NCBI GenBank assembly: GCA_963535465.1
Contig: CAUSWF010000002.1
Span: 64,606 to 128,605 of the forward strand
Direction: 5' to 3'
Source: an uncultured Erysipelotrichaceae bacterium
GTDB lineage: Bacteria > Bacillota_I > Bacilli_A > RF39 > UBA660
Length of the DNA stretch: 64,000 nt
The translations under genes and the position numbers were made by a program. Under the pieces are notes generated by a model, which worked only from the letters and a program-made list of their open reading frames with translations, was not told the origin of the DNA and did no database searches. Position 1 is the first letter of the stretch. Each line of letters starts with the position of its first letter. Of this stretch, positions 1-64,000 are shown in pieces.

Positions 1-1943
1 GGAGAACCTACCTGTCTTACTCTTGGTATTTTATTAGGATCTGGATAAGTAGCACGAGGTCTATTTATAAAGTATTTATAAAATCCTCTATCTCTTGCCC
101 ATGTAAGCATAGATACACGAGTTGCTTCTATATTAGCTTGACAATTATAATACATTAACATTTGCATAGCTGTTTTGTAAGCAACTCTAACATCGTCAGG
201 TCTTGCTAAATAGTAGGCTACATACATTGGTTCTTGATTTCCAAAAGCTCTTTTCTTTATAGTAATACAGAATTTAGAAGGAGATTTAGTAGCTTCAGAT
301 GTTTGATCTTGTCCTATATCAATAGAGTCAATTCCAGCTACATATAAATTTTTCATTTCTTTATAAGAAATTTTATTTCCTTCTTCATCTTCTGATTGTA
401 ATAACCATAATGGTTGCTATATTATATGAACTTCGCCTGTATTAGTTGGAATAAACTAAACATCTGTAATATTATCACACATATCCTATTTTCTTCCATT
501 ATTTGTTTTAAATATAAATTTAAATTCTCCATGTTGTACTTTAGGACCTTGCTTATGTAAACGTATCTAAGCTAACTAATCTGCAAGTAAAACCTTATTA
601 AATTTATTATCTCCTTCAAGGGCAAAGGCTTCTTCAGCAGTAAAACAATACTCAGCACAGTATGTTACTAAAGCTTTAGGATCTTTATATCTGTCTCTAT
701 GTTTTTGATAATGTTCTTTAGCTTTTACTTGGTCAACAACTCCTCTAGAATCTACCATATCAGGTAAATCTAAAGCAGAATAAGATGGAATAAAAAATCC
801 AGTAAATACTTGACTTCCATCATCAGTGTAATTATGTCTATAAGGCAATACAAGATAGGATTCTGGATCATAATATATTGTTTTTAATCCATCCAAGGCC
901 GCACCCGAGTCCCCTCCAGTACCACCTGCTATAAGGATACCCATTTTATTACCTCCAACATCTACTAAAGCTTCTCCTTGAATAAAAGATTTTAGTAAAG
1001 TCGGATTAGATCCAGCTTCTTCAAACATAACAAGTTCCGCACGATCACCTCTTACTTTTGAAGGTTTATCAGCAACAATGCCTTCAATTTGAGACTTCCA
1101 TCCATCTTCTACTTTTTGTCCATTTATTATTTTATAAAAAGAGGCTCTTTTAATATCTGCCTTATCAACAACTTGTCTTAATTTAAAAAATCCTCCATCT
1201 GTTTTATCATTTAGGAAAGTTAAAGCTCCCCATACTTTCTCTAGAGTTTTTTCTAATTTACCAGAATCAAAAGCAGTAATCATAGTAATACTATCTCTAT
1301 AACAAGAGTACTCATTAGCACATACAGATGCTAATATTTCCGAAAAACCTACAGCACGGCTTTTCATCATACATATATTTCTTCTTAATAATTTACATAA
1401 TTCTAAATAATGAAAGAACTCATACTAACATACCATAAACCGTGGAAATATATTTTTACGTGCTGTACCAGCTTTTTCTACTCTAGAATTTTTAAGTTGA
1501 TAGTAATTTAAAAAGAAATAATTACATCCTGTAATAGTATAACCATTAACAGTCATTCCATTACGGCATCTTTTATATTCTTGATTCCAGAAATCTCTGT
1601 ATAATTTAGATCCAAATTGATATTGACAATAATGTCCTGTCTTTTCAAAATTATCTCTTGCTTCTGTAAACCATGAAGGATTAAAATCGAGACCGTGTAT
1701 TGCATCTATTGGTTTATATCCACATATTTCGTAGGATTGTGTTCTATCAAAAAAAGATATAGTCTAACTAATTGGGTAATCCCATTCAAAATTAGTTCTG
1801 ACTATATCTTTCTCTATATCCTAAATAAATTCCTTTTCTTCCTTAGCTTCGGCCTGTTTTGTAGCATCTATAATAGACTAAACCTCATCAGGAAGTTTAA
1901 TTTTTCTAGGACGACCTCTTTTACGTTTTTTAATTTCTTCCAT
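1..1943 (-). CDS. terL: terminase large subunit, N-terminal ~647 codons; gene runs off the window at position 1; translated through multiple in-frame TAG codons
   Basis: ATG at 1943-1941 overlaps the upstream TAA (ATGTAATGG). Reading the minus strand gives MEEIKKRKRGRPRKIKLPDEV[TAG]SIIDATKQAEAKEEKEFI[TAG]DIEK...FPRFMVC[TAG]YEFFHYLE...MMKSRAVGFSEILASV... This continues into the listed 264-aa ORF (576..1370), which ends only at a TAG, and beyond it towards position 1. The product has a T4 gp17-like terminase ATPase/nuclease layout. The only stops in frame are TAG. Confidence 0.7.
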
Positions 1944-2485
1944 TACATATCTGTTGGTAAGAATCCATCAGTAGCACCTGCTCTAATTGCTGAGGCTTCT
2001 TGTTGCTCTTTTTGAACTTGCTGTTCTAATATTTTTAATTCATCATTTACTTTAGATATCTAAGACATTTCTTTCATAATATCAGAAACTTTATAAATAG
2101 GTTTACCTGTCTAATCATCAACTTCCATAGGATTAACAGTTTCAAAGTAAATAATAAATTTATCAACAGCCATCTAAGCAGCTTTAAGCATACGTATAGT
2201 ACGATTAGATTCTTGTATTTCTTTATATTTTCTACAAGCAGCTCTAAAAGTAGGATCATTCCATTCTTCTTCTGAAAGTCCTGCATCTTTTAAAGCTTCT
2301 TGGTGTCTATCTTGTTCTGTGTAATCTTTATAAAAAGATTCCCAGTCTATAGCTAAGTATATATATGTAAATTCTCGGTAAGCTCTTAAATGTTTCTTAC
2401 CTGTTTTATCTTCAGTGCAAACATTTCTCTTATCATCCATTAAAGCAGCAAATTCTCTAATTAAAAGAATTTGCCCTTTTTCCAA
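1943..2485 (-). CDS. hypothetical late protein (candidate small terminase subunit by position), 3 in-frame TAG codons, ends at TAA
   Basis: The listed 103-aa ORF 2174..2485 continues through TAG at 2174-2176 and two more TAGs to TAA at 1945-1943: ...MLKAA[Q]MAVDKFIIYFETVNPMEVDD[Q]TGKPIYKVSDIMKEMS[Q]ISKVNDELKILEQQVQKEQQEASAIRAGATDGFLPTDM*. It is translationally coupled to terL. Confidence 0.45.
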
Positions 2486-2535
2486 TTCTACCTAACCACT
2501 TGCATTATTGTACTGAAAAATATGTAACATTATAA

Positions 2536-3855
2536 TTATTTATTTAAATGAAGAATGCTTCTAAGTTTAACAAAATCAATATTACCTCCATTAAGACATT
2601 TCTTCATCTTTCCACCTTTTTTATCTTCTCTTACTTCAAACTGTGCTTTAGTTTTAGAAGATTGACTATTAAATTTTTTAATTAATCCTTGAAGTTCTTG
2701 TTCTTCCGCTGGAGTAAGTTTACCTTTAGCTCTTTTAGAAGTAAGTTGATACTGACGTGCATTATCTTGTTTAGTATAAGTAGGAACAACTTTTACATTA
2801 GAATTACCTGTACGCATATTTGAAACTGTAGAAGAAATTGCTTTTTTCTTAGTTTTATCTGCTGGCATTTCCATACCTTCTTCAGCAGTTCTCATTCCAC
2901 GACAAGCAGAGCATATACGACCTCCTGCTTTAAAATAATATTTATAAGTACCTTCAGGACATTCCCCTTTAATTTGTTTAATATAGTTTAATTTAGCACC
3001 AAGCTTTGCCATCTAGGTCTGTTTATTAGCTTCTTCTTGAAGATATTGTTGAAACTATTTCCAAGATTCTTCATTTGGTTGTAAATTATTAGCTTTACAA
3101 AATTCTGCAAAAGCTCTTTTAATTTCTTCGTTTTGGTCTAATTGACCTCCATTCTAATATTTCATACTATCGTTATTATAATCAAGTCTAATTCTACGTC
3201 TATCTCTAGCTCCAATATGCCCTTTAATACCTGTAGCTGCAAGATATTTTTCCCAATCTTCATCTTTACTAACATCTAATCCTCTATTTTTTAATTTAAT
3301 AGCTAAATCATTAATAAATAAATCTTTCCCCGGATTTATTAATGCGTTTCTAAATTGATCTATATTTTGTATACCATTATATCCTCTATCCATTAAAGAT
3401 CCAGATTGATTACGTAATCCTTGTCTTACAATAGCTCTATTTACTTGATTAAGTCTTGGCTATACATTTTTTCCAATTTCTGGTGTATAATTGTACACAT
3501 TAGGAGTAGTATTAAAAGAATGGTTTTCAAATTGTTCAGGAGTAGTTTTATCACCGTATCTAAATGTTTTAGCCATATTTAAAGCATTAGCTGTTTCATT
3601 TCCCCATAAACCATCTTCTTTAATATAACCTACTTCATTTCCATACATAGCATTGTACCATTTCTAAAAAGCAAGGGCATTATCAAAACCATGAGATTCT
3701 ACTCCATTATTATCCCATGTAATATTATTTAAATCTGGATTAGCATTAGCAAAAGCTTGAGCATATCCTAAACCATTATAACGACCTCTTTTAACTATTG
3801 CATTATCTTGTTTATATCTATACTAATCCCACTTTTGTACTGGTTTTTTTATCAT
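2536..3855 (-). CDS. hypothetical late/virion protein (~440 aa) with 6 in-frame TAG; C-terminal Cys-rich zinc-ribbon-like segment
   Basis: The listed minus-strand ORFs 3460..3648, 3154..3393 and 2536..3012 are in one frame, separated only by TAG codons at 3823, 3664, 3460, 3154, 3058 and 3013. The single product runs from MIKKPVQKWD[Q]YRYK... through ...GLWGNETANALN... and ...CSACRG... to ...LHLNK*, ending at TAA at 2536. Confidence 0.5.
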
Positions 3856-4065
3856 AGTTTAATTAAATCCTTAGTATTAAAAATTGCTTCCTATAATTTA
3901 TTATCTGTTGAGAACCATCTACATTTAATTCCTCGAAGAATTGGTTCTTTATCAGCATTTAGATGCTTGAATATTGTTGTTTCTTTCTTTATTACCAGCA
4001 TAGTAGGTTTATTAGGAATATCCTATTTAAGCGTTACTATATCTCCAGGCATAAAGTATATTTTA

Positions 4066-4662
4066 TCATTTATCATTATTATTAAATCTTTCTGTTAGTC
4101 CAGAGTTAAAAATAGCTATAAGACTATGTTCATTAACAAGAACAAAACCTTTACGATAAAATGGTATTATAGTTTCAGATGGTTTACGCCACATTACTAT
4201 ATCACCTACTTTAGTATAAGTGCATTTAGTTCCTACTTCCATAACTTTTCCTACTTTAATAAATGGATCTTCTTCATGCATAGCACCATCTTCTCTACTT
4301 TTATAAATAGGTGCTTTACCTCCAAGATCAACAATTAAACCATCAACTTTTTTAATTCGTTGAAAAGGATTAACTACAAAAGGAGAAATAATTATGCCTT
4401 CGTAAAGAGGTTTCATTTCTAAAGTATCTAGGTTAATGTCTTTACTATAATCTGTTAATTGTTTGTTATAATTATCTAAATTAGATAAATATTCATTTAC
4501 ATCTTCTTTATGCTTATTTTCTTTTTCTATAACAAGATCATCTATTGTTTGATCTTTATTTACTATGAAACTTTTAGAATCTTCTGAACTTACTTTGATT
4601 GCTACTTTTTCTTTATTAGACGGAGTAGTATTAACGTCTCTTCCATTAATTGTTCTTATCAT
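4066..4662 (-). CDS. GroES/cpn10-like co-chaperonin (T4 gp31-like) with N-terminal extension
   Basis: The C-terminal ~100 aa (MKPLYEGIIISPF...GLIVDLGG...FIKVGKVMEVGTK...TKVGDIVMW...EHSLIAI) follow the GroES pattern (PLgDRVlv...gGIilp...G.VvAvG.G...vkvGD.Vlf...e.dILAi). No in-frame TAG; TGA stop. Confidence 0.5.
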   Translation of the reverse strand: MIRTINGRDVNTTPSNKEKVAIKVSSEDSKSFIVNKDQTIDDLVIEKENKHKEDVNEYLSNLDNYNKQLTDYSKDINLDTLEMKPLYEGIIISPFVVNPFQRIKKVDGLIVDLGGKAPIYKSREDGAMHEEDPFIKVGKVMEVGTKCTYTKVGDIVMWRKPSETIIPFYRKGFVLVNEHSLIAIFNSGLTERFNNNDK

Positions 4663-4663
4663 A

Positions 4664-4903
4664 TTACCATTTATTACTAGGACATTTTTCTTCTTTTACA
4701 GAAGTTTTTAAATTGATAAAACATCCACATAGACCACATATTTTTTGATTATCTATTACCTCTAAATATTTACATCTATTACAATACTTTAATCTATTAA
4801 AAGAAAGCTCTTTATTTTTTCCAATAGTATAATTGAATAAACCTTTTATTATATGTTTAATTTTCGTTGGAAAATTCTCCATAATATTTTTTAGCTGCTT
4901 CAT
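4664..4903 (-). CDS. small Cys-rich (putative Zn-binding) protein, paralogue of 5474..5740
   Basis: 79-aa ORF with a CxxC...CGLCGC...KT...CPSNKW pattern shared with the ORF at 5474..5740. Confidence 0.35.
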   Translation of the reverse strand: MKQLKNIMENFPTKIKHIIKGLFNYTIGKNKELSFNRLKYCNRCKYLEVIDNQKICGLCGCFINLKTSVKEEKCPSNKW

Positions 4904-5480
4904 TCCTAGCTTTAACAGCTTCTTCTAATGTATCATAACGTCCAATATATTTAGTTTTATTATTTAATGTAATTTGGGCAGTCCACTTATTTTTATCTTT
5001 TGAAAAATATACACCTTTATGTCCAGATGTATTATTTTTTGGGACAGTACAATTACATAAATTTTGTTGGTTTGTACAAATTCTTAGATTGCATTTTCTA
5101 TTATCTAACCCATTATGATTGATATGATCTATCAATATTTTTGGATCAGTAATATTTAAAATATACCTATGCAATCTTCTAAATTGTTTATTATTAGAAG
5201 TACAATAATATGTATTTCTTTGCAGATCTGATTTATGCCATCTTATAGCTTTTACTTTTTCTATATCTTCTATATCTATTAAAGCTTTTCCACATATTTC
5301 ATTATCCCTATTTATTAAAAATATTTCAGCATGATCGTCAACTATTTCTATATGGTTTGTTTTATCTTTATACGAATATTTAAAAATTTTTCCGTATCTT
5401 CTTATTTGTGTATAATGTTTAGAACATAATCCATTAGCACAAACTTTTTTACCACATCCTTCAATTTTACATATTACCAT
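4857..5480 (-). CDS. HNH homing endonuclease with C-terminal AP2 DNA-binding domain
   Basis: HNH core ...HINHNGLDNRKCNLRI... C-terminal AP2-like segment GVYFSKDKNKWTAQIT...KYIGRYDTLEEAVKARNEAAKKYYGEF. Confidence 0.7.
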   Translation of the reverse strand: MVICKIEGCGKKVCANGLCSKHYTQIRRYGKIFKYSYKDKTNHIEIVDDHAEIFLINRDNEICGKALIDIEDIEKVKAIRWHKSDLQRNTYYCTSNNKQFRRLHRYILNITDPKILIDHINHNGLDNRKCNLRICTNQQNLCNCTVPKNNTSGHKGVYFSKDKNKWTAQITLNNKTKYIGRYDTLEEAVKARNEAAKKYYGEFSNEN

Positions 5481-5740
5481 TGTTCACAAGGGCAAACACT
5501 ATCCCTATTTTTTGTTTTATATTTTAAAACACAGCCGCATCCTTTAAAATAACCATCTTTCTTTTCTAAACTAACATCTTTTGTTTTAGGATTCATATAT
5601 AATTTAGGATTACATATTCCTCCGAACTCATCCTTATATAAAGGACATTTTTTACATATATCTATTCTTATTTTAGATATATCCTTATTAAGACCAAGTA
5701 ATTCATTTACATGACCTTTTATTATATTGCCAACTTCCAT
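5474..5740 (-). CDS. small Cys-rich protein, paralogue of 4664..4903
   Basis: 88 aa with C..C...C.C...KT...CPCEQW and the same Cys spacing as 4664..4903. The two flank the HNH-AP2 gene. Confidence 0.35.
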   Translation of the reverse strand: MEVGNIIKGHVNELLGLNKDISKIRIDICKKCPLYKDEFGGICNPKLYMNPKTKDVSLEKKDGYFKGCGCVLKYKTKNRDSVCPCEQW

Positions 5741-5776
5741 AATGTTTGTTTATTATCCTATTTTCTGATGATAATC

Positions 5777-7693
5777 TTAATATTCTATCGGTTTAAGTTT
5801 GGCTAATTTTTCTTGTTTAAAAACAGACTTTTTATAAAATTTTAGCATTGATTCTACTTCTTTCTTTAAATAAGGTAAATGATAAACTGTTTGATTATCA
5901 TTATGATCAAAGTGTACTAATATTAAATCTTTAATAGTATATTCTGGATTAATTTTTTGTAACATCCATGCATAAGTAGATAACTGTAAAGCATAATGCC
6001 AGTAATTGCAATCTTCCAAAGTGTTCAATGGATACTTCATTTTAACAGAACTACGAGTTTTAGTATCAAAGCCACTATGTTGTTTGATTTCTTTATTAGT
6101 ATTATGTGTAATTATACATTTATTAGTAACTAAAAAAGTATGTAAAGGGCTGTCTACTTCTAAACATTGTGTTGGAATAGTTTCTGTAATTTCTACTTTA
6201 TTAATATTTCTAAATGAATTTTTATCTATTTTTGGAAATTCAATTTCTTGATTTCTTATTAAAAAAGGATTTAATCCATTAGTTGAGAAACATACATCCC
6301 AAGCAATAAATTCTTTACCATTACATTTTTTTATTACTTCAAAAACAGTAGATTTTATACCTAATGTTCCTAATAATTTTACAGTACAATCTCTTTGCCA
6401 TTCTTGGCCCGTAGACATTACAAAACGTTTTCTTTTAGGATGATAATAACCATCAGTATCCATTAATCCTCTTAATAAGTCTAATCTTTGATTAAATGAA
6501 GCTGTATAATACTCTTCTGGAATATGTTTATTTTTTAAAAGATTCATTTTATTTAATAAAGTTCTTAATCCATAAACAGTCCTCATTTCAGTATTTTCTC
6601 TATCAGGATTATGTTGGGCATTTTCCCCTATATCAAAGCCACGATGTTTTAGTTCATCCCATAATTTAGATTGACTTGCTTGCGTAATAATACCACAATC
6701 TTTTGAACCATCACCTAACCAAACTCCTAATAAATAAGGATCTATTAGTAAATCTTTAGTTGGAGTATTAATAGGTTTTGGATTTAGTATTTTAGGAATT
6801 GTATAAGAATTTCTAGTATAAGTTTGCATATAATTATAAAGTTCCTTTGTAGTTATTACTCCTTTAGTATAAGGTGTTTTTTTACTTTGATTTTTAAATG
6901 ATACTTCCCAACGGTGATCTTCATCAGCTACTATAGTGTCTCCGTTATCAAAAGTTATTTTGAAGCATGGATTATTATGTATAGATGATTTATGCAAAAT
7001 TCGTGTAGGATTACCGTCTCCATCAAAAATAACATCCCCTTCTTTTACAGCTCCTATAGTAGTCCATCCAGAATTTGTTAATATTTCTGTGTCTAAAGGT
7101 AATCCTTTCCAATCCATGACTGTTATTTCATTACCTTGTTTAACTAATAAATCAATCTGTCCTGCAATTCTTAGCATGTTATCAGGAGAAGTACGAGAAA
7201 TTAAGTATTCAGGATATACTCCATTTTCTAAATCTAACGCAGTTCTTCCTTTATCGCATATAAATTTACCTCCTACACCAAATTTCTTTAGTGATACATT
7301 AGCACCCATCTTATACATACTTTGCTCTAGATCTGAATGTATTTTAGTACCTCTTTCACAAGATTCTCTATTAGTTTTATCCCATTCATCTAAAATACCT
7401 TGTTGTGCTTTATTAAAATCAAGTTCAGTAATATCATACGTACTTAAAAGTTCTTTAGGTATTTTGTGTGTATTCAACAAAGATTTTCTTTCTATTTTCC
7501 AAGCATCTGAGGGAATTAACTTTTCTAATGCCTTATATCCAGACCAAAAATCTTTATCAAAGGGTTGAGCAAACTTTTCTATTAAAGTTGTTACTGAAAT
7601 AAATCTATCATTTGTATCTGTATTCCAGTATACATGGTCATTTTCACTGAATGCAATGCTTCCATTCTGTTTGTCTATTTTCATATTATTCAT
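5777..7693 (-). CDS. PD-(D/E)XK exonuclease (lambda-exo / YqaJ-like) interrupted by a LAGLIDADG intein
   Basis: N-extein (aa 1-196) ...SVTTLI...GQIDLLVKQGNEITVMDWK. C-extein (aa 532-638) TNKEIKQHSGFDTKTRSS...YWHYALQLSTYAWML, typical of phage-type exonuclease motif III and the C-terminal Q/Y motif. Between them is a 335-aa Hint + LAGLIDADG insertion. No TAG codons. Confidence 0.65.
   Translation of the reverse strand: MNNMKIDKQNGSIAFSENDHVYWNTDTNDRFISVTTLIEKFAQPFDKDFWSGYKALEKLIPSDAWKIERKSLLNTHKIPKELLSTYDITELDFNKAQQGILDEWDKTNRESCERGTKIHSDLEQSMYKMGANVSLKKFGVGGKFICDKGRTALDLENGVYPEYLISRTSPDNMLRIAGQIDLLVKQGNEITVMDWKGLPLDTEILTNSGWTTIGAVKEGDVIFDGDGNPTRILHKSSIHNNPCFKITFDNGDTIVADEDHRWEVSFKNQSKKTPYTKGVITTKELYNYMQTYTRNSYTIPKILNPKPINTPTKDLLIDPYLLGVWLGDGSKDCGIITQASQSKLWDELKHRGFDIGENAQHNPDRENTEMRTVYGLRTLLNKMNLLKNKHIPEEYYTASFNQRLDLLRGLMDTDGYYHPKRKRFVMSTGQEWQRDCTVKLLGTLGIKSTVFEVIKKCNGKEFIAWDVCFSTNGLNPFLIRNQEIEFPKIDKNSFRNINKVEITETIPTQCLEVDSPLHTFLVTNKCIITHNTNKEIKQHSGFDTKTRSSVKMKYPLNTLEDCNYWHYALQLSTYAWMLQKINPEYTIKDLILVHFDHNDNQTVYHLPYLKKEVESMLKFYKKSVFKQEKLAKLKPIEY
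6101..7105 (-). mobile_element. intein (Hint domain with two LAGLIDADG motifs) inserted directly after the catalytic Lys of the exonuclease; residue 1 is Gly rather than Cys/Ser
   Basis: Block A GLPLDTEILT (canonical CLxxDTxIxT with G in place of C). Block B DTIVADEDH. LAGLIDADG motifs LLGVWLGDGS and LLRGLMDTDGYY. C-terminal VTNKCIITHN followed by +1 Thr. Confidence 0.6.
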
Positions 7694-8379
7694 TTACATA
7701 TTTTTTTATATTATTATAATCTAGTATTGCTGCTAACTTAGAAATTTCTGGACCTATAACTACTGGATAATAAGGCATCTTATACTCTTTCTTCTTTTTA
7801 TAAAGTATTATTATTAATCCAATAGGACTATTACTTCCTGCTATAGGATAAAAAGCAGCAGCTCTAGCATTACTTGCTAAAAGTTTATTGTAAAATTTTG
7901 GCATAGAATATTTAATAGAATCTATATTATTTACTCTTAATAGAGAGTAATTATTTATTTTCTATAACTCATCTATATAATAAACATATTCAAGTTCATG
8001 CCATTCTCTTTTTGTTTCTTGCGAATCTATGCCTCTAGTCTTCTCAGTAAGGCAATTTAAATACTAGTAACTAAAACCTTGTAAACTTCTAGTTGAATTA
8101 TGATAACTTAAAAGTATTACATTTGTAGCATCAGGATCTTTATCAAGTATTGCCTAAACACTTCTATCTATTTCTGGAGCCATTTTAAGAGTATACTTTT
8201 CAGCTTCCTACTTATCATTCTCCATAGATTCAGCCCATTGTTTAATGCTGTTTTTGTTTTCAGAAATTATATAATTTCCGAGGCACCATCCTAATAATCC
8301 AATTATAATTACAGTTTTTGTTTGTGTGCCCAAACTATCTAAAAATTCCCAAATCTTTTTTATTAATTTTAATTTCATT
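7686..8379 (-). CDS. membrane-anchored late protein (~230 aa) with N-terminal TM helix, 4 in-frame TAG
   Basis: ATG at 8379-8377: MKLKLIKKIWEFLDSLGTQTKTVIIIGLLGWCLGNYII... It continues through TAG codons (8213, 8156, 8069, 7969) into the listed 72-aa ORF 7686..7904 and ends at TAA. Confidence 0.45.
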
Positions 8380-8560
8380 AAATTTTTAATTAATACTTTT
8401 TATTAAGCTTTTACTTCCTTTCAAATCTTTACGCAAATCTTAATTCTAAATATAATAAATAAACTTACTAAATTTTGAACTAAACAAATTTAATAATATT
8501 TTTACAGTAATCAAATTTAGAGATATAAATTATAACAATTTTTATAAATACGTTTATAAT

Positions 8561-9330
8561 ATGGCAGTAAATAATAGTATTTACAATAACAAAAATCCTA
8601 ATATTAAATATAATATTTAGAATTTATTTACTACGGCTAAAATTGCTTCTTTATTAAAGAAAGGAGGTAATGTACATAGAACAGATATATTTCCAGGGGT
8701 TATAGATACTAATGCTAATTTTGATAATATGAGTCCTAGGAAAAAAAGAAAAAAGATTAAAAAACATCAAGATGGAGGAGAAATAGAAGTGGTTGAATAT
8801 AATCCTGTAGTATTATCTTTAAAAAAATTAGATTATCCAGAACTAAATAATATTAATACTAAAACTTTAGATATATCTGGATTATCTTTTGATAAATTTA
8901 CTCCACCTTCTATAAATAATATGCGCGTATAGGAAAATTATCCTATAAATCCAAATATTAGTTTAGAAGATTTATTAAAACAAGAAGGAGTAAATGCAAA
9001 AGTTTCTTCTGGTTATAGAAAGGGAGCAATATCAAAAAATGGACATAAAAGTAATCATAGTCATTTAAATTCTGATGGAACTCCAGGAGCTTATGATATA
9101 GTTCCTAATGATGGTAACTTTGAAAATCTTAGAAAGGAGATATATGGTAATCCACGTATAGTTGCATGGCTTAAAGCTAAAGGTTGGGGTATTTTAGAAG
9201 AAACTACTCCTAATATTATGAGAAAAACTGGAGCTACAGGTAAACATTGGCATTTTGGTCCTGATACTGCAGCCTTAGATATGTCTAGATAGAATGGAAT
9301 TAATTATACTAAATTAGGAGGTTTATTATG
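8561..9330 (+). CDS. M15-family (VanY/L-Ala-D-Glu-type) zinc peptidase, likely virion-associated peptidoglycan peptidase; 3 in-frame TAG
   Basis: The ATG at 8561 is in frame with the listed ORF 8729..8932. The frame continues past TAG at 8618, 8930 and 9284 to TGA at 9328. Motifs: SGYR, HSHLNSDGTPGAYD (H...D zinc ligands) and terminal GKHWHFGP. Confidence 0.65.
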
Positions 9331-10470
9331 ATAGAAACTACAAAATATGATAATATAGATCAGTAGTTTGAATATCCAGATTTACCAAGTATTAATAATT
9401 CTAATAATACTATAATAGCAGATGAGGCTACTGAAAATTATCTTAGGGCTGTTCAAAATGAATATGCTTTAAAGGCTTAGAGAGATAAAGAATTATGGGA
9501 ACAACAATAGAACGTTAAAAATAATTAGCCTAATTAGTAGTATTCATTTACAGATAATAATATACCTCAAATAAGTAGTTCTAATAAACAAGGATCTTAG
9601 AAAGTAAAAGAAATACTTGATAATATGATACATGATCCTACTAAAAAAACTATATTGTTAAAAATTGCAGAAAAAGAATCTAATTTTAAAATAGATGCTA
9701 AAAATGCTAAAAGTTCTGCTAGCGGTTTATTTGGATTTTTAAATTCAACTAAACAAAAATATGGTTATGGTAATACTGCTGAATAGTAGATTTAGGGAGC
9801 ATCTAAATTATATGATGCTCATGCTACTTAGTTATAGTAGTATATAAATAAATATGGAACTAGAGGTAAATCAATAACTTAGTTAATGTATGGTATGTGG
9901 TTTAGACCTACTTCTTTACTTCATTATTTACAAACAGGTCAAGATGATTATAAAGATGCACAAGGAACTAGTTTAGAAAAAATATTTGCAAAAATGGCTA
10001 AAAATGGAGGAATATTAAAAGCATAGGATGGAATAATAATTCCAAAAGCTCCTAATACATTTAGATAGTATGGAATAGATCCTAATAAGTTTGTTAATAT
10101 GTGGAACGGACTTGTTAATAAAGGAATATCTCCACAAGTAGCATTTGATGCTACATGGCAAGCTAATAAAGAAGTTCCTAAAGGATATTATTCATATGGA
10201 AAAAAGAAACCTAATCTCAATAGTTGGGTAGAAGCTGCTTCAGATAGTTTAACCACAGGAGCATATAAAAAAGCAAAGAATGCTTAGAATTTTGATTAGT
10301 ATAGATAGGCTACTTTTAAATATAATAAAAATCCAGAATATACTAATTGGTTAAAAACTAATAGATAGGATGCTGTTAATTTTATAAACAGATATAGACA
10401 ACAAAACGGAATAGTAGGTAAACCTATAGCTTAGCTTATCCCAGTAACTTAGATAATTAATAACGTATGA
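9328..10470 (+). CDS. lytic transglycosylase (SLT-domain) protein, Q-rich, ~20 in-frame TAG
   Basis: ATG overlaps the previous TGA (ATGATAG). The SLT catalytic motif is LLKIAEKESNFKIDAKNAKSSASGLFGFLNSTKQKYGY. The frame is closed only by TGA at 10468-10470. Many TAGs sit within Q runs (WEQQ[*]NVKNN[*]PN[*][*]YSF). Confidence 0.6.
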
Positions 10471-10748
10471 TAAAGAATTTTATAAAAAGTATGTTACTAG
10501 CTACTCAAGGATCTATAAGTTCTAAAAGAGTTTGTGGAGTTCTTGGTTGGTTAGTATGTTTAGGTATTTGTATTTACTGTACAGTTGGTTAGATACAAGC
10601 TCCTATACTAGCAGACAGTGTTCTTATAGGTAGCGCAGCATTAATGGGCGTAGATAGTGTTACAGGTATATGGAAAAATAAAAGAGATATAAATATTATA
10701 AAAGAAAATGAAACTAATGTAGAACAAAATAATAGTTTAGTATAATAA
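10467..10748 (+). CDS. holin-like small membrane protein (2 TM), 1 in-frame TAG
   Basis: ATGA overlap start. 93 aa: MIKNFIKSMLLATQGSISSKRVCGVLGWLVCLGICIYCTVG[Q]IQAPILADSVLIGSAALMGVDSVTGIWKNKRD... It lies between the peptidoglycan-hydrolase genes. Confidence 0.45.
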
Positions 10749-10750
10749 AT

Positions 10751-13183
10751 ATGACTCAAATAAAATTTGATAAATCTAAAAAATATTATGATAGTAAATT
10801 AAATAAATACTATGGTTAGGGTATTTGGTTTAAGGATACTAATGATGATGGTAAATATAATGAAGGAGAATCTTTAATTCCTATGGGAAATAGAATTAAA
10901 AATTCTAATAATTCTTATGTACAATTAAATTCTGATGGAAGTAGAACTTTATTATATTCTAAAGGTAAATTTACTAATACTAATATTTCAAATGTAGATA
11001 AATAGGCTATATCTAAAGGATTAATATATGGACGCAATGCTTCTTTACAAAATAATAAATATGTAAGATCTAATAATGGCATAAGTAATTGGGATATAGA
11101 TACAGTTAGACAAAAAAATAAAGATGGAAGTTATACAGATATTAATAATAATACATCTTTTATATATAATAAAAATAAATATATTGGAACAGCTGGCAGT
11201 AAAAATGTAATAGATTTATATCATAACGTAGTAAGTAATGATGGAGGTAAAACTTGGTCTAGAAATTCTACAACTCAAAAATCTGTAAGTCCTTTTATTA
11301 CAAGACGCTATGGTACATAGCCTTTAGGTTAGTATTTAAATCCAGATACTAATATTAAAACAAATTATGCTGAAGTTAATTTTGGAGATACTAATGGTTA
11401 GAATCAATATTTAAAAAATAATTATTGGGTATATGATGATGGTAATGGTAATGTTCAAACTATCGGATTTAGGTATAAAGATGGTAAAGATTATGCGTTT
11501 TTATCAGACGATAATAATTTTTTAAATGATAATGTTTCTGGTATTTTAAAATCTAAATAGAGTATAGGTTCATCTAAACTTAAATCTTATAGTGCTGGTT
11601 TTACTCCAGGTATGGAAAAATGGAGAGGAAAAGGTGGATGGTATACAAATGTAGGATAGGATCTCCCCGATATAGTATACGGTGCTAAAGATGGTTATTT
11701 ATATAATAAACAAGGATAGCAAATAGGATTTAATGCAAATGGTACTTATTATTTAAAAAATAATATTATTGCTTCTGAAGAAAAACCTACATTTAAGAAT
11801 ACTTTAGTAAATGGGTGGTCTGGCTTAGTACAAGACTTTAGTAATTTAAGTTCTAGATTTGATCCTTCTAATAATTAGGGTTTCCAAAATAGATTTACTG
11901 GAATATTTGGAGATTTAGGTAGAGGAATACAGCATGCTGCATAGGGTACTGTAGGGGCATTAGCTACTGCTATTATTCCAGATAGTTTGAATGAAACCAT
12001 AGGTAAGTATGGTTAGATTACCGATATAGGAAAAGATTTAAGAAGTATAACTAGTTTATTTGGTAATGGGAAATTTGTTACACCTTGGGATTAGGATAAC
12101 CATGGCCTTGTTGATTACGCAGATATAATTGGCAACAAACAAGGTCTTCAAGATATAAACGATGCATTAAATGGAGCAACTGTTTTAATCGGAACTAAAG
12201 GATTAGGCACAACAAAAGAAGTTTTAAAAGGAACACTGCAGGGAACAAAAGCTATGAGGTTTACTGAAGCTGCTCTTAAAGGAGCAAAAAATACTTCTAA
12301 AAATATATATTCAAATGGAGCATATTATACAGGAAAAGCAGGATTACGTCCAAGTAATATTACTCCTATGATTAATGCTGTTAAACAAGGTTTTAAAAAT
12401 GCACGTACTTATTATGAAGAATCTGCTCCAGTAGTAACAAAACCAACAATAGTTGAGTCTAAACCAGTAACAGCAGGTACAAAATAGTATATACAACCTA
12501 CAATAAAAAAACTTAATCCAAATAAAGGTGCTGAAGTAGTATATAATATGAAATTTAATCCTGTTTAGGAAGCTTAGAATATAATGGCTAAACCTAAATT
12601 TATATTTAAAGAAAATTCTATAGTACATGTTCCTAAAGGATTACCTGTAAAAGTAGAATAGCCTGTACTAACATAGCAACCTGTTGTTAAACCGTCTGTA
12701 CAAAAAATTCCTAAAACTGCACCTAAACAATTAACTTTAGAGTTTGTGGAAGATAAACCTAAATATGTACAACCTATATTAAAACAGCTTAATGATGCTA
12801 AAAAAGCTGAAATTGCAAGTAAAATAGTTCCTATAGATTATGCAAATGTAGCACATACTATAATGTAGTCTAAACCTACTATATAGCTTCCAGAATTTAG
12901 ATTTTCTTCTAAATTTAATCCTGTTTCTGAAGCTAAAGCTAGAACAGTTAGTAATACTTCAAATGTAGGAAATATTCCTAATAAAAATATTAAGTATGTA
13001 GAAAGTCAACCTACAGTTAATAATTCTAAAATACTACAGTGGAAGCAAGCTAAAGAAATTAAAGCAGTACCTAAAACAATGAAACCTAAAAGTAAAAGTA
13101 AAATATTGAAAAAAGTAAATAAAAAATATTTAGGTGGAATTTTAAATAATAAATTTAATAATTGGATAAATGCAAATAACTAA
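10751..13183 (+). CDS. large virion protein (~810 aa; tail fibre / receptor-binding candidate), ~23 in-frame TAG
   Basis: One frame is continuous from ATG 10751 to TAA 13181-13183 once TAG is read through, and it contains the listed ORF 12254..12487. Asn/Gly/Tyr-rich beta-like composition. Internal repeats KFNPV(Q/S)EA near the C-terminus. No recognisable catalytic motif. Confidence 0.5.
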
Positions 13184-13697
13184 TTTTATAAAATATATAT
13201 AGAGTTGGGAAGGAGGTTATGCTAATATACCTCAAGATAGTGGAGGTCCTACTAATAAAGGAATTACCCTAACTACTTTCCGATCTATATTTGGGCAAAA
13301 CAAAACAATAGATGATTTAAAGAAAATGACAGATGAGCAATGGTGGAAAGTATTTAAAACTAAATTTTGGGATAAATACAAAGCAGATAATATTAAAGAT
13401 GAATGGTTAAGATATTTATTAGTAGACTGGTTATGGTGTTCTGGTCAATGGGCTATTACTAAAGTTTAGAAATTACTGGGATTAAATCCAGATGGAATTG
13501 TCGGAGACAGAACTATAACAGCTATTAATAGTAAAAATCCTAAACAATTATTTGATACTATTTGGAAGATGAGAGAAAAATTCCTTCAAGATATTTCTAA
13601 AGGTAAGAATAGTATATTTTTAAAAGGATGGCTTAGACGTCTTAATGGGCTTAAATATGGTTATTTAGTAACTAGTAATAATAAAATATTAAAATGA
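13170..13697 (+). CDS. endolysin: GH108-family lysozyme N-domain plus PG_binding_3 C-domain; 2 in-frame TAG
   Basis: MQITNFIKYI[Q]SWEGGYANIPQDSGGPTNKGITLTTF (GH108 'EGGY...D.GG.T..GIT' motif) ...WAITKV[Q]KLLGLNPDGIVGDRTITAIN (PG_binding_3 'LQxxLG..DG..G..T'). Ends at TGA 13695-13697. Confidence 0.7.
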
Positions 13698-13924
13698 GTT
13701 TTATAACAAATTTTAAAGAATCCAATAGGTATAAACACTTTTGGTGTGCTATACCTATTGGATTAATTTTTACTATACTTTGTGTTATTGGGTGTGCAGG
13801 AGGTATGGAATTTAAAGATAAACAATATAGTAATTATTGGGATTGGAAAGATTTTGGATTTACTGTATTAGGAGGATTTGTCGGACAGATATTATAGATT
13901 ATATTAATATTAATTTTATTATAA
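13694..13924 (+). CDS. small 2-TM membrane protein (holin/antiholin-like), 1 in-frame TAG
   Basis: MSFITNFKESNRYKHFWCAIPIGLIFTILCVIGCAGG...FGFTVLGGFVGQIL[Q]IILILILL*. The listed ORF 13694..13897 stops at a TAG; the true stop is TAA at 13922-13924. Confidence 0.4.
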
Positions 13925-15273
13925 TGCCAAAACCTTTTGATTTAGATTTACATAAAAGTTATAATGTAAATAATAAAAGTAAAAATTATAAGTCCTTTAC
14001 TGGGGCTAATGGAGAATTATGGTATACTGATAGACCTTTAATTACTTATAATAATAGTAAATTAGCTTATGTAACTAACGGAAGAAATGCTAGATGGGTT
14101 ACTGTTGGAAATGAATTTAATACTTAGCCTTAGATGTTATCTAGAGAACAAGCTGTAAAACGAGATCTTAATAAACCTAGAATACAAGCAGCTAATGATT
14201 TAACTTAGGGTTTAACTGATCTTATTACAGGAGGAATGGCTGGATCATTAAGAGAAGGGGCTTAGAATCTTACTAAAGGTAATTATATTAAGGGTATTTC
14301 ATAGTTAGCTACACCTGCCATGTTTGGATCTGGAATTGCAGGAAATATAGCAAGAGCAGGTGTCGGATCTTATAATTTATTAAATGAAGATAGAGTTAGA
14401 AAAACATATAAATATATTAATAATAAGGAATATGGGAATGCTGCTGTTTCTGGATTAGGAGATATTTTAAATGGAGGTATGGCTATACATGGTGGTACTT
14501 AGTTATTTAAAAACTACAGAATAGTTGAACCTAAATTATTAAGTGCTAATTTAAATAATAAAAATATGCCATATTACTCTTAGTTTGAATAGTAGGAAGC
14601 ATAGCAACATATGATATCTGATATAAAAAGAGGTTATTAGAATTTTAAAGATTGGATGACGAATCCTCATTATTTAGAATCTACTTTAGACAACATGGAA
14701 GAAGCTAAAAGAATGGGTTTAAAATATACACCTACTTATGATAAACCTCATTATAAAGCACTAATGTAGAACGGTATTAAAATTAATTTTAAGAAATAGA
14801 TGCAGGGTAATGGTGCTACTAGTTAGTTTGGTGCATAGGCCGGACATCCTGCTGAAGTTGATTTAAATTTAGGATCACCACAATCATTTTTTAATACTGT
14901 AAGACATGAATCTGGGCATGCTGCTTATCATGGTAATGGGTTAACTCCAGATGAACTTAAATATTTAAGATTTAAAACTCATTAGGCTTTTATAGATAAG
15001 GCTGAGGCTGGTCCTTATGATTTTCATTAGTAGACTGGTGAAGCTGCTATGAACGGTAGAGATTTAGGACATGATTTAGGAATATCTGTAGGACAATCTT
15101 ATCCAGGATATTAGAAAGCTTTAGAAACATTAAATTCAGGACTAGGCAAATCTACAAAAGATGGAATGATTAAATTATTTAAAACAGATGAACAATCTAT
15201 GCCTTATGTATGGAAATTACTTAATGGTACTTTACTAGGAGGAGCTTTAGTAACTAAATTTAATAATAAATGA
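13924..15273 (+). CDS. virion/lysis-associated protein (~449 aa) with HExxH zinc-metalloprotease-like motif; ~20 in-frame TAG
   Basis: ATG 13924 (taATG overlap). The frame contains the listed ORF 14320..14502 and ends at TGA 15271-15273. Motif ...SFFNTVRHESGHAAYHGNG... (HExxH). Confidence 0.45.
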
Positions 15274-15278
15274 ATAAA

Positions 15279-15313
15279 GGCGAGCATCAATTAAGATGTT
15301 CGCCTTTCTTTTT
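15279..15313 (+). terminator. rho-independent terminator closing the recoded late block
   Basis: GGCGAGCATC-aattaa-GATGTTCGCC: a 10-bp stem with one G.U pair, followed by TTTCTTTTT. Confidence 0.6.
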
Positions 15314-15782
15314 AAATTTAAAATTATGAAAAACTTTATTAATTTCTTTTTCTAGATCTTCTTTTATTTTTCTATTAATTCTATCAGCAATTTCTTGCTA
15401 CCTAATACATATTTTCCAAGAAGATTTTTCATTTTCTATCTGGATCTATTGATAGTTTATTTAACTCATCTTGATAATCTAAAAACCAAGATTCGTCTAA
15501 ACATTTATTATCTGTACATAACTTTCTAAATGTATATAAATTCTTAATTAAAAACTTAGAAAGTTTCTTAAGTATTTTAATTTTTAATTTCATCCAATAA
15601 TTTTTGTTTCCAAAATAAATATTCTTTTGAATTTTCTAGTTTATGTAATTTAAAGAATTTCTTTATTCTTTTTATATTCTTTATACTATGATATAGTTTA
15701 TTCTTATAACATTCTGAAATTTCATCATTAGATACATTAAAATACTTACAAAGTTTAATCATTAAGTGGTATACTAACATAG

Positions 15783-15870
15783 TTGCCTCGCTAGGATTCG
15801 AACCCAGATTGACGCCCTCAGAAGGCTACAGATTTAGAGTCTGCCGTAATAACCATTATACTACAAGGCA
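15783..15870 (-). tRNA. amber suppressor tRNA, anticodon CUA, class II (long variable arm, 87 nt); anticodon arm matches bacterial tRNA-Tyr
   Basis: Reverse complement: tgccttg-ta-gta/taatggttat/tac-g-gcaga/CT[CTA]AA/tctgt-long variable arm-ctggg/ttcgaat/cctag-cgaggca-A73. The anticodon stem-loop GCAGA CUCUAAA UCUG(U) differs from the E. coli tRNA-Tyr arm (GCAGA CUGUAAA UCUGC) only at position 34 and the closing pair. Confidence 0.65.
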
Positions 15871-15876
15871 TTAAAG

Positions 15877-15948
15877 TTATCCCACTAGGATTCGAACCCA
15901 GACTAAGAGGGTTAGAGCCTCCTGTGCTAGCCGTTACACCATAGGACA
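15877..15948 (-). tRNA. amber suppressor tRNA, anticodon CUA, class I (72 nt), tRNA-Gln-derived
   Basis: Reverse complement: tgtccta-tg-gtgt/aacggcta/gcac-a-ggagg/CT[CTA]AC/cctct-tagt-ctggg/ttcgaat/cctag-tgggata-A73. U1:A72, D-arm, 4-nt variable loop and T-arm closely parallel the phage tRNA-Gln(UUG) at 31788-31858. Confidence 0.65.
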
Positions 15949-16134
15949 ATAAATGTGGGAGCCGCCCACTTAATAAAATAAAAGATTTATTGGCTAAATA
16001 ATCTTAATTATTAAAATACTCAATCACCATCCTTTATATTCTCCTTAAGTATTTTAATTTCTTCACTTAGTATTGCTAAAGCATGTCTTGCTTGAAATAA
16101 TCTATTTTCTAATTCAGAAAATATTTTATCTTTA

Positions 16135-16503
16135 TTAATCATTTAAATACGTTACTAAGCGTTTTATTTCTGCACGTACTGTGTTATGTACTACAGTTTT
16201 AAACATATCAAGTACTTCGCTTGCAGTATTGTTTAAATTCCACTCATTGAGGGTTTTACCTGTTTGAGTTTCTACTTGCTCACAAGCTTTATTGAAAACA
16301 TCATCATCTAAATTATTTAAATAATCCTTAAGTTCTTTAGCAGATTTAAGTTCACTTTCATCACCAACTAACTTAATTGATATTGTTCCGTCTTCCTTAT
16401 TAATTTCATCTACTTTATAAGTAATGCCATCAATAATATAATTTTCCTCTTCTATACTATTTTCGGCAATACTATTAATTAAATTTTGTAATACTTCTTG
16501 CAT
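16135..16503 (-). CDS. hypothetical protein (acidic, 122 aa)
   Basis: Intact ORF with no TAG, same strand as the adjacent helicase-like gene. Confidence 0.4.
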   Translation of the reverse strand: MQEVLQNLINSIAENSIEEENYIIDGITYKVDEINKEDGTISIKLVGDESELKSAKELKDYLNNLDDDVFNKACEQVETQTGKTLNEWNLNNTASEVLDMFKTVVHNTVRAEIKRLVTYLND

Positions 16504-16707
16504 GTTTATTATTTAATTTTTAACTGTTACAATTATATATAAATATTAATTTATTACCAAATATAAAATGTTAATTTTTGTTGTTTTGTACTAAATTTTC
16601 TAATTTTAAAATTCTTTCTTTAAGCGACTTAATATCATTAGTATTCTTTTGTATTCTCTGTTCATGATTCTCAAGAACAGATATAATTTCTTGGTTTATT
16701 TCTTTTT

Positions 16708-18180
16708 TCATAATATAAATTTATAAATAGTTACTCTTTTATAATCTACTTGTTTTCTTGTCTTTTTAAATTCAGGAAAAAATGATTTTATTGTATTATT
16801 ATTCCATGTAAGTTGGTGTTCTTTTAATAAAGGTTTAAATATTTCCTGTATTTCATCTGAAGTATATTCTGATTTATTCAGTTCTACTAATTTATTATAT
16901 ATAAAAGGCAAGCCATGTTTAATTTTACTTGTAGCAATATTTGGTGTAAATGAATATTCCTCTGCTTCTTTTAATACTGCTAAACTATCAGAATAAATTT
17001 CACTAATTAAATCGTAGTTATATAGATCCAGTTTTCTAAGATTATCATCGTAAAATATCTTATCATTATGTTTATTAAGATATAAATTATAATAAGTATC
17101 TTTACTAAATAATTTTAATTCAGTTATATAATCATCAGCATCTAATTTATCTGTAAGTTCTGCTTTTCGTATACCTCTTCTTCTGGAATCTTCTACTAAA
17201 TTTAGAAAGTCTGTTTTAATAGTTCCTGCATATCTATGTTTATTTGTATTTAATATAAGTATACATTCATCTTTATATTTAGAATCTCGAAGTCGTCCAC
17301 ATACTTGTCTAACTTTAGTAGCTATATCTAATACTGTATTAGATACATTAGTATCTGATAATATTATACATAATCCATTTTTATCGTAAATATCACATCC
17401 TTCAAAAGCACATGATGTATAAAAATTTAAATGTTTTACTTCTGAATTTACTTCTGCATAATTACGTATTTTATTTTTACTATTTACTGAGCATACTACT
17501 CTATAATCTGGATTATCTAATTTTTTAATGATCGCATTTATTGTAGCTATAGAATTTAAAAATATATGTAAGTTTCTATCTTTATACATATCTATAATAT
17601 ATAATAATTCTTTCTGCACATAAAAAGTATCTCGAATATTTAGTTTAACAGGAACAGAATTTTGCCATTCATATGTAATTTGAGGTATATCCTTTAACTC
17701 TTCTAAAATACATTCAGGCTTAAGCGGAGTAGCTGTTAAGAATGCCCAATCTTTAAATTTATTAAAGTTTTGAAGAATATTTACAATAGCATCATTTCTA
17801 AAACTATAATCATTAAATAATAAGTGATATTCATCTATTAGTAAAAAATAATCTGGATAATTAGGAATTAACTCCATAAGTCTTGGAAGAGAATCATATG
17901 TAGCTATAATCTTTTTATATTCTAATGCTTTCTTTAAATAATTTTTAATTACTGTATTACCTACATCTCCCGTAACTCCTAGAACATTATCATTTGATTT
18001 AGATATTACTAAATTTTTAGTAGGACTAAGTATTAAACTATTCCGCCTAGCATTGATTTCAAGAGTTGTTCCGCCACAACCTGTGATTCCTTTATTAATA
18101 AGACAGTGTGATGGTAATTCATTAATTATATCTGATAAATATTGACACTTTTTGTCAATTAAAATTTTTTCATTTTGCAT
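16708..18180 (-). CDS. superfamily-2 DExH-box helicase-like ATPase
   Basis: P-loop GITGCGGTT, DExH-like LLIDEYH, motif III LTATP. 490 aa, no TAG. Confidence 0.5.
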   Translation of the reverse strand: MQNEKILIDKKCQYLSDIINELPSHCLINKGITGCGGTTLEINARRNSLILSPTKNLVISKSNDNVLGVTGDVGNTVIKNYLKKALEYKKIIATYDSLPRLMELIPNYPDYFLLIDEYHLLFNDYSFRNDAIVNILQNFNKFKDWAFLTATPLKPECILEELKDIPQITYEWQNSVPVKLNIRDTFYVQKELLYIIDMYKDRNLHIFLNSIATINAIIKKLDNPDYRVVCSVNSKNKIRNYAEVNSEVKHLNFYTSCAFEGCDIYDKNGLCIILSDTNVSNTVLDIATKVRQVCGRLRDSKYKDECILILNTNKHRYAGTIKTDFLNLVEDSRRRGIRKAELTDKLDADDYITELKLFSKDTYYNLYLNKHNDKIFYDDNLRKLDLYNYDLISEIYSDSLAVLKEAEEYSFTPNIATSKIKHGLPFIYNKLVELNKSEYTSDEIQEIFKPLLKEHQLTWNNNTIKSFFPEFKKTRKQVDYKRVTIYKFIL

Positions 18181-18636
18181 ATTTTTAAAATTTTAAATTT
18201 ATTAGTACTTAAGTATGAAAAAAGGTTCTCGTGTCAAACCTTAATATTATAGTGCCAAGACAAAATCGGGATTGTGTCAAGACATATCTTGTGCAGTAAC
18301 CAAGACAATGCTAAAGTAAATATATTATTTTTATTTTCAAATTATATTTTTAATTTTAACATTTTTTTATTTAATCTTTCCCCCCCCATTTTAAAAATGT
18401 AGTTCGTTTTAAATTTATTATAATATCGTATAAACGAGAGTATAATTAAAAAATTTATAAGTTATATGAGAGAGAGTCCACTCCCTTCGGTCGCCCCCCG
18501 CCTATCGTCGTGGGAAAATAGTCTACATTTATAAACTCCTATATGAATTTAGGGGATTGAACATTAAAAGATTGTTTAATCCAGGCTAAGTACGCATGCC
18601 TTAAATTGCGCACACCTCAAAAAGGATTAAGACTTA

Positions 18637-18942
18637 ATGAATTTCATTAATCTTACTCCACACGCTATTGTGCTGAACGATGGTGCAGTGTACCAGCCTT
18701 CTGGTACTATAGCACGCGTTTCGGCTCAGTTCAGCGAGGTTGTAGATGGATTCTGCACACAGACCTTCGGGGATGTTGTAGGACTGCCTGCACCTCAGGA
18801 TGGTGTGTACTACATCGTATCTGCTATGGTCTTTGCAGCCACAGACAGAGTTGATGTAGTTGCACCAGCCACTGGGCATCCTGCGTGTGTAAGGAATGAC
18901 AAAGGTCAGATAGTATCTGTACCTTGCTTCCTTAGACACTAA
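18637..18942 (+). CDS. hypothetical protein in GC-rich island
   Basis: 101-aa ORF in ~50% GC DNA. An antisense ORF overlaps; the + strand is preferred because of a plausible start after an AT-rich leader. Confidence 0.35.
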   Translation: MNFINLTPHAIVLNDGAVYQPSGTIARVSAQFSEVVDGFCTQTFGDVVGLPAPQDGVYYIVSAMVFAATDRVDVVAPATGHPACVRNDKGQIVSVPCFLRH

Positions 18943-19067
18943 GGACGTGTGGGACTTTGGTTTAGGCAATACCAAAGGTTGTAGATAAAATTGCAGCTGA
19001 GCTAAAGGAGTGGTAGCTTTATGTCCACTCCGTAGTTTATAATTCTTTTATAAACTTTAATAAAATC

Positions 19068-19691
19068 ATGGCAAAACGTGATTCTTATTTAAAGCTTATA
19101 GTCAGAGCAGAATTCGAAGAGAAGACTGTCTGTGCTTATGAAGATGGGGATGAAACTTTCCACACAATACATCACGGCGATGCTTGTGAGGCAAGTACAT
19201 TTCAGGTCTTCAAAAGGGCATGGGTAGAAGTTTATTCGATCTTTCCTGCGGAAAAGAAGTTATTGAAAGAATTTAATGACTTAGTTGCATCTAAGAAGGA
19301 TGCATTCTACGCATTAAGAGATTCTTTCAGTGAGTTCTATGAATTCCCTAAGATCGAGATAAACACTTCTCGTGTGGAGTTCTGCGAAGAAGAGAGAAAG
19401 CTAGGAGAGTTAGACCTCACTGAAGAAGAGTATGATCAGTTAAAAGCTGATAAGGACTTCTTTAGTAAAAGAGGTACTTTCGTTATATGCTATAACGGAA
19501 AGAACTTCAATGGTCTAGCTATTGCTGGTCAACCTGGATTCAACTCTAAATTTAACTGGGAACAGTTAAGATCAGAGTGGCATCCTAAGGAGATCAGCGG
19601 CATTCTTAGAGAAGATTGGGATTACCTGAAAAACAGGGATTACAGTCTTTTCGAAGACTTGCTCGAGGCTAGTCTCTCTGAACTGATGTAA
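19068..19691 (+). CDS. hypothetical protein (207 aa) in GC-rich island
   Basis: Intact ORF, TAA stop, GC-rich codon usage unlike the rest of the phage. Confidence 0.45.
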   Translation: MAKRDSYLKLIVRAEFEEKTVCAYEDGDETFHTIHHGDACEASTFQVFKRAWVEVYSIFPAEKKLLKEFNDLVASKKDAFYALRDSFSEFYEFPKIEINTSRVEFCEEERKLGELDLTEEEYDQLKADKDFFSKRGTFVICYNGKNFNGLAIAGQPGFNSKFNWEQLRSEWHPKEISGILREDWDYLKNRDYSLFEDLLEASLSELM

Positions 19692-19913
19692 GCTCAAGTT
19701 GAGTTGCTAAACTCAATATATAGAAAAAATTAGCTATGCGAAGCTACCTCGCAGAATAAGTAGGTAGCATAGTTTCAATTATCCTAAACATTAATAAATA
19801 TGGATAAAAGAATCGTCATCATTGAACCAGACGGACGTGTTGCCGTGTTCAATGATAGAGGGGCTTTCCTCGCTTACTTAGAAAGTAAGAAAGAGGCGTA
19901 GTCTTCTCGAGTT

Positions 19914-20537
19914 GTGTTATGCCACACAACGTGTAGACAAAAGGCACCGAGTTCACTTGCTCTCGTAAAAGCAAGTACACTTTTAACAACCAGAAGTTGC
20001 GCACGACACGAATCAGTGCATAAAGTTATGCAGATCGCAAATAACTTTTCAGAGAGAACTTTCGCAGCAGCATCTTTGCTGTCAGCTGGTAGCTCATTTA
20101 AGATTGTAAAGGTTGACATCTTTACAATCGCAGGTTCAACCAACAGCTACGTTGGCATTGAACTTGAAGGTCAAGAGCGTAAACCTGGCTTGCGTTCCTT
20201 GATCTCTAAGGGGCAATTAGGTCAACCTGTTACCTTTAAAGGTGGCAGAATGACAACTGCTAAGGACCAAACTGTTATCCGTAACGAAGGCACATTCGTT
20301 ACAGAGTTTAAGGATTGGTTGGCAGCTAATCCTGCAGCTACCAACAAGACTGTTTGCGAGCACTGGACCAAGGTGCTTACAGGCAAGTACCTGAATTGCG
20401 GATTCGGTTCCGCGATCATCAACGAGTACAACAAGGTACGTTGTACCCTCGCACTCTCAGTGTCAGATCAGCCTGATGCTGAGTTTACAAAGTTAACCGC
20501 AGAGCAAGAGACAGCTCTGCAGTATGCATCTATCTAA
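19914..20537 (+). CDS. hypothetical protein (207 aa) in GC-rich island
   Basis: Intact ORF, GC-rich, TAA stop. Confidence 0.4.
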   Translation: MLCHTTCRQKAPSSLALVKASTLLTTRSCARHESVHKVMQIANNFSERTFAAASLLSAGSSFKIVKVDIFTIAGSTNSYVGIELEGQERKPGLRSLISKGQLGQPVTFKGGRMTTAKDQTVIRNEGTFVTEFKDWLAANPAATNKTVCEHWTKVLTGKYLNCGFGSAIINEYNKVRCTLALSVSDQPDAEFTKLTAEQETALQYASI

Positions 20538-20607
20538 GTCTCTGTCCTGAGCATGACATTAAAAGGCTCTTTCTTTTTTAATATAAACACTTTAAAAAAA
20601 TACAATT

Positions 20608-20988
20608 ATGAAAGAGAAATTAATAACAAACTTAATAAATCTAGGTGCTGAAATAGTAAACCACCCAGATAAAGACAAAGCTATTTCTTGGTTAAAGATC
20701 TGGGGATTAGATTCTCCTGACACAGAAGCTCTTATAGAACTGTTGTGTCGTAAATATAAAGAGAATAATAAATTTTCTTGTAAGTTATTTTACTGGAACC
20801 TAGAAGACGGATGGAAAGTTTATCACAAACTCAAAGAAGCTGCGAAGAATATGCAATTAGACGAAGAAACTCGCTATGTTGCAAGTAGCTTACTGCATGA
20901 CGGATCTCCGTCTGCAATGGGCTACAGTCTAAGGATGAATGCTTACTATATAGAACATTTCATTAAGATTGTAACATTTGCATGTTAA
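20608..20988 (+). CDS. hypothetical protein (126 aa)
   Basis: Intact ORF, TAA stop. Confidence 0.4.
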   Translation: MKEKLITNLINLGAEIVNHPDKDKAISWLKIWGLDSPDTEALIELLCRKYKENNKFSCKLFYWNLEDGWKVYHKLKEAAKNMQLDEETRYVASSLLHDGSPSAMGYSLRMNAYYIEHFIKIVTFAC

Positions 20989-21696
20989 AATATCAATCAG
21001 TTATTTATTTAATATTTCACAACTATGAATAAAAGCATGTTTGTGGCAACATTAAGAGGAAAAATGTTTGGCAGGAGTGTTCTTTATTTAAGATAATTGC
21101 TGATACACAAGAGCATACTTTAAACAATCTTGCTAAAGATATTAGTTCTCAATATGGAATTAATGTGTCTGAGTTTCATTATGATCATGGGTACCTTAAA
21201 GCCCAGACCTCAAATGAAAATATTACGATCTATATAGAAGAAGTGAACTTAGAAGAGGTGTGACAACCTCTTCTTTTATATTAATATTTAAAATATAGAA
21301 CTATGTTTACATTCATAATTAATAGTATTGAACTACTTCAAGATAAGAAAGGTACAATAGGTCATCATGCAGTGGTAGCCTGTGCCAACGAAGTAACCGA
21401 AGAGGTTCGTCAAAAAGTGGGAGTACAAGTTAAAAAAAGATTCGGTCTAACATTGGATACAACAACAGGAAAGACATCTGATCCAGATGTCTTTCTGACC
21501 ATTTCAACTACTATTTTAATAAAATAAAATAAACTATGTTACAGTACAATAATAAATCACTCAGATTTTGCTCTTACTCTGATATAGAGAATAAGGAGCA
21601 TAAGTGGATCGGTCAAACAAGAACTGATGAGTTCGGACGATCATTACAAATCTGGCAAGTAGGCGATGCCTACTATGCCTGCATAGCTTAAAGAAT

Positions 21697-21729
21697 AAAG
21701 GGAAGGCTTCGGCTTTCCCTTTATTTTTT
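21697..21729 (+). terminator. rho-independent terminator
   Basis: AAAGGGAAGGC-ttcg-GCTTTCCCTTT followed by ATTTTTT. Confidence 0.55.
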
Positions 21730-21927
21730 CTCTATATGCTTGCTGGGAGGAGAGAAAATAGTCTTTTCTTCACTTAAAAATAGTCTATGTATAAACTGCT
21801 ACATTACCTTAGCGGAAAGACTACAATGTTTATGTATAGGCTGAAACAGCCAAAAGAAATCCTATACATCACATTGTACGCTAAATTCAATAAGTAATAA
21901 TTAAAAGTATCTTTTGGCAAATTAATC

Positions 21928-22464
21928 ATGCAAATAGTAGAAGCAATGAACAGAGAGTTGGAAATGGTAGTAGCTAATGGTGGTAAGCAGCAGGATGCTT
22001 TCAGTAGCAAGGCTATTCAGTCAGAAATTGAGACTCTTGAGAAGGGTGATGTATTCCAGGTATTTGGAAAGGTATTCAGTTCTCCTGTTCGTAGAGGTTC
22101 TAATGCCATTGCAGAATACAAACAGGCTCGTGTGTTTAAGATGAAGGATGGTAAAGCTGATCCAGACTCTATGAGAATTGTAAACATTTACCCATCATTC
22201 TTTAACAAGAGTGTAGTGGAAGTAAACGAGAAGTGTGAGCGTACAGGTCGCATTATTCGTGCTGACGGTAGTGTTTGCCAGGCTTATAAGAGCCATGGTA
22301 ATGTTACTAAAGGTTGGGATCAAGTAATCGAGGGTAAAGTAATCGAAGTTACTGAGGTAACACCTGTACTACGCAAACGTTATGGTACAGAGAACCAGAC
22401 ACAGACTACCAAAGTGTGCAACTTTGAGTATTCTGATGTTACATTACCAGAACTCGATGCATAA
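21928..22464 (+). CDS. hypothetical protein (178 aa) in GC-rich island
   Basis: Intact ORF, TAA stop. Confidence 0.45.
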   Translation: MQIVEAMNRELEMVVANGGKQQDAFSSKAIQSEIETLEKGDVFQVFGKVFSSPVRRGSNAIAEYKQARVFKMKDGKADPDSMRIVNIYPSFFNKSVVEVNEKCERTGRIIRADGSVCQAYKSHGNVTKGWDQVIEGKVIEVTEVTPVLRKRYGTENQTQTTKVCNFEYSDVTLPELDA

Positions 22465-23127
22465 CATATACACATTGAAGGGTTACCTTATAGGTAACTC
22501 TTCTTTATGTATAAAATCAGGGCAATACATTGATTTAGTTTCTGTTAATCCGATTTTACCGAGGTTAAAAGAAGGCTTTTTCAATGTATTGTTGAAAAAT
22601 GGCAGATATGAATTAATTGATGCCAAGTGGACTACTCCACTCAAGATAGACCATTAAGAGTAGTGCGTTGGTGAGAGTAATCTCACCAGGTTGGTTGTTA
22701 TAAAGTGTTTATTTATTGAGGAGTTAGGGAGTGATGGTGAAGGGAAGGCTGTGTGAGCGCACAGAACCACCCACCAACCATTCTCTCTTTCCCCAATAAA
22801 ATCATTTTTTAAAAAATAAGGATTTGTATAATACTCTCTTAAAAACAAATATAATGTAATCATTTCAATTAAAAATTATTAAATAAATGATTTTAAAATA
22901 AAGTCATTAATGAAATACACAGTTTGTGAAAATAGTGTATTTTTTCTTTAAAAAATTCGTGTCAACAAACAAATAAACACTAATAAAAATATGGAATTAT
23001 TATTATTTATCATATTATTGGTAATTACATTAATATGTATTGCCAATTTAGCTAGTAAATTAGGTAAAGATTTTAATAGCTTCTTAGAAGAAAAATTTCC
23101 AAATATTAAAGAATAAAATTCAAAAGT

Positions 23128-23565
23128 ATGTATATAATAACCATTTTAGGCATTCTAGGAATATTAATCATTATTCTAGGAATAATATGCTATAATAAGA
23201 AACAAAATAAGAAAATTTTAAAGGAACAATTAAAAACTTTAAAAGAACTTAGAGACAATATAATTGCATCAAAAAATCTTATTGACTTATATCATATACA
23301 TAAACGTATATTTAAAGAGTTTGAAAAGTATTATATTCCTTCTTGTATAGGCATTTCTAAATATGGATTTTTTAGAGCTTCTTCTAGAGAAGATTTAGAT
23401 CCAGATAATATTTTCTTAGGAAATATTTTTGGATTAAATACTTTAAATCTTTCATATTGGAATTCTTATAATGATATAGAAATAAAAAATTTAATTCTAA
23501 ATCAATATAAACAAATATTGTCTTTAGGATTAATTAATATTAAAAATAAAATTAATAATGAGTAA
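23128..23565 (+). CDS. membrane-anchored hypothetical protein
   Basis: N-terminal TM segment MYIITILGILGILIIILGIICY. Confidence 0.4.
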   Translation: MYIITILGILGILIIILGIICYNKKQNKKILKEQLKTLKELRDNIIASKNLIDLYHIHKRIFKEFEKYYIPSCIGISKYGFFRASSREDLDPDNIFLGNIFGLNTLNLSYWNSYNDIEIKNLILNQYKQILSLGLINIKNKINNE

Positions 23566-23567
23566 CG

Positions 23568-24089
23568 ATGCTTGCTGGCTTTTTACAGCCTTATTCTATT
23601 TATTTATATATGTTTTTTCAAAATCCAATAAACAAGATGAGTGATATTATTATTATTTACCCAAAGGATTATCCACAGGTAACAAAAGAAGCTTTACAAA
23701 AAGCTAACCATATTATTACAGTAGTTAATGCCACAAATATTGATGGTGCTATTGAACAATTGGAAAGAGTCTATAAGTTAACGGCTGATTACCCAGAACT
23801 TATACAAGACAAATTAGCATTAGTAATTAATGACACTACTCTTGTTAATTTTCCAGAATCTACTTTAGAAATTCTCCAAAATTTAAGAGTATTCATACAA
23901 GTAACGACAACTAAGAATTTAGAAGTAACATTAGCTACAGCTATCGCTTTAGATGCTATGCTTATATTTCCAAAAGAGTTTATAGAAGAACAACATTCCG
24001 ATTTAGTCATGCTTACTTTAATGGCTATGAGAATGAATAATCGTCTTATAACTCGATTACCTAACTCTGCAGAAAAATTATCTTTCTAA
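23568..24089 (+). CDS. hypothetical protein
   Basis: 173-aa ORF; ATGA overlap with the next ORF (24089..24397). Confidence 0.45.
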   Translation: MLAGFLQPYSIYLYMFFQNPINKMSDIIIIYPKDYPQVTKEALQKANHIITVVNATNIDGAIEQLERVYKLTADYPELIQDKLALVINDTTLVNFPESTLEILQNLRVFIQVTTTKNLEVTLATAIALDAMLIFPKEFIEEQHSDLVMLTLMAMRMNNRLITRLPNSAEKLSF

Positions 24090-24397
24090 TGGGATTAATC
24101 AAAACAATAAATACTAAAATTCAATCAGCTGTTGCGAAGAAAGTACCAACAGCTGATGAGGCTTATTCTCAAGCTTTATTTAATGCTTCATCAATAGAAG
24201 AAGTAATTAAGTTTGAAAAAGAATGTATTATTGATAAGATACAAGATGCAATAATGCATAAGCAGACACATGTATTTTATGTGCCTACAGATCAACTTGA
24301 TTATTCTTCTATAGAAGAAGAACTAAAAGAGAAAGGATACAATGTGATCAAATATAATGACCCTTTTGATTACTGGATAATTAATTGGAATCATTAA
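24089..24397 (+). CDS. hypothetical protein
   Basis: 102-aa ORF, translationally coupled to the upstream gene. Confidence 0.4.
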   Translation: MGLIKTINTKIQSAVAKKVPTADEAYSQALFNASSIEEVIKFEKECIIDKIQDAIMHKQTHVFYVPTDQLDYSSIEEELKEKGYNVIKYNDPFDYWIINWNH

Positions 24398-25013
24398 CAA
24401 CTTTTAACAATTATAGATTTGAGAATCTTATTTTCGAGTCTATAATTGTTAAACATTTCATAAAATATGAGTAGAAGTTATAAAAAATCTAAAGTTTATA
24501 ACATTTTGCAGATCATGAATCTGACAAAGAAGATAAAGTAAGATCTCACAAGAAGTTCAGAAGAACAGCCAAATATAAAATGAAAATTGATGCAGATCTT
24601 CCAAATAAACTTTCTGAAGTGGACGATATTTGGGATTATAGCTCTAAAGGAGTAAATATTTATGATGAAAATATAGATCCAAAATATTTAAGAAAATGAA
24701 CACAGCAAAAAAATATAAATTATATGATTCAAAAGATCATTTAATTTGTTCTTTTCAATCTTATCAACAAGCATCAGTTTATAAATTAGCTTATGGTAAT
24801 AAAGGTTGGTATATAAAATAAAAAATATGTATAAGTAATTAACCTTGGCTGGTGACAGTACAGAGACATCCTAAGCAATATGGGTCATTGCGCACTTTAT
24901 ATCACATATTTCTGGGTGAAATATCATATAATCTTCCTAGGTAATGAAAGATATTTCAGAACTATAAAAGTAAATACATTGCAATTATGGTAGTCTAATT
25001 ACTTATACATTTT

Positions 25014-25086
25014 GGGGCAATAGCAAAGCTGGTCAATGCGTTGGACTGAAAATCCAAAGATAATGGTTCGATTCCATTTTGTCCCA
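25014..25086 (+). tRNA. tRNA-Phe (anticodon GAA)
   Basis: ggggcaa-ta-gca/D-loop/tgc-g-ttgga/CT[GAA]AA/tccaa-agata-aatgg/ttcgatt/ccatt-ttgtccc-A. Confidence 0.7.
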
Positions 25087-25094
25087 CTACAAAT

Positions 25095-25166
25095 CGCGAG
25101 GTAGAGCAGTGGTAGCTTATTAGGCTCATAACCTAATGGTCGCAGGTTCGATTCCTGCCTTCGCAA
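25095..25166 (+). tRNA. tRNA-Met (anticodon CAU), initiator-like C1xA72 mismatch
   Basis: cgcgagg-ta-gagc/agtggta/gctt-a-ttagg/CT[CAT]AA/cctaa-tggtc-gcagg/ttcgatt/cctgc-cttcgca-A. Strong similarity to bacterial tRNA-fMet. Confidence 0.65.
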
Positions 25167-25172
25167 CATATT

Positions 25173-25259
25173 GGAGAGTTGGCTGAGTGGCTTAAAGCGC
25201 TGGTCTTGAAAACCAGAGGGCGGTAAAACGCTCCAAGAGTTCGAATCTCTTACTCTCCT
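25173..25259 (+). tRNA. tRNA-Ser (anticodon UGA), class II
   Basis: ggagagt...ctggt/CT[TGA]AA/accag-long variable arm-aagag/ttcgaat/ctctt-actctcc. Confidence 0.65.
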
Positions 25260-25267
25260 CTTATATT

Positions 25268-25353
25268 GGAGATTTAAGCCTAATTGGTAAGGCAGCAGTT
25301 TGCTAAACTGCCAGTAATCGTAGTAATATGATGTATAGGTCCTATAATCTCCA
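25268..25353 (+). tRNA. tRNA-Ser(GCU)-like with non-canonical T-arm (possibly degenerate)
   Basis: Good acceptor stem (ggagatt/aatctcc), D-arm and anticodon arm gcagt/TT[GCT]AA/actgc. The region where the T-arm should be is a short hairpin (tatagg-t-cctata) without a TTC loop. Confidence 0.35.
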
Positions 25354-25375
25354 CAATTAATTTAAATAAAAGATT

Positions 25376-25585
25376 ATGAAAAAATTTAATAATCATTTGT
25401 TACCAAATGGTTTATGGTATTTAGTACAAGCATACCTTATTAGTACAGAATGGCAATGGTATAAGGATAATAATATTAAATATGAATCTGCTACAAAATT
25501 AACTGCTGGGCAATTATCTAATTTAGTTGCTAATGCTATTAGTTGGAGTGTAAAACGTATTCAATATAATACTGAAAATACTTAA
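25376..25585 (+). CDS. small hypothetical protein, member of a tRNA-adjacent paralogue pair (with 27967..28194)
   Basis: MKKFNNHLLPNGLWYLVQAYLISTEWQWYKDNN... versus MKKFKGHVLPDDLFYMIVSYSEKTKWQWFKDNN... Each lies immediately 3' of a tRNA gene. Confidence 0.45.
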   Translation: MKKFNNHLLPNGLWYLVQAYLISTEWQWYKDNNIKYESATKLTAGQLSNLVANAISWSVKRIQYNTENT

Positions 25586-25635
25586 AAGATAAATAAAAAT
25601 CTACAGGCAATAATAATTTAATTAAAGCCTATTAT

Positions 25636-25706
25636 GCTCTTGTCGTCTAATGGTAGGACATGAGACTTTCTATCGTAGAATTACGGTTCGAATCCGTGCT
25701 TGAGTA
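25636..25706 (+). tRNA. tRNA-Glu(UUC)-like, degenerate (two U.U mismatches in acceptor stem, A.G mismatch in anticodon stem, U37): possible pseudo-tRNA
   Basis: D-arm gtct/aatggta/ggac and T-arm tacgg/ttcgaat/ccgtg are canonical and resemble the intact tRNA-Glu at 30128. The acceptor (gctcttg/cttgagt) and anticodon stems are imperfect. Confidence 0.35.
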
Positions 25707-25942
25707 CAATTATTAGTTCTTACATAATAATTACGTCATTGTATTGTCGGGTATAAAAATACAACGGTAATAGATATTCCGTAAATATATCTAAGTACAA
25801 GCAGTAGTACTAGTTAGTAATTCATAAGTAAGACATTGATTACTAAAACTGAAAACAGTTATATCTATTATAATTGCAAATATAGTATTTATAATTACAG
25901 TAAGTTTGTTATACTCTAATGTGGGTTTTGAACTTACTAAAT

Positions 25943-26010
25943 TGGAGTACCAAGGCTGGAGAATCTCCCTTGCATGGAGATTGTGGGGAGTTCGATTCTC
26001 TTTACCTCCA
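25943..26010 (+). tRNA. tRNA-like element (canonical T-arm; anticodon-arm hairpin reading UGC/Ala-like); 5' half could not be folded into a standard acceptor stem
   Basis: atctcc/CT[TGC]AT/ggagat perfect anticodon-arm hairpin, then ttgtg, gggag/ttcgatt/ctctt, tacctcc-A. No upstream partner for the acceptor 3' strand was found by eye. Confidence 0.3.
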
Positions 26011-26359
26011 CATTTCTAACATGATATCGGGACAAAGCGTTGTCCAATCTAGCAGAATATAAATACATCATTTTTAAACAAGTAGTAAGTTATTGTGAAA
26101 TAATTTACTATATTTGCTTAGGTAGTCAACGACAGCAGGCTTGCCCCGAAAGGTTCATAGGTCCTATCCTAAGCGCATTTACTAATTAAACATTTTATAA
26201 ACATTAAAAAAGAAATATATTAAACCAGAAATCAAAACAATTAAAATAGATAATGAACCTTGTATGAATAATACAAGCCAACATAAAGAAGGATCTTCAT
26301 GGGTATGTCCATGTGATAAAGACTCTGTTACTATAGAAAATTTAATAAATAAATAAATA

Positions 26360-27232
26360 ATGGAAAATAAAGTATTTTTTGGAGAAAGTGGTTTAACTTC
26401 TACAAGTGCAAATCATGTAGCAAACCTTGCTAAAGAGTTCATTAGTTCAAATGAAAACTATCTTAATAGCATTTCTTTCATTAATTGTAAAGTAGGACTT
26501 ATCGGTAGTGATAAAGATCAAACTTACAGTTTAGGTGTACAAAATTTAAATGATATTGAAGTTATATTAGCAGATATTGCTAAATGTAAAGCATTGATTG
26601 CTTGGTTACGTGAGGCTATTAAAGCTAAGAATGCTTTAATTTCAGATATTAATAATTTTAATATTTCAAGTTATTGTCAACTTAAAGGACTACCTAATCC
26701 TGAACGTCCTCAACTTCCAGATTATTTAACAGCTGAAGAATATTATGATTCTCTTCCTATTAAAGAAAGAAATGAATATTATTCTTTGGAAGCAGAAGCA
26801 GCAACTTTAGGTCAGTTTATTCATCCTGGAGGTAATCTTAATCAGCAACGTAGTTTGTTATCTGAGAAATTAATGCACCCAATTAAATCTGAGGGAGAAG
26901 GAAGGGATACCATATTGTATAAGTATAGTCCTTCTATTAGTTTAGAAGAAGTGGATAGTACTTTCTTTAAGCTGCAGGCTAAACATAGAGAAATTCAAGC
27001 CAGATTAAATGGGATGAAGCATCTTTGTGAAATAGCTATGCAGCAAGACCGATTGCAAAAGGATAATACTTATAAGGCAGCTGATAATACATATTTTACA
27101 AAAATGCATGAACTTGCAAACGAAGTTAATATCTATAAAGACGAAGAACTTACAAGAATTCAGAATCTTAAGATTGTTATTCCAAATTCTCTAGAAAGTA
27201 TTTATAAAAAGATACAATCATTGGGTAAATAA
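26360..27232 (+). CDS. hypothetical protein (290 aa)
   Basis: Intact ORF, TAA stop, no TAG. Confidence 0.5.
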   Translation: MENKVFFGESGLTSTSANHVANLAKEFISSNENYLNSISFINCKVGLIGSDKDQTYSLGVQNLNDIEVILADIAKCKALIAWLREAIKAKNALISDINNFNISSYCQLKGLPNPERPQLPDYLTAEEYYDSLPIKERNEYYSLEAEAATLGQFIHPGGNLNQQRSLLSEKLMHPIKSEGEGRDTILYKYSPSISLEEVDSTFFKLQAKHREIQARLNGMKHLCEIAMQQDRLQKDNTYKAADNTYFTKMHELANEVNIYKDEELTRIQNLKIVIPNSLESIYKKIQSLGK

Positions 27233-27859
27233 GAACTTAGAGGCTTGACCTCTTAATCTTATTGAATATGTTTAATAGATGTCATTTATCTATGAATAAA
27301 ATTATTGCTAATTTAGTAATAATATTTTAAGTTTGTAACTTAAAATTGAATGTATACTCTTTCAAAACTTATATTTAAAAGTAATCTGAACAATTACTGC
27401 TTTTGTTTTCGAAGAAAGAGTATGTTCTTGATATTGATTTTATTTTAGTTTTAGTTGGCATTTATTAAACATAACTCAATATTTTAAATATGTTTTTAAA
27501 TTTATTAATTATTATAATATTAGTATTAATTTTTGAATTATTACTTAATATTATTAAAATAATAGCTAAAATTTATCTTGATGAAATACGTAATTTGTAA
27601 TTATAATAATTATTCAGTAATTGAAATAATCGAATCTGATAACTTTATAAAAGTTGAAGAAAGATTAAAACAATTAAATAAAGGTTATAATAACGAATTA
27701 ATTATAATATCCTTACATAGGTATAATAAACTTATTAAAGGATTAGTATCAAAAATAAATAGAATTAAAAATATGTTAATGTAAAAATATGTGGAGAGGA
27801 GCAATGTTCTACTGTGGAGATGATAATGCATTCCTAGAATTATTCAACCCTTTCCCTAT

Positions 27860-27932
27860 GCTCATATAGCTCAGTTGGTAGAGCACTGGTCTCCAAAACC
27901 AGGTGTCCCCGGTTCGATTCCTACTGTGAGTG
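27860..27932 (+). tRNA. tRNA-Trp (anticodon CCA) with weak T-stem
   Basis: gctcata-ta-gctc/agttggta/gagc-a-ctggt/CT[CCA]AA/accag-gtgt-cccgg/ttcgatt/cctac-tgtgagt-G. Body nearly identical to bacterial tRNA-Trp. The T-stem has only 2 Watson-Crick pairs. Confidence 0.55.
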
Positions 27933-27966
27933 CATTTTAATAAATTAATTAATTAATTAAATAATT

Positions 27967-28194
27967 ATGAAAAAGTTTAAAGGACACGTATTACCAGATG
28001 ATTTATTTTATATGATTGTATCATATAGTGAAAAAACTAAATGGCAATGGTTTAAAGATAATAATTTAACTATTCCTGAAGATTTTGGTTTTTCATTAGT
28101 TAAGAAAATATCTAAAGAACAATTGAATGATTTAATTAATTATGCTGTTAAATATAATATAGATAACATTAAATATGAAACTGAAGACTATTAA
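27967..28194 (+). CDS. small hypothetical protein, paralogue of 25376..25585
   Basis: See 25376..25585; immediately downstream of tRNA-Trp. Confidence 0.45.
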   Translation: MKKFKGHVLPDDLFYMIVSYSEKTKWQWFKDNNLTIPEDFGFSLVKKISKEQLNDLINYAVKYNIDNIKYETEDY

Positions 28195-28766
28195 AAAATA
28201 TTTATTTAACGAAATTAATTTACTTACAGATAAAAAATGTAAGCCAGCACAAAATAGTAATTTATTGTTAATGTTCAGTGAACATAAAAAATATAGAAAA
28301 CCGTTCAACGGTTTAAATTTTTATAGAAAAAGATGTAATTTTTATGATACATCTGAAGCTTGTGAACTAATGGCTGAACATTTTTGGGAATTTGAAAAAT
28401 ATGAATGGTTTCAATTAATGATATTAATTAATGAATTACCCCTTGAATATTCTGGAGTTCCATTTAAATTAAAAGCTTATGCCAACGCATATTGTGATTG
28501 GTTTAAAAGAAATTTACCTGAATTATGGGAAGATTATAAAGAAGCACATAGAGAATAAAAATATGAAAATAAAATATACAGAATATTTAGATGTCCCAGG
28601 ATTATTTGAAAACAATAATACCATAGATGATATTATAGCAGACCTTCAAAATTTGAAAGAAGCACATCCTGATACATCACATATAGATTTTATTTATGAT
28701 GATGGTTATGACTATAAATCTTCATTTGTCCAAATTAATTATTATATATAATAAAAATTTTTAATT

Positions 28767-29540
28767 ATGAATCTTTTTAAAAAGAAAAAATATAAAATTC
28801 TAAAAGATGATTTTAGAATAATTGATGGTATTAAAGTTTATAGAATACAAGCTTTAAAATCATTTGCTAATGTAAAGAAAGGCGATTTAGGAGGATTTAT
28901 ACAATCTGAAGAAAATCTTTCACAACAAAATACTTGTTGGATATATGATGTAGCTATAGTTAAAGATGAAGTTAAAGTTCTAGACGATGCTAAAGTTTTT
29001 TCAAATTCTATATTAAGAGGTGTATTTACAGTAGAAGATGCTTGTAGTATTGTTGATTCCACTATTAAAGTTAAATTATGTGGTAGTATAAAAGATGGTA
29101 TACATCTTTGCGAAACTAATATAGATTCATATACTATGACACTTAAGACTGGAGTATTAAATAATAATGATATATATGCTACCAATTTAACAGTAATCGA
29201 CTCTTCTTTAAAATATGTAACTTGCAATGAAAGTAATTTATATTTTAATAATAGTTATTTATATGATGTAAAAATTAATAATTCTGTAACTTTAAATCAA
29301 GTAATGGCAAAACAAACTGAAATATCTTCAAATTCTGATATTTTTGTTTTTTTAAATAATTGGTCTAGCTTACGTTATTTTAATTACGTAGTTCCTAATA
29401 AGACTTGGTATGTTGGCTGTTTTATAGGTTCAGGAGAAGAACTTATTAAAAAAGCTTATAAAGACAGTGAATTATCTGGAAAAATGTATGAGAAATATGT
29501 TAAGTTTATAGAAAAACTAAATGAAGATAAGAACCCTTAG
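28767..29540 (+). CDS. hypothetical protein (257 aa); TAG terminator with in-frame TAA 7 codons downstream
   Basis: Ends ...KNP-TAG-aaa-acg-tct-ttt-cta-TAA. Confidence 0.45.
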   Translation: MNLFKKKKYKILKDDFRIIDGIKVYRIQALKSFANVKKGDLGGFIQSEENLSQQNTCWIYDVAIVKDEVKVLDDAKVFSNSILRGVFTVEDACSIVDSTIKVKLCGSIKDGIHLCETNIDSYTMTLKTGVLNNNDIYATNLTVIDSSLKYVTCNESNLYFNNSYLYDVKINNSVTLNQVMAKQTEISSNSDIFVFLNNWSSLRYFNYVVPNKTWYVGCFIGSGEELIKKAYKDSELSGKMYEKYVKFIEKLNEDKNP

Positions 29541-30127
29541 AAAACGTCTTTTCTATAATTATTCTTTTTAAATAAAAAATATGGAAAAAATAATTCATCT
29601 ATATATAATTAATGAATGTGGTAAGAAATGCCCAATGTGTTGTAATAAGTTTTATAATATGGTTAAACTCCCCAGGGACTACAACCGGAATATTTCCGGA
29701 CACGGTCGCTTAGTGTGAACGACAGCACGTTTAATATTTTGCAGTGTGAAGAATGAGTGATTTAATTAACCTTTCTAAGTTGAGGATATAATTTAGTTGC
29801 TCGAATACCCAGAGAACGCGTAAAACAGGGACTTTTGTATAGTTAAGTATAAAAACTATATAAGCAATATTGTATTTGCTATTAGCAATATTGTGATTAC
29901 TCTACCTACTGAGTAAGGGTCTATGTAATTATAGGCTAGGAGTGTAGGGAATAGTGGGTACAGCCTAAATTACATTATAGGAACTTCTGTACGGCGAAAC
30001 TAGAGGATGATTACTATGGATATGCGATTACATATCTAATCTGGTTGAATATTAATGTTAGTAGAGCATATATTAATTCTTTAAAAGAACAGCTACCTCT
30101 ACTTAGGATTAATCCTGTTCTTTATTT

Positions 30128-30199
30128 AGCCTCATCGTCTAACGGTCAGGACATAAGGTTTTCATCCTTGTAATTGGAGTTCGATTTTCCATGAGATTA
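30128..30199 (+). tRNA. tRNA-Glu (anticodon UUC)
   Basis: agcctca-tc-gtct/aacggtc/agga(c)-a-taagg/TT[TTC]AT/ccttg-taat-tggag/ttcgatt/ttcca-tgagatt-A. One C.A mismatch in the acceptor stem. Confidence 0.6.
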
Positions 30200-31089
30200 C
30201 TTAATTTAAAATAAAAAATTATAGCAGCAGCTGATAAAATTTACTGTAAATATTACAGTGATTATTACACATTTAAAAAATGGATAGAAAAATACAGACC
30301 AAGTTTGTTAGAAATTTTTGCTTTGTATGATTCGCAACAATGGGAAGATATAATTGAAAATAGTCACGATGAAGACCTTTTTGTATGTTATTTTCCTTAT
30401 TACTTAACTAAATGGCTTCTTTGGCGATGTCCTGTTAGTATCATTAGAGAAGAATTAGAAGAAAGAGGATATGAAACAAAATGGTATCATAAATTGTTTT
30501 TTAAGTATTAAACTATGAATAAAGATGAATTATTTAAATTAAACTCAGAAATAACTGATTTAGAAATAAAATTAGCTAAATTAAAGAGTAAGAGGAAACA
30601 ACTACAAAATAATATAGACTGTTTAATCGGAAGCTATCTTACTAGAGGTAAGTTTTATTATAAAATACTATCTATAAATAAAGAGAAACAAACAATAGAA
30701 GCTTTATGTATAAATTACGAAGACGAAGAATATAGTATCTCTTTTCTTCCAGCTTTAAATTTTGAATATATTAATGGTTTAGCTTTAATGTCTTCAAAAG
30801 TATTTGAAAAACTGTATAAAGAAGTAATGGAAAAAATATCTAAATAATTATGTTAGTATTTTTAATTTATATATTAGGAAATATTATTGCTTTCTTTTTA
30901 TCTTTACATGTACTTTATTATTATAGTAAAAATAATAGTTATATGGTAAAACACCAAAGAAGATTTTTTTGAAGAAGAAAGTCCGTTTATTATATTTGCA
31001 TTTATATTTTCTTGGGTTGGAGTACTTGGGTGCTTAATGTGTTATATTGGTATTTTATTTAATAAATTTATAAATTATTTATCTAATAA

Positions 31090-31782
31090 ATGGTTTTAAT
31101 GAATAAAGGAACTATTACTAAATTTAAGAATTGGATTTTAGAAAATTCAAATCTTAAGCTTTTAGAGAGTAAATCTACTGAAAGTATATATCTTACAAAT
31201 GATTCTTTAAAAATTAGAATTTCTGACCATATACAGGGTTCAGATCGTTCTAATATTCGATTTGATATAAGTATATTTATTCCAGAAGAAAGTAAACAAT
31301 ATATAGTTTCTATTGGATATAAAATTTATATTTATAATACTTTACTCGAAGTAAAGAATTTGTTAATATCTGTATTTAGAATTAACTTAGGAATTGACAC
31401 TACTACTATTAATAAAGCTGTAAATAAACAAAAAGAAGCAAATAAAGAAATTAACAGTGCATTATCGCAACAAATAGCTAATTTATCTAAGAAAAATAAT
31501 AAGTATAAAGTAAGACTAGCTAAGCTTAGTGAAAAAGCAACTAAATATGATAAACTAACGAAAGTTCATAATAAAAAATTAAAAGAGTACCAAAAGCTAC
31601 AAGCAAAATGTGGTTCTTTTATGAATGATATTTCGAAAGCTAAAGATATAATATCTGAATTGCAAAATAATCCCGATGCTAGAAAAGCTATTCAAATCTC
31701 TGATAAAACTTATTATATTGATAATTTTCCTAAGGATATACAAGACTTATTAAAAGAATCAATTCAGTATTATAACCAATAA
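31090..31782 (+). CDS. hypothetical coiled-coil protein
   Basis: 230-aa ORF, Lys/Glu-rich C-terminal half. Confidence 0.4.
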   Translation: MVLMNKGTITKFKNWILENSNLKLLESKSTESIYLTNDSLKIRISDHIQGSDRSNIRFDISIFIPEESKQYIVSIGYKIYIYNTLLEVKNLLISVFRINLGIDTTTINKAVNKQKEANKEINSALSQQIANLSKKNNKYKVRLAKLSEKATKYDKLTKVHNKKLKEYQKLQAKCGSFMNDISKAKDIISELQNNPDARKAIQISDKTYYIDNFPKDIQDLLKESIQYYNQ

Positions 31783-31787
31783 AAGTT

Positions 31788-31858
31788 TGGGATATGGTGT
31801 AATGGTAACACAGCGGGTTTTGATCCCACTATTCCTGGTTCGAATCCGGATATCCCAA
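31788..31858 (+). tRNA. tRNA-Gln (anticodon UUG)
   Basis: tgggata-tg-gtgt/aatggtaa/cac(a)-gcggg/TT[TTG]AT/cccac-tatt-cctgg/ttcgaat/ccgga-tatccca-A. U1:A72 is a Gln hallmark. Confidence 0.65.
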
Positions 31859-33616
31859 CAAAATAATTTACTAATTAAATTAAAAAATTATGAGTAAGAA
31901 AAATTTTGTAAATCTTATGCAAAAAAAGCATAAGGAGTTTGTTCAGTTTGCTAATGCAACTAACTATTATAAAAAACATAATATTGAAAATTTTTTAACT
32001 AAAGAATACGAATAAATTATGGAAACAAGAGAATTAGTAATTACTATCCCAGAAGGATATGAAATTGATAAAGAAAATTCAACTTTCGAATGTATTAAGT
32101 TTAAAAAGAAAGTTAAGAAAATAGATACTTGGGATGATTTAGATAATATTTCTGGATATATGATAAATAATATGTCAGAAATTATTACTATACCTGTAAT
32201 TTCTGCAGAAGATATGGATAAAAATGTATTTATATCTGAAAAATATGCAAAAGCAGCATTAGCTTTAGCTCAAATCTCTCAGCTTATGCCTTATTATGGT
32301 GGTGAGATAACTGAAGAAGAGTGGAAAAATGTTAGGCTGAAAAAGTATGGAGTGTTATTGTACAATAGTAAAATAGCAACAAACATCTACTATGATACAA
32401 AACAAATGATTGGTTTCCATACAGAAGAACAGTTAAATAGATTTCTATATTTCCCAGAGAATATACAACTCGTAAAGGACTTATACATGGTAGGTTAAAA
32501 TAAAATAAAACAAAAATGTTGTAGGGATTTTGTACCTAAAGGGTTTTATTGAGGGTTAATAGATTACCTACTTTTTAAATATTATGGATAATTTAGAAAA
32601 TTATTGTAAATTCCACAAAAAAATTTATTTTATAGATACTAATGGAGTTATTTACAAATACATTTATAATAGAAATACTTTTATAAAATTAACTCATTGG
32701 TCTATGGGTGAGGATCGTAGAATTTCTATTGAATATTTATCTAAAAAATATACTAATAAAGAATTAAAAATCCTTACTTCACAAAAAGCTAATGAATTAA
32801 CTAACCAATATTGGAATAATCTTACCAGAGAATGGGAATATGATGGGAGAAAATATAAAGTATTATCTATAAAAGATGCACTTACTCAAAATATTGACCC
32901 TGAAGATGATGGTAAATTACATATTTTTCCTGAAGAGTATTTTAGATATTATGTCGGTTTATATCGAAATAGAATAATTTGGTATACTTATACTTCTTAT
33001 AATTGTTCTTGTTTAATATTTAAATTTGCAGATATAAATAAACAACCATCAGTACTTAATGATTTTTGTGGATATATTAGTAGGAAAGGTATTCAACCTA
33101 TCTTAGACTGTGAAACTAATGAATTTATTTAAAATATAATTATATAATGGACTGATTGTTTATGTTCGTTCAGTTTAAAAGAAGGATACAATATGTTGAA
33201 AACAACGGGAAAGCAATGTAAGTAATGAAGGCTTCGACACCGAACCAACTATATAATTTTAATTATGGGAAAACTTTTAAATCAATTAAAAAATTATTTC
33301 GAAAATACTCCTAAAGAAGTATTAGAGAAAGAAGCAAAAAAATTAGACTATCTCAATAAAATAGGTCCAGATGTTTTAGAGTATGCTAAAATAGTTAGAG
33401 GATATTAAATTTAATATATAAAAATGAATACAATACAAGCTATATTGGTTATTCCAATAATATTTCTTGGATGGGTTTATTTTGCAGCTATTACTTCTTT
33501 GTGGCAAGATTATGTTAAAATAAATAATGTGGTTATTAATAGTTTATTATACCTATCATGTATGGCTATATCTACTATTCCATTTATACATTTACTAAAA
33601 TTAATTTATTAAAAAT

Positions 33617-34684
33617 ATGAAAAAATTTATTATTTTTATGATGGCTACTATGTTTAGCCTCATCACCAATGCTCAAACAGCATTACAAACAACTAAAGTA
33701 CTTGATAATACCTATATTGGTATTAATGGCGGTGTTACTACTCCTATGAGTTTAGATAAAGCACTTCCACTTAATCCAACTTTTGGTATTCGAGTAGGCA
33801 AGGACTTTACTCCAGTTATTGGTATAAATGTAGAAGGAACTACATGGTTTGGTTCTAATTTTGATCTTAAAATTGGTAAGAATATGTTTAGAGCAGTTAA
33901 TGTAGGTGTAAATCCAACTATTAACTTAACTAATCTATTTAAAGGTTATAATGGATCTCCTCGTAAGTTAGAATTTATAACTGTAACAGGTCTTGGTTGG
34001 TTGCATAACTTTGGAAATTCCAATAATTATCTTACATCTAAGATGGCTATAGATATGGTATGGAATCCATGCTCATTCTTAAGTTTTTATATAGAACCTG
34101 GAGTATTTTGGAATCTTAATCAAGGAAAGAATCAATTAACAAAAGTTTCTGGATTCTATGATAAACCTATGAATACTATGCCTTATGTAATTCAAGATAT
34201 TACACAATATAATAAAGTACAATTTACTAAAAACGGTGCTCAGTTATTTGTAAATGTAGGTATTACTTATAAATTTAAGACATCTAATGGAACTCATAAT
34301 TTTAAATTGTATAATATTGGTGATTTAAATAATGAAATTAATTCTCTTAGAAATGAACTTAATAAGAAACCTACAGAGATAATTAAAACAAAAACTAATA
34401 CTGTTGTTAATAATGTAGGTACTTATGTAATATTCTTTGCACAAGGTAGTTCTGAACTTTCTAATGATGCTTTACGTACTCTTGATAAAGTTAAAGGAGA
34501 TGTTATAGTTGAAGGTTTCGCTTCTCCAGAAGGATCTGCTGAGTTTAATCAAACTCTATCTGAAGAACGTGCTAAAATAGTTACTACATTCTTAAAATTA
34601 AAGAAAGTAAATGTTATTGAATCTGTTGGAAGAGGTGCTACAAGTAATACTTCTAATAGAGTAGTAATTGTTACTAATAAATAA
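33617..34684 (+). CDS. OmpA-family outer-membrane protein (N-terminal beta-barrel region plus C-terminal OmpA-like peptidoglycan-binding domain) with Bacteroidetes-type signal peptide
   Basis: Signal MKKFIIFMMATMFSLITNAQ. C-terminal ...VIFFAQGSSELSNDALRTLDKV...VEGFASPEGSAEFNQTLSEERAKIVTTFL... (OmpA_C pattern). Confidence 0.6.
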   Translation: MKKFIIFMMATMFSLITNAQTALQTTKVLDNTYIGINGGVTTPMSLDKALPLNPTFGIRVGKDFTPVIGINVEGTTWFGSNFDLKIGKNMFRAVNVGVNPTINLTNLFKGYNGSPRKLEFITVTGLGWLHNFGNSNNYLTSKMAIDMVWNPCSFLSFYIEPGVFWNLNQGKNQLTKVSGFYDKPMNTMPYVIQDITQYNKVQFTKNGAQLFVNVGITYKFKTSNGTHNFKLYNIGDLNNEINSLRNELNKKPTEIIKTKTNTVVNNVGTYVIFFAQGSSELSNDALRTLDKVKGDVIVEGFASPEGSAEFNQTLSEERAKIVTTFLKLKKVNVIESVGRGATSNTSNRVVIVTNK

Positions 34685-34694
34685 TATTAAAAAA

Positions 34695-35159
34695 ATGAAG
34701 AATCTAATTTTATTTTTAATCTGTACTTTATTTTGTTTAACTTCATGTAAAGAACATTTTTCTGATGGAGAAAGAGTTGGCGTAGTAACTAAGTTTTCTA
34801 AAGCTGGAGTAGTTTGGGATTCTTGGGATGGACATCTTAATATTACTCAAACAGGAATGAACTCAGCTGGTGAACCTTTTGCTTTTTCATTAGATAATGA
34901 TAGAAACGATCAAGATTCTATTGTAGAGTTACTTACTGAAGCACAGCTTAAAGGTTGGAAAGTTAAACTTTTATATCATCAAGTTTGGGGTTTTAAGAAT
35001 GTTTTTCATAATAGAGGTGAATCTGATTACTTTGTTGATGGTGTAGAAATACTTGATAAGAATTTTTCAAAACCTTTAGAAATTATAAATAATAATAATA
35101 AAACTAAAGGAAGTGTTATTGATACTATTTACGTAGTTATTGATAAAAATAAACAATAA
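34695..35159 (+). CDS. lipoprotein (lipobox LTSC), unknown function
   Basis: MKNLILFLICTLFCLTSCKE... Start chosen at the internal Met of the listed ORF 34668..35159. Confidence 0.45.
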   Translation: MKNLILFLICTLFCLTSCKEHFSDGERVGVVTKFSKAGVVWDSWDGHLNITQTGMNSAGEPFAFSLDNDRNDQDSIVELLTEAQLKGWKVKLLYHQVWGFKNVFHNRGESDYFVDGVEILDKNFSKPLEIINNNNKTKGSVIDTIYVVIDKNKQ

Positions 35160-35954
35160 AAGTAGCTGAGTCTTATTAGTTCCTCATTCAAAGAACTATA
35201 ACTCTCCTTAGCTCAACTGCAAAGAGCAACTTTCTTCTAAAAAGTGGGTTACAAGTTGGAATCTTGTAGGAGAGACTAATTAGTACTTTATTTAATATGT
35301 TTAATATATTATTTTTTTATATTCTGTTATTTCTTTGTAGGATTTATATTGTCTCTTCCTTATATATACCTTACTGATAAATATTGTAAACTAAGTAAAT
35401 ATCGTATAGAAAATTTACCTTCATTTTTACTTATTTTATTTATCTGGCCCATATGTTGGACATTTATTCCTGTAATTATATTATTAATAATTCAACATAA
35501 AATTAAAAATTCATGACATTTGGAGATTTTAAAAACGAAATAACTAGAGTAATTGAAAATAGACCTAAAAATTGGAGAAAAGGTCAAACTGTATTTAATT
35601 ATATTGAATCGAAATATGATGTTGCAAGAAGTGTGCAATATAGTGATAAAATTGATTGTTTTTATGATGATTCTAAAATTGAAGAATTTATAAAAGCAGC
35701 ATATAAAAGAATTATTAATTCTTAAAACTATTAAAGCTTTTGACTATATTGAAGTCTGTTAGCAATAACAGTTATAATTTAGTAAAGAGGTTAAGACTTT
35801 CTGATGTGTAGAAAGTTTGGAGCCAACCTTATTATGGGTGAGGACTCTATTCCCATATTTTACATCTTTAGTAAGATTGTATTTCAAGATTAGCTATTCG
35901 AGAAAGTATTGCATATCTTGCGTATAGGTGGAAATATTCCACCTATTTTTATTT

Positions 35955-36273
35955 GGGGCTGTTTGGTTTTGATTGTATAAGGAAGTAAAAATAACATGCA
36001 AAGACTGATGGAAAGACATCAATTCAAATTAAATGCTAAGGTTATTCCTATGAACAGCTTTGCTGTTCGCATTGCAGCTTAATGACTGCCGAGCTGGTAA
36101 CTTGCTTAGGAACAGAAAAGTTACAAATTTATAATTAAGTTATCCCTTCTTTAAAAAGGAAATTTTCATATTGCTAAATAATATAAAGATGATGTAACAT
36201 CTATAAAAAACTAAGCATGTAAAATTATTTGAGGTATTTATACAAGACGAGAGTTCGAATCTCTCCAGCTCCA
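35955..36273 (+). ncRNA. ssrA: tmRNA (ssrA), phage-encoded
   Basis: 5' GGGGCUG pairs with 3' CAGCUCC-A (G3.U70 Ala identity). The 3' segment CUAAGCAUGUA...GAGAGUUCGAAUCUCUC-CAGCUCCAC is nearly identical to E. coli ssrA (GACUAAGCAUGUAG...GGGUUCAACUCCC-GCCAGCUCCACCA), recalled from memory. The tag-encoding region ...att gca gct TAA TGA c tgcc aligns with E. coli GCA GCU UAA UAA C CUGC, giving a tag ending ...AVRIAA**. Confidence 0.8.
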
Positions 36274-36376
36274 CTTTAGTTGGCTACTGACTACAAAATA
36301 GTAGATGACTTCTAGGGCCGTTCAACATGTAAACAACCTAGGTAATGGCATACCTGTTAAAATCAAAGCATGCTAA

Positions 36377-36406
36377 GGGTACTCATAAGAGTGCCCTTTA
36401 TTTTTT
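36377..36406 (+). terminator. rho-independent terminator
   Basis: GGGTACTC-ataa-GAGTGCCC followed by TTTATTTTTT. Confidence 0.55.
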
Positions 36407-36599
36407 ATATAAATCTAAAATAAATAAAGATAAAATTAGTAAATTAATATATGGAAGAATTAATAAGAGAATATGTCATTCCTATAAAACCTGTAGAAAT
36501 GATTGATTGTAGTTATCTACCCAACAAAAAGAGTAAATCACGTGCAGGGTCAACACCCTACGCAAGTAAGAGGAAAAATAAACATAAAAAGTAAATAGT

Positions 36600-37154
36600 A
36601 TGAAAATAGAATTACAATGTGATGATACAATCCCTATTCCTGAAGGTTGTAAAGCAGTTATCAAAGATGGAAATGTAGTATTTGAGAAAGAATTTAAGAA
36701 AGGAGATATACTTAGTTCTGGTAATATAATATTAATATTTAAAGAAACCCATGAAGATAATATAAGTCATTTTCGTTCCTATTATGATATTACTAACCAA
36801 GCTGACATCTGTTGGATTCCTGATAATGAGAATAACTATTGGGTTATAAAAGCTTTTCACCATGCTACTGAAGAAGAAAAACAGTTACTCTTCGATAAAA
36901 TGAAAGAGCAAGGACTGCTCTGGAATGCTGAAAAGAAGCGTGTCGAAAATATTAGGTGGAGAGCAAAGTATGACGAAAAATATTACTATGTTAGTACAGA
37001 AGGAATTGTATTAGAAGATACAGAAGGGTGTCATATTATTGATGATAATAGATATAAATTTGGCAACTATTTTCAAACAAAAGAACACGCAGAAGAAGCT
37101 TCTGATCGTATAAAAGAAACATTACAAAAATATCATGAAGATTTAGGATATTAA
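36600..37154 (+). CDS. hypothetical protein (184 aa)
   Basis: Intact ORF, standard code. Confidence 0.45.
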   Translation: MKIELQCDDTIPIPEGCKAVIKDGNVVFEKEFKKGDILSSGNIILIFKETHEDNISHFRSYYDITNQADICWIPDNENNYWVIKAFHHATEEEKQLLFDKMKEQGLLWNAEKKRVENIRWRAKYDEKYYYVSTEGIVLEDTEGCHIIDDNRYKFGNYFQTKEHAEEASDRIKETLQKYHEDLGY

Positions 37155-37847
37155 ACTATAGCTAGATTTAGACTTGTAGATGTAAATAATAATAGAAATA
37201 TTATAGAACATTATCGTTCTGAAATGTTTCCAGGTGATAAGGGGAATAAGGATTTTGACAAAGATTATGCTGACTGCTTGTAAAGATTCAGTGATGAACT
37301 TCATTTTGTAGATTATGAAAATTCTTCTCCTAATTTAGAAACTCAAATTACTTATGATGATAAAGTTTAGGATTATATGTCAGATCCTATAGAAGATTTT
37401 TATAACTTATAAATAATAAAATATGAATAATAAATTAAAATGTGTACCTTTTATCATTAAAAATGATAATAAAACACCATGTGGTTATGCTAATGGTTAT
37501 GTAGCTGTTCCTATAACTCATTCTTTATATGAAAGATATTATTTTGATGATGTTGAAGACTTTATAGATGTACATGGAGGATTAACTTTAAGTGAACATT
37601 TCGAGTCTTTTAGAAATGCTGATATAATTCCTTTAACTACTGATATTATATCTGAACATAGTTGGGTATTTGGCTTTGATACAAAGCACTACGATGATAA
37701 TAAACGTAATTGGGATAGATTAAATTGTATTGATGAGACTTTCAAGTTATTAAAACAATTAGAAGATTACGATAAAGAAAATTGATTTAAGTCAATTTGA
37801 TAAAAAATTTAATTTTACTATTTTTGAAAAAGTAAATTTAAATAAAT

Positions 37848-37921
37848 GGGTTAGGTAGTGTTAATGGTCAGCACGATTGTTTGTGGCACAATTAGTTTGA
37901 GTTCGAGCCTCAATTTAACCC
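37848..37921 (+). tRNA. tRNA-His (anticodon GUG) with G-1:C73
   Basis: g-ggttagg-ta-gtgt/taatggtca/gcac-g-attgt/TT[GTG]GC/acaat-tagt-ttgag/ttcgagc/ctcaa-tttaacc-C. Confidence 0.65.
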
Positions 37922-38087
37922 CAAATCCATCCTAATACTAAGTATTAACTAAAAATTAATAGCGATGATTAGAAAAATGAAAAAGTTAATTAAGAAATGT
38001 GGAATAATTTATGCTGAAAATTTCTATAAACTTAATAAAAAAGTAATAGACGCAGGATTATTTCCGCTTATCTAAAAAATTTAGATT

Positions 38088-38609
38088 ATGATTAGAAAAA
38101 GAAAAGTAAATTATCATTGTATTTACTGTCTTTGCATAGGAATCTTATTAGGAATTATTTTTAGTAATTCTAAAAAAGAACCTAATGCAAAAGATCAAAT
38201 TGAAATTAAGATGAATGTTATTAAGGATAGTGTTGTATTCGATACTATGATTGTTAAAAAACAAGTCATTACTAAGAAACTCACGTCAAATAGAGCACTC
38301 CCTCTTAACGAAAATAATTTGAGGAAAGTTTTAAAAGACAATAATGTATGCCAATCTCATATTGTTTTAGCACAAGCTAAACTTGAAACAGGTAACTTTT
38401 CTTCAAAAGTTTGTAAAACAAAAAATAATTTATTTGGACTTCGTAAGGGAAATACTTATAGAAGTTATTCTCATTGGTCTGAATCTGTTAAAGCCTATAA
38501 AAAACTTATTCAATCTAGGTACAAAGGAGGAAATTATTATTCTTTTTTAGATAGAATTGGATATGCAGGCGATAAAAGTTATACAACGAAATTAAAAGAA
38601 CTTGTATAA
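38088..38609 (+). CDS. membrane-anchored N-acetylglucosaminidase (GH73 / FlgJ-like glucosaminidase domain)
   Basis: N-terminal TM CIYCLCIGILLGIIF. Catalytic region ...VLAQAKLETGNFSSKVCKTKNNLFGLRKG... matches the glucosaminidase pattern AQA.LESGWG...NNLFGIK. Confidence 0.5.
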   Translation: MIRKRKVNYHCIYCLCIGILLGIIFSNSKKEPNAKDQIEIKMNVIKDSVVFDTMIVKKQVITKKLTSNRALPLNENNLRKVLKDNNVCQSHIVLAQAKLETGNFSSKVCKTKNNLFGLRKGNTYRSYSHWSESVKAYKKLIQSRYKGGNYYSFLDRIGYAGDKSYTTKLKELV

Positions 38610-39167
38610 AGTTCATAAGATTTATTATTATTAATTAAAATTTTTATTAAAATGAAGAAAATTATGATTGTTGCTGCTGTTTTTACAGCTGTAAGTTTTA
38701 CGTCTTGTAATCGTACTGCGAATAATTCTAAACAGACAGTAGATACTGTACGAATTGATACAGTACATACAGATTCTGTAAAATAATCACTAGCTAGCTT
38801 TAAGCTAGCTTTTTTCGTTTATATATGATTGCAATTATTTTTATTATAGGAATATTATTAGTAATATCTTATAAACCACATTTTGAAATAATAAATGGCA
38901 AGTCTTTAATATTATGGTATACAAATCTTAAGAAAGAAAGAAAATGGATCCTTATATTATAATATTTCTATTTCTTTTATTGATTGTATTAGTTACTCTT
39001 ACATTAATATATTATAATACTGATGATTATTTTATTGGTATAGTAATTTCTAAAACAAAAGAATATTATTATGTAGATAATTTAATCAGTAAGCAAGTAG
39101 TAAAATGTAAAAGTAATAAAGAGTATCAAATAGGAGATAGAGTAACTGCTTTTAGAAAATACTTAAC

Positions 39168-39602
39168 TTGGTATTTAGTATGATAAATTATACAATTTAT
39201 ACAGACGGTGCTTATAAACCTAGTTTAAATGCTGGAGGAATAGGTATCGTCTTTTTACGTAATGGGCAAAAAGTTTTTGAGCATTCATCTAAATATAAAG
39301 ATACTACTAACCAAAGAATGGAAATGCAAGCTGTATTAGTTGCTCTAAATTCTATAATAAAAGAAATTGACTCTCTTACAATCATTACTGATAGCATGTA
39401 TGTAGTAGGAACTCTTACTAAAAACTGGCAACGAAAAACTAATAATGATTTATGGAATAAATTAGATATTGCTTTAAGTAAAGCTAAAAAATTAGTTAAA
39501 ACACCTATACAATTTAAGCATGTTAAAGGTCATAATGGGGATAAATATAATGAACAATGTGATAAATTAGCAAGTGAAGCATGTTATGAAATTGAATGTT
39601 GA
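39168..39602 (+). CDS. rnhA: ribonuclease HI
   Basis: IYTDGA...NQRMEMQAVLVAL...ITDSMYVVG...FKHVKGHNGDKYNEQCDKLA. The canonical D-E-D-D RNase H residues are all present. Confidence 0.7.
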   Translation: MVFSMINYTIYTDGAYKPSLNAGGIGIVFLRNGQKVFEHSSKYKDTTNQRMEMQAVLVALNSIIKEIDSLTIITDSMYVVGTLTKNWQRKTNNDLWNKLDIALSKAKKLVKTPIQFKHVKGHNGDKYNEQCDKLASEACYEIEC

Positions 39603-42600
39603 TTTTTTAGTTAAATTAGCTAGTAAATGTGGTAAAGTTTATGAAGAAGAAATAAACAAAGCAGTAGAAGAAGGTAAGTTAATTACAGCTGCAGATGTTG
39701 TTCTTTTTCTTTCTTTACTAACAGATGATATTGTTGGCGGTTACTGTAAAGCTACTAAGTCAGATTATAAAAGTTTATTTTTAGATTATATTAAGTTTTT
39801 ACAAGGAGTAAAAAAAGAAATTGAGCAGAGAAAAGAAATTAATAGAGAAATCGAAGATTCTAATAAGTCAAATTGATGACCTTTTTAAAGATTCAGATTG
39901 TTCTCTTTTAGAAGTAATATATATTATATCAATGACTCTTTACATTTATTTTAATGTAAATGGTATTAATGTAGAAGATTTTGTAAAAGCTCTTTATGCA
40001 GCTGGTGATCACTTTAAAAAACAAAAGAATAATGAAATACAAACATAAATTAGCTGGTTTATTAGCTTACCAAAAAGCTTGGGAAGCAACAAGTTCAAGA
40101 CATCAAGATAGTACAACTAAACCAGGCTCTCAAAAAAAGTGGGGATGCGCACATCCTCATTCTGCTAAGTAAGTTATGATTATAAAAACTAATGATTATA
40201 TTCTTAAACAAATATCAGAAGATTCTTTATTTTGGGATTTAACTTTTTCTAAAGTAATTAATAAAGGTAAAGATACTGAAAGAATAGAATTTAAAGATCC
40301 TATATACGGAGTTACTATAGAATCGGCTAAAAAACGTATTGCTCTATGGCGTACTAATAAAAAATGTTCTGAAGAAATTACTCCACAAGAATTTAATAAA
40401 GTATATTCAAATGAAAAGCATTTAATTGAAAAAGAATTAATTGATTTATAATGAAGGCCATTGAAAAATTAGTTAAAAATTTAAATATATTATTTGATAA
40501 ACTTAACGACAAGTATGATATTAATTATGGAGGTTGTTGTTTTGTAGCTTATATCATTGCTAAAGAGCTAGAAAAAAGAGAATTATACGATTTTAATTTA
40601 CGTATATATGGTTATAATATATTTAATTATTCTGAACAAGAATTACGTAATAATATCATAAATAATATTGATGATGTTCCTTGTAAATATCATACTGTAT
40701 CTCACTATAGTATTGTATATAATGATATTTATGAAATTAATTCTAGAGATAATGATGAAGATTCTGATTTTATAGATATTTATAATTTAAATTCTTTTGA
40801 TATTAAACGTATTTACGATTATGGTGATTGGAACTGTGCTTATTCTATTAGTAATAATATATATGTAGAAAGATTTATTAAAATAATATTTAATAATTAT
40901 GATAAAGAAAGCAAAAATACTTAAATGTAAATTTTGTGGTTGTAAAACAACCCATTTTCTTACAAGTCAAGGAGAATACAAGTGTAGTACTTGTGGTAGT
41001 ACAAACAAAACTATAGCTATAAAAGATATAGTTTTTGAACCTGAATTTGATTTAGATACTAATAAAGAGGAAGCTCAAGAAGAAGTATCTGAATAATGCT
41101 TAGAGAATTAGATTATTTTCTCTATGAACTTAATATTTATAAAATATTTAGTAAAGAAAAAAGATGTGAATTAATCTATTCTAAATTCTATAAAAGCGGT
41201 AATGAATTGCCTGTAAAAATTAAAGTAGATTATTTTCCTAATAAAAAGAAACCAGAAATAATCTACGAAAAATCATTTAATTTAATAGGTGCTCCTAAAG
41301 ATTATATAGAGAGATTGCCTAAACCTAAAGAAAAAAAGAAGAAACATGAAAAAAGAAATCGTACAGTATGCAACAGGAAAGTTTAAGCATTTTGATGGTA
41401 AGGAACGTGAATTTACAGTTTGTATGGTGAGTATTTCTCCAGAAACAAACAACGATATGGAATCATATTACCAGAATATGGATGGAGATTATCTTTTTGA
41501 AAACGAATCTCATATCTATACTAAAGCATGTTCTAAAGGAATTATAGCAAAATGGGAACGCTATGTCAATTTTGGTATTTCTGTAAGAAATCCAAATGAT
41601 TCTTACAATGAAGACATTGCTAAGAAAATTGCTTATGGTAAGGCTAACAGTGTTAAAGGCTATACAGTAGCTTTTGATGATTTAGCTTTAATAAGTAAAG
41701 ATGTAGTTAATGCTCTCCTTAATAATTTTGTAAAAAAAGTTTCTAATGATCCTTCTTTAGCTATTCAGAACTATGAAGAACAAGAAGCATTATATAATGC
41801 TAAGAAAGCTAAAAAGGCTATGTTCAATAGTAATGACACGTTTTCAATATAACAAACTAATAGTATTAATTAGTATTACTGTTATTATATTCTTTGGTTT
41901 TTGGTACTATGGAAATTATAATAATAGTAATACTATAATACATCATTATAAAAAAGATTCTGTTTATTACCAAAAGCGGGATAGTTTGCATAAAGTTAAT
42001 GATACAATATCTACTAAAATACAAACAATAGAACATACTTATGAAAAGAAAATTGAAACTATTAAGCGTATGCCTATTGATTCCGCTTATATCTTTTGGG
42101 CAGACTATATCCAAAGATACAGGATTAATAATGACTCCGCAACAATTAAGAACTACTAATCTAATATTTTTGGAACATGAAAAATGGTCTAAACAAATTC
42201 CTCTTCTAAAACAGCAAATACAAAATTATCAAAAACTTGATAGTTTAGCTTATAAACATGATTCTTTACAAACACAGCAATTAATAGATTTAAATAATAC
42301 TATTGATTTACAAGAAAAAAAGATAAATAAATTAAAGAAAACTAAAAGTTTTGGTATTGGAGTAATAATTGCTTTAATATTAGGATTGATATGCAAGTAG
42401 TAAAGGATAAAAATGGAATTAAATTAAAATTTCCTGAAAGATCTTGTAAAGATTGTCGATCTTATCCTTGCATGCAAAATATGAATAAATTTAAATGTGA
42501 TATAGCTAAATATGGATGTAGAGGATTCAAAATTCATAACTCTACTAACAAGAGTTGAGGCTATATTACATGATTCCTCAGGATACACTACTTACATATT

Positions 42601-42885
42601 TAAAAATATAGATGATAAAGCCTCTTTTTTATATAAATATATAATGTGTACAAGATATCCTAATTGGGAACATAGAGGTTTAAAGATTGGCGAAGAAGGA
42701 TTTTTAACTTATCAACCAGTAAATGAAGGGATTGATAAATGGTTTGATGGTTATAATTTAGTCCCTTATAAATTTTCAGCAAATAGGTTTATCAATTTTA
42801 TTAGTAAACCTAACGAAAAAATAATAGATAATAAATATATAATGTAGATGAGATATTTAAGATATGTAAAAATTATAAGAAAAAC

Positions 42886-43776
42886 ATGGGAGTTTTAGGC
42901 GAAAAATTAACACAAGCAATCAATAAACATGAAAACAATGTAGAAAACTTTATTTGGAAAGGTCCAAAGAAAGAAGTAAATGGAGTAAGAGTACAAGAAG
43001 AAGTCAGACTTATGGATGCTACTCCAGAGCAACTTAATAAATTTTATGCTCATTGTATGTCCATGTTATATAGTAACGATAAAAAGAATCCAGGCAGAAC
43101 AATTCTACTTGATATAATCAAAAGACAAAGACAGAAATGTAATGCAGAATTATATCTTCGTTGGCTCGAAAATAAGTATCAAACAAATATTCCTAACGTA
43201 CGTAAACCTTATCCTAGATTTCTTTATAATAGCGATATTAGAGAAGTTCTAGAAATAAATAAAGAGAGTATTCCACATGAAGAATATGCTAATACTCCTA
43301 TTACTGTTTTAACTGATGGGGTTCCTATGGAATTTAGGGATGTCATGATTCAAGATGTACTTCATGGTGCTGTTGGTGTGTTGGGTTTGTTTGATAGATC
43401 ACATATTTCTCTTAGTTTTATTACTAAGATGGGTGTTTGGTTGACCGATAAAGAAATGAACGAACTTCTCGAAAGAGATAAGGATGGAAAGGCCCGCAAC
43501 AGAATTGATATAATTAAGGAACGTTTTAATCTTCGTAAAGATATTAAATTGTATCCAAATGAAAATGGCTTGAGTTATACAGAACTTCGAGCTATGTTAA
43601 ATCTTAAAACTAAGAAATATTCTGAATTAACAACAGACCAGCTTCTTGTTTTAAGAGATAAAGTATTGTTCCGATTTGAAGACGAGGTGCGCTTTCATAT
43701 TTCTCAATGGGAAGATATTATTAATAAAATTGAACGTGTTGCTGAAATTAAAGGTATTACTTTGGAACGTAATTAA
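42886..43776 (+). CDS. hypothetical protein (296 aa)
   Basis: Intact ORF, TAA stop. Confidence 0.45.
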   Translation: MGVLGEKLTQAINKHENNVENFIWKGPKKEVNGVRVQEEVRLMDATPEQLNKFYAHCMSMLYSNDKKNPGRTILLDIIKRQRQKCNAELYLRWLENKYQTNIPNVRKPYPRFLYNSDIREVLEINKESIPHEEYANTPITVLTDGVPMEFRDVMIQDVLHGAVGVLGLFDRSHISLSFITKMGVWLTDKEMNELLERDKDGKARNRIDIIKERFNLRKDIKLYPNENGLSYTELRAMLNLKTKKYSELTTDQLLVLRDKVLFRFEDEVRFHISQWEDIINKIERVAEIKGITLERN

Positions 43777-43833
43777 TTTAGTAGATTTATTTCCTATAGA
43801 TACATATTCAGCTTTAATTTATTATATTAGTTA

Positions 43834-45108
43834 ATGAATTTATTTGGATATGTATCAAGGGATGAACGTCAGGAACAATGTAGGGTAACTTGGATTAAAA
43901 ATAAGTGTAAAGGATCTATACAAGCCTGCACGGGCTTCGGAAAAACGCATGTAGGACTTAATTGTATTAAAACTTTACTGTCTAAAAGACCTGGATCTAG
44001 AGTTCTTATCGTTGTTCCTACAGACGTACTGCAAAATCAATGGCAAGATATACTCGTTAATAATGATTTATCTTTTTATTGTACAGTTGAAGTTATTAAT
44101 ACTGTTGTTAAACATTCATGGCATTGTGATTTACTCATTTTAGACGAAGAACATCGTTATGCTGCGGATACTTTTAAACAAGTATTTAAAAAAGTACAAT
44201 ATAAGATGATATTGGGACTAACTGCAACTTTTGAAAGACTTGATGGAAGAGAAAAAATTATAGCTAAATACTGTCCAGTTATTGATAAAATTACTGTACA
44301 AGAAGCCTTATTAAATGGTTGGGTATCTAAATTTAAAGAATATTTAGTTCTTATTGATGTTGATGATATTGATAAATATAAACAACTTAATAAAGAATTT
44401 ACATCACATTTTGAATTTTTTAATTTTGATTTCGATTTAGCTATGAAAATGATCGGAAAAGATGGTTATAAATATAGAATAGCTTATAGAGACCAATTAC
44501 TTCCAGACAATGCTTTAGAAGAAGATAGATCTAATATGTTTAAAAATATTACTATTCATGCTATGGGATTTATGAGAGCTATGCAAGATCGTAAAGCTTT
44601 TATAAATAATCATTTAAAAAAGACAGAAATAGCTAATATGATTATACAGGCTAGACCTAATTCTAAAATCATTACTTTCTCTAATAATATTAAAATGGCT
44701 GAATCTATAGCAGTAGGAGAGGTATATAGTGGTAAGACTTCTAAAAAGAAAGGAAGAACTACTATATCTGAATTTAATTTAAAACCTACAGGAGTATTAA
44801 ATACAATTAAAAAAGCTATAGAAGGGCTCGATGTAAAAGGATTATCTGTAGCTATTAATATAGGTATAGATAGTTCTGAAATAAAAGCTGTCCAAAAACT
44901 TGGAAGAATTATTAGAGCAGAAGAAGGAAAAGAAGCAGAAATGTTTAATATCATTATAAACAATACAGCAGAGGTTGAATGGTTTAAACGGTCCCATAAA
45001 AATGCTGAGTATATAACTATTGATGAAGAAAATTTAAAGAAAGTATTATTAGGAAAAGAATATAGTGAATATAAGAAACCTGTTCCTAAACTTTCTTTTA
45101 GGTTTTGA
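43834..45108 (+). CDS. superfamily-2 DEAD/DEAH-box DNA helicase (UvsW-like)
   Basis: Motif I ACTGFGKT, motif II LDEEHRY, motif III GLTATFER, C-terminal helicase domain. Confidence 0.6.
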   Translation: MNLFGYVSRDERQEQCRVTWIKNKCKGSIQACTGFGKTHVGLNCIKTLLSKRPGSRVLIVVPTDVLQNQWQDILVNNDLSFYCTVEVINTVVKHSWHCDLLILDEEHRYAADTFKQVFKKVQYKMILGLTATFERLDGREKIIAKYCPVIDKITVQEALLNGWVSKFKEYLVLIDVDDIDKYKQLNKEFTSHFEFFNFDFDLAMKMIGKDGYKYRIAYRDQLLPDNALEEDRSNMFKNITIHAMGFMRAMQDRKAFINNHLKKTEIANMIIQARPNSKIITFSNNIKMAESIAVGEVYSGKTSKKKGRTTISEFNLKPTGVLNTIKKAIEGLDVKGLSVAINIGIDSSEIKAVQKLGRIIRAEEGKEAEMFNIIINNTAEVEWFKRSHKNAEYITIDEENLKKVLLGKEYSEYKKPVPKLSFRF

Positions 45109-45190
45109 TACATATAATAAAACTCCGAGAGGAGAATAAATATTTTGTAGTTTGAGATATGTTAGTGAACAATTCTTAAGCTAATTTAAG

Positions 45191-45814
45191 TTGAAAAAAT
45201 TTAATTATTCTATTGATGATGATATTGCATTTCAAGAAAAATACCAAATAACCCCTACCGAATTATTTGTACTAAAGATTATTCTTTTATTGCAGGAAGA
45301 TACTCAAGATGAAGATTATCTTAAAAGATTTCTTCAAATTTCTGATAATAAAGAATGTTTTAGAGATACTTTACAATCTTTGCAAAATAAGGGGTTGCTT
45401 TTAAAATCTTATAAAATTCCTAATAAAGGAGAACCATTTAATCCTTATGATATTGCTATTAATAAAGTGCTAACCAAAAATATGCATAAAGCATCTTTTG
45501 ATTTAGGTCAGGAACTGATGGAAGTTTATCCAAGATATGGTACTATTAATGGAGGCATGGTTCCTTTACATGGAGTTTCTAAACGATTTGGAAGTCGGGA
45601 AGATTTTTATCGTTTTTATAGTAAAATTATTAATTGGAATCCAAAAACTCATAATAAAATTATAGAGTTAATTAAATGGGAACAAGCTAATAATATAGGA
45701 TTTTTAAATATGACTGTTTTATCTTTTGTAATTGATCATCGATGGGAAGCATTACAAGATATTAAAGATGGCAAGTTAAGTAATGTTACATTTAATACCA
45801 TAGAAAGTTTATAA
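45191..45814 (+). CDS. hypothetical protein (207 aa), upstream of and coupled to the replicative helicase
   Basis: ATGA overlap with the next gene. Possible helicase loader by position only. Confidence 0.4.
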   Translation: MKKFNYSIDDDIAFQEKYQITPTELFVLKIILLLQEDTQDEDYLKRFLQISDNKECFRDTLQSLQNKGLLLKSYKIPNKGEPFNPYDIAINKVLTKNMHKASFDLGQELMEVYPRYGTINGGMVPLHGVSKRFGSREDFYRFYSKIINWNPKTHNKIIELIKWEQANNIGFLNMTVLSFVIDHRWEALQDIKDGKLSNVTFNTIESL

Positions 45815-46875
45815 TGAGTTATAAATCATTATTAGCTGAAATTGATAAAGGAAGAGCAGGTAGAAGTCACGGTACTTCTATTGGATTGCCTAAATTAGAG
45901 GAATTAACTGATGGAGTAACACAGGGAACTTATACTTTAATCTTTGCTGGATCTGGAATAGGTAAAACCAATTTATTAGTATATGCTTATCTCTATAGAG
46001 TTATTATGGAGCATCTTGATGATGGAAAATTAAGAATTAATTTCTTTTCTTTAGAGATGAAGTCTGAAATTATACTAGCTAAATTACTTTCTTTATACAT
46101 TTATGAAAAATTTGGAAAGAGATTGGGATTCAAAGAATTACTATCCAGAAAAAAAGACTATATATTATCTGAAGAAGATTATAAAATAGTTAATCAGTGT
46201 ATTCCTTGGCTTGAGAAAGTCGATAAAATATTAAATATAATTGATAAAAATGTTAGTGCAGATGGAGCATATGCAATAGTAATGGAGGATCTTAAAAAAG
46301 AAGGAACTTTTGAAGGTGCTGGTAAAGCACGTAAATATATTCCTAATGATCCAGATAAACTATTGATAACTATGATGGATCATATGGCTTTGTTGAAATA
46401 CACAAAATCTAAAAAAGATGAGATTGATAAATGGTCTCATTATGCAGTTAGTCTTAGAAATAGAACTAACATGTCTTTTGTAATGTTAATGCAAAGCAAT
46501 AGAGATGCAGCTTCTATGGATAGAAAAAAGCAAGGTTATCAGGAACCTATGCCTTCTGACCTAAAAGATAGCGGAGGTCCTTATGAAGATTGTGATTGTT
46601 GTTTATCAATATATGATCCAATTGTAGATCATTTAGCAAATTATCATGAATATAACATTAAAGCACTGAATGGAAGATTCAAAGCTATTATCTGTTTAAA
46701 AAATAGATACGGAGCATCTAATAAGGCTGATTATTGTTATTTTGATGGTAAAATTAGTTATTGGAGAGAACTTCCTCCAGCTAATGAGATACATGACTAT
46801 ACTAACATATTTAATAAGAAAGATAAAGTTAAAATAGAAGATAATAACGATACTAAATTTAACTTTACAATGTAA
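45814..46875 (+). CDS. DnaB-family replicative DNA helicase (RecA-like C-terminal domain)
   Basis: GTSIGLPKLEELTDGVTQGTYTLIFAGSGIGKTNLLVY (Walker A), later DHMALL and LMQSNR motifs typical of DnaB/T7 gp4 helicases. Confidence 0.6.
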   Translation: MSYKSLLAEIDKGRAGRSHGTSIGLPKLEELTDGVTQGTYTLIFAGSGIGKTNLLVYAYLYRVIMEHLDDGKLRINFFSLEMKSEIILAKLLSLYIYEKFGKRLGFKELLSRKKDYILSEEDYKIVNQCIPWLEKVDKILNIIDKNVSADGAYAIVMEDLKKEGTFEGAGKARKYIPNDPDKLLITMMDHMALLKYTKSKKDEIDKWSHYAVSLRNRTNMSFVMLMQSNRDAASMDRKKQGYQEPMPSDLKDSGGPYEDCDCCLSIYDPIVDHLANYHEYNIKALNGRFKAIICLKNRYGASNKADYCYFDGKISYWRELPPANEIHDYTNIFNKKDKVKIEDNNDTKFNFTM

Positions 46876-46879
46876 AAAA

Positions 46880-47578
46880 ATGGCAGAATTAATAGCTATA
46901 GTAGGAGAAAGTGGTAGTGGTAAAACCACATCAATTAGAAATCTAAATCCAGAAACTACTTTTATTATATCAACTACAGGAAAGCGTCCTGGAATTAAGG
47001 GTGCTAAGAAAAAGTATCCAGATTTTAAAGTAAATAAAGAAACTAAAGAAATTTCAGGCAATTTCTATACTACAAGCAATATAGATCAGATTGCAAAGAT
47101 GATGAGCCTCATCAATACTAAGTTAACTAATATTAAAGTGTTGATTATTGATGATTTTCAATATCTACAAGCCTTCGAAGCTATGGCTAGAGTAGATGAG
47201 AAAGGCTATAGTAAGTTTACTGACATGGCAAAGCATGCTTATGAAGTTCTTAAGTCATCAATGGATCTTAGAGATGATCTATATGTAGCAGTACTTACTC
47301 ATAGTGAGAATACTGGTGATAATCTTAATCCCTACTGGAAAATTAAGACTCAAGGCAAAATGTTGGATAGTGTTATTACACTTGAAGGTCTTTTCACTTA
47401 TGTACTTTTCACTAAGGTTGTTCGGGATGAAGGATCTAATGAAATACAATATAAGTTTCTTACTAATTCAGATGGAACATGTACAGCTAAATCCCCTATG
47501 GGACTGTTTGATGATACTCTAATAGATAATGATTTAAATTTTGTTATTGATAAAATTAAGGAGTATAACGAAGACTAA
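46880..47578 (+). CDS. Sak4-like (AAA_24 / RecA-fold) ssDNA-annealing ATPase
   Basis: IAIVGESGSGKTTSIRNL Walker A; VLIIDDFQYL Walker B. Size and neighbourhood (followed by an SSB-like gene) are typical of phage Sak4. Confidence 0.5.
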   Translation: MAELIAIVGESGSGKTTSIRNLNPETTFIISTTGKRPGIKGAKKKYPDFKVNKETKEISGNFYTTSNIDQIAKMMSLINTKLTNIKVLIIDDFQYLQAFEAMARVDEKGYSKFTDMAKHAYEVLKSSMDLRDDLYVAVLTHSENTGDNLNPYWKIKTQGKMLDSVITLEGLFTYVLFTKVVRDEGSNEIQYKFLTNSDGTCTAKSPMGLFDDTLIDNDLNFVIDKIKEYNED

Positions 47579-48190
47579 TGAAACTTGTTAAAATTACTGT
47601 AAAATCTGAATGGGTAGATGAAACAACTGGTGAAATTATTACCGACGAGCGAGTTCTTAACAATTCCACTGTAAAGACTAAGAAAGCCTCAACTTCTAAA
47701 AAGAAAAAGGAAGAAGATAATGATCCAACACCTAAACTCACTTTAGATGATACTAAGTATCATTTAAATAATGCAGCTATTCAACTTTTAGGAGTAGAAG
47801 CTGGAGATAAAATTGATATTAAATATCAAAAGGTAGATGGATTTAATGGTAAGGTTCCAATTATTGGAACTAATGCTACTTTCCAAACACAAGGAGGTAA
47901 TAAACTTTCTAAGTCAAATACAGTTATTTGTAGGGGTACAGGTAATGATAGGTTATCAGAATATGGGCATAACTTTGTATTAACTGTTCATCCTCATAAT
48001 GATAATTTATTTGTTCTTAATGGTGATGCTACTTTAGAAGAGACAATTGCTCCAGAAGAAATAAAAGTTCCAGAAAAAGAAGCAGAGCAAGAAGTAGATA
48101 ATTTATTAGATAATTTAGATAGTAAAACAATAGATAATGAAGAAATTAATGCAGATGATTTTGATTTTACTTTTTAAATTTAAATAAATT

Positions 48191-48886
48191 ATGATGAATT
48201 TTGGTTCTTTAGCAGAAACAGTAGCAGTTAGTGGTAGTAGACGTCTTAAGCCTTGGGGTATTTATCCTGTTAAGTTTCAAGGTGTGGAGGTACGAGAAAT
48301 TCAAGGAAAAAAAGATACTTCTAAGACATATAAAATACTAACAACTAAGTTTGAAGGAGAAAATGGATACTACAATGAAGATACATTCTTTCCTAATGAA
48401 GACAGTGCTAAAAGAAATACATATACTAATAAAGAAGGGCATGAAGTAGAAATGCCTTCTAGTTTTGAGCAAATTATGACTTATATTGCTCAACTTGCAG
48501 GAGTTCTTAATCCAGAAGGATTTAAGAAGATGCAAGCTGCTTCATCTAAGTTTAAATCTTTTGATGATGTATGTAAAGCATTAAAGCAAATTCTTACTCC
48601 AAAAGTAGGTACAGAGTGCTTTATTAAATTGGTTGGACGTAATCGTGATGGTCGTATTCAACCAGCTTTGCCTCGTATTACTGCATTAAATAAAGAAGGT
48701 AAGGCATTTACAAGTGATAATTTTATTAGCTTGAAGCAAGATATTCTTGCCTTTACCGAATACGAGGAAACACAAATTAAGGCATACAAGAATGCTAAGC
48801 CTACAAGTATGCCAAACGATATTGATGATGAACCTACAAGTCAAAGTCAGGATTCAGAAGATGATGACTTTTCTGACTTGCTTTGA
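48191..48886 (+). CDS. putative single-stranded DNA-binding protein with acidic C-terminal tail
   Basis: C-terminus ...DIDDEPTSQSQDSEDDDFSDLL resembles the SSB acidic tip (DDD-F). Located after the Sak4-like gene. Confidence 0.4.
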   Translation: MMNFGSLAETVAVSGSRRLKPWGIYPVKFQGVEVREIQGKKDTSKTYKILTTKFEGENGYYNEDTFFPNEDSAKRNTYTNKEGHEVEMPSSFEQIMTYIAQLAGVLNPEGFKKMQAASSKFKSFDDVCKALKQILTPKVGTECFIKLVGRNRDGRIQPALPRITALNKEGKAFTSDNFISLKQDILAFTEYEETQIKAYKNAKPTSMPNDIDDEPTSQSQDSEDDDFSDLL

Positions 48887-48934
48887 TGCTTAAATAAATA
48901 AGCTTATATTTAAGGTTCAATTTTAAATTTATAT

Positions 48935-49954
48935 ATGACATTAGATTTTACATTTGAACCAAAAATTACTAAGTCTTATTTACTTTCTAAATATTCAGAG
49001 GAAACTTATATGGAATATTATCTTGGAATAAAGGTAGCTAAAGGATTATTTTGTTCTCCTTTAAGAAAAGATAATACTCCTACTTGTTCTTTTTATAAAA
49101 ATAAATCTGGAGAACTTATATTTAAGGATTTTAATGGAAGTTTCTATGGTAACTTTGTAAATGTTGTTATGGAAAAATTCCACGTTAATTATCATCAAGC
49201 TTTAAAAATAATAGCAGAAGATTTTGGCTTATCTAATAAGCATGTTGATAGAGAAATTCAACCTATTAAACCAAGTACTACTGTTTTTAAAGATGAAGGT
49301 CCTGCAGATATAAGAATAGAGGTAAAAGACTTTACTATAGCTGAACTACAGTGGTGGGAAAGTTATGGTATTACTCCAGATATATTAAAAAAGTATAATG
49401 TCTATTCTTGTCAAAATGTATTTTTAAACGGAGATTTATTTAAAACAGAATATAAAGATAACTTTATGTTTGGTTATTATGGAGGTAAAAAAGATAAACT
49501 AGAATTATGGAGAATCTATTTTCCTAAACAATCTACTTATAGATTTCTTACTAATTGGCCAGCTAGAAAGATTCAGGGTTATAAACAACTTCCTAAAATA
49601 GGTAAATTGTGCGTTATTACAAAATCAATGAAAGATGTAATGTGTTTATATAGCTTAGGGATTAATGCAATAGCTCCAAATAGTGAGAATTTATTTATTT
49701 CTGATAGTGTATTAGAAGATCTAAAAAAGAGATTTAAATATATTGTCGTTTTTTATGATCATGACCTTCCTGGATTGCAGAATATGCAAAAAATAAAAAA
49801 TAAACATAAAGAACTTATTTATTTTTATATACCAAGACATTATAAAACAAAAGATATAAGCGACTTTCATAAAAAATATGGAAGAGATAAAACTTTGAAA
49901 TTTATTAAAGAAAGCATTTTAAAATTTAAAAAATATGAAGTAGAAAGAACTTAA
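48935..49954 (+). CDS. DNA primase (DnaG-like zinc-binding plus TOPRIM)
   Basis: Zinc-ribbon CSPLRKDNTPTCSFY (CxxxR...PS/TCxF pattern), TOPRIM-like ...YIVVFYDHDLPG... Confidence 0.55.
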   Translation: MTLDFTFEPKITKSYLLSKYSEETYMEYYLGIKVAKGLFCSPLRKDNTPTCSFYKNKSGELIFKDFNGSFYGNFVNVVMEKFHVNYHQALKIIAEDFGLSNKHVDREIQPIKPSTTVFKDEGPADIRIEVKDFTIAELQWWESYGITPDILKKYNVYSCQNVFLNGDLFKTEYKDNFMFGYYGGKKDKLELWRIYFPKQSTYRFLTNWPARKIQGYKQLPKIGKLCVITKSMKDVMCLYSLGINAIAPNSENLFISDSVLEDLKKRFKYIVVFYDHDLPGLQNMQKIKNKHKELIYFYIPRHYKTKDISDFHKKYGRDKTLKFIKESILKFKKYEVERT

Positions 49955-50932
49955 TACATCTTGTAGAATAACTTATCCTGATAAAACTACATTAGAATTT
50001 GAATCTTTAGAAGAAGCAGCTAAAGGAACTGAAGAGTATTTTAATTCTCATCCAGAATTACCTAAGAAATTCAGACCTATTTTATCTGTAAATTCTATTA
50101 AACTACGCTGTAATAAATCTACTCCTACAAAAGATGGAATATTATGCGAATGGTTAGATTCTCATACTAAAAAGTCATATCAAGCTAAGAAAAGTAAATC
50201 TAAAGGAAATAAATATGAATTACAAATAGTTCATGAGTTAACTAATATGGGATTTTCAGGATTAGTAACTTCTAGATCTCAAAATAGATTATTAGATAAT
50301 GCAAAAGTGGACATTGCAGAAACTGACGAAAAATTAAGTTGTTATATACAATGTAAAGCAACTAGTAATATGCCAAGTGTTTCTAATATAACTAATTCAT
50401 GTCCACTGAAAGATAGACCGTTATCTATATTTTGGAAAAAACAAGATCAATCAAAAGAAGAATATGTAATAATCCCAAAAGATTATTTCTATAATTTATT
50501 AGCTAAATATCATAAAAAAACTAACTACAAATGATTGGATAATTAAAGGAGTTAGATTCTGAAACTTTTAATAAAATTTTATGGGTTAATACAAATAATG
50601 AAAAATGTACTATAATTCCAGAAGATTTCTTTTATAAGTTACTTGATGCTTATACTAAAATTAATAAAATATAATGAAACAACAATGGTATGTAATTAGT
50701 TGGGGAGATATGAAAGAAGACCCAACTCAGATTCTTGCATATTATACCACTTCTGAAGAGAAAGCTCGAAAATATATATTGAATTATATATTGAATGAAC
50801 TATTACATAAATTAGCTGATATATCTGAATTTATAAATATGGATTGGGATACTGTGATAGAAGTGGTTAAAAATAAATATAATGTAAGTTTATCTTACAT
50901 GTTACACCTAGAAAATGATAAATAAATAATAT

Positions 50933-51451
50933 ATGTTACGAATAGGTTTGGACATTGATGAAGTATTAGCAGATTTCTTTAATACTTATTTATCAATTTT
51001 TGGTCATCCTAAAAATGGCTACGAAATTACAAGAAATGTACAAAGAATTTTATCTAAAAATAAAGATTTCTGGTTAAATTTACCTAAATTAAGGGATATT
51101 GATTTTATTCCAGAACTTTATTGTACTAAAAGAGTAAACCCTAAACAATGGACTAAACAATGGTTGAATAGTAATGGATTTACAAGTAGTCCTGTATATC
51201 AAATGTATTACCAAAAAGGTAATAAAGCTAATATGATTAAAGGACGTTGTGATGTATTTGTTGACGACTCTGTATCTAATTTTAAAGCAATGAATAAAAG
51301 AGGTGTTCCTTGCCTACTAATGGATACTCCATTTAATCAAGATGCAGGTCCTATATTACGTATATACTCACTTGATAAATATGAAATTGAAGAAGTTTAT
51401 AACTTAGGTAAAGAACAAAACCTATTTAAAAACTTTGAAGACTTATATTAA
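50933..51451 (+). CDS. 5'(3')-deoxyribonucleotidase (HAD superfamily)
   Basis: HAD motif I GLDIDEVLADF; C-terminal VFVDDS motif. Confidence 0.55.
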   Translation: MLRIGLDIDEVLADFFNTYLSIFGHPKNGYEITRNVQRILSKNKDFWLNLPKLRDIDFIPELYCTKRVNPKQWTKQWLNSNGFTSSPVYQMYYQKGNKANMIKGRCDVFVDDSVSNFKAMNKRGVPCLLMDTPFNQDAGPILRIYSLDKYEIEEVYNLGKEQNLFKNFEDLY

Positions 51452-52477
51452 ATGAAATTAAGTGAAATTCATATTAAACCACTTTTAGAAACTTTAAGAT
51501 TTGAAGATATAGATGATGAAATTTATTTCTCAGAAAAATATAGTGGTTATGTGAGTAATTCACGTCTTTCTAGAATAAATCCAGATCAAGATGGATCTCC
51601 AGAAAAGTTTTTTAATCAAACTTTAGGTATATATACAGATAGTATAGTATTTGGTTCAGCTATGCATACTTTAGTATTGCAACCAGAGAGTTTTGAATTA
51701 AATGAATTAGCTAATAGACCTACAGCTAAAGCTGGATTTATGGCTGATGAAGTATTTAAAACTTATAAAAATAATGGTAATATTATAGAAGCTATTTATA
51801 AAGCTTCTGATAAAATTGGATATTATAAAGGTAAATTAACTGATAATAAAATTAATAAGTTAATTAATCAATGTACTCCATATTGGCAAGATAGATTAAA
51901 GTTCGAGCAAAATAATAATCCAGATAAAATACAGATATATTTGGATTCTAAATCAAGAGAACGTCTAAAATCTTGTTTATTTGCTATCAATAAAAATGAT
52001 AATATTAAATCATTATTAAATCCTAAAGGTATTATAGAAGATCCAGAAAATGGATACGAAAAAGCAATTCTATTAGATGTAGAAGTAACTTTTGATGATC
52101 CTAATAGAAAACCTTTTATCTTACGTTTAAAATCTAAATTAGATAATTATACTATTGATAAGGAAAATAATACTATATTAGTAAATGATTTGAAAACTCA
52201 TGGAGCAATTCTTCCAGAGTTTGATAATGCAGTTACTAAATATCATTATTATAGAGAAATGGCTATGTACTCATGGTTATTATCTATGGTAGCTAAAAAG
52301 TATTATAATATGGATAATCCAACTATTAAAAGTAACTTTTTAGTAGTACAGACTATTCCAGAATTTTATACTAAAGTATCTCCTATGACAGGTAGATTAT
52401 TTAATCTCGGATTTGATGAACTTAAAAGACTTTTAAAATTAGTTGCTTTTTATAAAGCTAATGGGTATGTCCTTTAA
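51452..52477 (+). CDS. hypothetical protein, possible PD-(D/E)XK nuclease
   Basis: 341-aa ORF, weak resemblance to YqaJ-type nucleases (SNSRLSRI..., YREMAMYSW). Confidence 0.35.
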   Translation: MKLSEIHIKPLLETLRFEDIDDEIYFSEKYSGYVSNSRLSRINPDQDGSPEKFFNQTLGIYTDSIVFGSAMHTLVLQPESFELNELANRPTAKAGFMADEVFKTYKNNGNIIEAIYKASDKIGYYKGKLTDNKINKLINQCTPYWQDRLKFEQNNNPDKIQIYLDSKSRERLKSCLFAINKNDNIKSLLNPKGIIEDPENGYEKAILLDVEVTFDDPNRKPFILRLKSKLDNYTIDKENNTILVNDLKTHGAILPEFDNAVTKYHYYREMAMYSWLLSMVAKKYYNMDNPTIKSNFLVVQTIPEFYTKVSPMTGRLFNLGFDELKRLLKLVAFYKANGYVL

Positions 52478-52985
52478 AGAATTAAAACATCTTTATGAAG
52501 AAAACTTTAGCTTAGGTTATATAGATTTAGATATTAATAATAAATTTGCATTGATATCTTTAATTTGTTATATAACTACACATATGCAAGCTAAAAAACC
52601 TGATGTTACTTATTATCAAATTATATGTAAGTTAGCTGAAGGAACTGGTTGGAAAGAAAAAGATATATATAAACTTACTATTATGTGCGAAGATTTCGGA
52701 TATGGATGTAAAGAATTTCCTACTTTCGGACTAAAACCAAAGGAAATGTCTGCAAAAATAAAAGAAATCATGTATAAATCTCTTCCCTTTTAAAGGTTAG
52801 TCAGATTTCCAAGTAATTAGTAAAATAGATAAAAATTAATTTTAATGTGATTTTAACATTTATTCACTTTGACTGAAAAAGTTTTGAGTATATAATTGTA
52901 TCACAAACCTCAGAAATGAGGTAAAGATAATTAAAACACATGTAGATAATTTTTATGAATTAATGTTTAAATTTTTATTATTAAT

Positions 52986-53528
52986 ATGGAAAATGTATTG
53001 AATTTTAAGAGAGTAGAATTGATGGGAGCAACTAAGGAAGAAGCTTTGGCAAAGGCTCCATTTGAAATTATGGGTGATGCTACACAAGCTTACAAAAACT
53101 GGAAGAAGACAGCTACAGCTGATTCTGATGTAAACGATTTCTATCGTGAGTACTTGACAAAGAAGTCAAAGAATGTAGCTGGTGTTGGTTTCTCAATCAC
53201 TATTGATGCAGCTGTTGCTGACAGTCGTGAGCGTCCTTGGAAGATTACTGATGTAAAGAACGAACAAGGTAAGCGTAAGTATGAAACAGTTCTTGTTTTG
53301 AAAGATATTGCAACAGGTAATGTTCTTGGTAAGGTAGCTGGCAAGAAAGTTGATGCTAAAGAACTTGCTAAGAAAGTTATTAAGGACGGTTTCAAAGGTA
53401 AAGGTATTGCTGTTTATTCTAAGGAAGTTACAGTAGGTGAACCTAAAGCATTTACTTTTGAATATGCTCCTTCTAAGAGTTCACATGCTGGTACTTATGT
53501 AGTATTTGGCATAGTAAAAAATGCGTAA
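52986..53528 (+). CDS. hypothetical protein (180 aa), GC-richer codon usage, followed by a strong terminator
   Basis: Lys/Ala/Val-rich. Probably highly expressed given the terminator and composition. Confidence 0.45.
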   Translation: MENVLNFKRVELMGATKEEALAKAPFEIMGDATQAYKNWKKTATADSDVNDFYREYLTKKSKNVAGVGFSITIDAAVADSRERPWKITDVKNEQGKRKYETVLVLKDIATGNVLGKVAGKKVDAKELAKKVIKDGFKGKGIAVYSKEVTVGEPKAFTFEYAPSKSSHAGTYVVFGIVKNA

Positions 53529-53547
53529 TCTACTCTAACAATATAAA

Positions 53548-53587
53548 GGGTAGTCGAGGATAACACTTCGGCTACCCTTATTTTTTA
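53548..53587 (+). terminator. rho-independent terminator
   Basis: GGGTAGTCGA-ggataacact-TCGGCTACCC followed by TTATTTTTT. Confidence 0.6.
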
Positions 53588-53648
53588 TAACAACTTGAAA
53601 AAGTAATAATTATTAAAACTCGAAAGAGTATAAATTAAATTTTAAAAT

Positions 53649-55193
53649 ATGACAAGACAAACAACTATTAATAAAGTAATTGATTTTCTAACTCGAATAA
53701 AAGAAGCAGGATATACAAATGTAAAACAATATTGTAAAGATTTTAATGAACCTTATTCTTCTTATGCTAATAATGTAAGTAAAATTATGAATGATGCTGA
53801 TGTTCATGATGATTATAAAAATACTATTAAAACATTAAAATCTGATATTAAATGTAATAATAAATCTAATAATTCTGTTATTAACTCTGAAAAACTTGAT
53901 TCGGATGATCGTGCTAATACAGAAATAGTGCGCGATGAAGAAGGTAAAGTACTTTATTATAAGTTTGAAATTTATCGTAGAGATAAATCTCCTGTAGTAG
54001 GACAACTTACACGTGAAGAAATGAATAGTGTGTATCGTCTTTATTCATACTATGGTGCTAATATTACTCAACGTGAAATTTCTCGCACTCTTCCAGAATA
54101 TTCTTTAGTTGATTTTAAACGCATTCTTAGAGTATTTAATATTACTAAAGCTTGTTCTCCTTTTGCACCTCATATGTTTGAGGAATATTCAGAAGAAGAA
54201 CTCAAGGATATGCACTTACGTTTAAAAGAAAATGACTTTCTTAAGAAACTTGAAAAAGATGAAATTAATGATTTACGTAAATTAAATACTAATTTAGCTA
54301 AAGAATTAAATAATTTTAAGACTAATGTACTTCAAAATGTAATTGATGCAGGTATTGAAATTAAAGATTCTAATTTTAAACCGCGTGAATTTACACAAAA
54401 AGAACCTAATACAAAGAATTTGATCATTTGGTTGTCTGATATGCATATTGGAGCATATAATGATGCTTTTGGTACATATAGTATTGTTGAATATAATAAA
54501 GAAGATATACAACATCGTCTTGATGTTATTGTTAGTAAGTTTGCAAATAAAACTTATACTAATATTTATGTAGTAAATTTGGGAGATTCTGTAGATTCCT
54601 TTAAGAAAGAAACTACAAGAGGTGAACACCCATTGCCATCTGTATGGAATGATAAAGAGATTTCAATGAATTATATAGAATTAATGAAACAATTCTTTGT
54701 AAATTTGCAAGCTAATACTCATTATACTAATATGACTTATCTGTGTATTGGTGAATCCAACCATGACGGTGACACGGGATGGCTTAATAATAAAATTCTT
54801 GAAGCTCACCTTCAGAATATGGGAATATATACTTATATTAGTAACTATTCTATTGATGTATTTGGTGTTGGTAATCATACATTTGTGTTTGCACATGGAA
54901 AAGATAACCAGAACCAATTTAAGAATTTCCCGCTTACTCTTAACGATAAAACAGATTTGTATTTTACACAATGGATGAATGAAAATAATGTTGTTGGTAA
55001 ATATAAATATGTAGTAAAAGGTGATTTACATCGTTTTGCTTATACTGTAGGTAATACTTTTGATTATATCAGTGTGGGTTCTCTTTATGGTAGCAGTAAT
55101 TGGATTACAGCTAACTTTGGTAATACTAAGTGGAGTATTAATTTTATGGAAATACAAGGTAATGACATGCAAATCGGAACAATCCGCGAGTAG
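53649..55193 (+). CDS. Mre11/SbcD-like calcineurin-fold metallophosphoesterase nuclease (T4 gp47-like); TAG terminator
   Basis: Motifs LSDMHIG (D-x-H), NLGDSVD (GD), GESNHD (GNHD/E), FAHGKD. Ends with TAG at 55191-55193. Confidence 0.55.
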   Translation: MTRQTTINKVIDFLTRIKEAGYTNVKQYCKDFNEPYSSYANNVSKIMNDADVHDDYKNTIKTLKSDIKCNNKSNNSVINSEKLDSDDRANTEIVRDEEGKVLYYKFEIYRRDKSPVVGQLTREEMNSVYRLYSYYGANITQREISRTLPEYSLVDFKRILRVFNITKACSPFAPHMFEEYSEEELKDMHLRLKENDFLKKLEKDEINDLRKLNTNLAKELNNFKTNVLQNVIDAGIEIKDSNFKPREFTQKEPNTKNLIIWLSDMHIGAYNDAFGTYSIVEYNKEDIQHRLDVIVSKFANKTYTNIYVVNLGDSVDSFKKETTRGEHPLPSVWNDKEISMNYIELMKQFFVNLQANTHYTNMTYLCIGESNHDGDTGWLNNKILEAHLQNMGIYTYISNYSIDVFGVGNHTFVFAHGKDNQNQFKNFPLTLNDKTDLYFTQWMNENNVVGKYKYVVKGDLHRFAYTVGNTFDYISVGSLYGSSNWITANFGNTKWSINFMEIQGNDMQIGTIRE

Positions 55194-55889
55194 GATAATA
55201 TCTTTAGACAATTTATTAGAGTATTTTAAGTATTTAGAAGTTAATTTTATTTGGACTTATGATGAATTTTCTAAAATACTAAATAAATATAAATACTTTA
55301 TAAATAAATATAACATTACAATAAATTGGGAATCCTATGATCCAGGATTCACTGATTTAGAAAAATACATATCTACAATTGTATTAAAAAGAATTTTAAG
55401 AAATGTGAAATTTGATAATACTTGTTTAGGTATAGTATCATGCAAAAGAAGCAATTTAACAGATAAACAATATTTAGAATTACAAAAATTTTCAGAATAT
55501 TGTAGATTTGATATAAATTTTTTATAATTATATAAATTTTATTATGATTAAAACATGGAAAATTTAGTAGAAAAAGTAATTAAATTATGTGATAATATTT
55601 GTAATGGTAATTATCCTATTGATAATTTAGGTGTATATAAAAGTTATAATACTGGCTTTACTATTAATAATAAACTAGCTATATTTATAAATTCTGATAC
55701 TTTAAACATAAGTACAAATAAAGGTATATTATCTGTAAATATGGATATAGTTGAAAAAGCTAGTATAACTATTGCATTTCAAAAATTAGAAGAATATTCT
55801 AAACAATTAGCTGAAACTGTTTTAGATGAATATATTAATGTAGAAAATACTAAGATTTCTAATATTAATGAATTAGACTGTAATAATTA

Positions 55890-56669
55890 ATGGATATTCA
55901 ATTAGACGATTTACTAAAAGGAAAACAAACAAGAATTAAAGATAAAGAATATTTTGAAACAGAAGCTTATGTAAATCCTTTCTTAGAAAGAATGAGTAAA
56001 ATTACTTCTGATTTTAGAGTTAAAGTAGAGTTACCTCCACAGGTAACTCTTACTAAAGAAGGCGATGTAAATCTTGAAGATATTACTTATAATAGAGTAT
56101 GGTTACAAGCTGTACTTCCAGAAAGTTATAATGTTGATAATCATCAAGATGTAGTAGGAATGGTTTACGGTTTAGATACTAGAAAACCAGTTGTTAAATT
56201 CTATAGAGGTGGATTGAATATGGCATGTACTAATTTATGTGTATTTAATCCAGATTATCTTGATGTACAAGAGTTACAACCAGAAGCTGCCATTGATTAT
56301 CGTCCTTTAGATGCTTTAATTAATAAAGCAAGTGAGATTAAAGTATTTTTGGATAAGTTACATAATCATACTTTCCCAAGAGACAATCAATATATTAATG
56401 AACAATTAGGTATGTGGATAAGAAATAGTCTTAACATGCCTTATTATAATGGAGTTAATAATGTAAAGTTAGCAACTTCTACTGCAATTGATGCATATAA
56501 GCTTCTATTTGAAAAAGAAGCTTCTCCTTATTTTGTACCATCAGATTCTAATACTAATATGTTTAATGTATACAATGCTTTCACCGAACTTATTAGCAAT
56601 GATAAAGATAAGGATATTATGAATAAATGCGAAAAAACACTACTTCTAAAGAGTATTTTAGGCATCTAA
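55890..56669 (+). CDS. hypothetical protein (259 aa)
   Basis: Intact ORF, ATGA-coupled to the upstream gene. Confidence 0.45.
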   Translation: MDIQLDDLLKGKQTRIKDKEYFETEAYVNPFLERMSKITSDFRVKVELPPQVTLTKEGDVNLEDITYNRVWLQAVLPESYNVDNHQDVVGMVYGLDTRKPVVKFYRGGLNMACTNLCVFNPDYLDVQELQPEAAIDYRPLDALINKASEIKVFLDKLHNHTFPRDNQYINEQLGMWIRNSLNMPYYNGVNNVKLATSTAIDAYKLLFEKEASPYFVPSDSNTNMFNVYNAFTELISNDKDKDIMNKCEKTLLLKSILGI

Positions 56670-56678
56670 TTAGTTTTG

Positions 56679-56717
56679 AATTGTGAATTATTTAGACTAT
56701 CTTTATAGTTCACAATT
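56679..56717 (+). promoter_or_regulatory. inverted repeat (candidate operator) upstream of nrdD
   Basis: AATTGTGAA-21 nt-TTCACAATT, ending 15 nt before the nrdD ATG. Confidence 0.3.
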
Positions 56718-56731
56718 TAAAATACTAATAT

Positions 56732-58837
56732 ATGATTGTAATTAAAAGAGACGGACGAAAAGAACAATTTAATGAAAACAAGATTAAGAAAGCTATTTCA
56801 AAATGTTACTTAGCTAATGACGAACTGCCAGATGAAATACAAATTAACAAGATTGTATCAGAGATAGAAAATTTAACTGATGAATTAACAGTAGAAGAAA
56901 TACAAGACTTTATAATTAATGATTTAGAAGATTTAGATATAGCTCAATCTTATAAAGAATATAGAGAACAACGAAATAAAATTCGAGACTTTAAATTAAA
57001 TCAAAAATTTTACAACACTGTTACTGAATTAGTTGATAGGAAACAAAACGAAGCATCTAAAGAAAATTCTAATAAAGATGCTACTCAAATCCATGTAATT
57101 AGAGATTTAATCGCAGGAGAAACTTCACGTAAACTTTATAATGAACTTATAATGCCTAAGAAATTACGTGAATTACATGAAAAAGGAATACTTCACGTAC
57201 ATGATACTGACTATAGATTACAACAAAATGAGACTAATTGCGAGCTATCAAATCTTGAAGATACTCTAAGTAAGGGAACTGTAATGAATGGCAAATTCAT
57301 TGAACCACCTAAGAGTTTAAGAACTGCTTGTACTGTGGCTTCTCAAATTATTACAGCTGTAAGCTCATCTACTTATGGAGGGCAAACTATTACTATGTCA
57401 CATTTAGCTAAATATGTTAAAGTATCCAAAGAAAAGATAACTAAGAAAATGGCTAAGTTAAGAGTTACTGATCCTAATGTAGTTAATGCTTTATTACAGG
57501 ATGAAATTAAAGACTCAATACAAACTTTACTATATCAGTTGAACACTATCTCTTGTACTAACGGACAGAGTCCTTTCATAACGTTATTTTTATACCTTGA
57601 TGAGAAACCAGAGTATAAAAAAGAAACTTTAATGCTTTGTAAAGAGGTAATTAAACAACGCATAGAAGGAATGAAGTCTCCTTCTAGATATATTATTAGT
57701 CCTACATTCCCTAAATTAGTAATTTGTTTAACTGATAAAATGTTTATTGAAGGTACTCCTGATTATGAATTTGCAAAATTATGTGCTAAATGTGTAACAA
57801 AACGTATGGTTCCAGATTTCATATCTGAGAAGAACATGAAGGCACTTAAAGAAGGATGTGTAATACCGCCAATGGGATGCAGAAGTATATTACATCCTTG
57901 GAAGGATAAGAACGGTAATTATCAAATATACGGTAGAAATAATGTTGGTGTAATATCAATTAATTTACCATATTTAGCTCTTGAAAGTAAAACTATAGAA
58001 GAATTTTATGGTAAACTTGAAGATATGATTGACTATGTGTCTAAGACACAAAAATCTATCTATGATGTTATTGTAGATTCTCCTGTAGATATTGCTCCTA
58101 TACTTTATATGTATGGAGTATTAGATAGAGCTAAATCAGGAACTAAAATTAAAGATGTCATTGGTAATTGTAAATGTTCTGTATCTATAGGATATATGGG
58201 AATTGCAGAATGTGTTGAACGATTTGGAATAAGTTATAATACTAAAGAAGGGCATGATTTAGGTATTAGTATTATTAAACATATGTTTGATAGAACTAAT
58301 TACAATAAAGAAAAATATGATATAGCTCTTAGTTTATATGGGACTCCTGCCGAGAGTTTGACCACGAAGTTTGCTAAAGCATTAAAAGTATTTCCAATTA
58401 TCCCTCATGTTAATGATAGAACTTATATTACTAATAGTTATCACATTCCTGTTGAAACACATATAGATGCTTTTAGTAAGATGGATTTTGAATCAGAGTT
58501 TCAGAAATACTCTACAGGTGGTGCGATTTCTTATGTTGAAGTACCTGATGTTCGTAATAATCCAGAAGCAATCTTTGAATTAATGAAACATATATATGAT
58601 GTAATGGTTTATTGTGAGATAAATACTACATCATGTTCAATTTGTTATAATTGTGGTTTTGAAGGTGAAATAGAATTATCAGAAGATGGTACTCATTGTA
58701 CTTGTCCTAATTGTGGATGTACTGATCCTTCAAAATTACATGTTATCCTCCGCTCTTGCGGATATCTTGGTGAGTATTCATTAGGAACATCTATTGGAAG
58801 AGCTGGAGATATAACTAATAGAGTAAAACATTTATAA
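56732..58837 (+). CDS. nrdD: anaerobic ribonucleoside-triphosphate reductase
   Basis: 701 aa. C-terminal Zn ribbon CSICYNCG...CTCPNCGC and glycyl-radical motif RSCGYLG. Confidence 0.85.
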   Translation: MIVIKRDGRKEQFNENKIKKAISKCYLANDELPDEIQINKIVSEIENLTDELTVEEIQDFIINDLEDLDIAQSYKEYREQRNKIRDFKLNQKFYNTVTELVDRKQNEASKENSNKDATQIHVIRDLIAGETSRKLYNELIMPKKLRELHEKGILHVHDTDYRLQQNETNCELSNLEDTLSKGTVMNGKFIEPPKSLRTACTVASQIITAVSSSTYGGQTITMSHLAKYVKVSKEKITKKMAKLRVTDPNVVNALLQDEIKDSIQTLLYQLNTISCTNGQSPFITLFLYLDEKPEYKKETLMLCKEVIKQRIEGMKSPSRYIISPTFPKLVICLTDKMFIEGTPDYEFAKLCAKCVTKRMVPDFISEKNMKALKEGCVIPPMGCRSILHPWKDKNGNYQIYGRNNVGVISINLPYLALESKTIEEFYGKLEDMIDYVSKTQKSIYDVIVDSPVDIAPILYMYGVLDRAKSGTKIKDVIGNCKCSVSIGYMGIAECVERFGISYNTKEGHDLGISIIKHMFDRTNYNKEKYDIALSLYGTPAESLTTKFAKALKVFPIIPHVNDRTYITNSYHIPVETHIDAFSKMDFESEFQKYSTGGAISYVEVPDVRNNPEAIFELMKHIYDVMVYCEINTTSCSICYNCGFEGEIELSEDGTHCTCPNCGCTDPSKLHVILRSCGYLGEYSLGTSIGRAGDITNRVKHL

Positions 58838-59220
58838 TTATGGAAGATTGTATAAAAATAATTCATAATGAAAATAATTCATTTACAGTTTCTTACAAAG
58901 ATAAGTATGCTGATGAATTATGTTGGGAAGAAATGTTAGGTTTAATTGCTAGTTTAACTATTAGTAGTAATAAACCTTGTCAACAATGGTTACGAACAGA
59001 CGAAGAACATGAAAAATTCAATCAATCTTTACGTAAATACTCAACAGTTTAAAAATAAAAAATTTATAAATTATGGATGAAGAATTGTTTGATAAAGAGT
59101 TGCAAAAAAGACTTGGAATAGTTTATCACAAAGAAACTGGCACAGTTAGTGTCTGTGGTTATATTCCAGATCCTATTGCTTATACTAATATAGCAATATA
59201 TAAACAAATCATGGGAATGA

Positions 59221-59703
59221 ATGCTTAACATTTTAGAAATAAAACAATATGATGTTATCAACGGTCCTGGAATAAGATGTTCTATTTGGGTAGCTGGATG
59301 CAATAATCATTGCGAAGGTTGTTGGAGTCCTCATACATGGAATCCAAATCAAGGTAGACCTTTAAAAGAGTGTATTCCTGAAATTAAGAACTATCTTAAT
59401 AATCCGAAAGTAACTGGAGTATCTATATTAGGTGGAGATCTATTTTATCATTTATTTAATGGAGATTATAACGATGTAGTAACATTATTAATGCTATGTC
59501 ATAGTTATAATAAACCTGTATGGGTATGGACTGGTTATACAAAAGAAGAAATAGATAAACGTTTACAAGAATTACGTATACCTAAATTATTAAATGCTTT
59601 TGTAGATGTTCTTATTGATGGACGATTTGATATTACTAAAAAAGATATGAACCTTAAATGGAGAGGTTCCTCAAATCAAAGAATAATTAAAATAAATAAA
59701 TAA
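59221..59703 (+). CDS. nrdG: anaerobic RNR activating protein (radical SAM)
   Basis: GPGIRCSIWVAGCNNHCEGCWSPHTW (CxxxCxxC radical-SAM cluster). Confidence 0.8.
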   Translation: MLNILEIKQYDVINGPGIRCSIWVAGCNNHCEGCWSPHTWNPNQGRPLKECIPEIKNYLNNPKVTGVSILGGDLFYHLFNGDYNDVVTLLMLCHSYNKPVWVWTGYTKEEIDKRLQELRIPKLLNAFVDVLIDGRFDITKKDMNLKWRGSSNQRIIKINK

Positions 59704-62700
59704 CTTAAGCTCACTATATTAATTTATAGTGAGCTATTTTTATGTACTTATGGAGTTAACTTATACAGATGGTTGTATTGCTACTAGTCTTGATATAGAT
59801 GGAGTAGAAAGTATTGATATGAGTATTGAAGACTTTAGAAAAGTTATTCATAAAATTGTTGATAATATTAATGATTTAGCATCACTACAAACTATTTTTA
59901 CTGATTTTGTAGAATGTAATGGTAAACTTGTTAATGAGTATCATTGTGATTGTTGTGGTGATTATGTTACTACTTATACAATAACTATATGAAAAAATTT
60001 AAATTAATTAGGTCCGAAGTTATACCTGTAATGGTTACTTCAACTATAGAAATAGAAGCTGAAAATTTAAAAGAAGCTATAGAACAGGTAGTTGAGGGTG
60101 AAGGTGATATACTTTATACTTCAGAAGATGTAGTGGATTATGCGTATAATATAGAAAAGTATGCTGATAACGCTACTTTATCTATATATGATACTAATAA
60201 TAAATTATTATATAATGATAACGAAACATTTGCTTATGGGCACAATCCATACAAATGTTTTGAATAAATATTAACTTTTTAAAAATTAAAATTATGAATA
60301 AGTTTGAAAAATTAATTAGTGCAAACAGTAATTCAACATTAAAACGTCGTGCAGGCATTATTAGTAATGAAGCTAAAATGGCTCAAGAAGATATTGTAGC
60401 TACGATTAAACGTGCAATCAATCAGGAAGAACTTAAATTAATGAGCCTTACCGACTTTGCTCCTTCACATACTACGAGTTTACAACCAGGTAATTTTGAG
60501 CAAGGAGGTGCTACAGAATGGGCACAAGAATTACAAAAGTGTAAGGAAAATATTTATAATTTGAATATTAAACTTCAATTAGCTAATGATACTTATAAAG
60601 AGTATTTCGCTGAAGAAAATATAGAGGAGGTTTAATCATGGGACCACGTAAAGTTTTTAATTTTAAAGTTAAAGAGATAATTGGATACATTGAACATTAT
60701 AACGGAAATTCAGGTGAAAGCAGTAATGATGAGAATATTGATTCAGTAGATATTTATTTATCTGGAGGTAAAGTAGTTACTTTAGATCTAACAGATGATC
60801 CTCTTAATGGCGATGAACTTGCTAAAATCTTAGGATATAATTCTGACTATTGGGATACTTTGTACGGTAAAGAAAATCCAACTAAATTACTTAGATCTGA
60901 ACTGAAATCCAAATCAACATATAATCCTTATGAATAAAGAAACGGAAGCTAAATACGATAAATTATATGAGAATTATTTAGAAAATTATTATTCTGATAT
61001 TCTAAAAAGAAAGGAATTTTTTGACATCCTAACTAAATATTCTGATGATCTTCCAAAAGATTATGAATTAGAAAATTATGATGTTGAATATTTTTCTTTT
61101 GAAGAGCAATTAATTACGGATATTATCCAATATAATTGTGATGATGCTTATATTTATATCAATATTGATAAAGTAGAAATTGAAGATATAGAAGATATTT
61201 CTGAAAAAGATCTTAATTATATTGTTAAATTTTGCAAGAAACATAATTTAGATATAATAAATATCAATAAAAGAAATTAATTTAAATGATTTTAGATAAT
61301 TTAATAGGGAAAAGTATTTATATTAGATTTAAAAGAAATAGTTATAGTTCTAATAAAAATGTTATTTTATTAGAAGTTAATAACTTTGGTATATGGATAA
61401 AAGAGGGGAATTATGATCATCGTTTCTATCCGTATAATAGTATTGAATATATTTCAACTGATAATTTATAAAATTATGCTAAATGATAAGTTAGATTCTA
61501 TGATTATAGAATCAAGAAAAAGTAATAATTCGGATAAATTAAGAGTATTACAAGCTATTAAATCTGAATTTAGTAAAGTTATTCATTCTAAACAAATTTT
61601 AGATGAAGCTAAAGAATTAAAAATTCTTAATAAAATGTATAAGGAACGTGTAAATTCTGCTAAAATTTATGAAGAAAATGGAAGAAAAGATTTAGCTAAA
61701 ATAGAAAATGCAGAAGCTAGAGAACTAAATCCATTTTTACCTGAAAGAATTAATGAATCTGTGATTATAACATTTACTGAAGATTATATTAAATCTTTAA
61801 ATAGAGATATTTCTATGAAGGATTCTGGGCTTATTATTAAAACAGTTAAAAATAAGTATCCTAGTGCTGAAGGTAAATTAGTAAGTAATATAATTAAACA
61901 ATTTGTAAATAATGGAAATAAATAAATCTTTATTTGAAGAAAGATGTTATTATGAAATTTATCATACTTTATTAAATCTTTTTGAGTATTTTGTTAAACA
62001 TATTAATTCTTATAACGAATTAAGTGAAGAGGAAAAACAACTTTGCCCTAAAAATATATTTGATCAATTAGTTGTATAATATGGAAGTAAATAAACTTTT
62101 ATTCAAACCTATTAAAGTTCCTGTTGAATTTTATTATATGTTGTTAAGACATCTTCAATATTCTATTAAAGATATAGAATCTTATGACGAATTAACTAAA
62201 GAAGAAAAAGAGATATTTCCTAAAGATATATTTGAAAATTTAATAATTAAAAAATAATATGTTATATTTTACAATAAAATTAGCAGAAAATAGTACTTAT
62301 AACTATGAAGTAGATAAAATTAGTTATAATATTGAAAATTTTAATACAAAAGAAATCATATTTTATACATCTAAAAATTTAAATAAAGGAGATATTATAG
62401 ACTTTTGGGAATTAAAGGATTACGATGTTTACTCTGAATATGTTTATAAAATATTAGATTCTAATAAAAATATTGCTACAGTCATAGATTATGATGACAT
62501 TTATGATGTAATTAGTTATGAATATACTAACATGATGATTGTAGTTAGAATAGAACAACTATTTTATGATAAAAAAGAAATAATAGATATTATGGAACGC
62601 ACTAGTGAAATATTATGTGATATATGTGAACTAGATATTCCAATTTACTAATTAAAAATTAATCAATTATGCTATATTTTTCAATACAACATCCTAATGA

Positions 62701-63041
62701 ATACGATCTAGAATTTGCATGTCTTTTATGCGTTTCAAAAAATATAAATGATATTAAGAGTTCTTTAATATTTAAAACTGATGATGATTCTGTTACAATA
62801 AGAGACGAAGATAGTTTAGACTTTTATGAAGTTTATTCTGGGAGTTATGCAGTATTACAATATATGGATGGTTTTAAGTTTAGATCATTTGATATGAGTA
62901 TAGATGCTACTTCCGAATATTATGCAGATTATTTTGATAATGAATCAATAAAAGAAATGAAGGAATGTAAATACTATATTAAAAAAGATGGAAAAATTAT
63001 ATTAGAAAAAGATATAACAGATAACATTAAAAATTTAGTAA

Positions 63042-63752
63042 ATGCATAACATATTAATTGTTCCAGATATTCATGGTAGAACTTTTTGGAAGAAATTAAA
63101 TCCAAATGATGCTGATTTAATTATATTTTTAGGAGATTATACTGATCCATATAATAATGAAAATATAACTCCTGAAATGGCTATAAATAATCTTAAAGAA
63201 TTAGTAAATTTCTATAATAAATATAAGGATAAATGTGTCTTCTTAAAAGGAAATCATGATTATCCTTATATATCAGAATTATATAAAAAGAACTTCGATT
63301 ATTTGTGTAGATATGATTATGAACATGAAGAAGAAATAGTTTCTTTATTAAAAGAACTAAATCTTAAAGATTGTTATATCATTAACAATTATATATTTAG
63401 TCATGCTGGTTTTAATAATCATTATTGGAAACTAATTCAACCTGGATTTAAAGTAGGAGAATCTATTAGTGATGTATTATCTAATTACCCAGAATTAGCT
63501 GCAAGAGTATCTTGGAGAAGAGGTGGAGTTTTTAATTATGGTAGTCACGTTTGGGAAGATTTACATTATTTTCTTGAAAGTTCTCCTAATAAAGAATTAT
63601 CTAAGTATATTCAAATATTTGGACATACCTTTATAAAAGAAGCTATACATCATAATAATTGTTACTGTCTAGATTGTCAAGATATATTTAAATTAAATTT
63701 AGAAACACGTAAATTATGTTATGCTTCAGGAAAAGAAATTACCGAAATATAA
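63042..63752 (+). CDS. calcineurin-like metallophosphatase (Ser/Thr phosphatase-like)
   Basis: VPDIHG, LGDYTD, KGNHD, SHAG, FGHT motifs. Confidence 0.55.
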   Translation: MHNILIVPDIHGRTFWKKLNPNDADLIIFLGDYTDPYNNENITPEMAINNLKELVNFYNKYKDKCVFLKGNHDYPYISELYKKNFDYLCRYDYEHEEEIVSLLKELNLKDCYIINNYIFSHAGFNNHYWKLIQPGFKVGESISDVLSNYPELAARVSWRRGGVFNYGSHVWEDLHYFLESSPNKELSKYIQIFGHTFIKEAIHHNNCYCLDCQDIFKLNLETRKLCYASGKEITEI

Positions 63753-64000
63753 ATTAGGAGAAGAACAAGAAGAAGCATTATCAAGAATAAAAGATTTTGT
63801 AAAAAATAGTAAAGAAATTAGTTTTTCTTTATTTGGGCCTGCTGGAACGGGTAAATCTTTAATGATTTCTTATGTTATTAAATATTTAATAGATGAAGGG
63901 TATGATTATGCTCTATGTGCTCCTACTCATAAAGCTGCTTTAGTTATGAGAACATATACAGGAGAAGATACGACTACTCTTCATAGCCTTTTAGCTTTGT
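63721..64000 (+). CDS. Dda/RecD-like SF1 DNA helicase, N-terminal fragment (runs off window)
   Basis: MLQEKKLPKYKLGEEQEEALSRIKDFVKNSKEISFSLFGPAGTGKSLMISY...YALCAPTHKAALVM. Overlaps the end of the previous gene. Confidence 0.55.
   Translation, partial: MLQEKKLPKYKLGEEQEEALSRIKDFVKNSKEISFSLFGPAGTGKSLMISYVIKYLIDEGYDYALCAPTHKAALVMRTYTGEDTTTLHSLLAL

Follow-up and report, generated by a model that had tools for sequence, protein, structure and literature searches.

TAG as a glutamine codon in the packaging and lysis genes of a crAss-like phage, dual-code replication genes and a conserved amber codon in a nuclease gene

The window and its relatives

The 64,000-nt stretch of DNA examined here, referred to as the window, represents about 64 kb of a large crAss-like (Crassvirales) gut phage whose genome probably measures 160–176 kb. 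The gene for the large terminase subunit (TerL) lies on the minus strand at 1–1943, with its C-terminus running off the window. Its product matched phrog_6681 (E = 1e-64), and tblastn against Crassvirales records aligned over 80% of the query at 28–29% identity, with E-values down to 5e-47; the protein is thus a homologue of crAss-like TerL. The closest TerL records in GenBank were only 46–50% identical and unannotated. The layout of the window is repeated on independent contigs of relatives, which measure 156–176 kb, and a single 165.5-kb contig carries matches to five query genes from both of the blocks described below (L004, L009, L024, L101 and L112). One intein is present in the window and nrdD carries insertions in relatives.

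TAG in the packaging and lysis genes

The recoded part of the window begins with TerL, which contains nine in-frame TAG codons; nearly all relatives have 2–21 TAG in this gene. It continues on the minus strand with genes at 1943–2530 (4 TAG) and 2536–3855 (6 TAG), both intact only with TAG as a sense codon, and with a further gene at 7686–8378 (4 TAG). A heavily recoded block follows on the plus strand at 8561–15273, recognized from its coverage under the two codes and from Pfam and PHROG matches. It includes a transglycosylase-like gene at 9328–10470 (22 TAG), a gene for an 810-aa protein (19 TAG), a GH108 lysozyme gene at 13170–13697 (2 TAG) and a gene at 13921–15273 (19 TAG). Between 8 and 16 kb, open reading frames (ORFs) cover 0.36–0.43 of the sequence under code 11 and 0.93–0.95 with TAG as sense. 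Altogether, the nine recoded genes in 1–15.3 kb hold 88 TAG in 3582 codons, or 1 per 41, which confirms the rate of roughly one per 30–40 codons given in the preliminary description. TAG density varies widely among these late genes; in the heavily recoded plus-strand block, TAG makes up 20–73% of the glutamine-type codons per gene.

To assign a meaning to TAG, we compared the window with orthologues of 85–97% identity. Where these differ at a TAG site of the window, the replacement is mostly CAA or CAG, as in the 1943–2530 gene (2 of 2) and in TerL (3 of 3). In the reverse comparison, six of the eight sites in the relative L001 correspond to glutamine. Because TAG interchanges with CAA and CAG in close relatives, it encodes glutamine. 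In the genes for terminase, lysis and the virion it is a sense codon for this amino acid, and two tRNA(CUA) of the phage decode it. The window combines the features that mark a TAG-to-glutamine recoded phage, namely TAG-dependent late ORFs, TAG aligned with glutamine in homologues and a tRNA with a CUA anticodon. The TAG codons of late genes come in addition to a combined CAA and CAG share of 3.2%, compared with 2.9% in early genes, where "early" and "late" were assigned from gene function only. The first TAG of the late genes showed no bias towards the N-terminus (Fisher p = 0.31).

The recoded block is interrupted by a TAG-free island on the minus strand at 4066–7693. It contains a GroES-like gene (4066–4662), an HNH-AP2 endonuclease gene (4857–5480) and a gene for a PD-(D/E)XK exonuclease with a LAGLIDADG intein (5777–7693). 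About 24 TAG would be expected in its 1043 codons at the late-gene rate and none was observed; the GroES orthologues (n = 8) are likewise free of TAG.

The suppressor tRNAs

Two suppressor tRNA(CUA) genes were found in tandem on the minus strand at 15782–15948, separated by 5 nt and set in AT-rich flanks. The first of them, supA (15876–15948), is a 73-nt tRNA of the glutamine type detected by both ARAGORN and Rfam; supB (15782–15870) is 89 nt long with a 16-nt insertion in its variable region and was detected by ARAGORN and by Rfam at 57.7 bits. A G+C-rich hairpin followed by ATTTATT (15955–15969, minus strand) lies immediately upstream of supA and is conserved in the relative L101. Both tRNAs are 100% identical in L101, in which the neighbouring protein is 87% identical. 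Among crAss-like phage tRNAs annotated as tRNA-Gln, supA finds matches of 90–95% identity, and the single one inspected, that of phage cr7_1, has the anticodon CTA. Relatives alternate between TAG and TGA suppressors, as exemplified by a tRNA(UCA) in L105.

A terminator-like hairpin on the plus strand (15276–15307) separates the converging late block from this minus-strand tRNA unit. Upstream of the suppressors and on the same strand are two TAG-free genes at 16135–18180, whose orthologues contain no TAG in 3231 codons. Promoter scans gave results at chance level and no common upstream motif was found. Since the suppressor tRNAs lie behind a terminator-like hairpin and follow TAG-free genes of their own strand, they could be made early; if so, recoding would act as a dimmer rather than a timer. 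A Theta (HDV-like) ribozyme next to a suppressor tRNA (PMC10879173) would appear as a minimal HDV-like ribozyme that cleaves where the tRNA ends on its 3' side. An Rfam scan of 15200–16300 with E-values up to 5 yielded no ribozyme.

Replication genes readable under both codes

The rest of the window, 18637–64000 on the plus strand, carries tRNAs, a phage-encoded tmRNA and genes for replication, recombination and nucleotide metabolism. They include genes for an SNF2 helicase (43834–45108), DnaB (45814–46875), an AAA_24 protein (46880–47578), a primase (48935–49954), a RecE-like protein (51452–52477), an SbcD/Mre11-like exonuclease (53649–55193) and NrdD (56732–58837). The identification of nrdD in the preliminary description was confirmed, and the 514-aa gene called Mre11-like there matches the SbcD/Mre11-type exonuclease family. 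Its 490-aa helicase corresponds to 16708–18180, which lies outside the 36.4–64 kb to which it was assigned and has no family match. The TAG-free block itself actually begins at about 16.1 kb rather than 36.4 kb; standard-code ORFs tile 16.1–64 kb.

Between 36.4 and 64 kb, the plus strand has 47 ORFs that reach 60 aa or more, with 8339 codons in total. Coverage of the sequence is 0.91 under code 11 and changes only to 0.90 when TAG is taken as sense. None has an in-frame TAG, while the other two frames contain 281 and 166; the late-gene rate would have given about 170. This zero is partly true by construction, since a TAG ended every ORF as it was called. What does bear on the split is that coverage is equal under the two codes and that the pattern is conserved in relatives. 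Family-wide, early genes contain 15 TAG in 322,821 aligned codons; 12 of these either end the gene or precede its start, and at most three are truly internal. The 47 ORFs end in TAA (36), TGA (8) or TAG (3), so that the reported preference for TAA holds. Counting all plus-strand genes that encode 60 aa or more, 73 lack in-frame TAG and, like their orthologues, give the same protein under either code, with one conserved exception at 49935–50534. The replication, recombination and nucleotide-metabolism genes are thus readable under both codes throughout the family. The earlier count of about 40 early ORFs without internal TAG stands for the 47 ORFs, partly by their definition, but not for the gene at 49935–50534, in which codon 3 is TAG.

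Stops behind the TAG terminators

Tandem backup stops occur in organisms whose stop codons are leaky or reassigned, for instance ciliates and yeast. The preliminary description had proposed that every early gene ending in TAG has a close in-frame TAA. Four plus-strand genes end in TAG. In three of them a TAA is the following in-frame stop, immediately after 42041–42400, at the sixth codon after 28767–29540 and at the twelfth after 53649–55193. The gene at 42512–42847 had been missed, and its next in-frame TAA is 21 codons downstream, inside the next gene. The four distances are thus 1, 6, 12 and 21 codons. The remaining 69 genes have a median of 8, and a one-sided Mann-Whitney U test gave p = 0.38. 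Among TAA- or TGA-terminated genes of the window, 59% have a further stop within 12 codons, and TAA or TGA make up 7.8% of in-frame codons downstream of stops.

Selection for a nearby TAA that protects the TAG-ending genes would be consistent with TAG-TAA tandems in orthologues of three of the four genes and with a slightly nearer TAA or TGA after TAG in the family (median 6–7 versus 8–10 codons, p = 0.03–0.06, shared ancestry ignored). A similar remark on TAG stops followed by TAA has been made for Zeta crAss-like phages (PMC12386605). On the other hand, one orthologue runs 299 codons to its next stop, and when independent events in the family were counted, an immediate second stop followed TAG in 6 of 41 cases compared with 33 of 370. 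We consider such selection improbable. The backup design is not supported: the window is at chance level and the family trend is weak and uncorrected. What the proposal shares with ciliates and yeast is the idea of a second in-frame stop right after the first; the window shows no excess of such stops over chance.

A conserved amber codon in a nuclease gene

The exception among the early genes, at 49935–50534 on the plus strand, adjoins the primase gene and starts ATG AAG TAG, with the TAG at 49941–49943. About 100 codons without ATG, GTG or TTG follow, and without amber suppression the gene is untranslatable beyond codon 3. The region past the TAG shows eight synonymous and no non-synonymous differences, indicating purifying selection, and AlphaFold2 predicted a confident fold for it (pLDDT 90). 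An in-frame N-terminal TAG is present in 86 of 86 orthologues from IMG/VR and the window, which comprise 79 ORFs including that of the window (51 distinct) and seven further loci. Among the 51 distinct sequences, the TAG is at codon 3–7 in 45, at codon 25 in five and at codon 29 in one. It is kept down to 35% identity and at no fewer than three positions, in contrast to some 40 families of neighbouring genes in which no TAG occurs. An N-terminal TAG is missing from about 10% of public homologues, two of which were checked at the DNA level; those genomes may or may not be recoded. A tblastn search with the nuclease in a GenBank phage collection, which may not include the Lera phage genome, returned two unannotated records only.

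The predicted protein has a PD-(D/E)XK fold like that of Hjc, its KG..E, D and xK motifs align, and its PHROG family is annotated as junction resolvase. E92, D123 and K138 are invariant. These features are consistent with a putative Hjc-like Holliday-junction resolvase or nuclease. Compared with archaeal Hjc and phage PD-(D/E)XK Holliday junction resolvases, with which it shares the three motifs, it has an additional N-terminal NUMOD-like DNA-binding domain and glutamine rather than glutamate (the invariant Q136) at the third acidic catalytic position. The preliminary description had held that an early-module gene with a conserved domain requiring TAG read-through would tell against its reading. 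The nuclease gene is such a gene; nevertheless, this exception speaks for a gate and not against one.

Recoding as a proposed gene-by-gene translational gate

We propose that TAG means glutamine late, that the replication genes are written for both codes, that the nuclease is amber-gated and that recoding is a translational gate set gene by gene, and we think this explanation as a whole is probably correct. Early in infection, host release factor 1 (RF1) would halt translation at TAG, so that only TAG-free genes would give protein. Genes containing TAG would become translatable once enough suppressor tRNA has built up and host glutaminyl-tRNA synthetase (GlnRS) has charged it, and the four TAG-terminated early genes would gain C-terminal extensions of 0–20 residues. 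Since TAG-free genes occur in the recoded block and a TAG-gated nuclease in the TAG-free block, the gate would be set per gene and not by map position. From the earlier reading of TAG as a stop early and glutamine late, we retain glutamine in late genes and the dual-code replication genes, but neither the strict absence of internal TAG nor the TAA backup.

The same split could be a by-product of constraint without any adaptive timer. TAG would then be a stop that an AT-rich genome seldom uses and can do without; once a suppressor is present, it would drift into any gene translated later, and selection would remove it from genes that are required earlier. Borges et al. propose such stop-codon depletion followed by drift (10.1101/2021.08.26.457843), and the fast turnover between TAG and CAA or CAG in close relatives, the unbiased position of the first late-gene TAG and the uneven TAG density all agree with it. 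Drift fails, however, to explain a TAG in every nuclease orthologue amid neighbouring families without any, and late TAG codons are added to a normal CAA and CAG share; we find this account rather unlikely. Still less likely, in our judgement, is that the suppressors serve mainly against the host by reading through host TAG stops and impairing defence proteins, with TAG use by the phage secondary. This idea has been put forward (PMC7886860 and PMC12386605), and the identity of both suppressors between relatives with a diverged neighbouring protein would fit it, as would a phage tmRNA that could relieve ribosome stalling caused by read-through. It leaves the strict per-gene TAG distribution and the nuclease amber codon unexplained, and it could hold alongside the gate, which it does not exclude. 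It is practically inconceivable that the assembly joins two phages that differ in code, or that the TAG of the nuclease gene comes from sequencing errors. The recurrence of the layout on independent contigs, the presence of both blocks on one contig and the TAG in every IMG/VR orthologue of the nuclease led us to reject an artefact, for which no supporting evidence was found.

Comparison with known systems

Block-wise TAG-to-glutamine recoding in crAss-like phages was reportedly noted by Ivanova in 2014. This "code 15" was also described by Peters 2022 (PMC9523058), and recoding was found to be limited to late genes (Yutin 2021, PMC7886860). The code switch was proposed as a timer (Borges 2021, 10.1101/2021.08.26.457843), and the Mgcod study called early genes "dual-coded" and spoke of a "soft" switch (10.1101/2022.06.29.495998). 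The preliminary reading of dual-safe early genes with recoding as a timer had therefore already been published (Yutin 2021, Borges 2021/22 and Mgcod), and the new and interesting part here is the conserved amber codon in the nuclease. Like code-15 crAss phages, the phage uses TAG as sense in terminase, structural and lysis genes, has phage tRNA(CUA) and TAG-free replication genes, and changes its code where the coding strand changes, in an AT-rich genome with TAA as the dominant stop. It differs in its tandem pair of suppressor tRNAs, one with a long variable region, in the TAG-free genes within its recoded block and in the amber-gated gene within its TAG-free block. A short TAG-free unit on the minus strand, which converges with the recoded block, has the suppressors at its 3' end, whereas their usual position according to Mgcod is at the 5' end of the recoded strand (10.1101/2022.06.29.495998).

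A parallel to the nuclease exists in the TGA-recoded Agate phages, where a group I intron homing endonuclease within an early gene is recoded and its in-frame recoded stops were read by the authors as delaying the nuclease until late (Borges 2021). In both cases, a nuclease gene among early genes has an in-frame recoded stop. Unlike the Agate intron ORF, the gene at 49935–50534 is a syntenic core gene beside primase, and its single TAG, 2–6 codons past the ATG in most lineages, is family-wide and relocated in two clades.

In its features, the phage resembles the large-genome Zeta-like group, which has genomes of 145–192 kb with introns and inteins (Yutin 2021; PMC12386605). Shared with that group are relatives of 156–176 kb, many tRNAs, suppressor tRNAs that alternate between TAG and TGA, the exonuclease intein and the nrdD insertions in relatives.

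TAG behaves as a glutamine codon in the recoded genes

Between 8 and 16 kb of the window, the coverage by open reading frames (ORFs) was 0.36-0.43 with TAG as a stop and 0.93-0.95 with TAG as a sense codon, which shows this block to be recoded at the level of its reading frames. The nine recoded genes (1-3855, 7686-8378 and 8561-15273) carry 88 TAG in 3582 codons, or 1 per 41, and these account for 43% of their TAG, CAA and CAG codons combined. The meaning of TAG was assessed at window TAG sites that differ in a relative, among orthologues 85-97% identical. Most such sites held CAA or CAG in the relative: 3 of 3 in the gene for the large terminase subunit (TerL), 2 of 2 in the gene at 1943-2530, 1 of 1 in the GH108 gene and 2-3 of 3-4 in the gene at 2536-3855. 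In the reverse direction, the related locus L001 had TAG opposite glutamine codons of the window at 6 of 8 sites. The suppressor tRNA supA (73 nt; 15876-15948, minus strand) shares 90-95% identity with tRNAs of crAss-like phages that are annotated as tRNA-Gln, and the single one examined among these matches, from phage cr7_1, has the anticodon CTA as well. Taken together, these comparisons show TAG to behave as a glutamine codon in the recoded genes.

The long variable arm of the second suppressor tRNA, supB (89 nt; 15782-15870, minus strand), had raised the idea that TAG encodes serine or another residue, but the close relatives point to glutamine. In the TerL region of a sister clade at 52% identity (L005-L007), TAG often stood opposite serine and rarely opposite glutamine of the window (6 of 19 opposite serine in L007), a pairing that is probably alignment noise at such a distance. 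CAA and CAG make up 3.2% of codons in the recoded genes (1-15273) versus 2.9% in the early genes (18637-64000), and TAG contributes a further 2.5% in the former; TAG thus looks like extra glutamine rather than a replacement of CAA and CAG. Among the late genes, the first TAG showed no N-terminal bias (Fisher p = 0.31) and there was no purine excess at the base after TAG.

The split between early and late genes is conserved across the family

From 36.4 to 64 kb, ORF coverage was 0.91 with TAG as a stop and 0.90 with TAG as sense. The 47 ORFs of at least 60 aa in this region ended in TAA (36), TGA (8) or TAG (3). The contrast in TAG content reported in a preliminary description was reproduced, with no in-frame TAG in the 8339 codons of these ORFs; the other two frames contained 281 and 166, and the late-gene rate predicts about 170. 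That no TAG was counted is a consequence of defining the ORFs with TAG as a stop; what the observation really conveys is that the region is already filled by ORFs of the standard code. The early replication module described there stands as a region filled by such ORFs, although its lack of TAG is partly a matter of definition and the TAG-free block begins earlier, at about 16.1 kb. The presence of nrdD in the module was confirmed, and its 514-aa Mre11-like gene is an SbcD/Mre11-type exonuclease; the "490-aa helicase" had no family match and lies outside the 36.4-64 kb range.

We compared 78 early or TAG-free genes of the window with stop-to-stop ORFs, delimited by TAA and TGA only, from 112 related loci. 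The 322,821 aligned codons included 15 TAG, 12 of which were at the last or first few residues and represent true TAG terminators or codons upstream of the start, leaving at most 3 that are truly internal. The TerL genes of the relatives carried 2-21 TAG each, with one exception. These alignments show the division of TAG between the predicted early and late genes to be conserved across the family. Recoding confined to late genes has been described previously (PMC7886860), a switch from the standard to an alternative code has been proposed to regulate late and lysis genes (10.1101/2021.08.26.457843), and proteomics has proven that TAG is read as glutamine (PMC9523058); early genes have been called "dual-coded" and the switch "soft" (Mgcod, 10.1101/2022.06.29.495998). 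The interpretation of TAG as a stop early and glutamine late matches this work. It is a known phenomenon correctly recognized in a new genome, and the split itself is one more example of the published pattern. A glucosaminidase-type peptidoglycan hydrolase gene in the TAG-free block (38088-38609, plus strand) has no TAG, unlike the GH108 lysozyme and transglycosylase-like gene of the recoded block.

A predicted nuclease gene in the early block carries a conserved amber codon

One gene contradicts the claim that the early module has no internal TAG, and it is of greater interest than anything else in the region. A gap of 292 nt separates the primase gene (48935-49954) from the next standard-code ORF. 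With TAG as sense, the gap is filled by an ORF at 49935-50534 (plus strand) that opens ATG AAG TAG AAA GAA CTT AAT ACA, with the amber codon at 49941-49943. Over the 58 codons after the TAG, the window and the related locus L009 differ by 8 synonymous and 0 non-synonymous substitutions, and an AlphaFold2 model of the protein is confident over its full length (pLDDT 90).

We considered whether the gene could be translated without reading the TAG. No ATG, GTG or TTG occurs for about 100 codons after it; the first canonical start is codon 102, and initiation there would remove the invariant predicted catalytic residue E92. Synthesis as a primase-nuclease fusion by frameshifting was likewise rejected, as the junction with the primase varies among relatives. 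Several more early genes have a TAG in an in-frame extension upstream (at 42497, 41746, 41289, 41999, 39520 and 55021); they were set aside as start-codon or overlap artefacts because these TAG codons form no conserved pattern in distant orthologues.

An in-frame TAG was present in all 79 orthologous ORFs, including that of the window (51 distinct sequences). In 45 of the distinct sequences it falls between codons 3 and 7 after the ATG; one clade (5 sequences) has it at codon 25, and a single sequence, whose N-terminal domain differs, has it at codon 29. Most orthologues carry a single TAG. Seven further IMG/VR nuclease loci also have the TAG, and on the contig of one of them (L164) the TerL gene has 16. 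These alignments show the amber codon to be conserved in the predicted nuclease gene. TAG in late genes is exchanged with CAA or CAG even between relatives that are 94% identical, whereas the nuclease TAG is kept and relocated down to 35% identity, which argues for selection for the codon itself. Among 120 public homologues, 71 show Q among their first 8 residues, as gene calls under code 15 would give, and 30 begin directly downstream of the TAG position, as would be expected of standard-code calls cut short. The amber codon is common but not universal, since 11 homologues are full length without the N-terminal TAG position and two of these, checked at the DNA level (L186, 10001-10555; L187, 10001-10561), have no TAG; their N-termini are MARKKLELNT and MRKKELNE.

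Between the window (49944-50531) and L009 (3369-3956), the first ~90 residues match completely or almost completely and the nuclease domain is far more divergent; the window's domain resembles that of relatives more distant than L009. This mosaic suggests a domain swap.

The amber codon as a possible translational switch

A profile search of PDB sequences with the protein returned only archaeal Hjc resolvases (E = 0.012-0.039), with which the KG..E, D and xK motifs align. The family that it matches in PHROG (E = 6e-8) carries the annotation Holliday junction resolvase. An invariant Gln replaces Glu at the third catalytic position, so its activity as a nuclease is putative. As with phage resolvases in general, a junction-cutting or homing-type nuclease made early could damage replicating DNA. 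The amber codon would make production of such a DNA-cutting enzyme depend on the suppressor tRNAs being present. We regard it as an even chance that the lone amber codon at 49941-49943, in a replication module otherwise free of TAG, is a dedicated translational switch selected as TAG itself. The codon is kept across a whole family of large crAss-like phages and has moved at least twice; its timing, the nuclease activity of the product and the adaptive role are what we infer. If true, this would be the cleanest comparative evidence so far for phage recoding as a gene-specific timer, and it might account for the tRNA(CUA) retained by some related phages that have no recoding in their late genes.

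With one TAG, conservation at the protein level after it and neighbours that never carry TAG, the gene is a natural single-codon test case for a regulatory device versus a by-product of drift, from which simple predictions follow for reporter assays, metaproteomics and phage mutants. Annotation is affected too, as standard-code gene callers truncate it, as in the shortened public homologues, or miss it. Borges et al. (10.1101/2021.08.26.457843) describe an analogous intron homing endonuclease in Agate phages: it has in-frame TGA and lies inside an early gene. In the open-access literature, we found no paper that links a junction resolvase to recoding in crAss-like phages.

The recoded block in turn contains a TAG-free island at 4066-7693 (minus strand), with 0 TAG in 1043 codons where about 24 would be expected. 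Three genes make it up: one for a GroES-like co-chaperonin, one for an HNH-AP2 homing endonuclease and one for a PD-(D/E)XK exonuclease that contains a LAGLIDADG intein. The GroES orthologues are likewise free of TAG. The island and the amber-containing nuclease gene together show that the code differs from one gene to the next and does not simply follow map position or strand.

Stops downstream of TAG terminators

The preliminary description had proposed that every TAG terminator of an early gene is backed by a nearby TAA, and had missed 42512-42847, where read-through enters the next gene. For the TAG-terminated early genes of at least 60 aa, the next TAA or TGA follows after 6 codons (28767-29540), 1 codon (42041-42400), 21 codons (42512-42847) and 12 codons (53649-55193). 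In the other 69 genes the median distance to the next stop is 8 codons, and in 59% of them a further stop follows within 12 codons; the next stop was not significantly nearer after TAG (one-sided Mann-Whitney U, p = 0.38). Family-wide, among sequences that share ancestry, the second stop is slightly nearer after TAG (median 6-7 vs 8-10 codons, p = 0.03-0.06); counted as distinct events, an immediate second stop follows TAG in 6 of 41 cases vs 33 of 370. A near stop after TAG has also been noted in Zeta crAss-like phages (PMC12386605). Backup stops are not shown by the present data.

The suppressor tRNA locus

The two suppressor genes occupy 15782-15948 on the minus strand with 5 nt between them. 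Two TAG-free genes and a G+C-rich hairpin, the latter followed by ATTTATT, lie upstream of them, and downstream comes a terminator-like hairpin that the converging late block shares; this placement differs from the usual one reported with Mgcod, at the 5' end of the recoded strand. The two tRNAs are almost unchanged in the related locus L101, as are the 120 nt upstream, and the neighbouring protein there is 87% identical. The class II look of supB, which is 100% identical in L101, is due to a 16-nt insertion exactly in the variable region. U1-A72 and A73 are common to supB, supA and the phage tRNA-Gln(UUG), which, by the identity rules of E. coli, fits charging of supB by GlnRS. Scans for a suppressor promoter yielded 31 sigma-70 sites vs 27.6 in shuffled sequences and 4 sites of the Bacteroidetes-type pattern TTTG...TANNTTTG vs 5.2. 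A 9-mer search of 42 intergenic regions recovered only AT-rich words, none upstream of supA, and Rfam detected no theta or HDV-like ribozyme beside the suppressor tRNAs. At the corresponding place in L105, where the neighbouring protein is 47% identical, there is a 95-nt tRNA with the anticodon TCA (12204-12298); within the family, a single locus may thus hold an amber suppressor in some phages and an opal suppressor in others.

The phage and its relatives

TerL (1-1943, minus strand; 647 aa; phrog_6681, E = 1e-64) is 28-29% identical to many Crassvirales TerL and 46-50% identical to two unannotated human-gut records; no near-identical annotated phage genome was found in GenBank. Close relatives in IMG/VR are contigs of 156-176 kb. 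Five query genes from both blocks recovered a single 165.5-kb contig (loci L004, L009, L024, L101 and L112), so the layout is not an assembly artefact. The phage appears to fit the large "Zeta" crAss-like group (PMC7886860, PMC12386605), given the size of its relatives, the intein in the exonuclease gene and insertions in the relatives' nrdD. The insertion, of about 800 nt in several relatives (L013-L018, matched to 56732-58837) and absent in the window, is probably an intron or intein.

The window has a GC content of about 27% and contains 11 tRNA genes and a tmRNA by ARAGORN, with 1 more tRNA by Rfam only. The latter, 86 nt at 25268-25353 (plus strand; 42 bits), directly follows tRNA-Ser(UGA); its anticodon is GCT (Ser) and its T arm is unusual. 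The phage's own tmRNA (35955-36276, plus strand; Rfam 72.8 bits) encodes the tag AKVIPMNSFAVRIAA, whose frame closes with TAA TGA. We speculate that it might relieve ribosome stalling that results from read-through of TAG stops.
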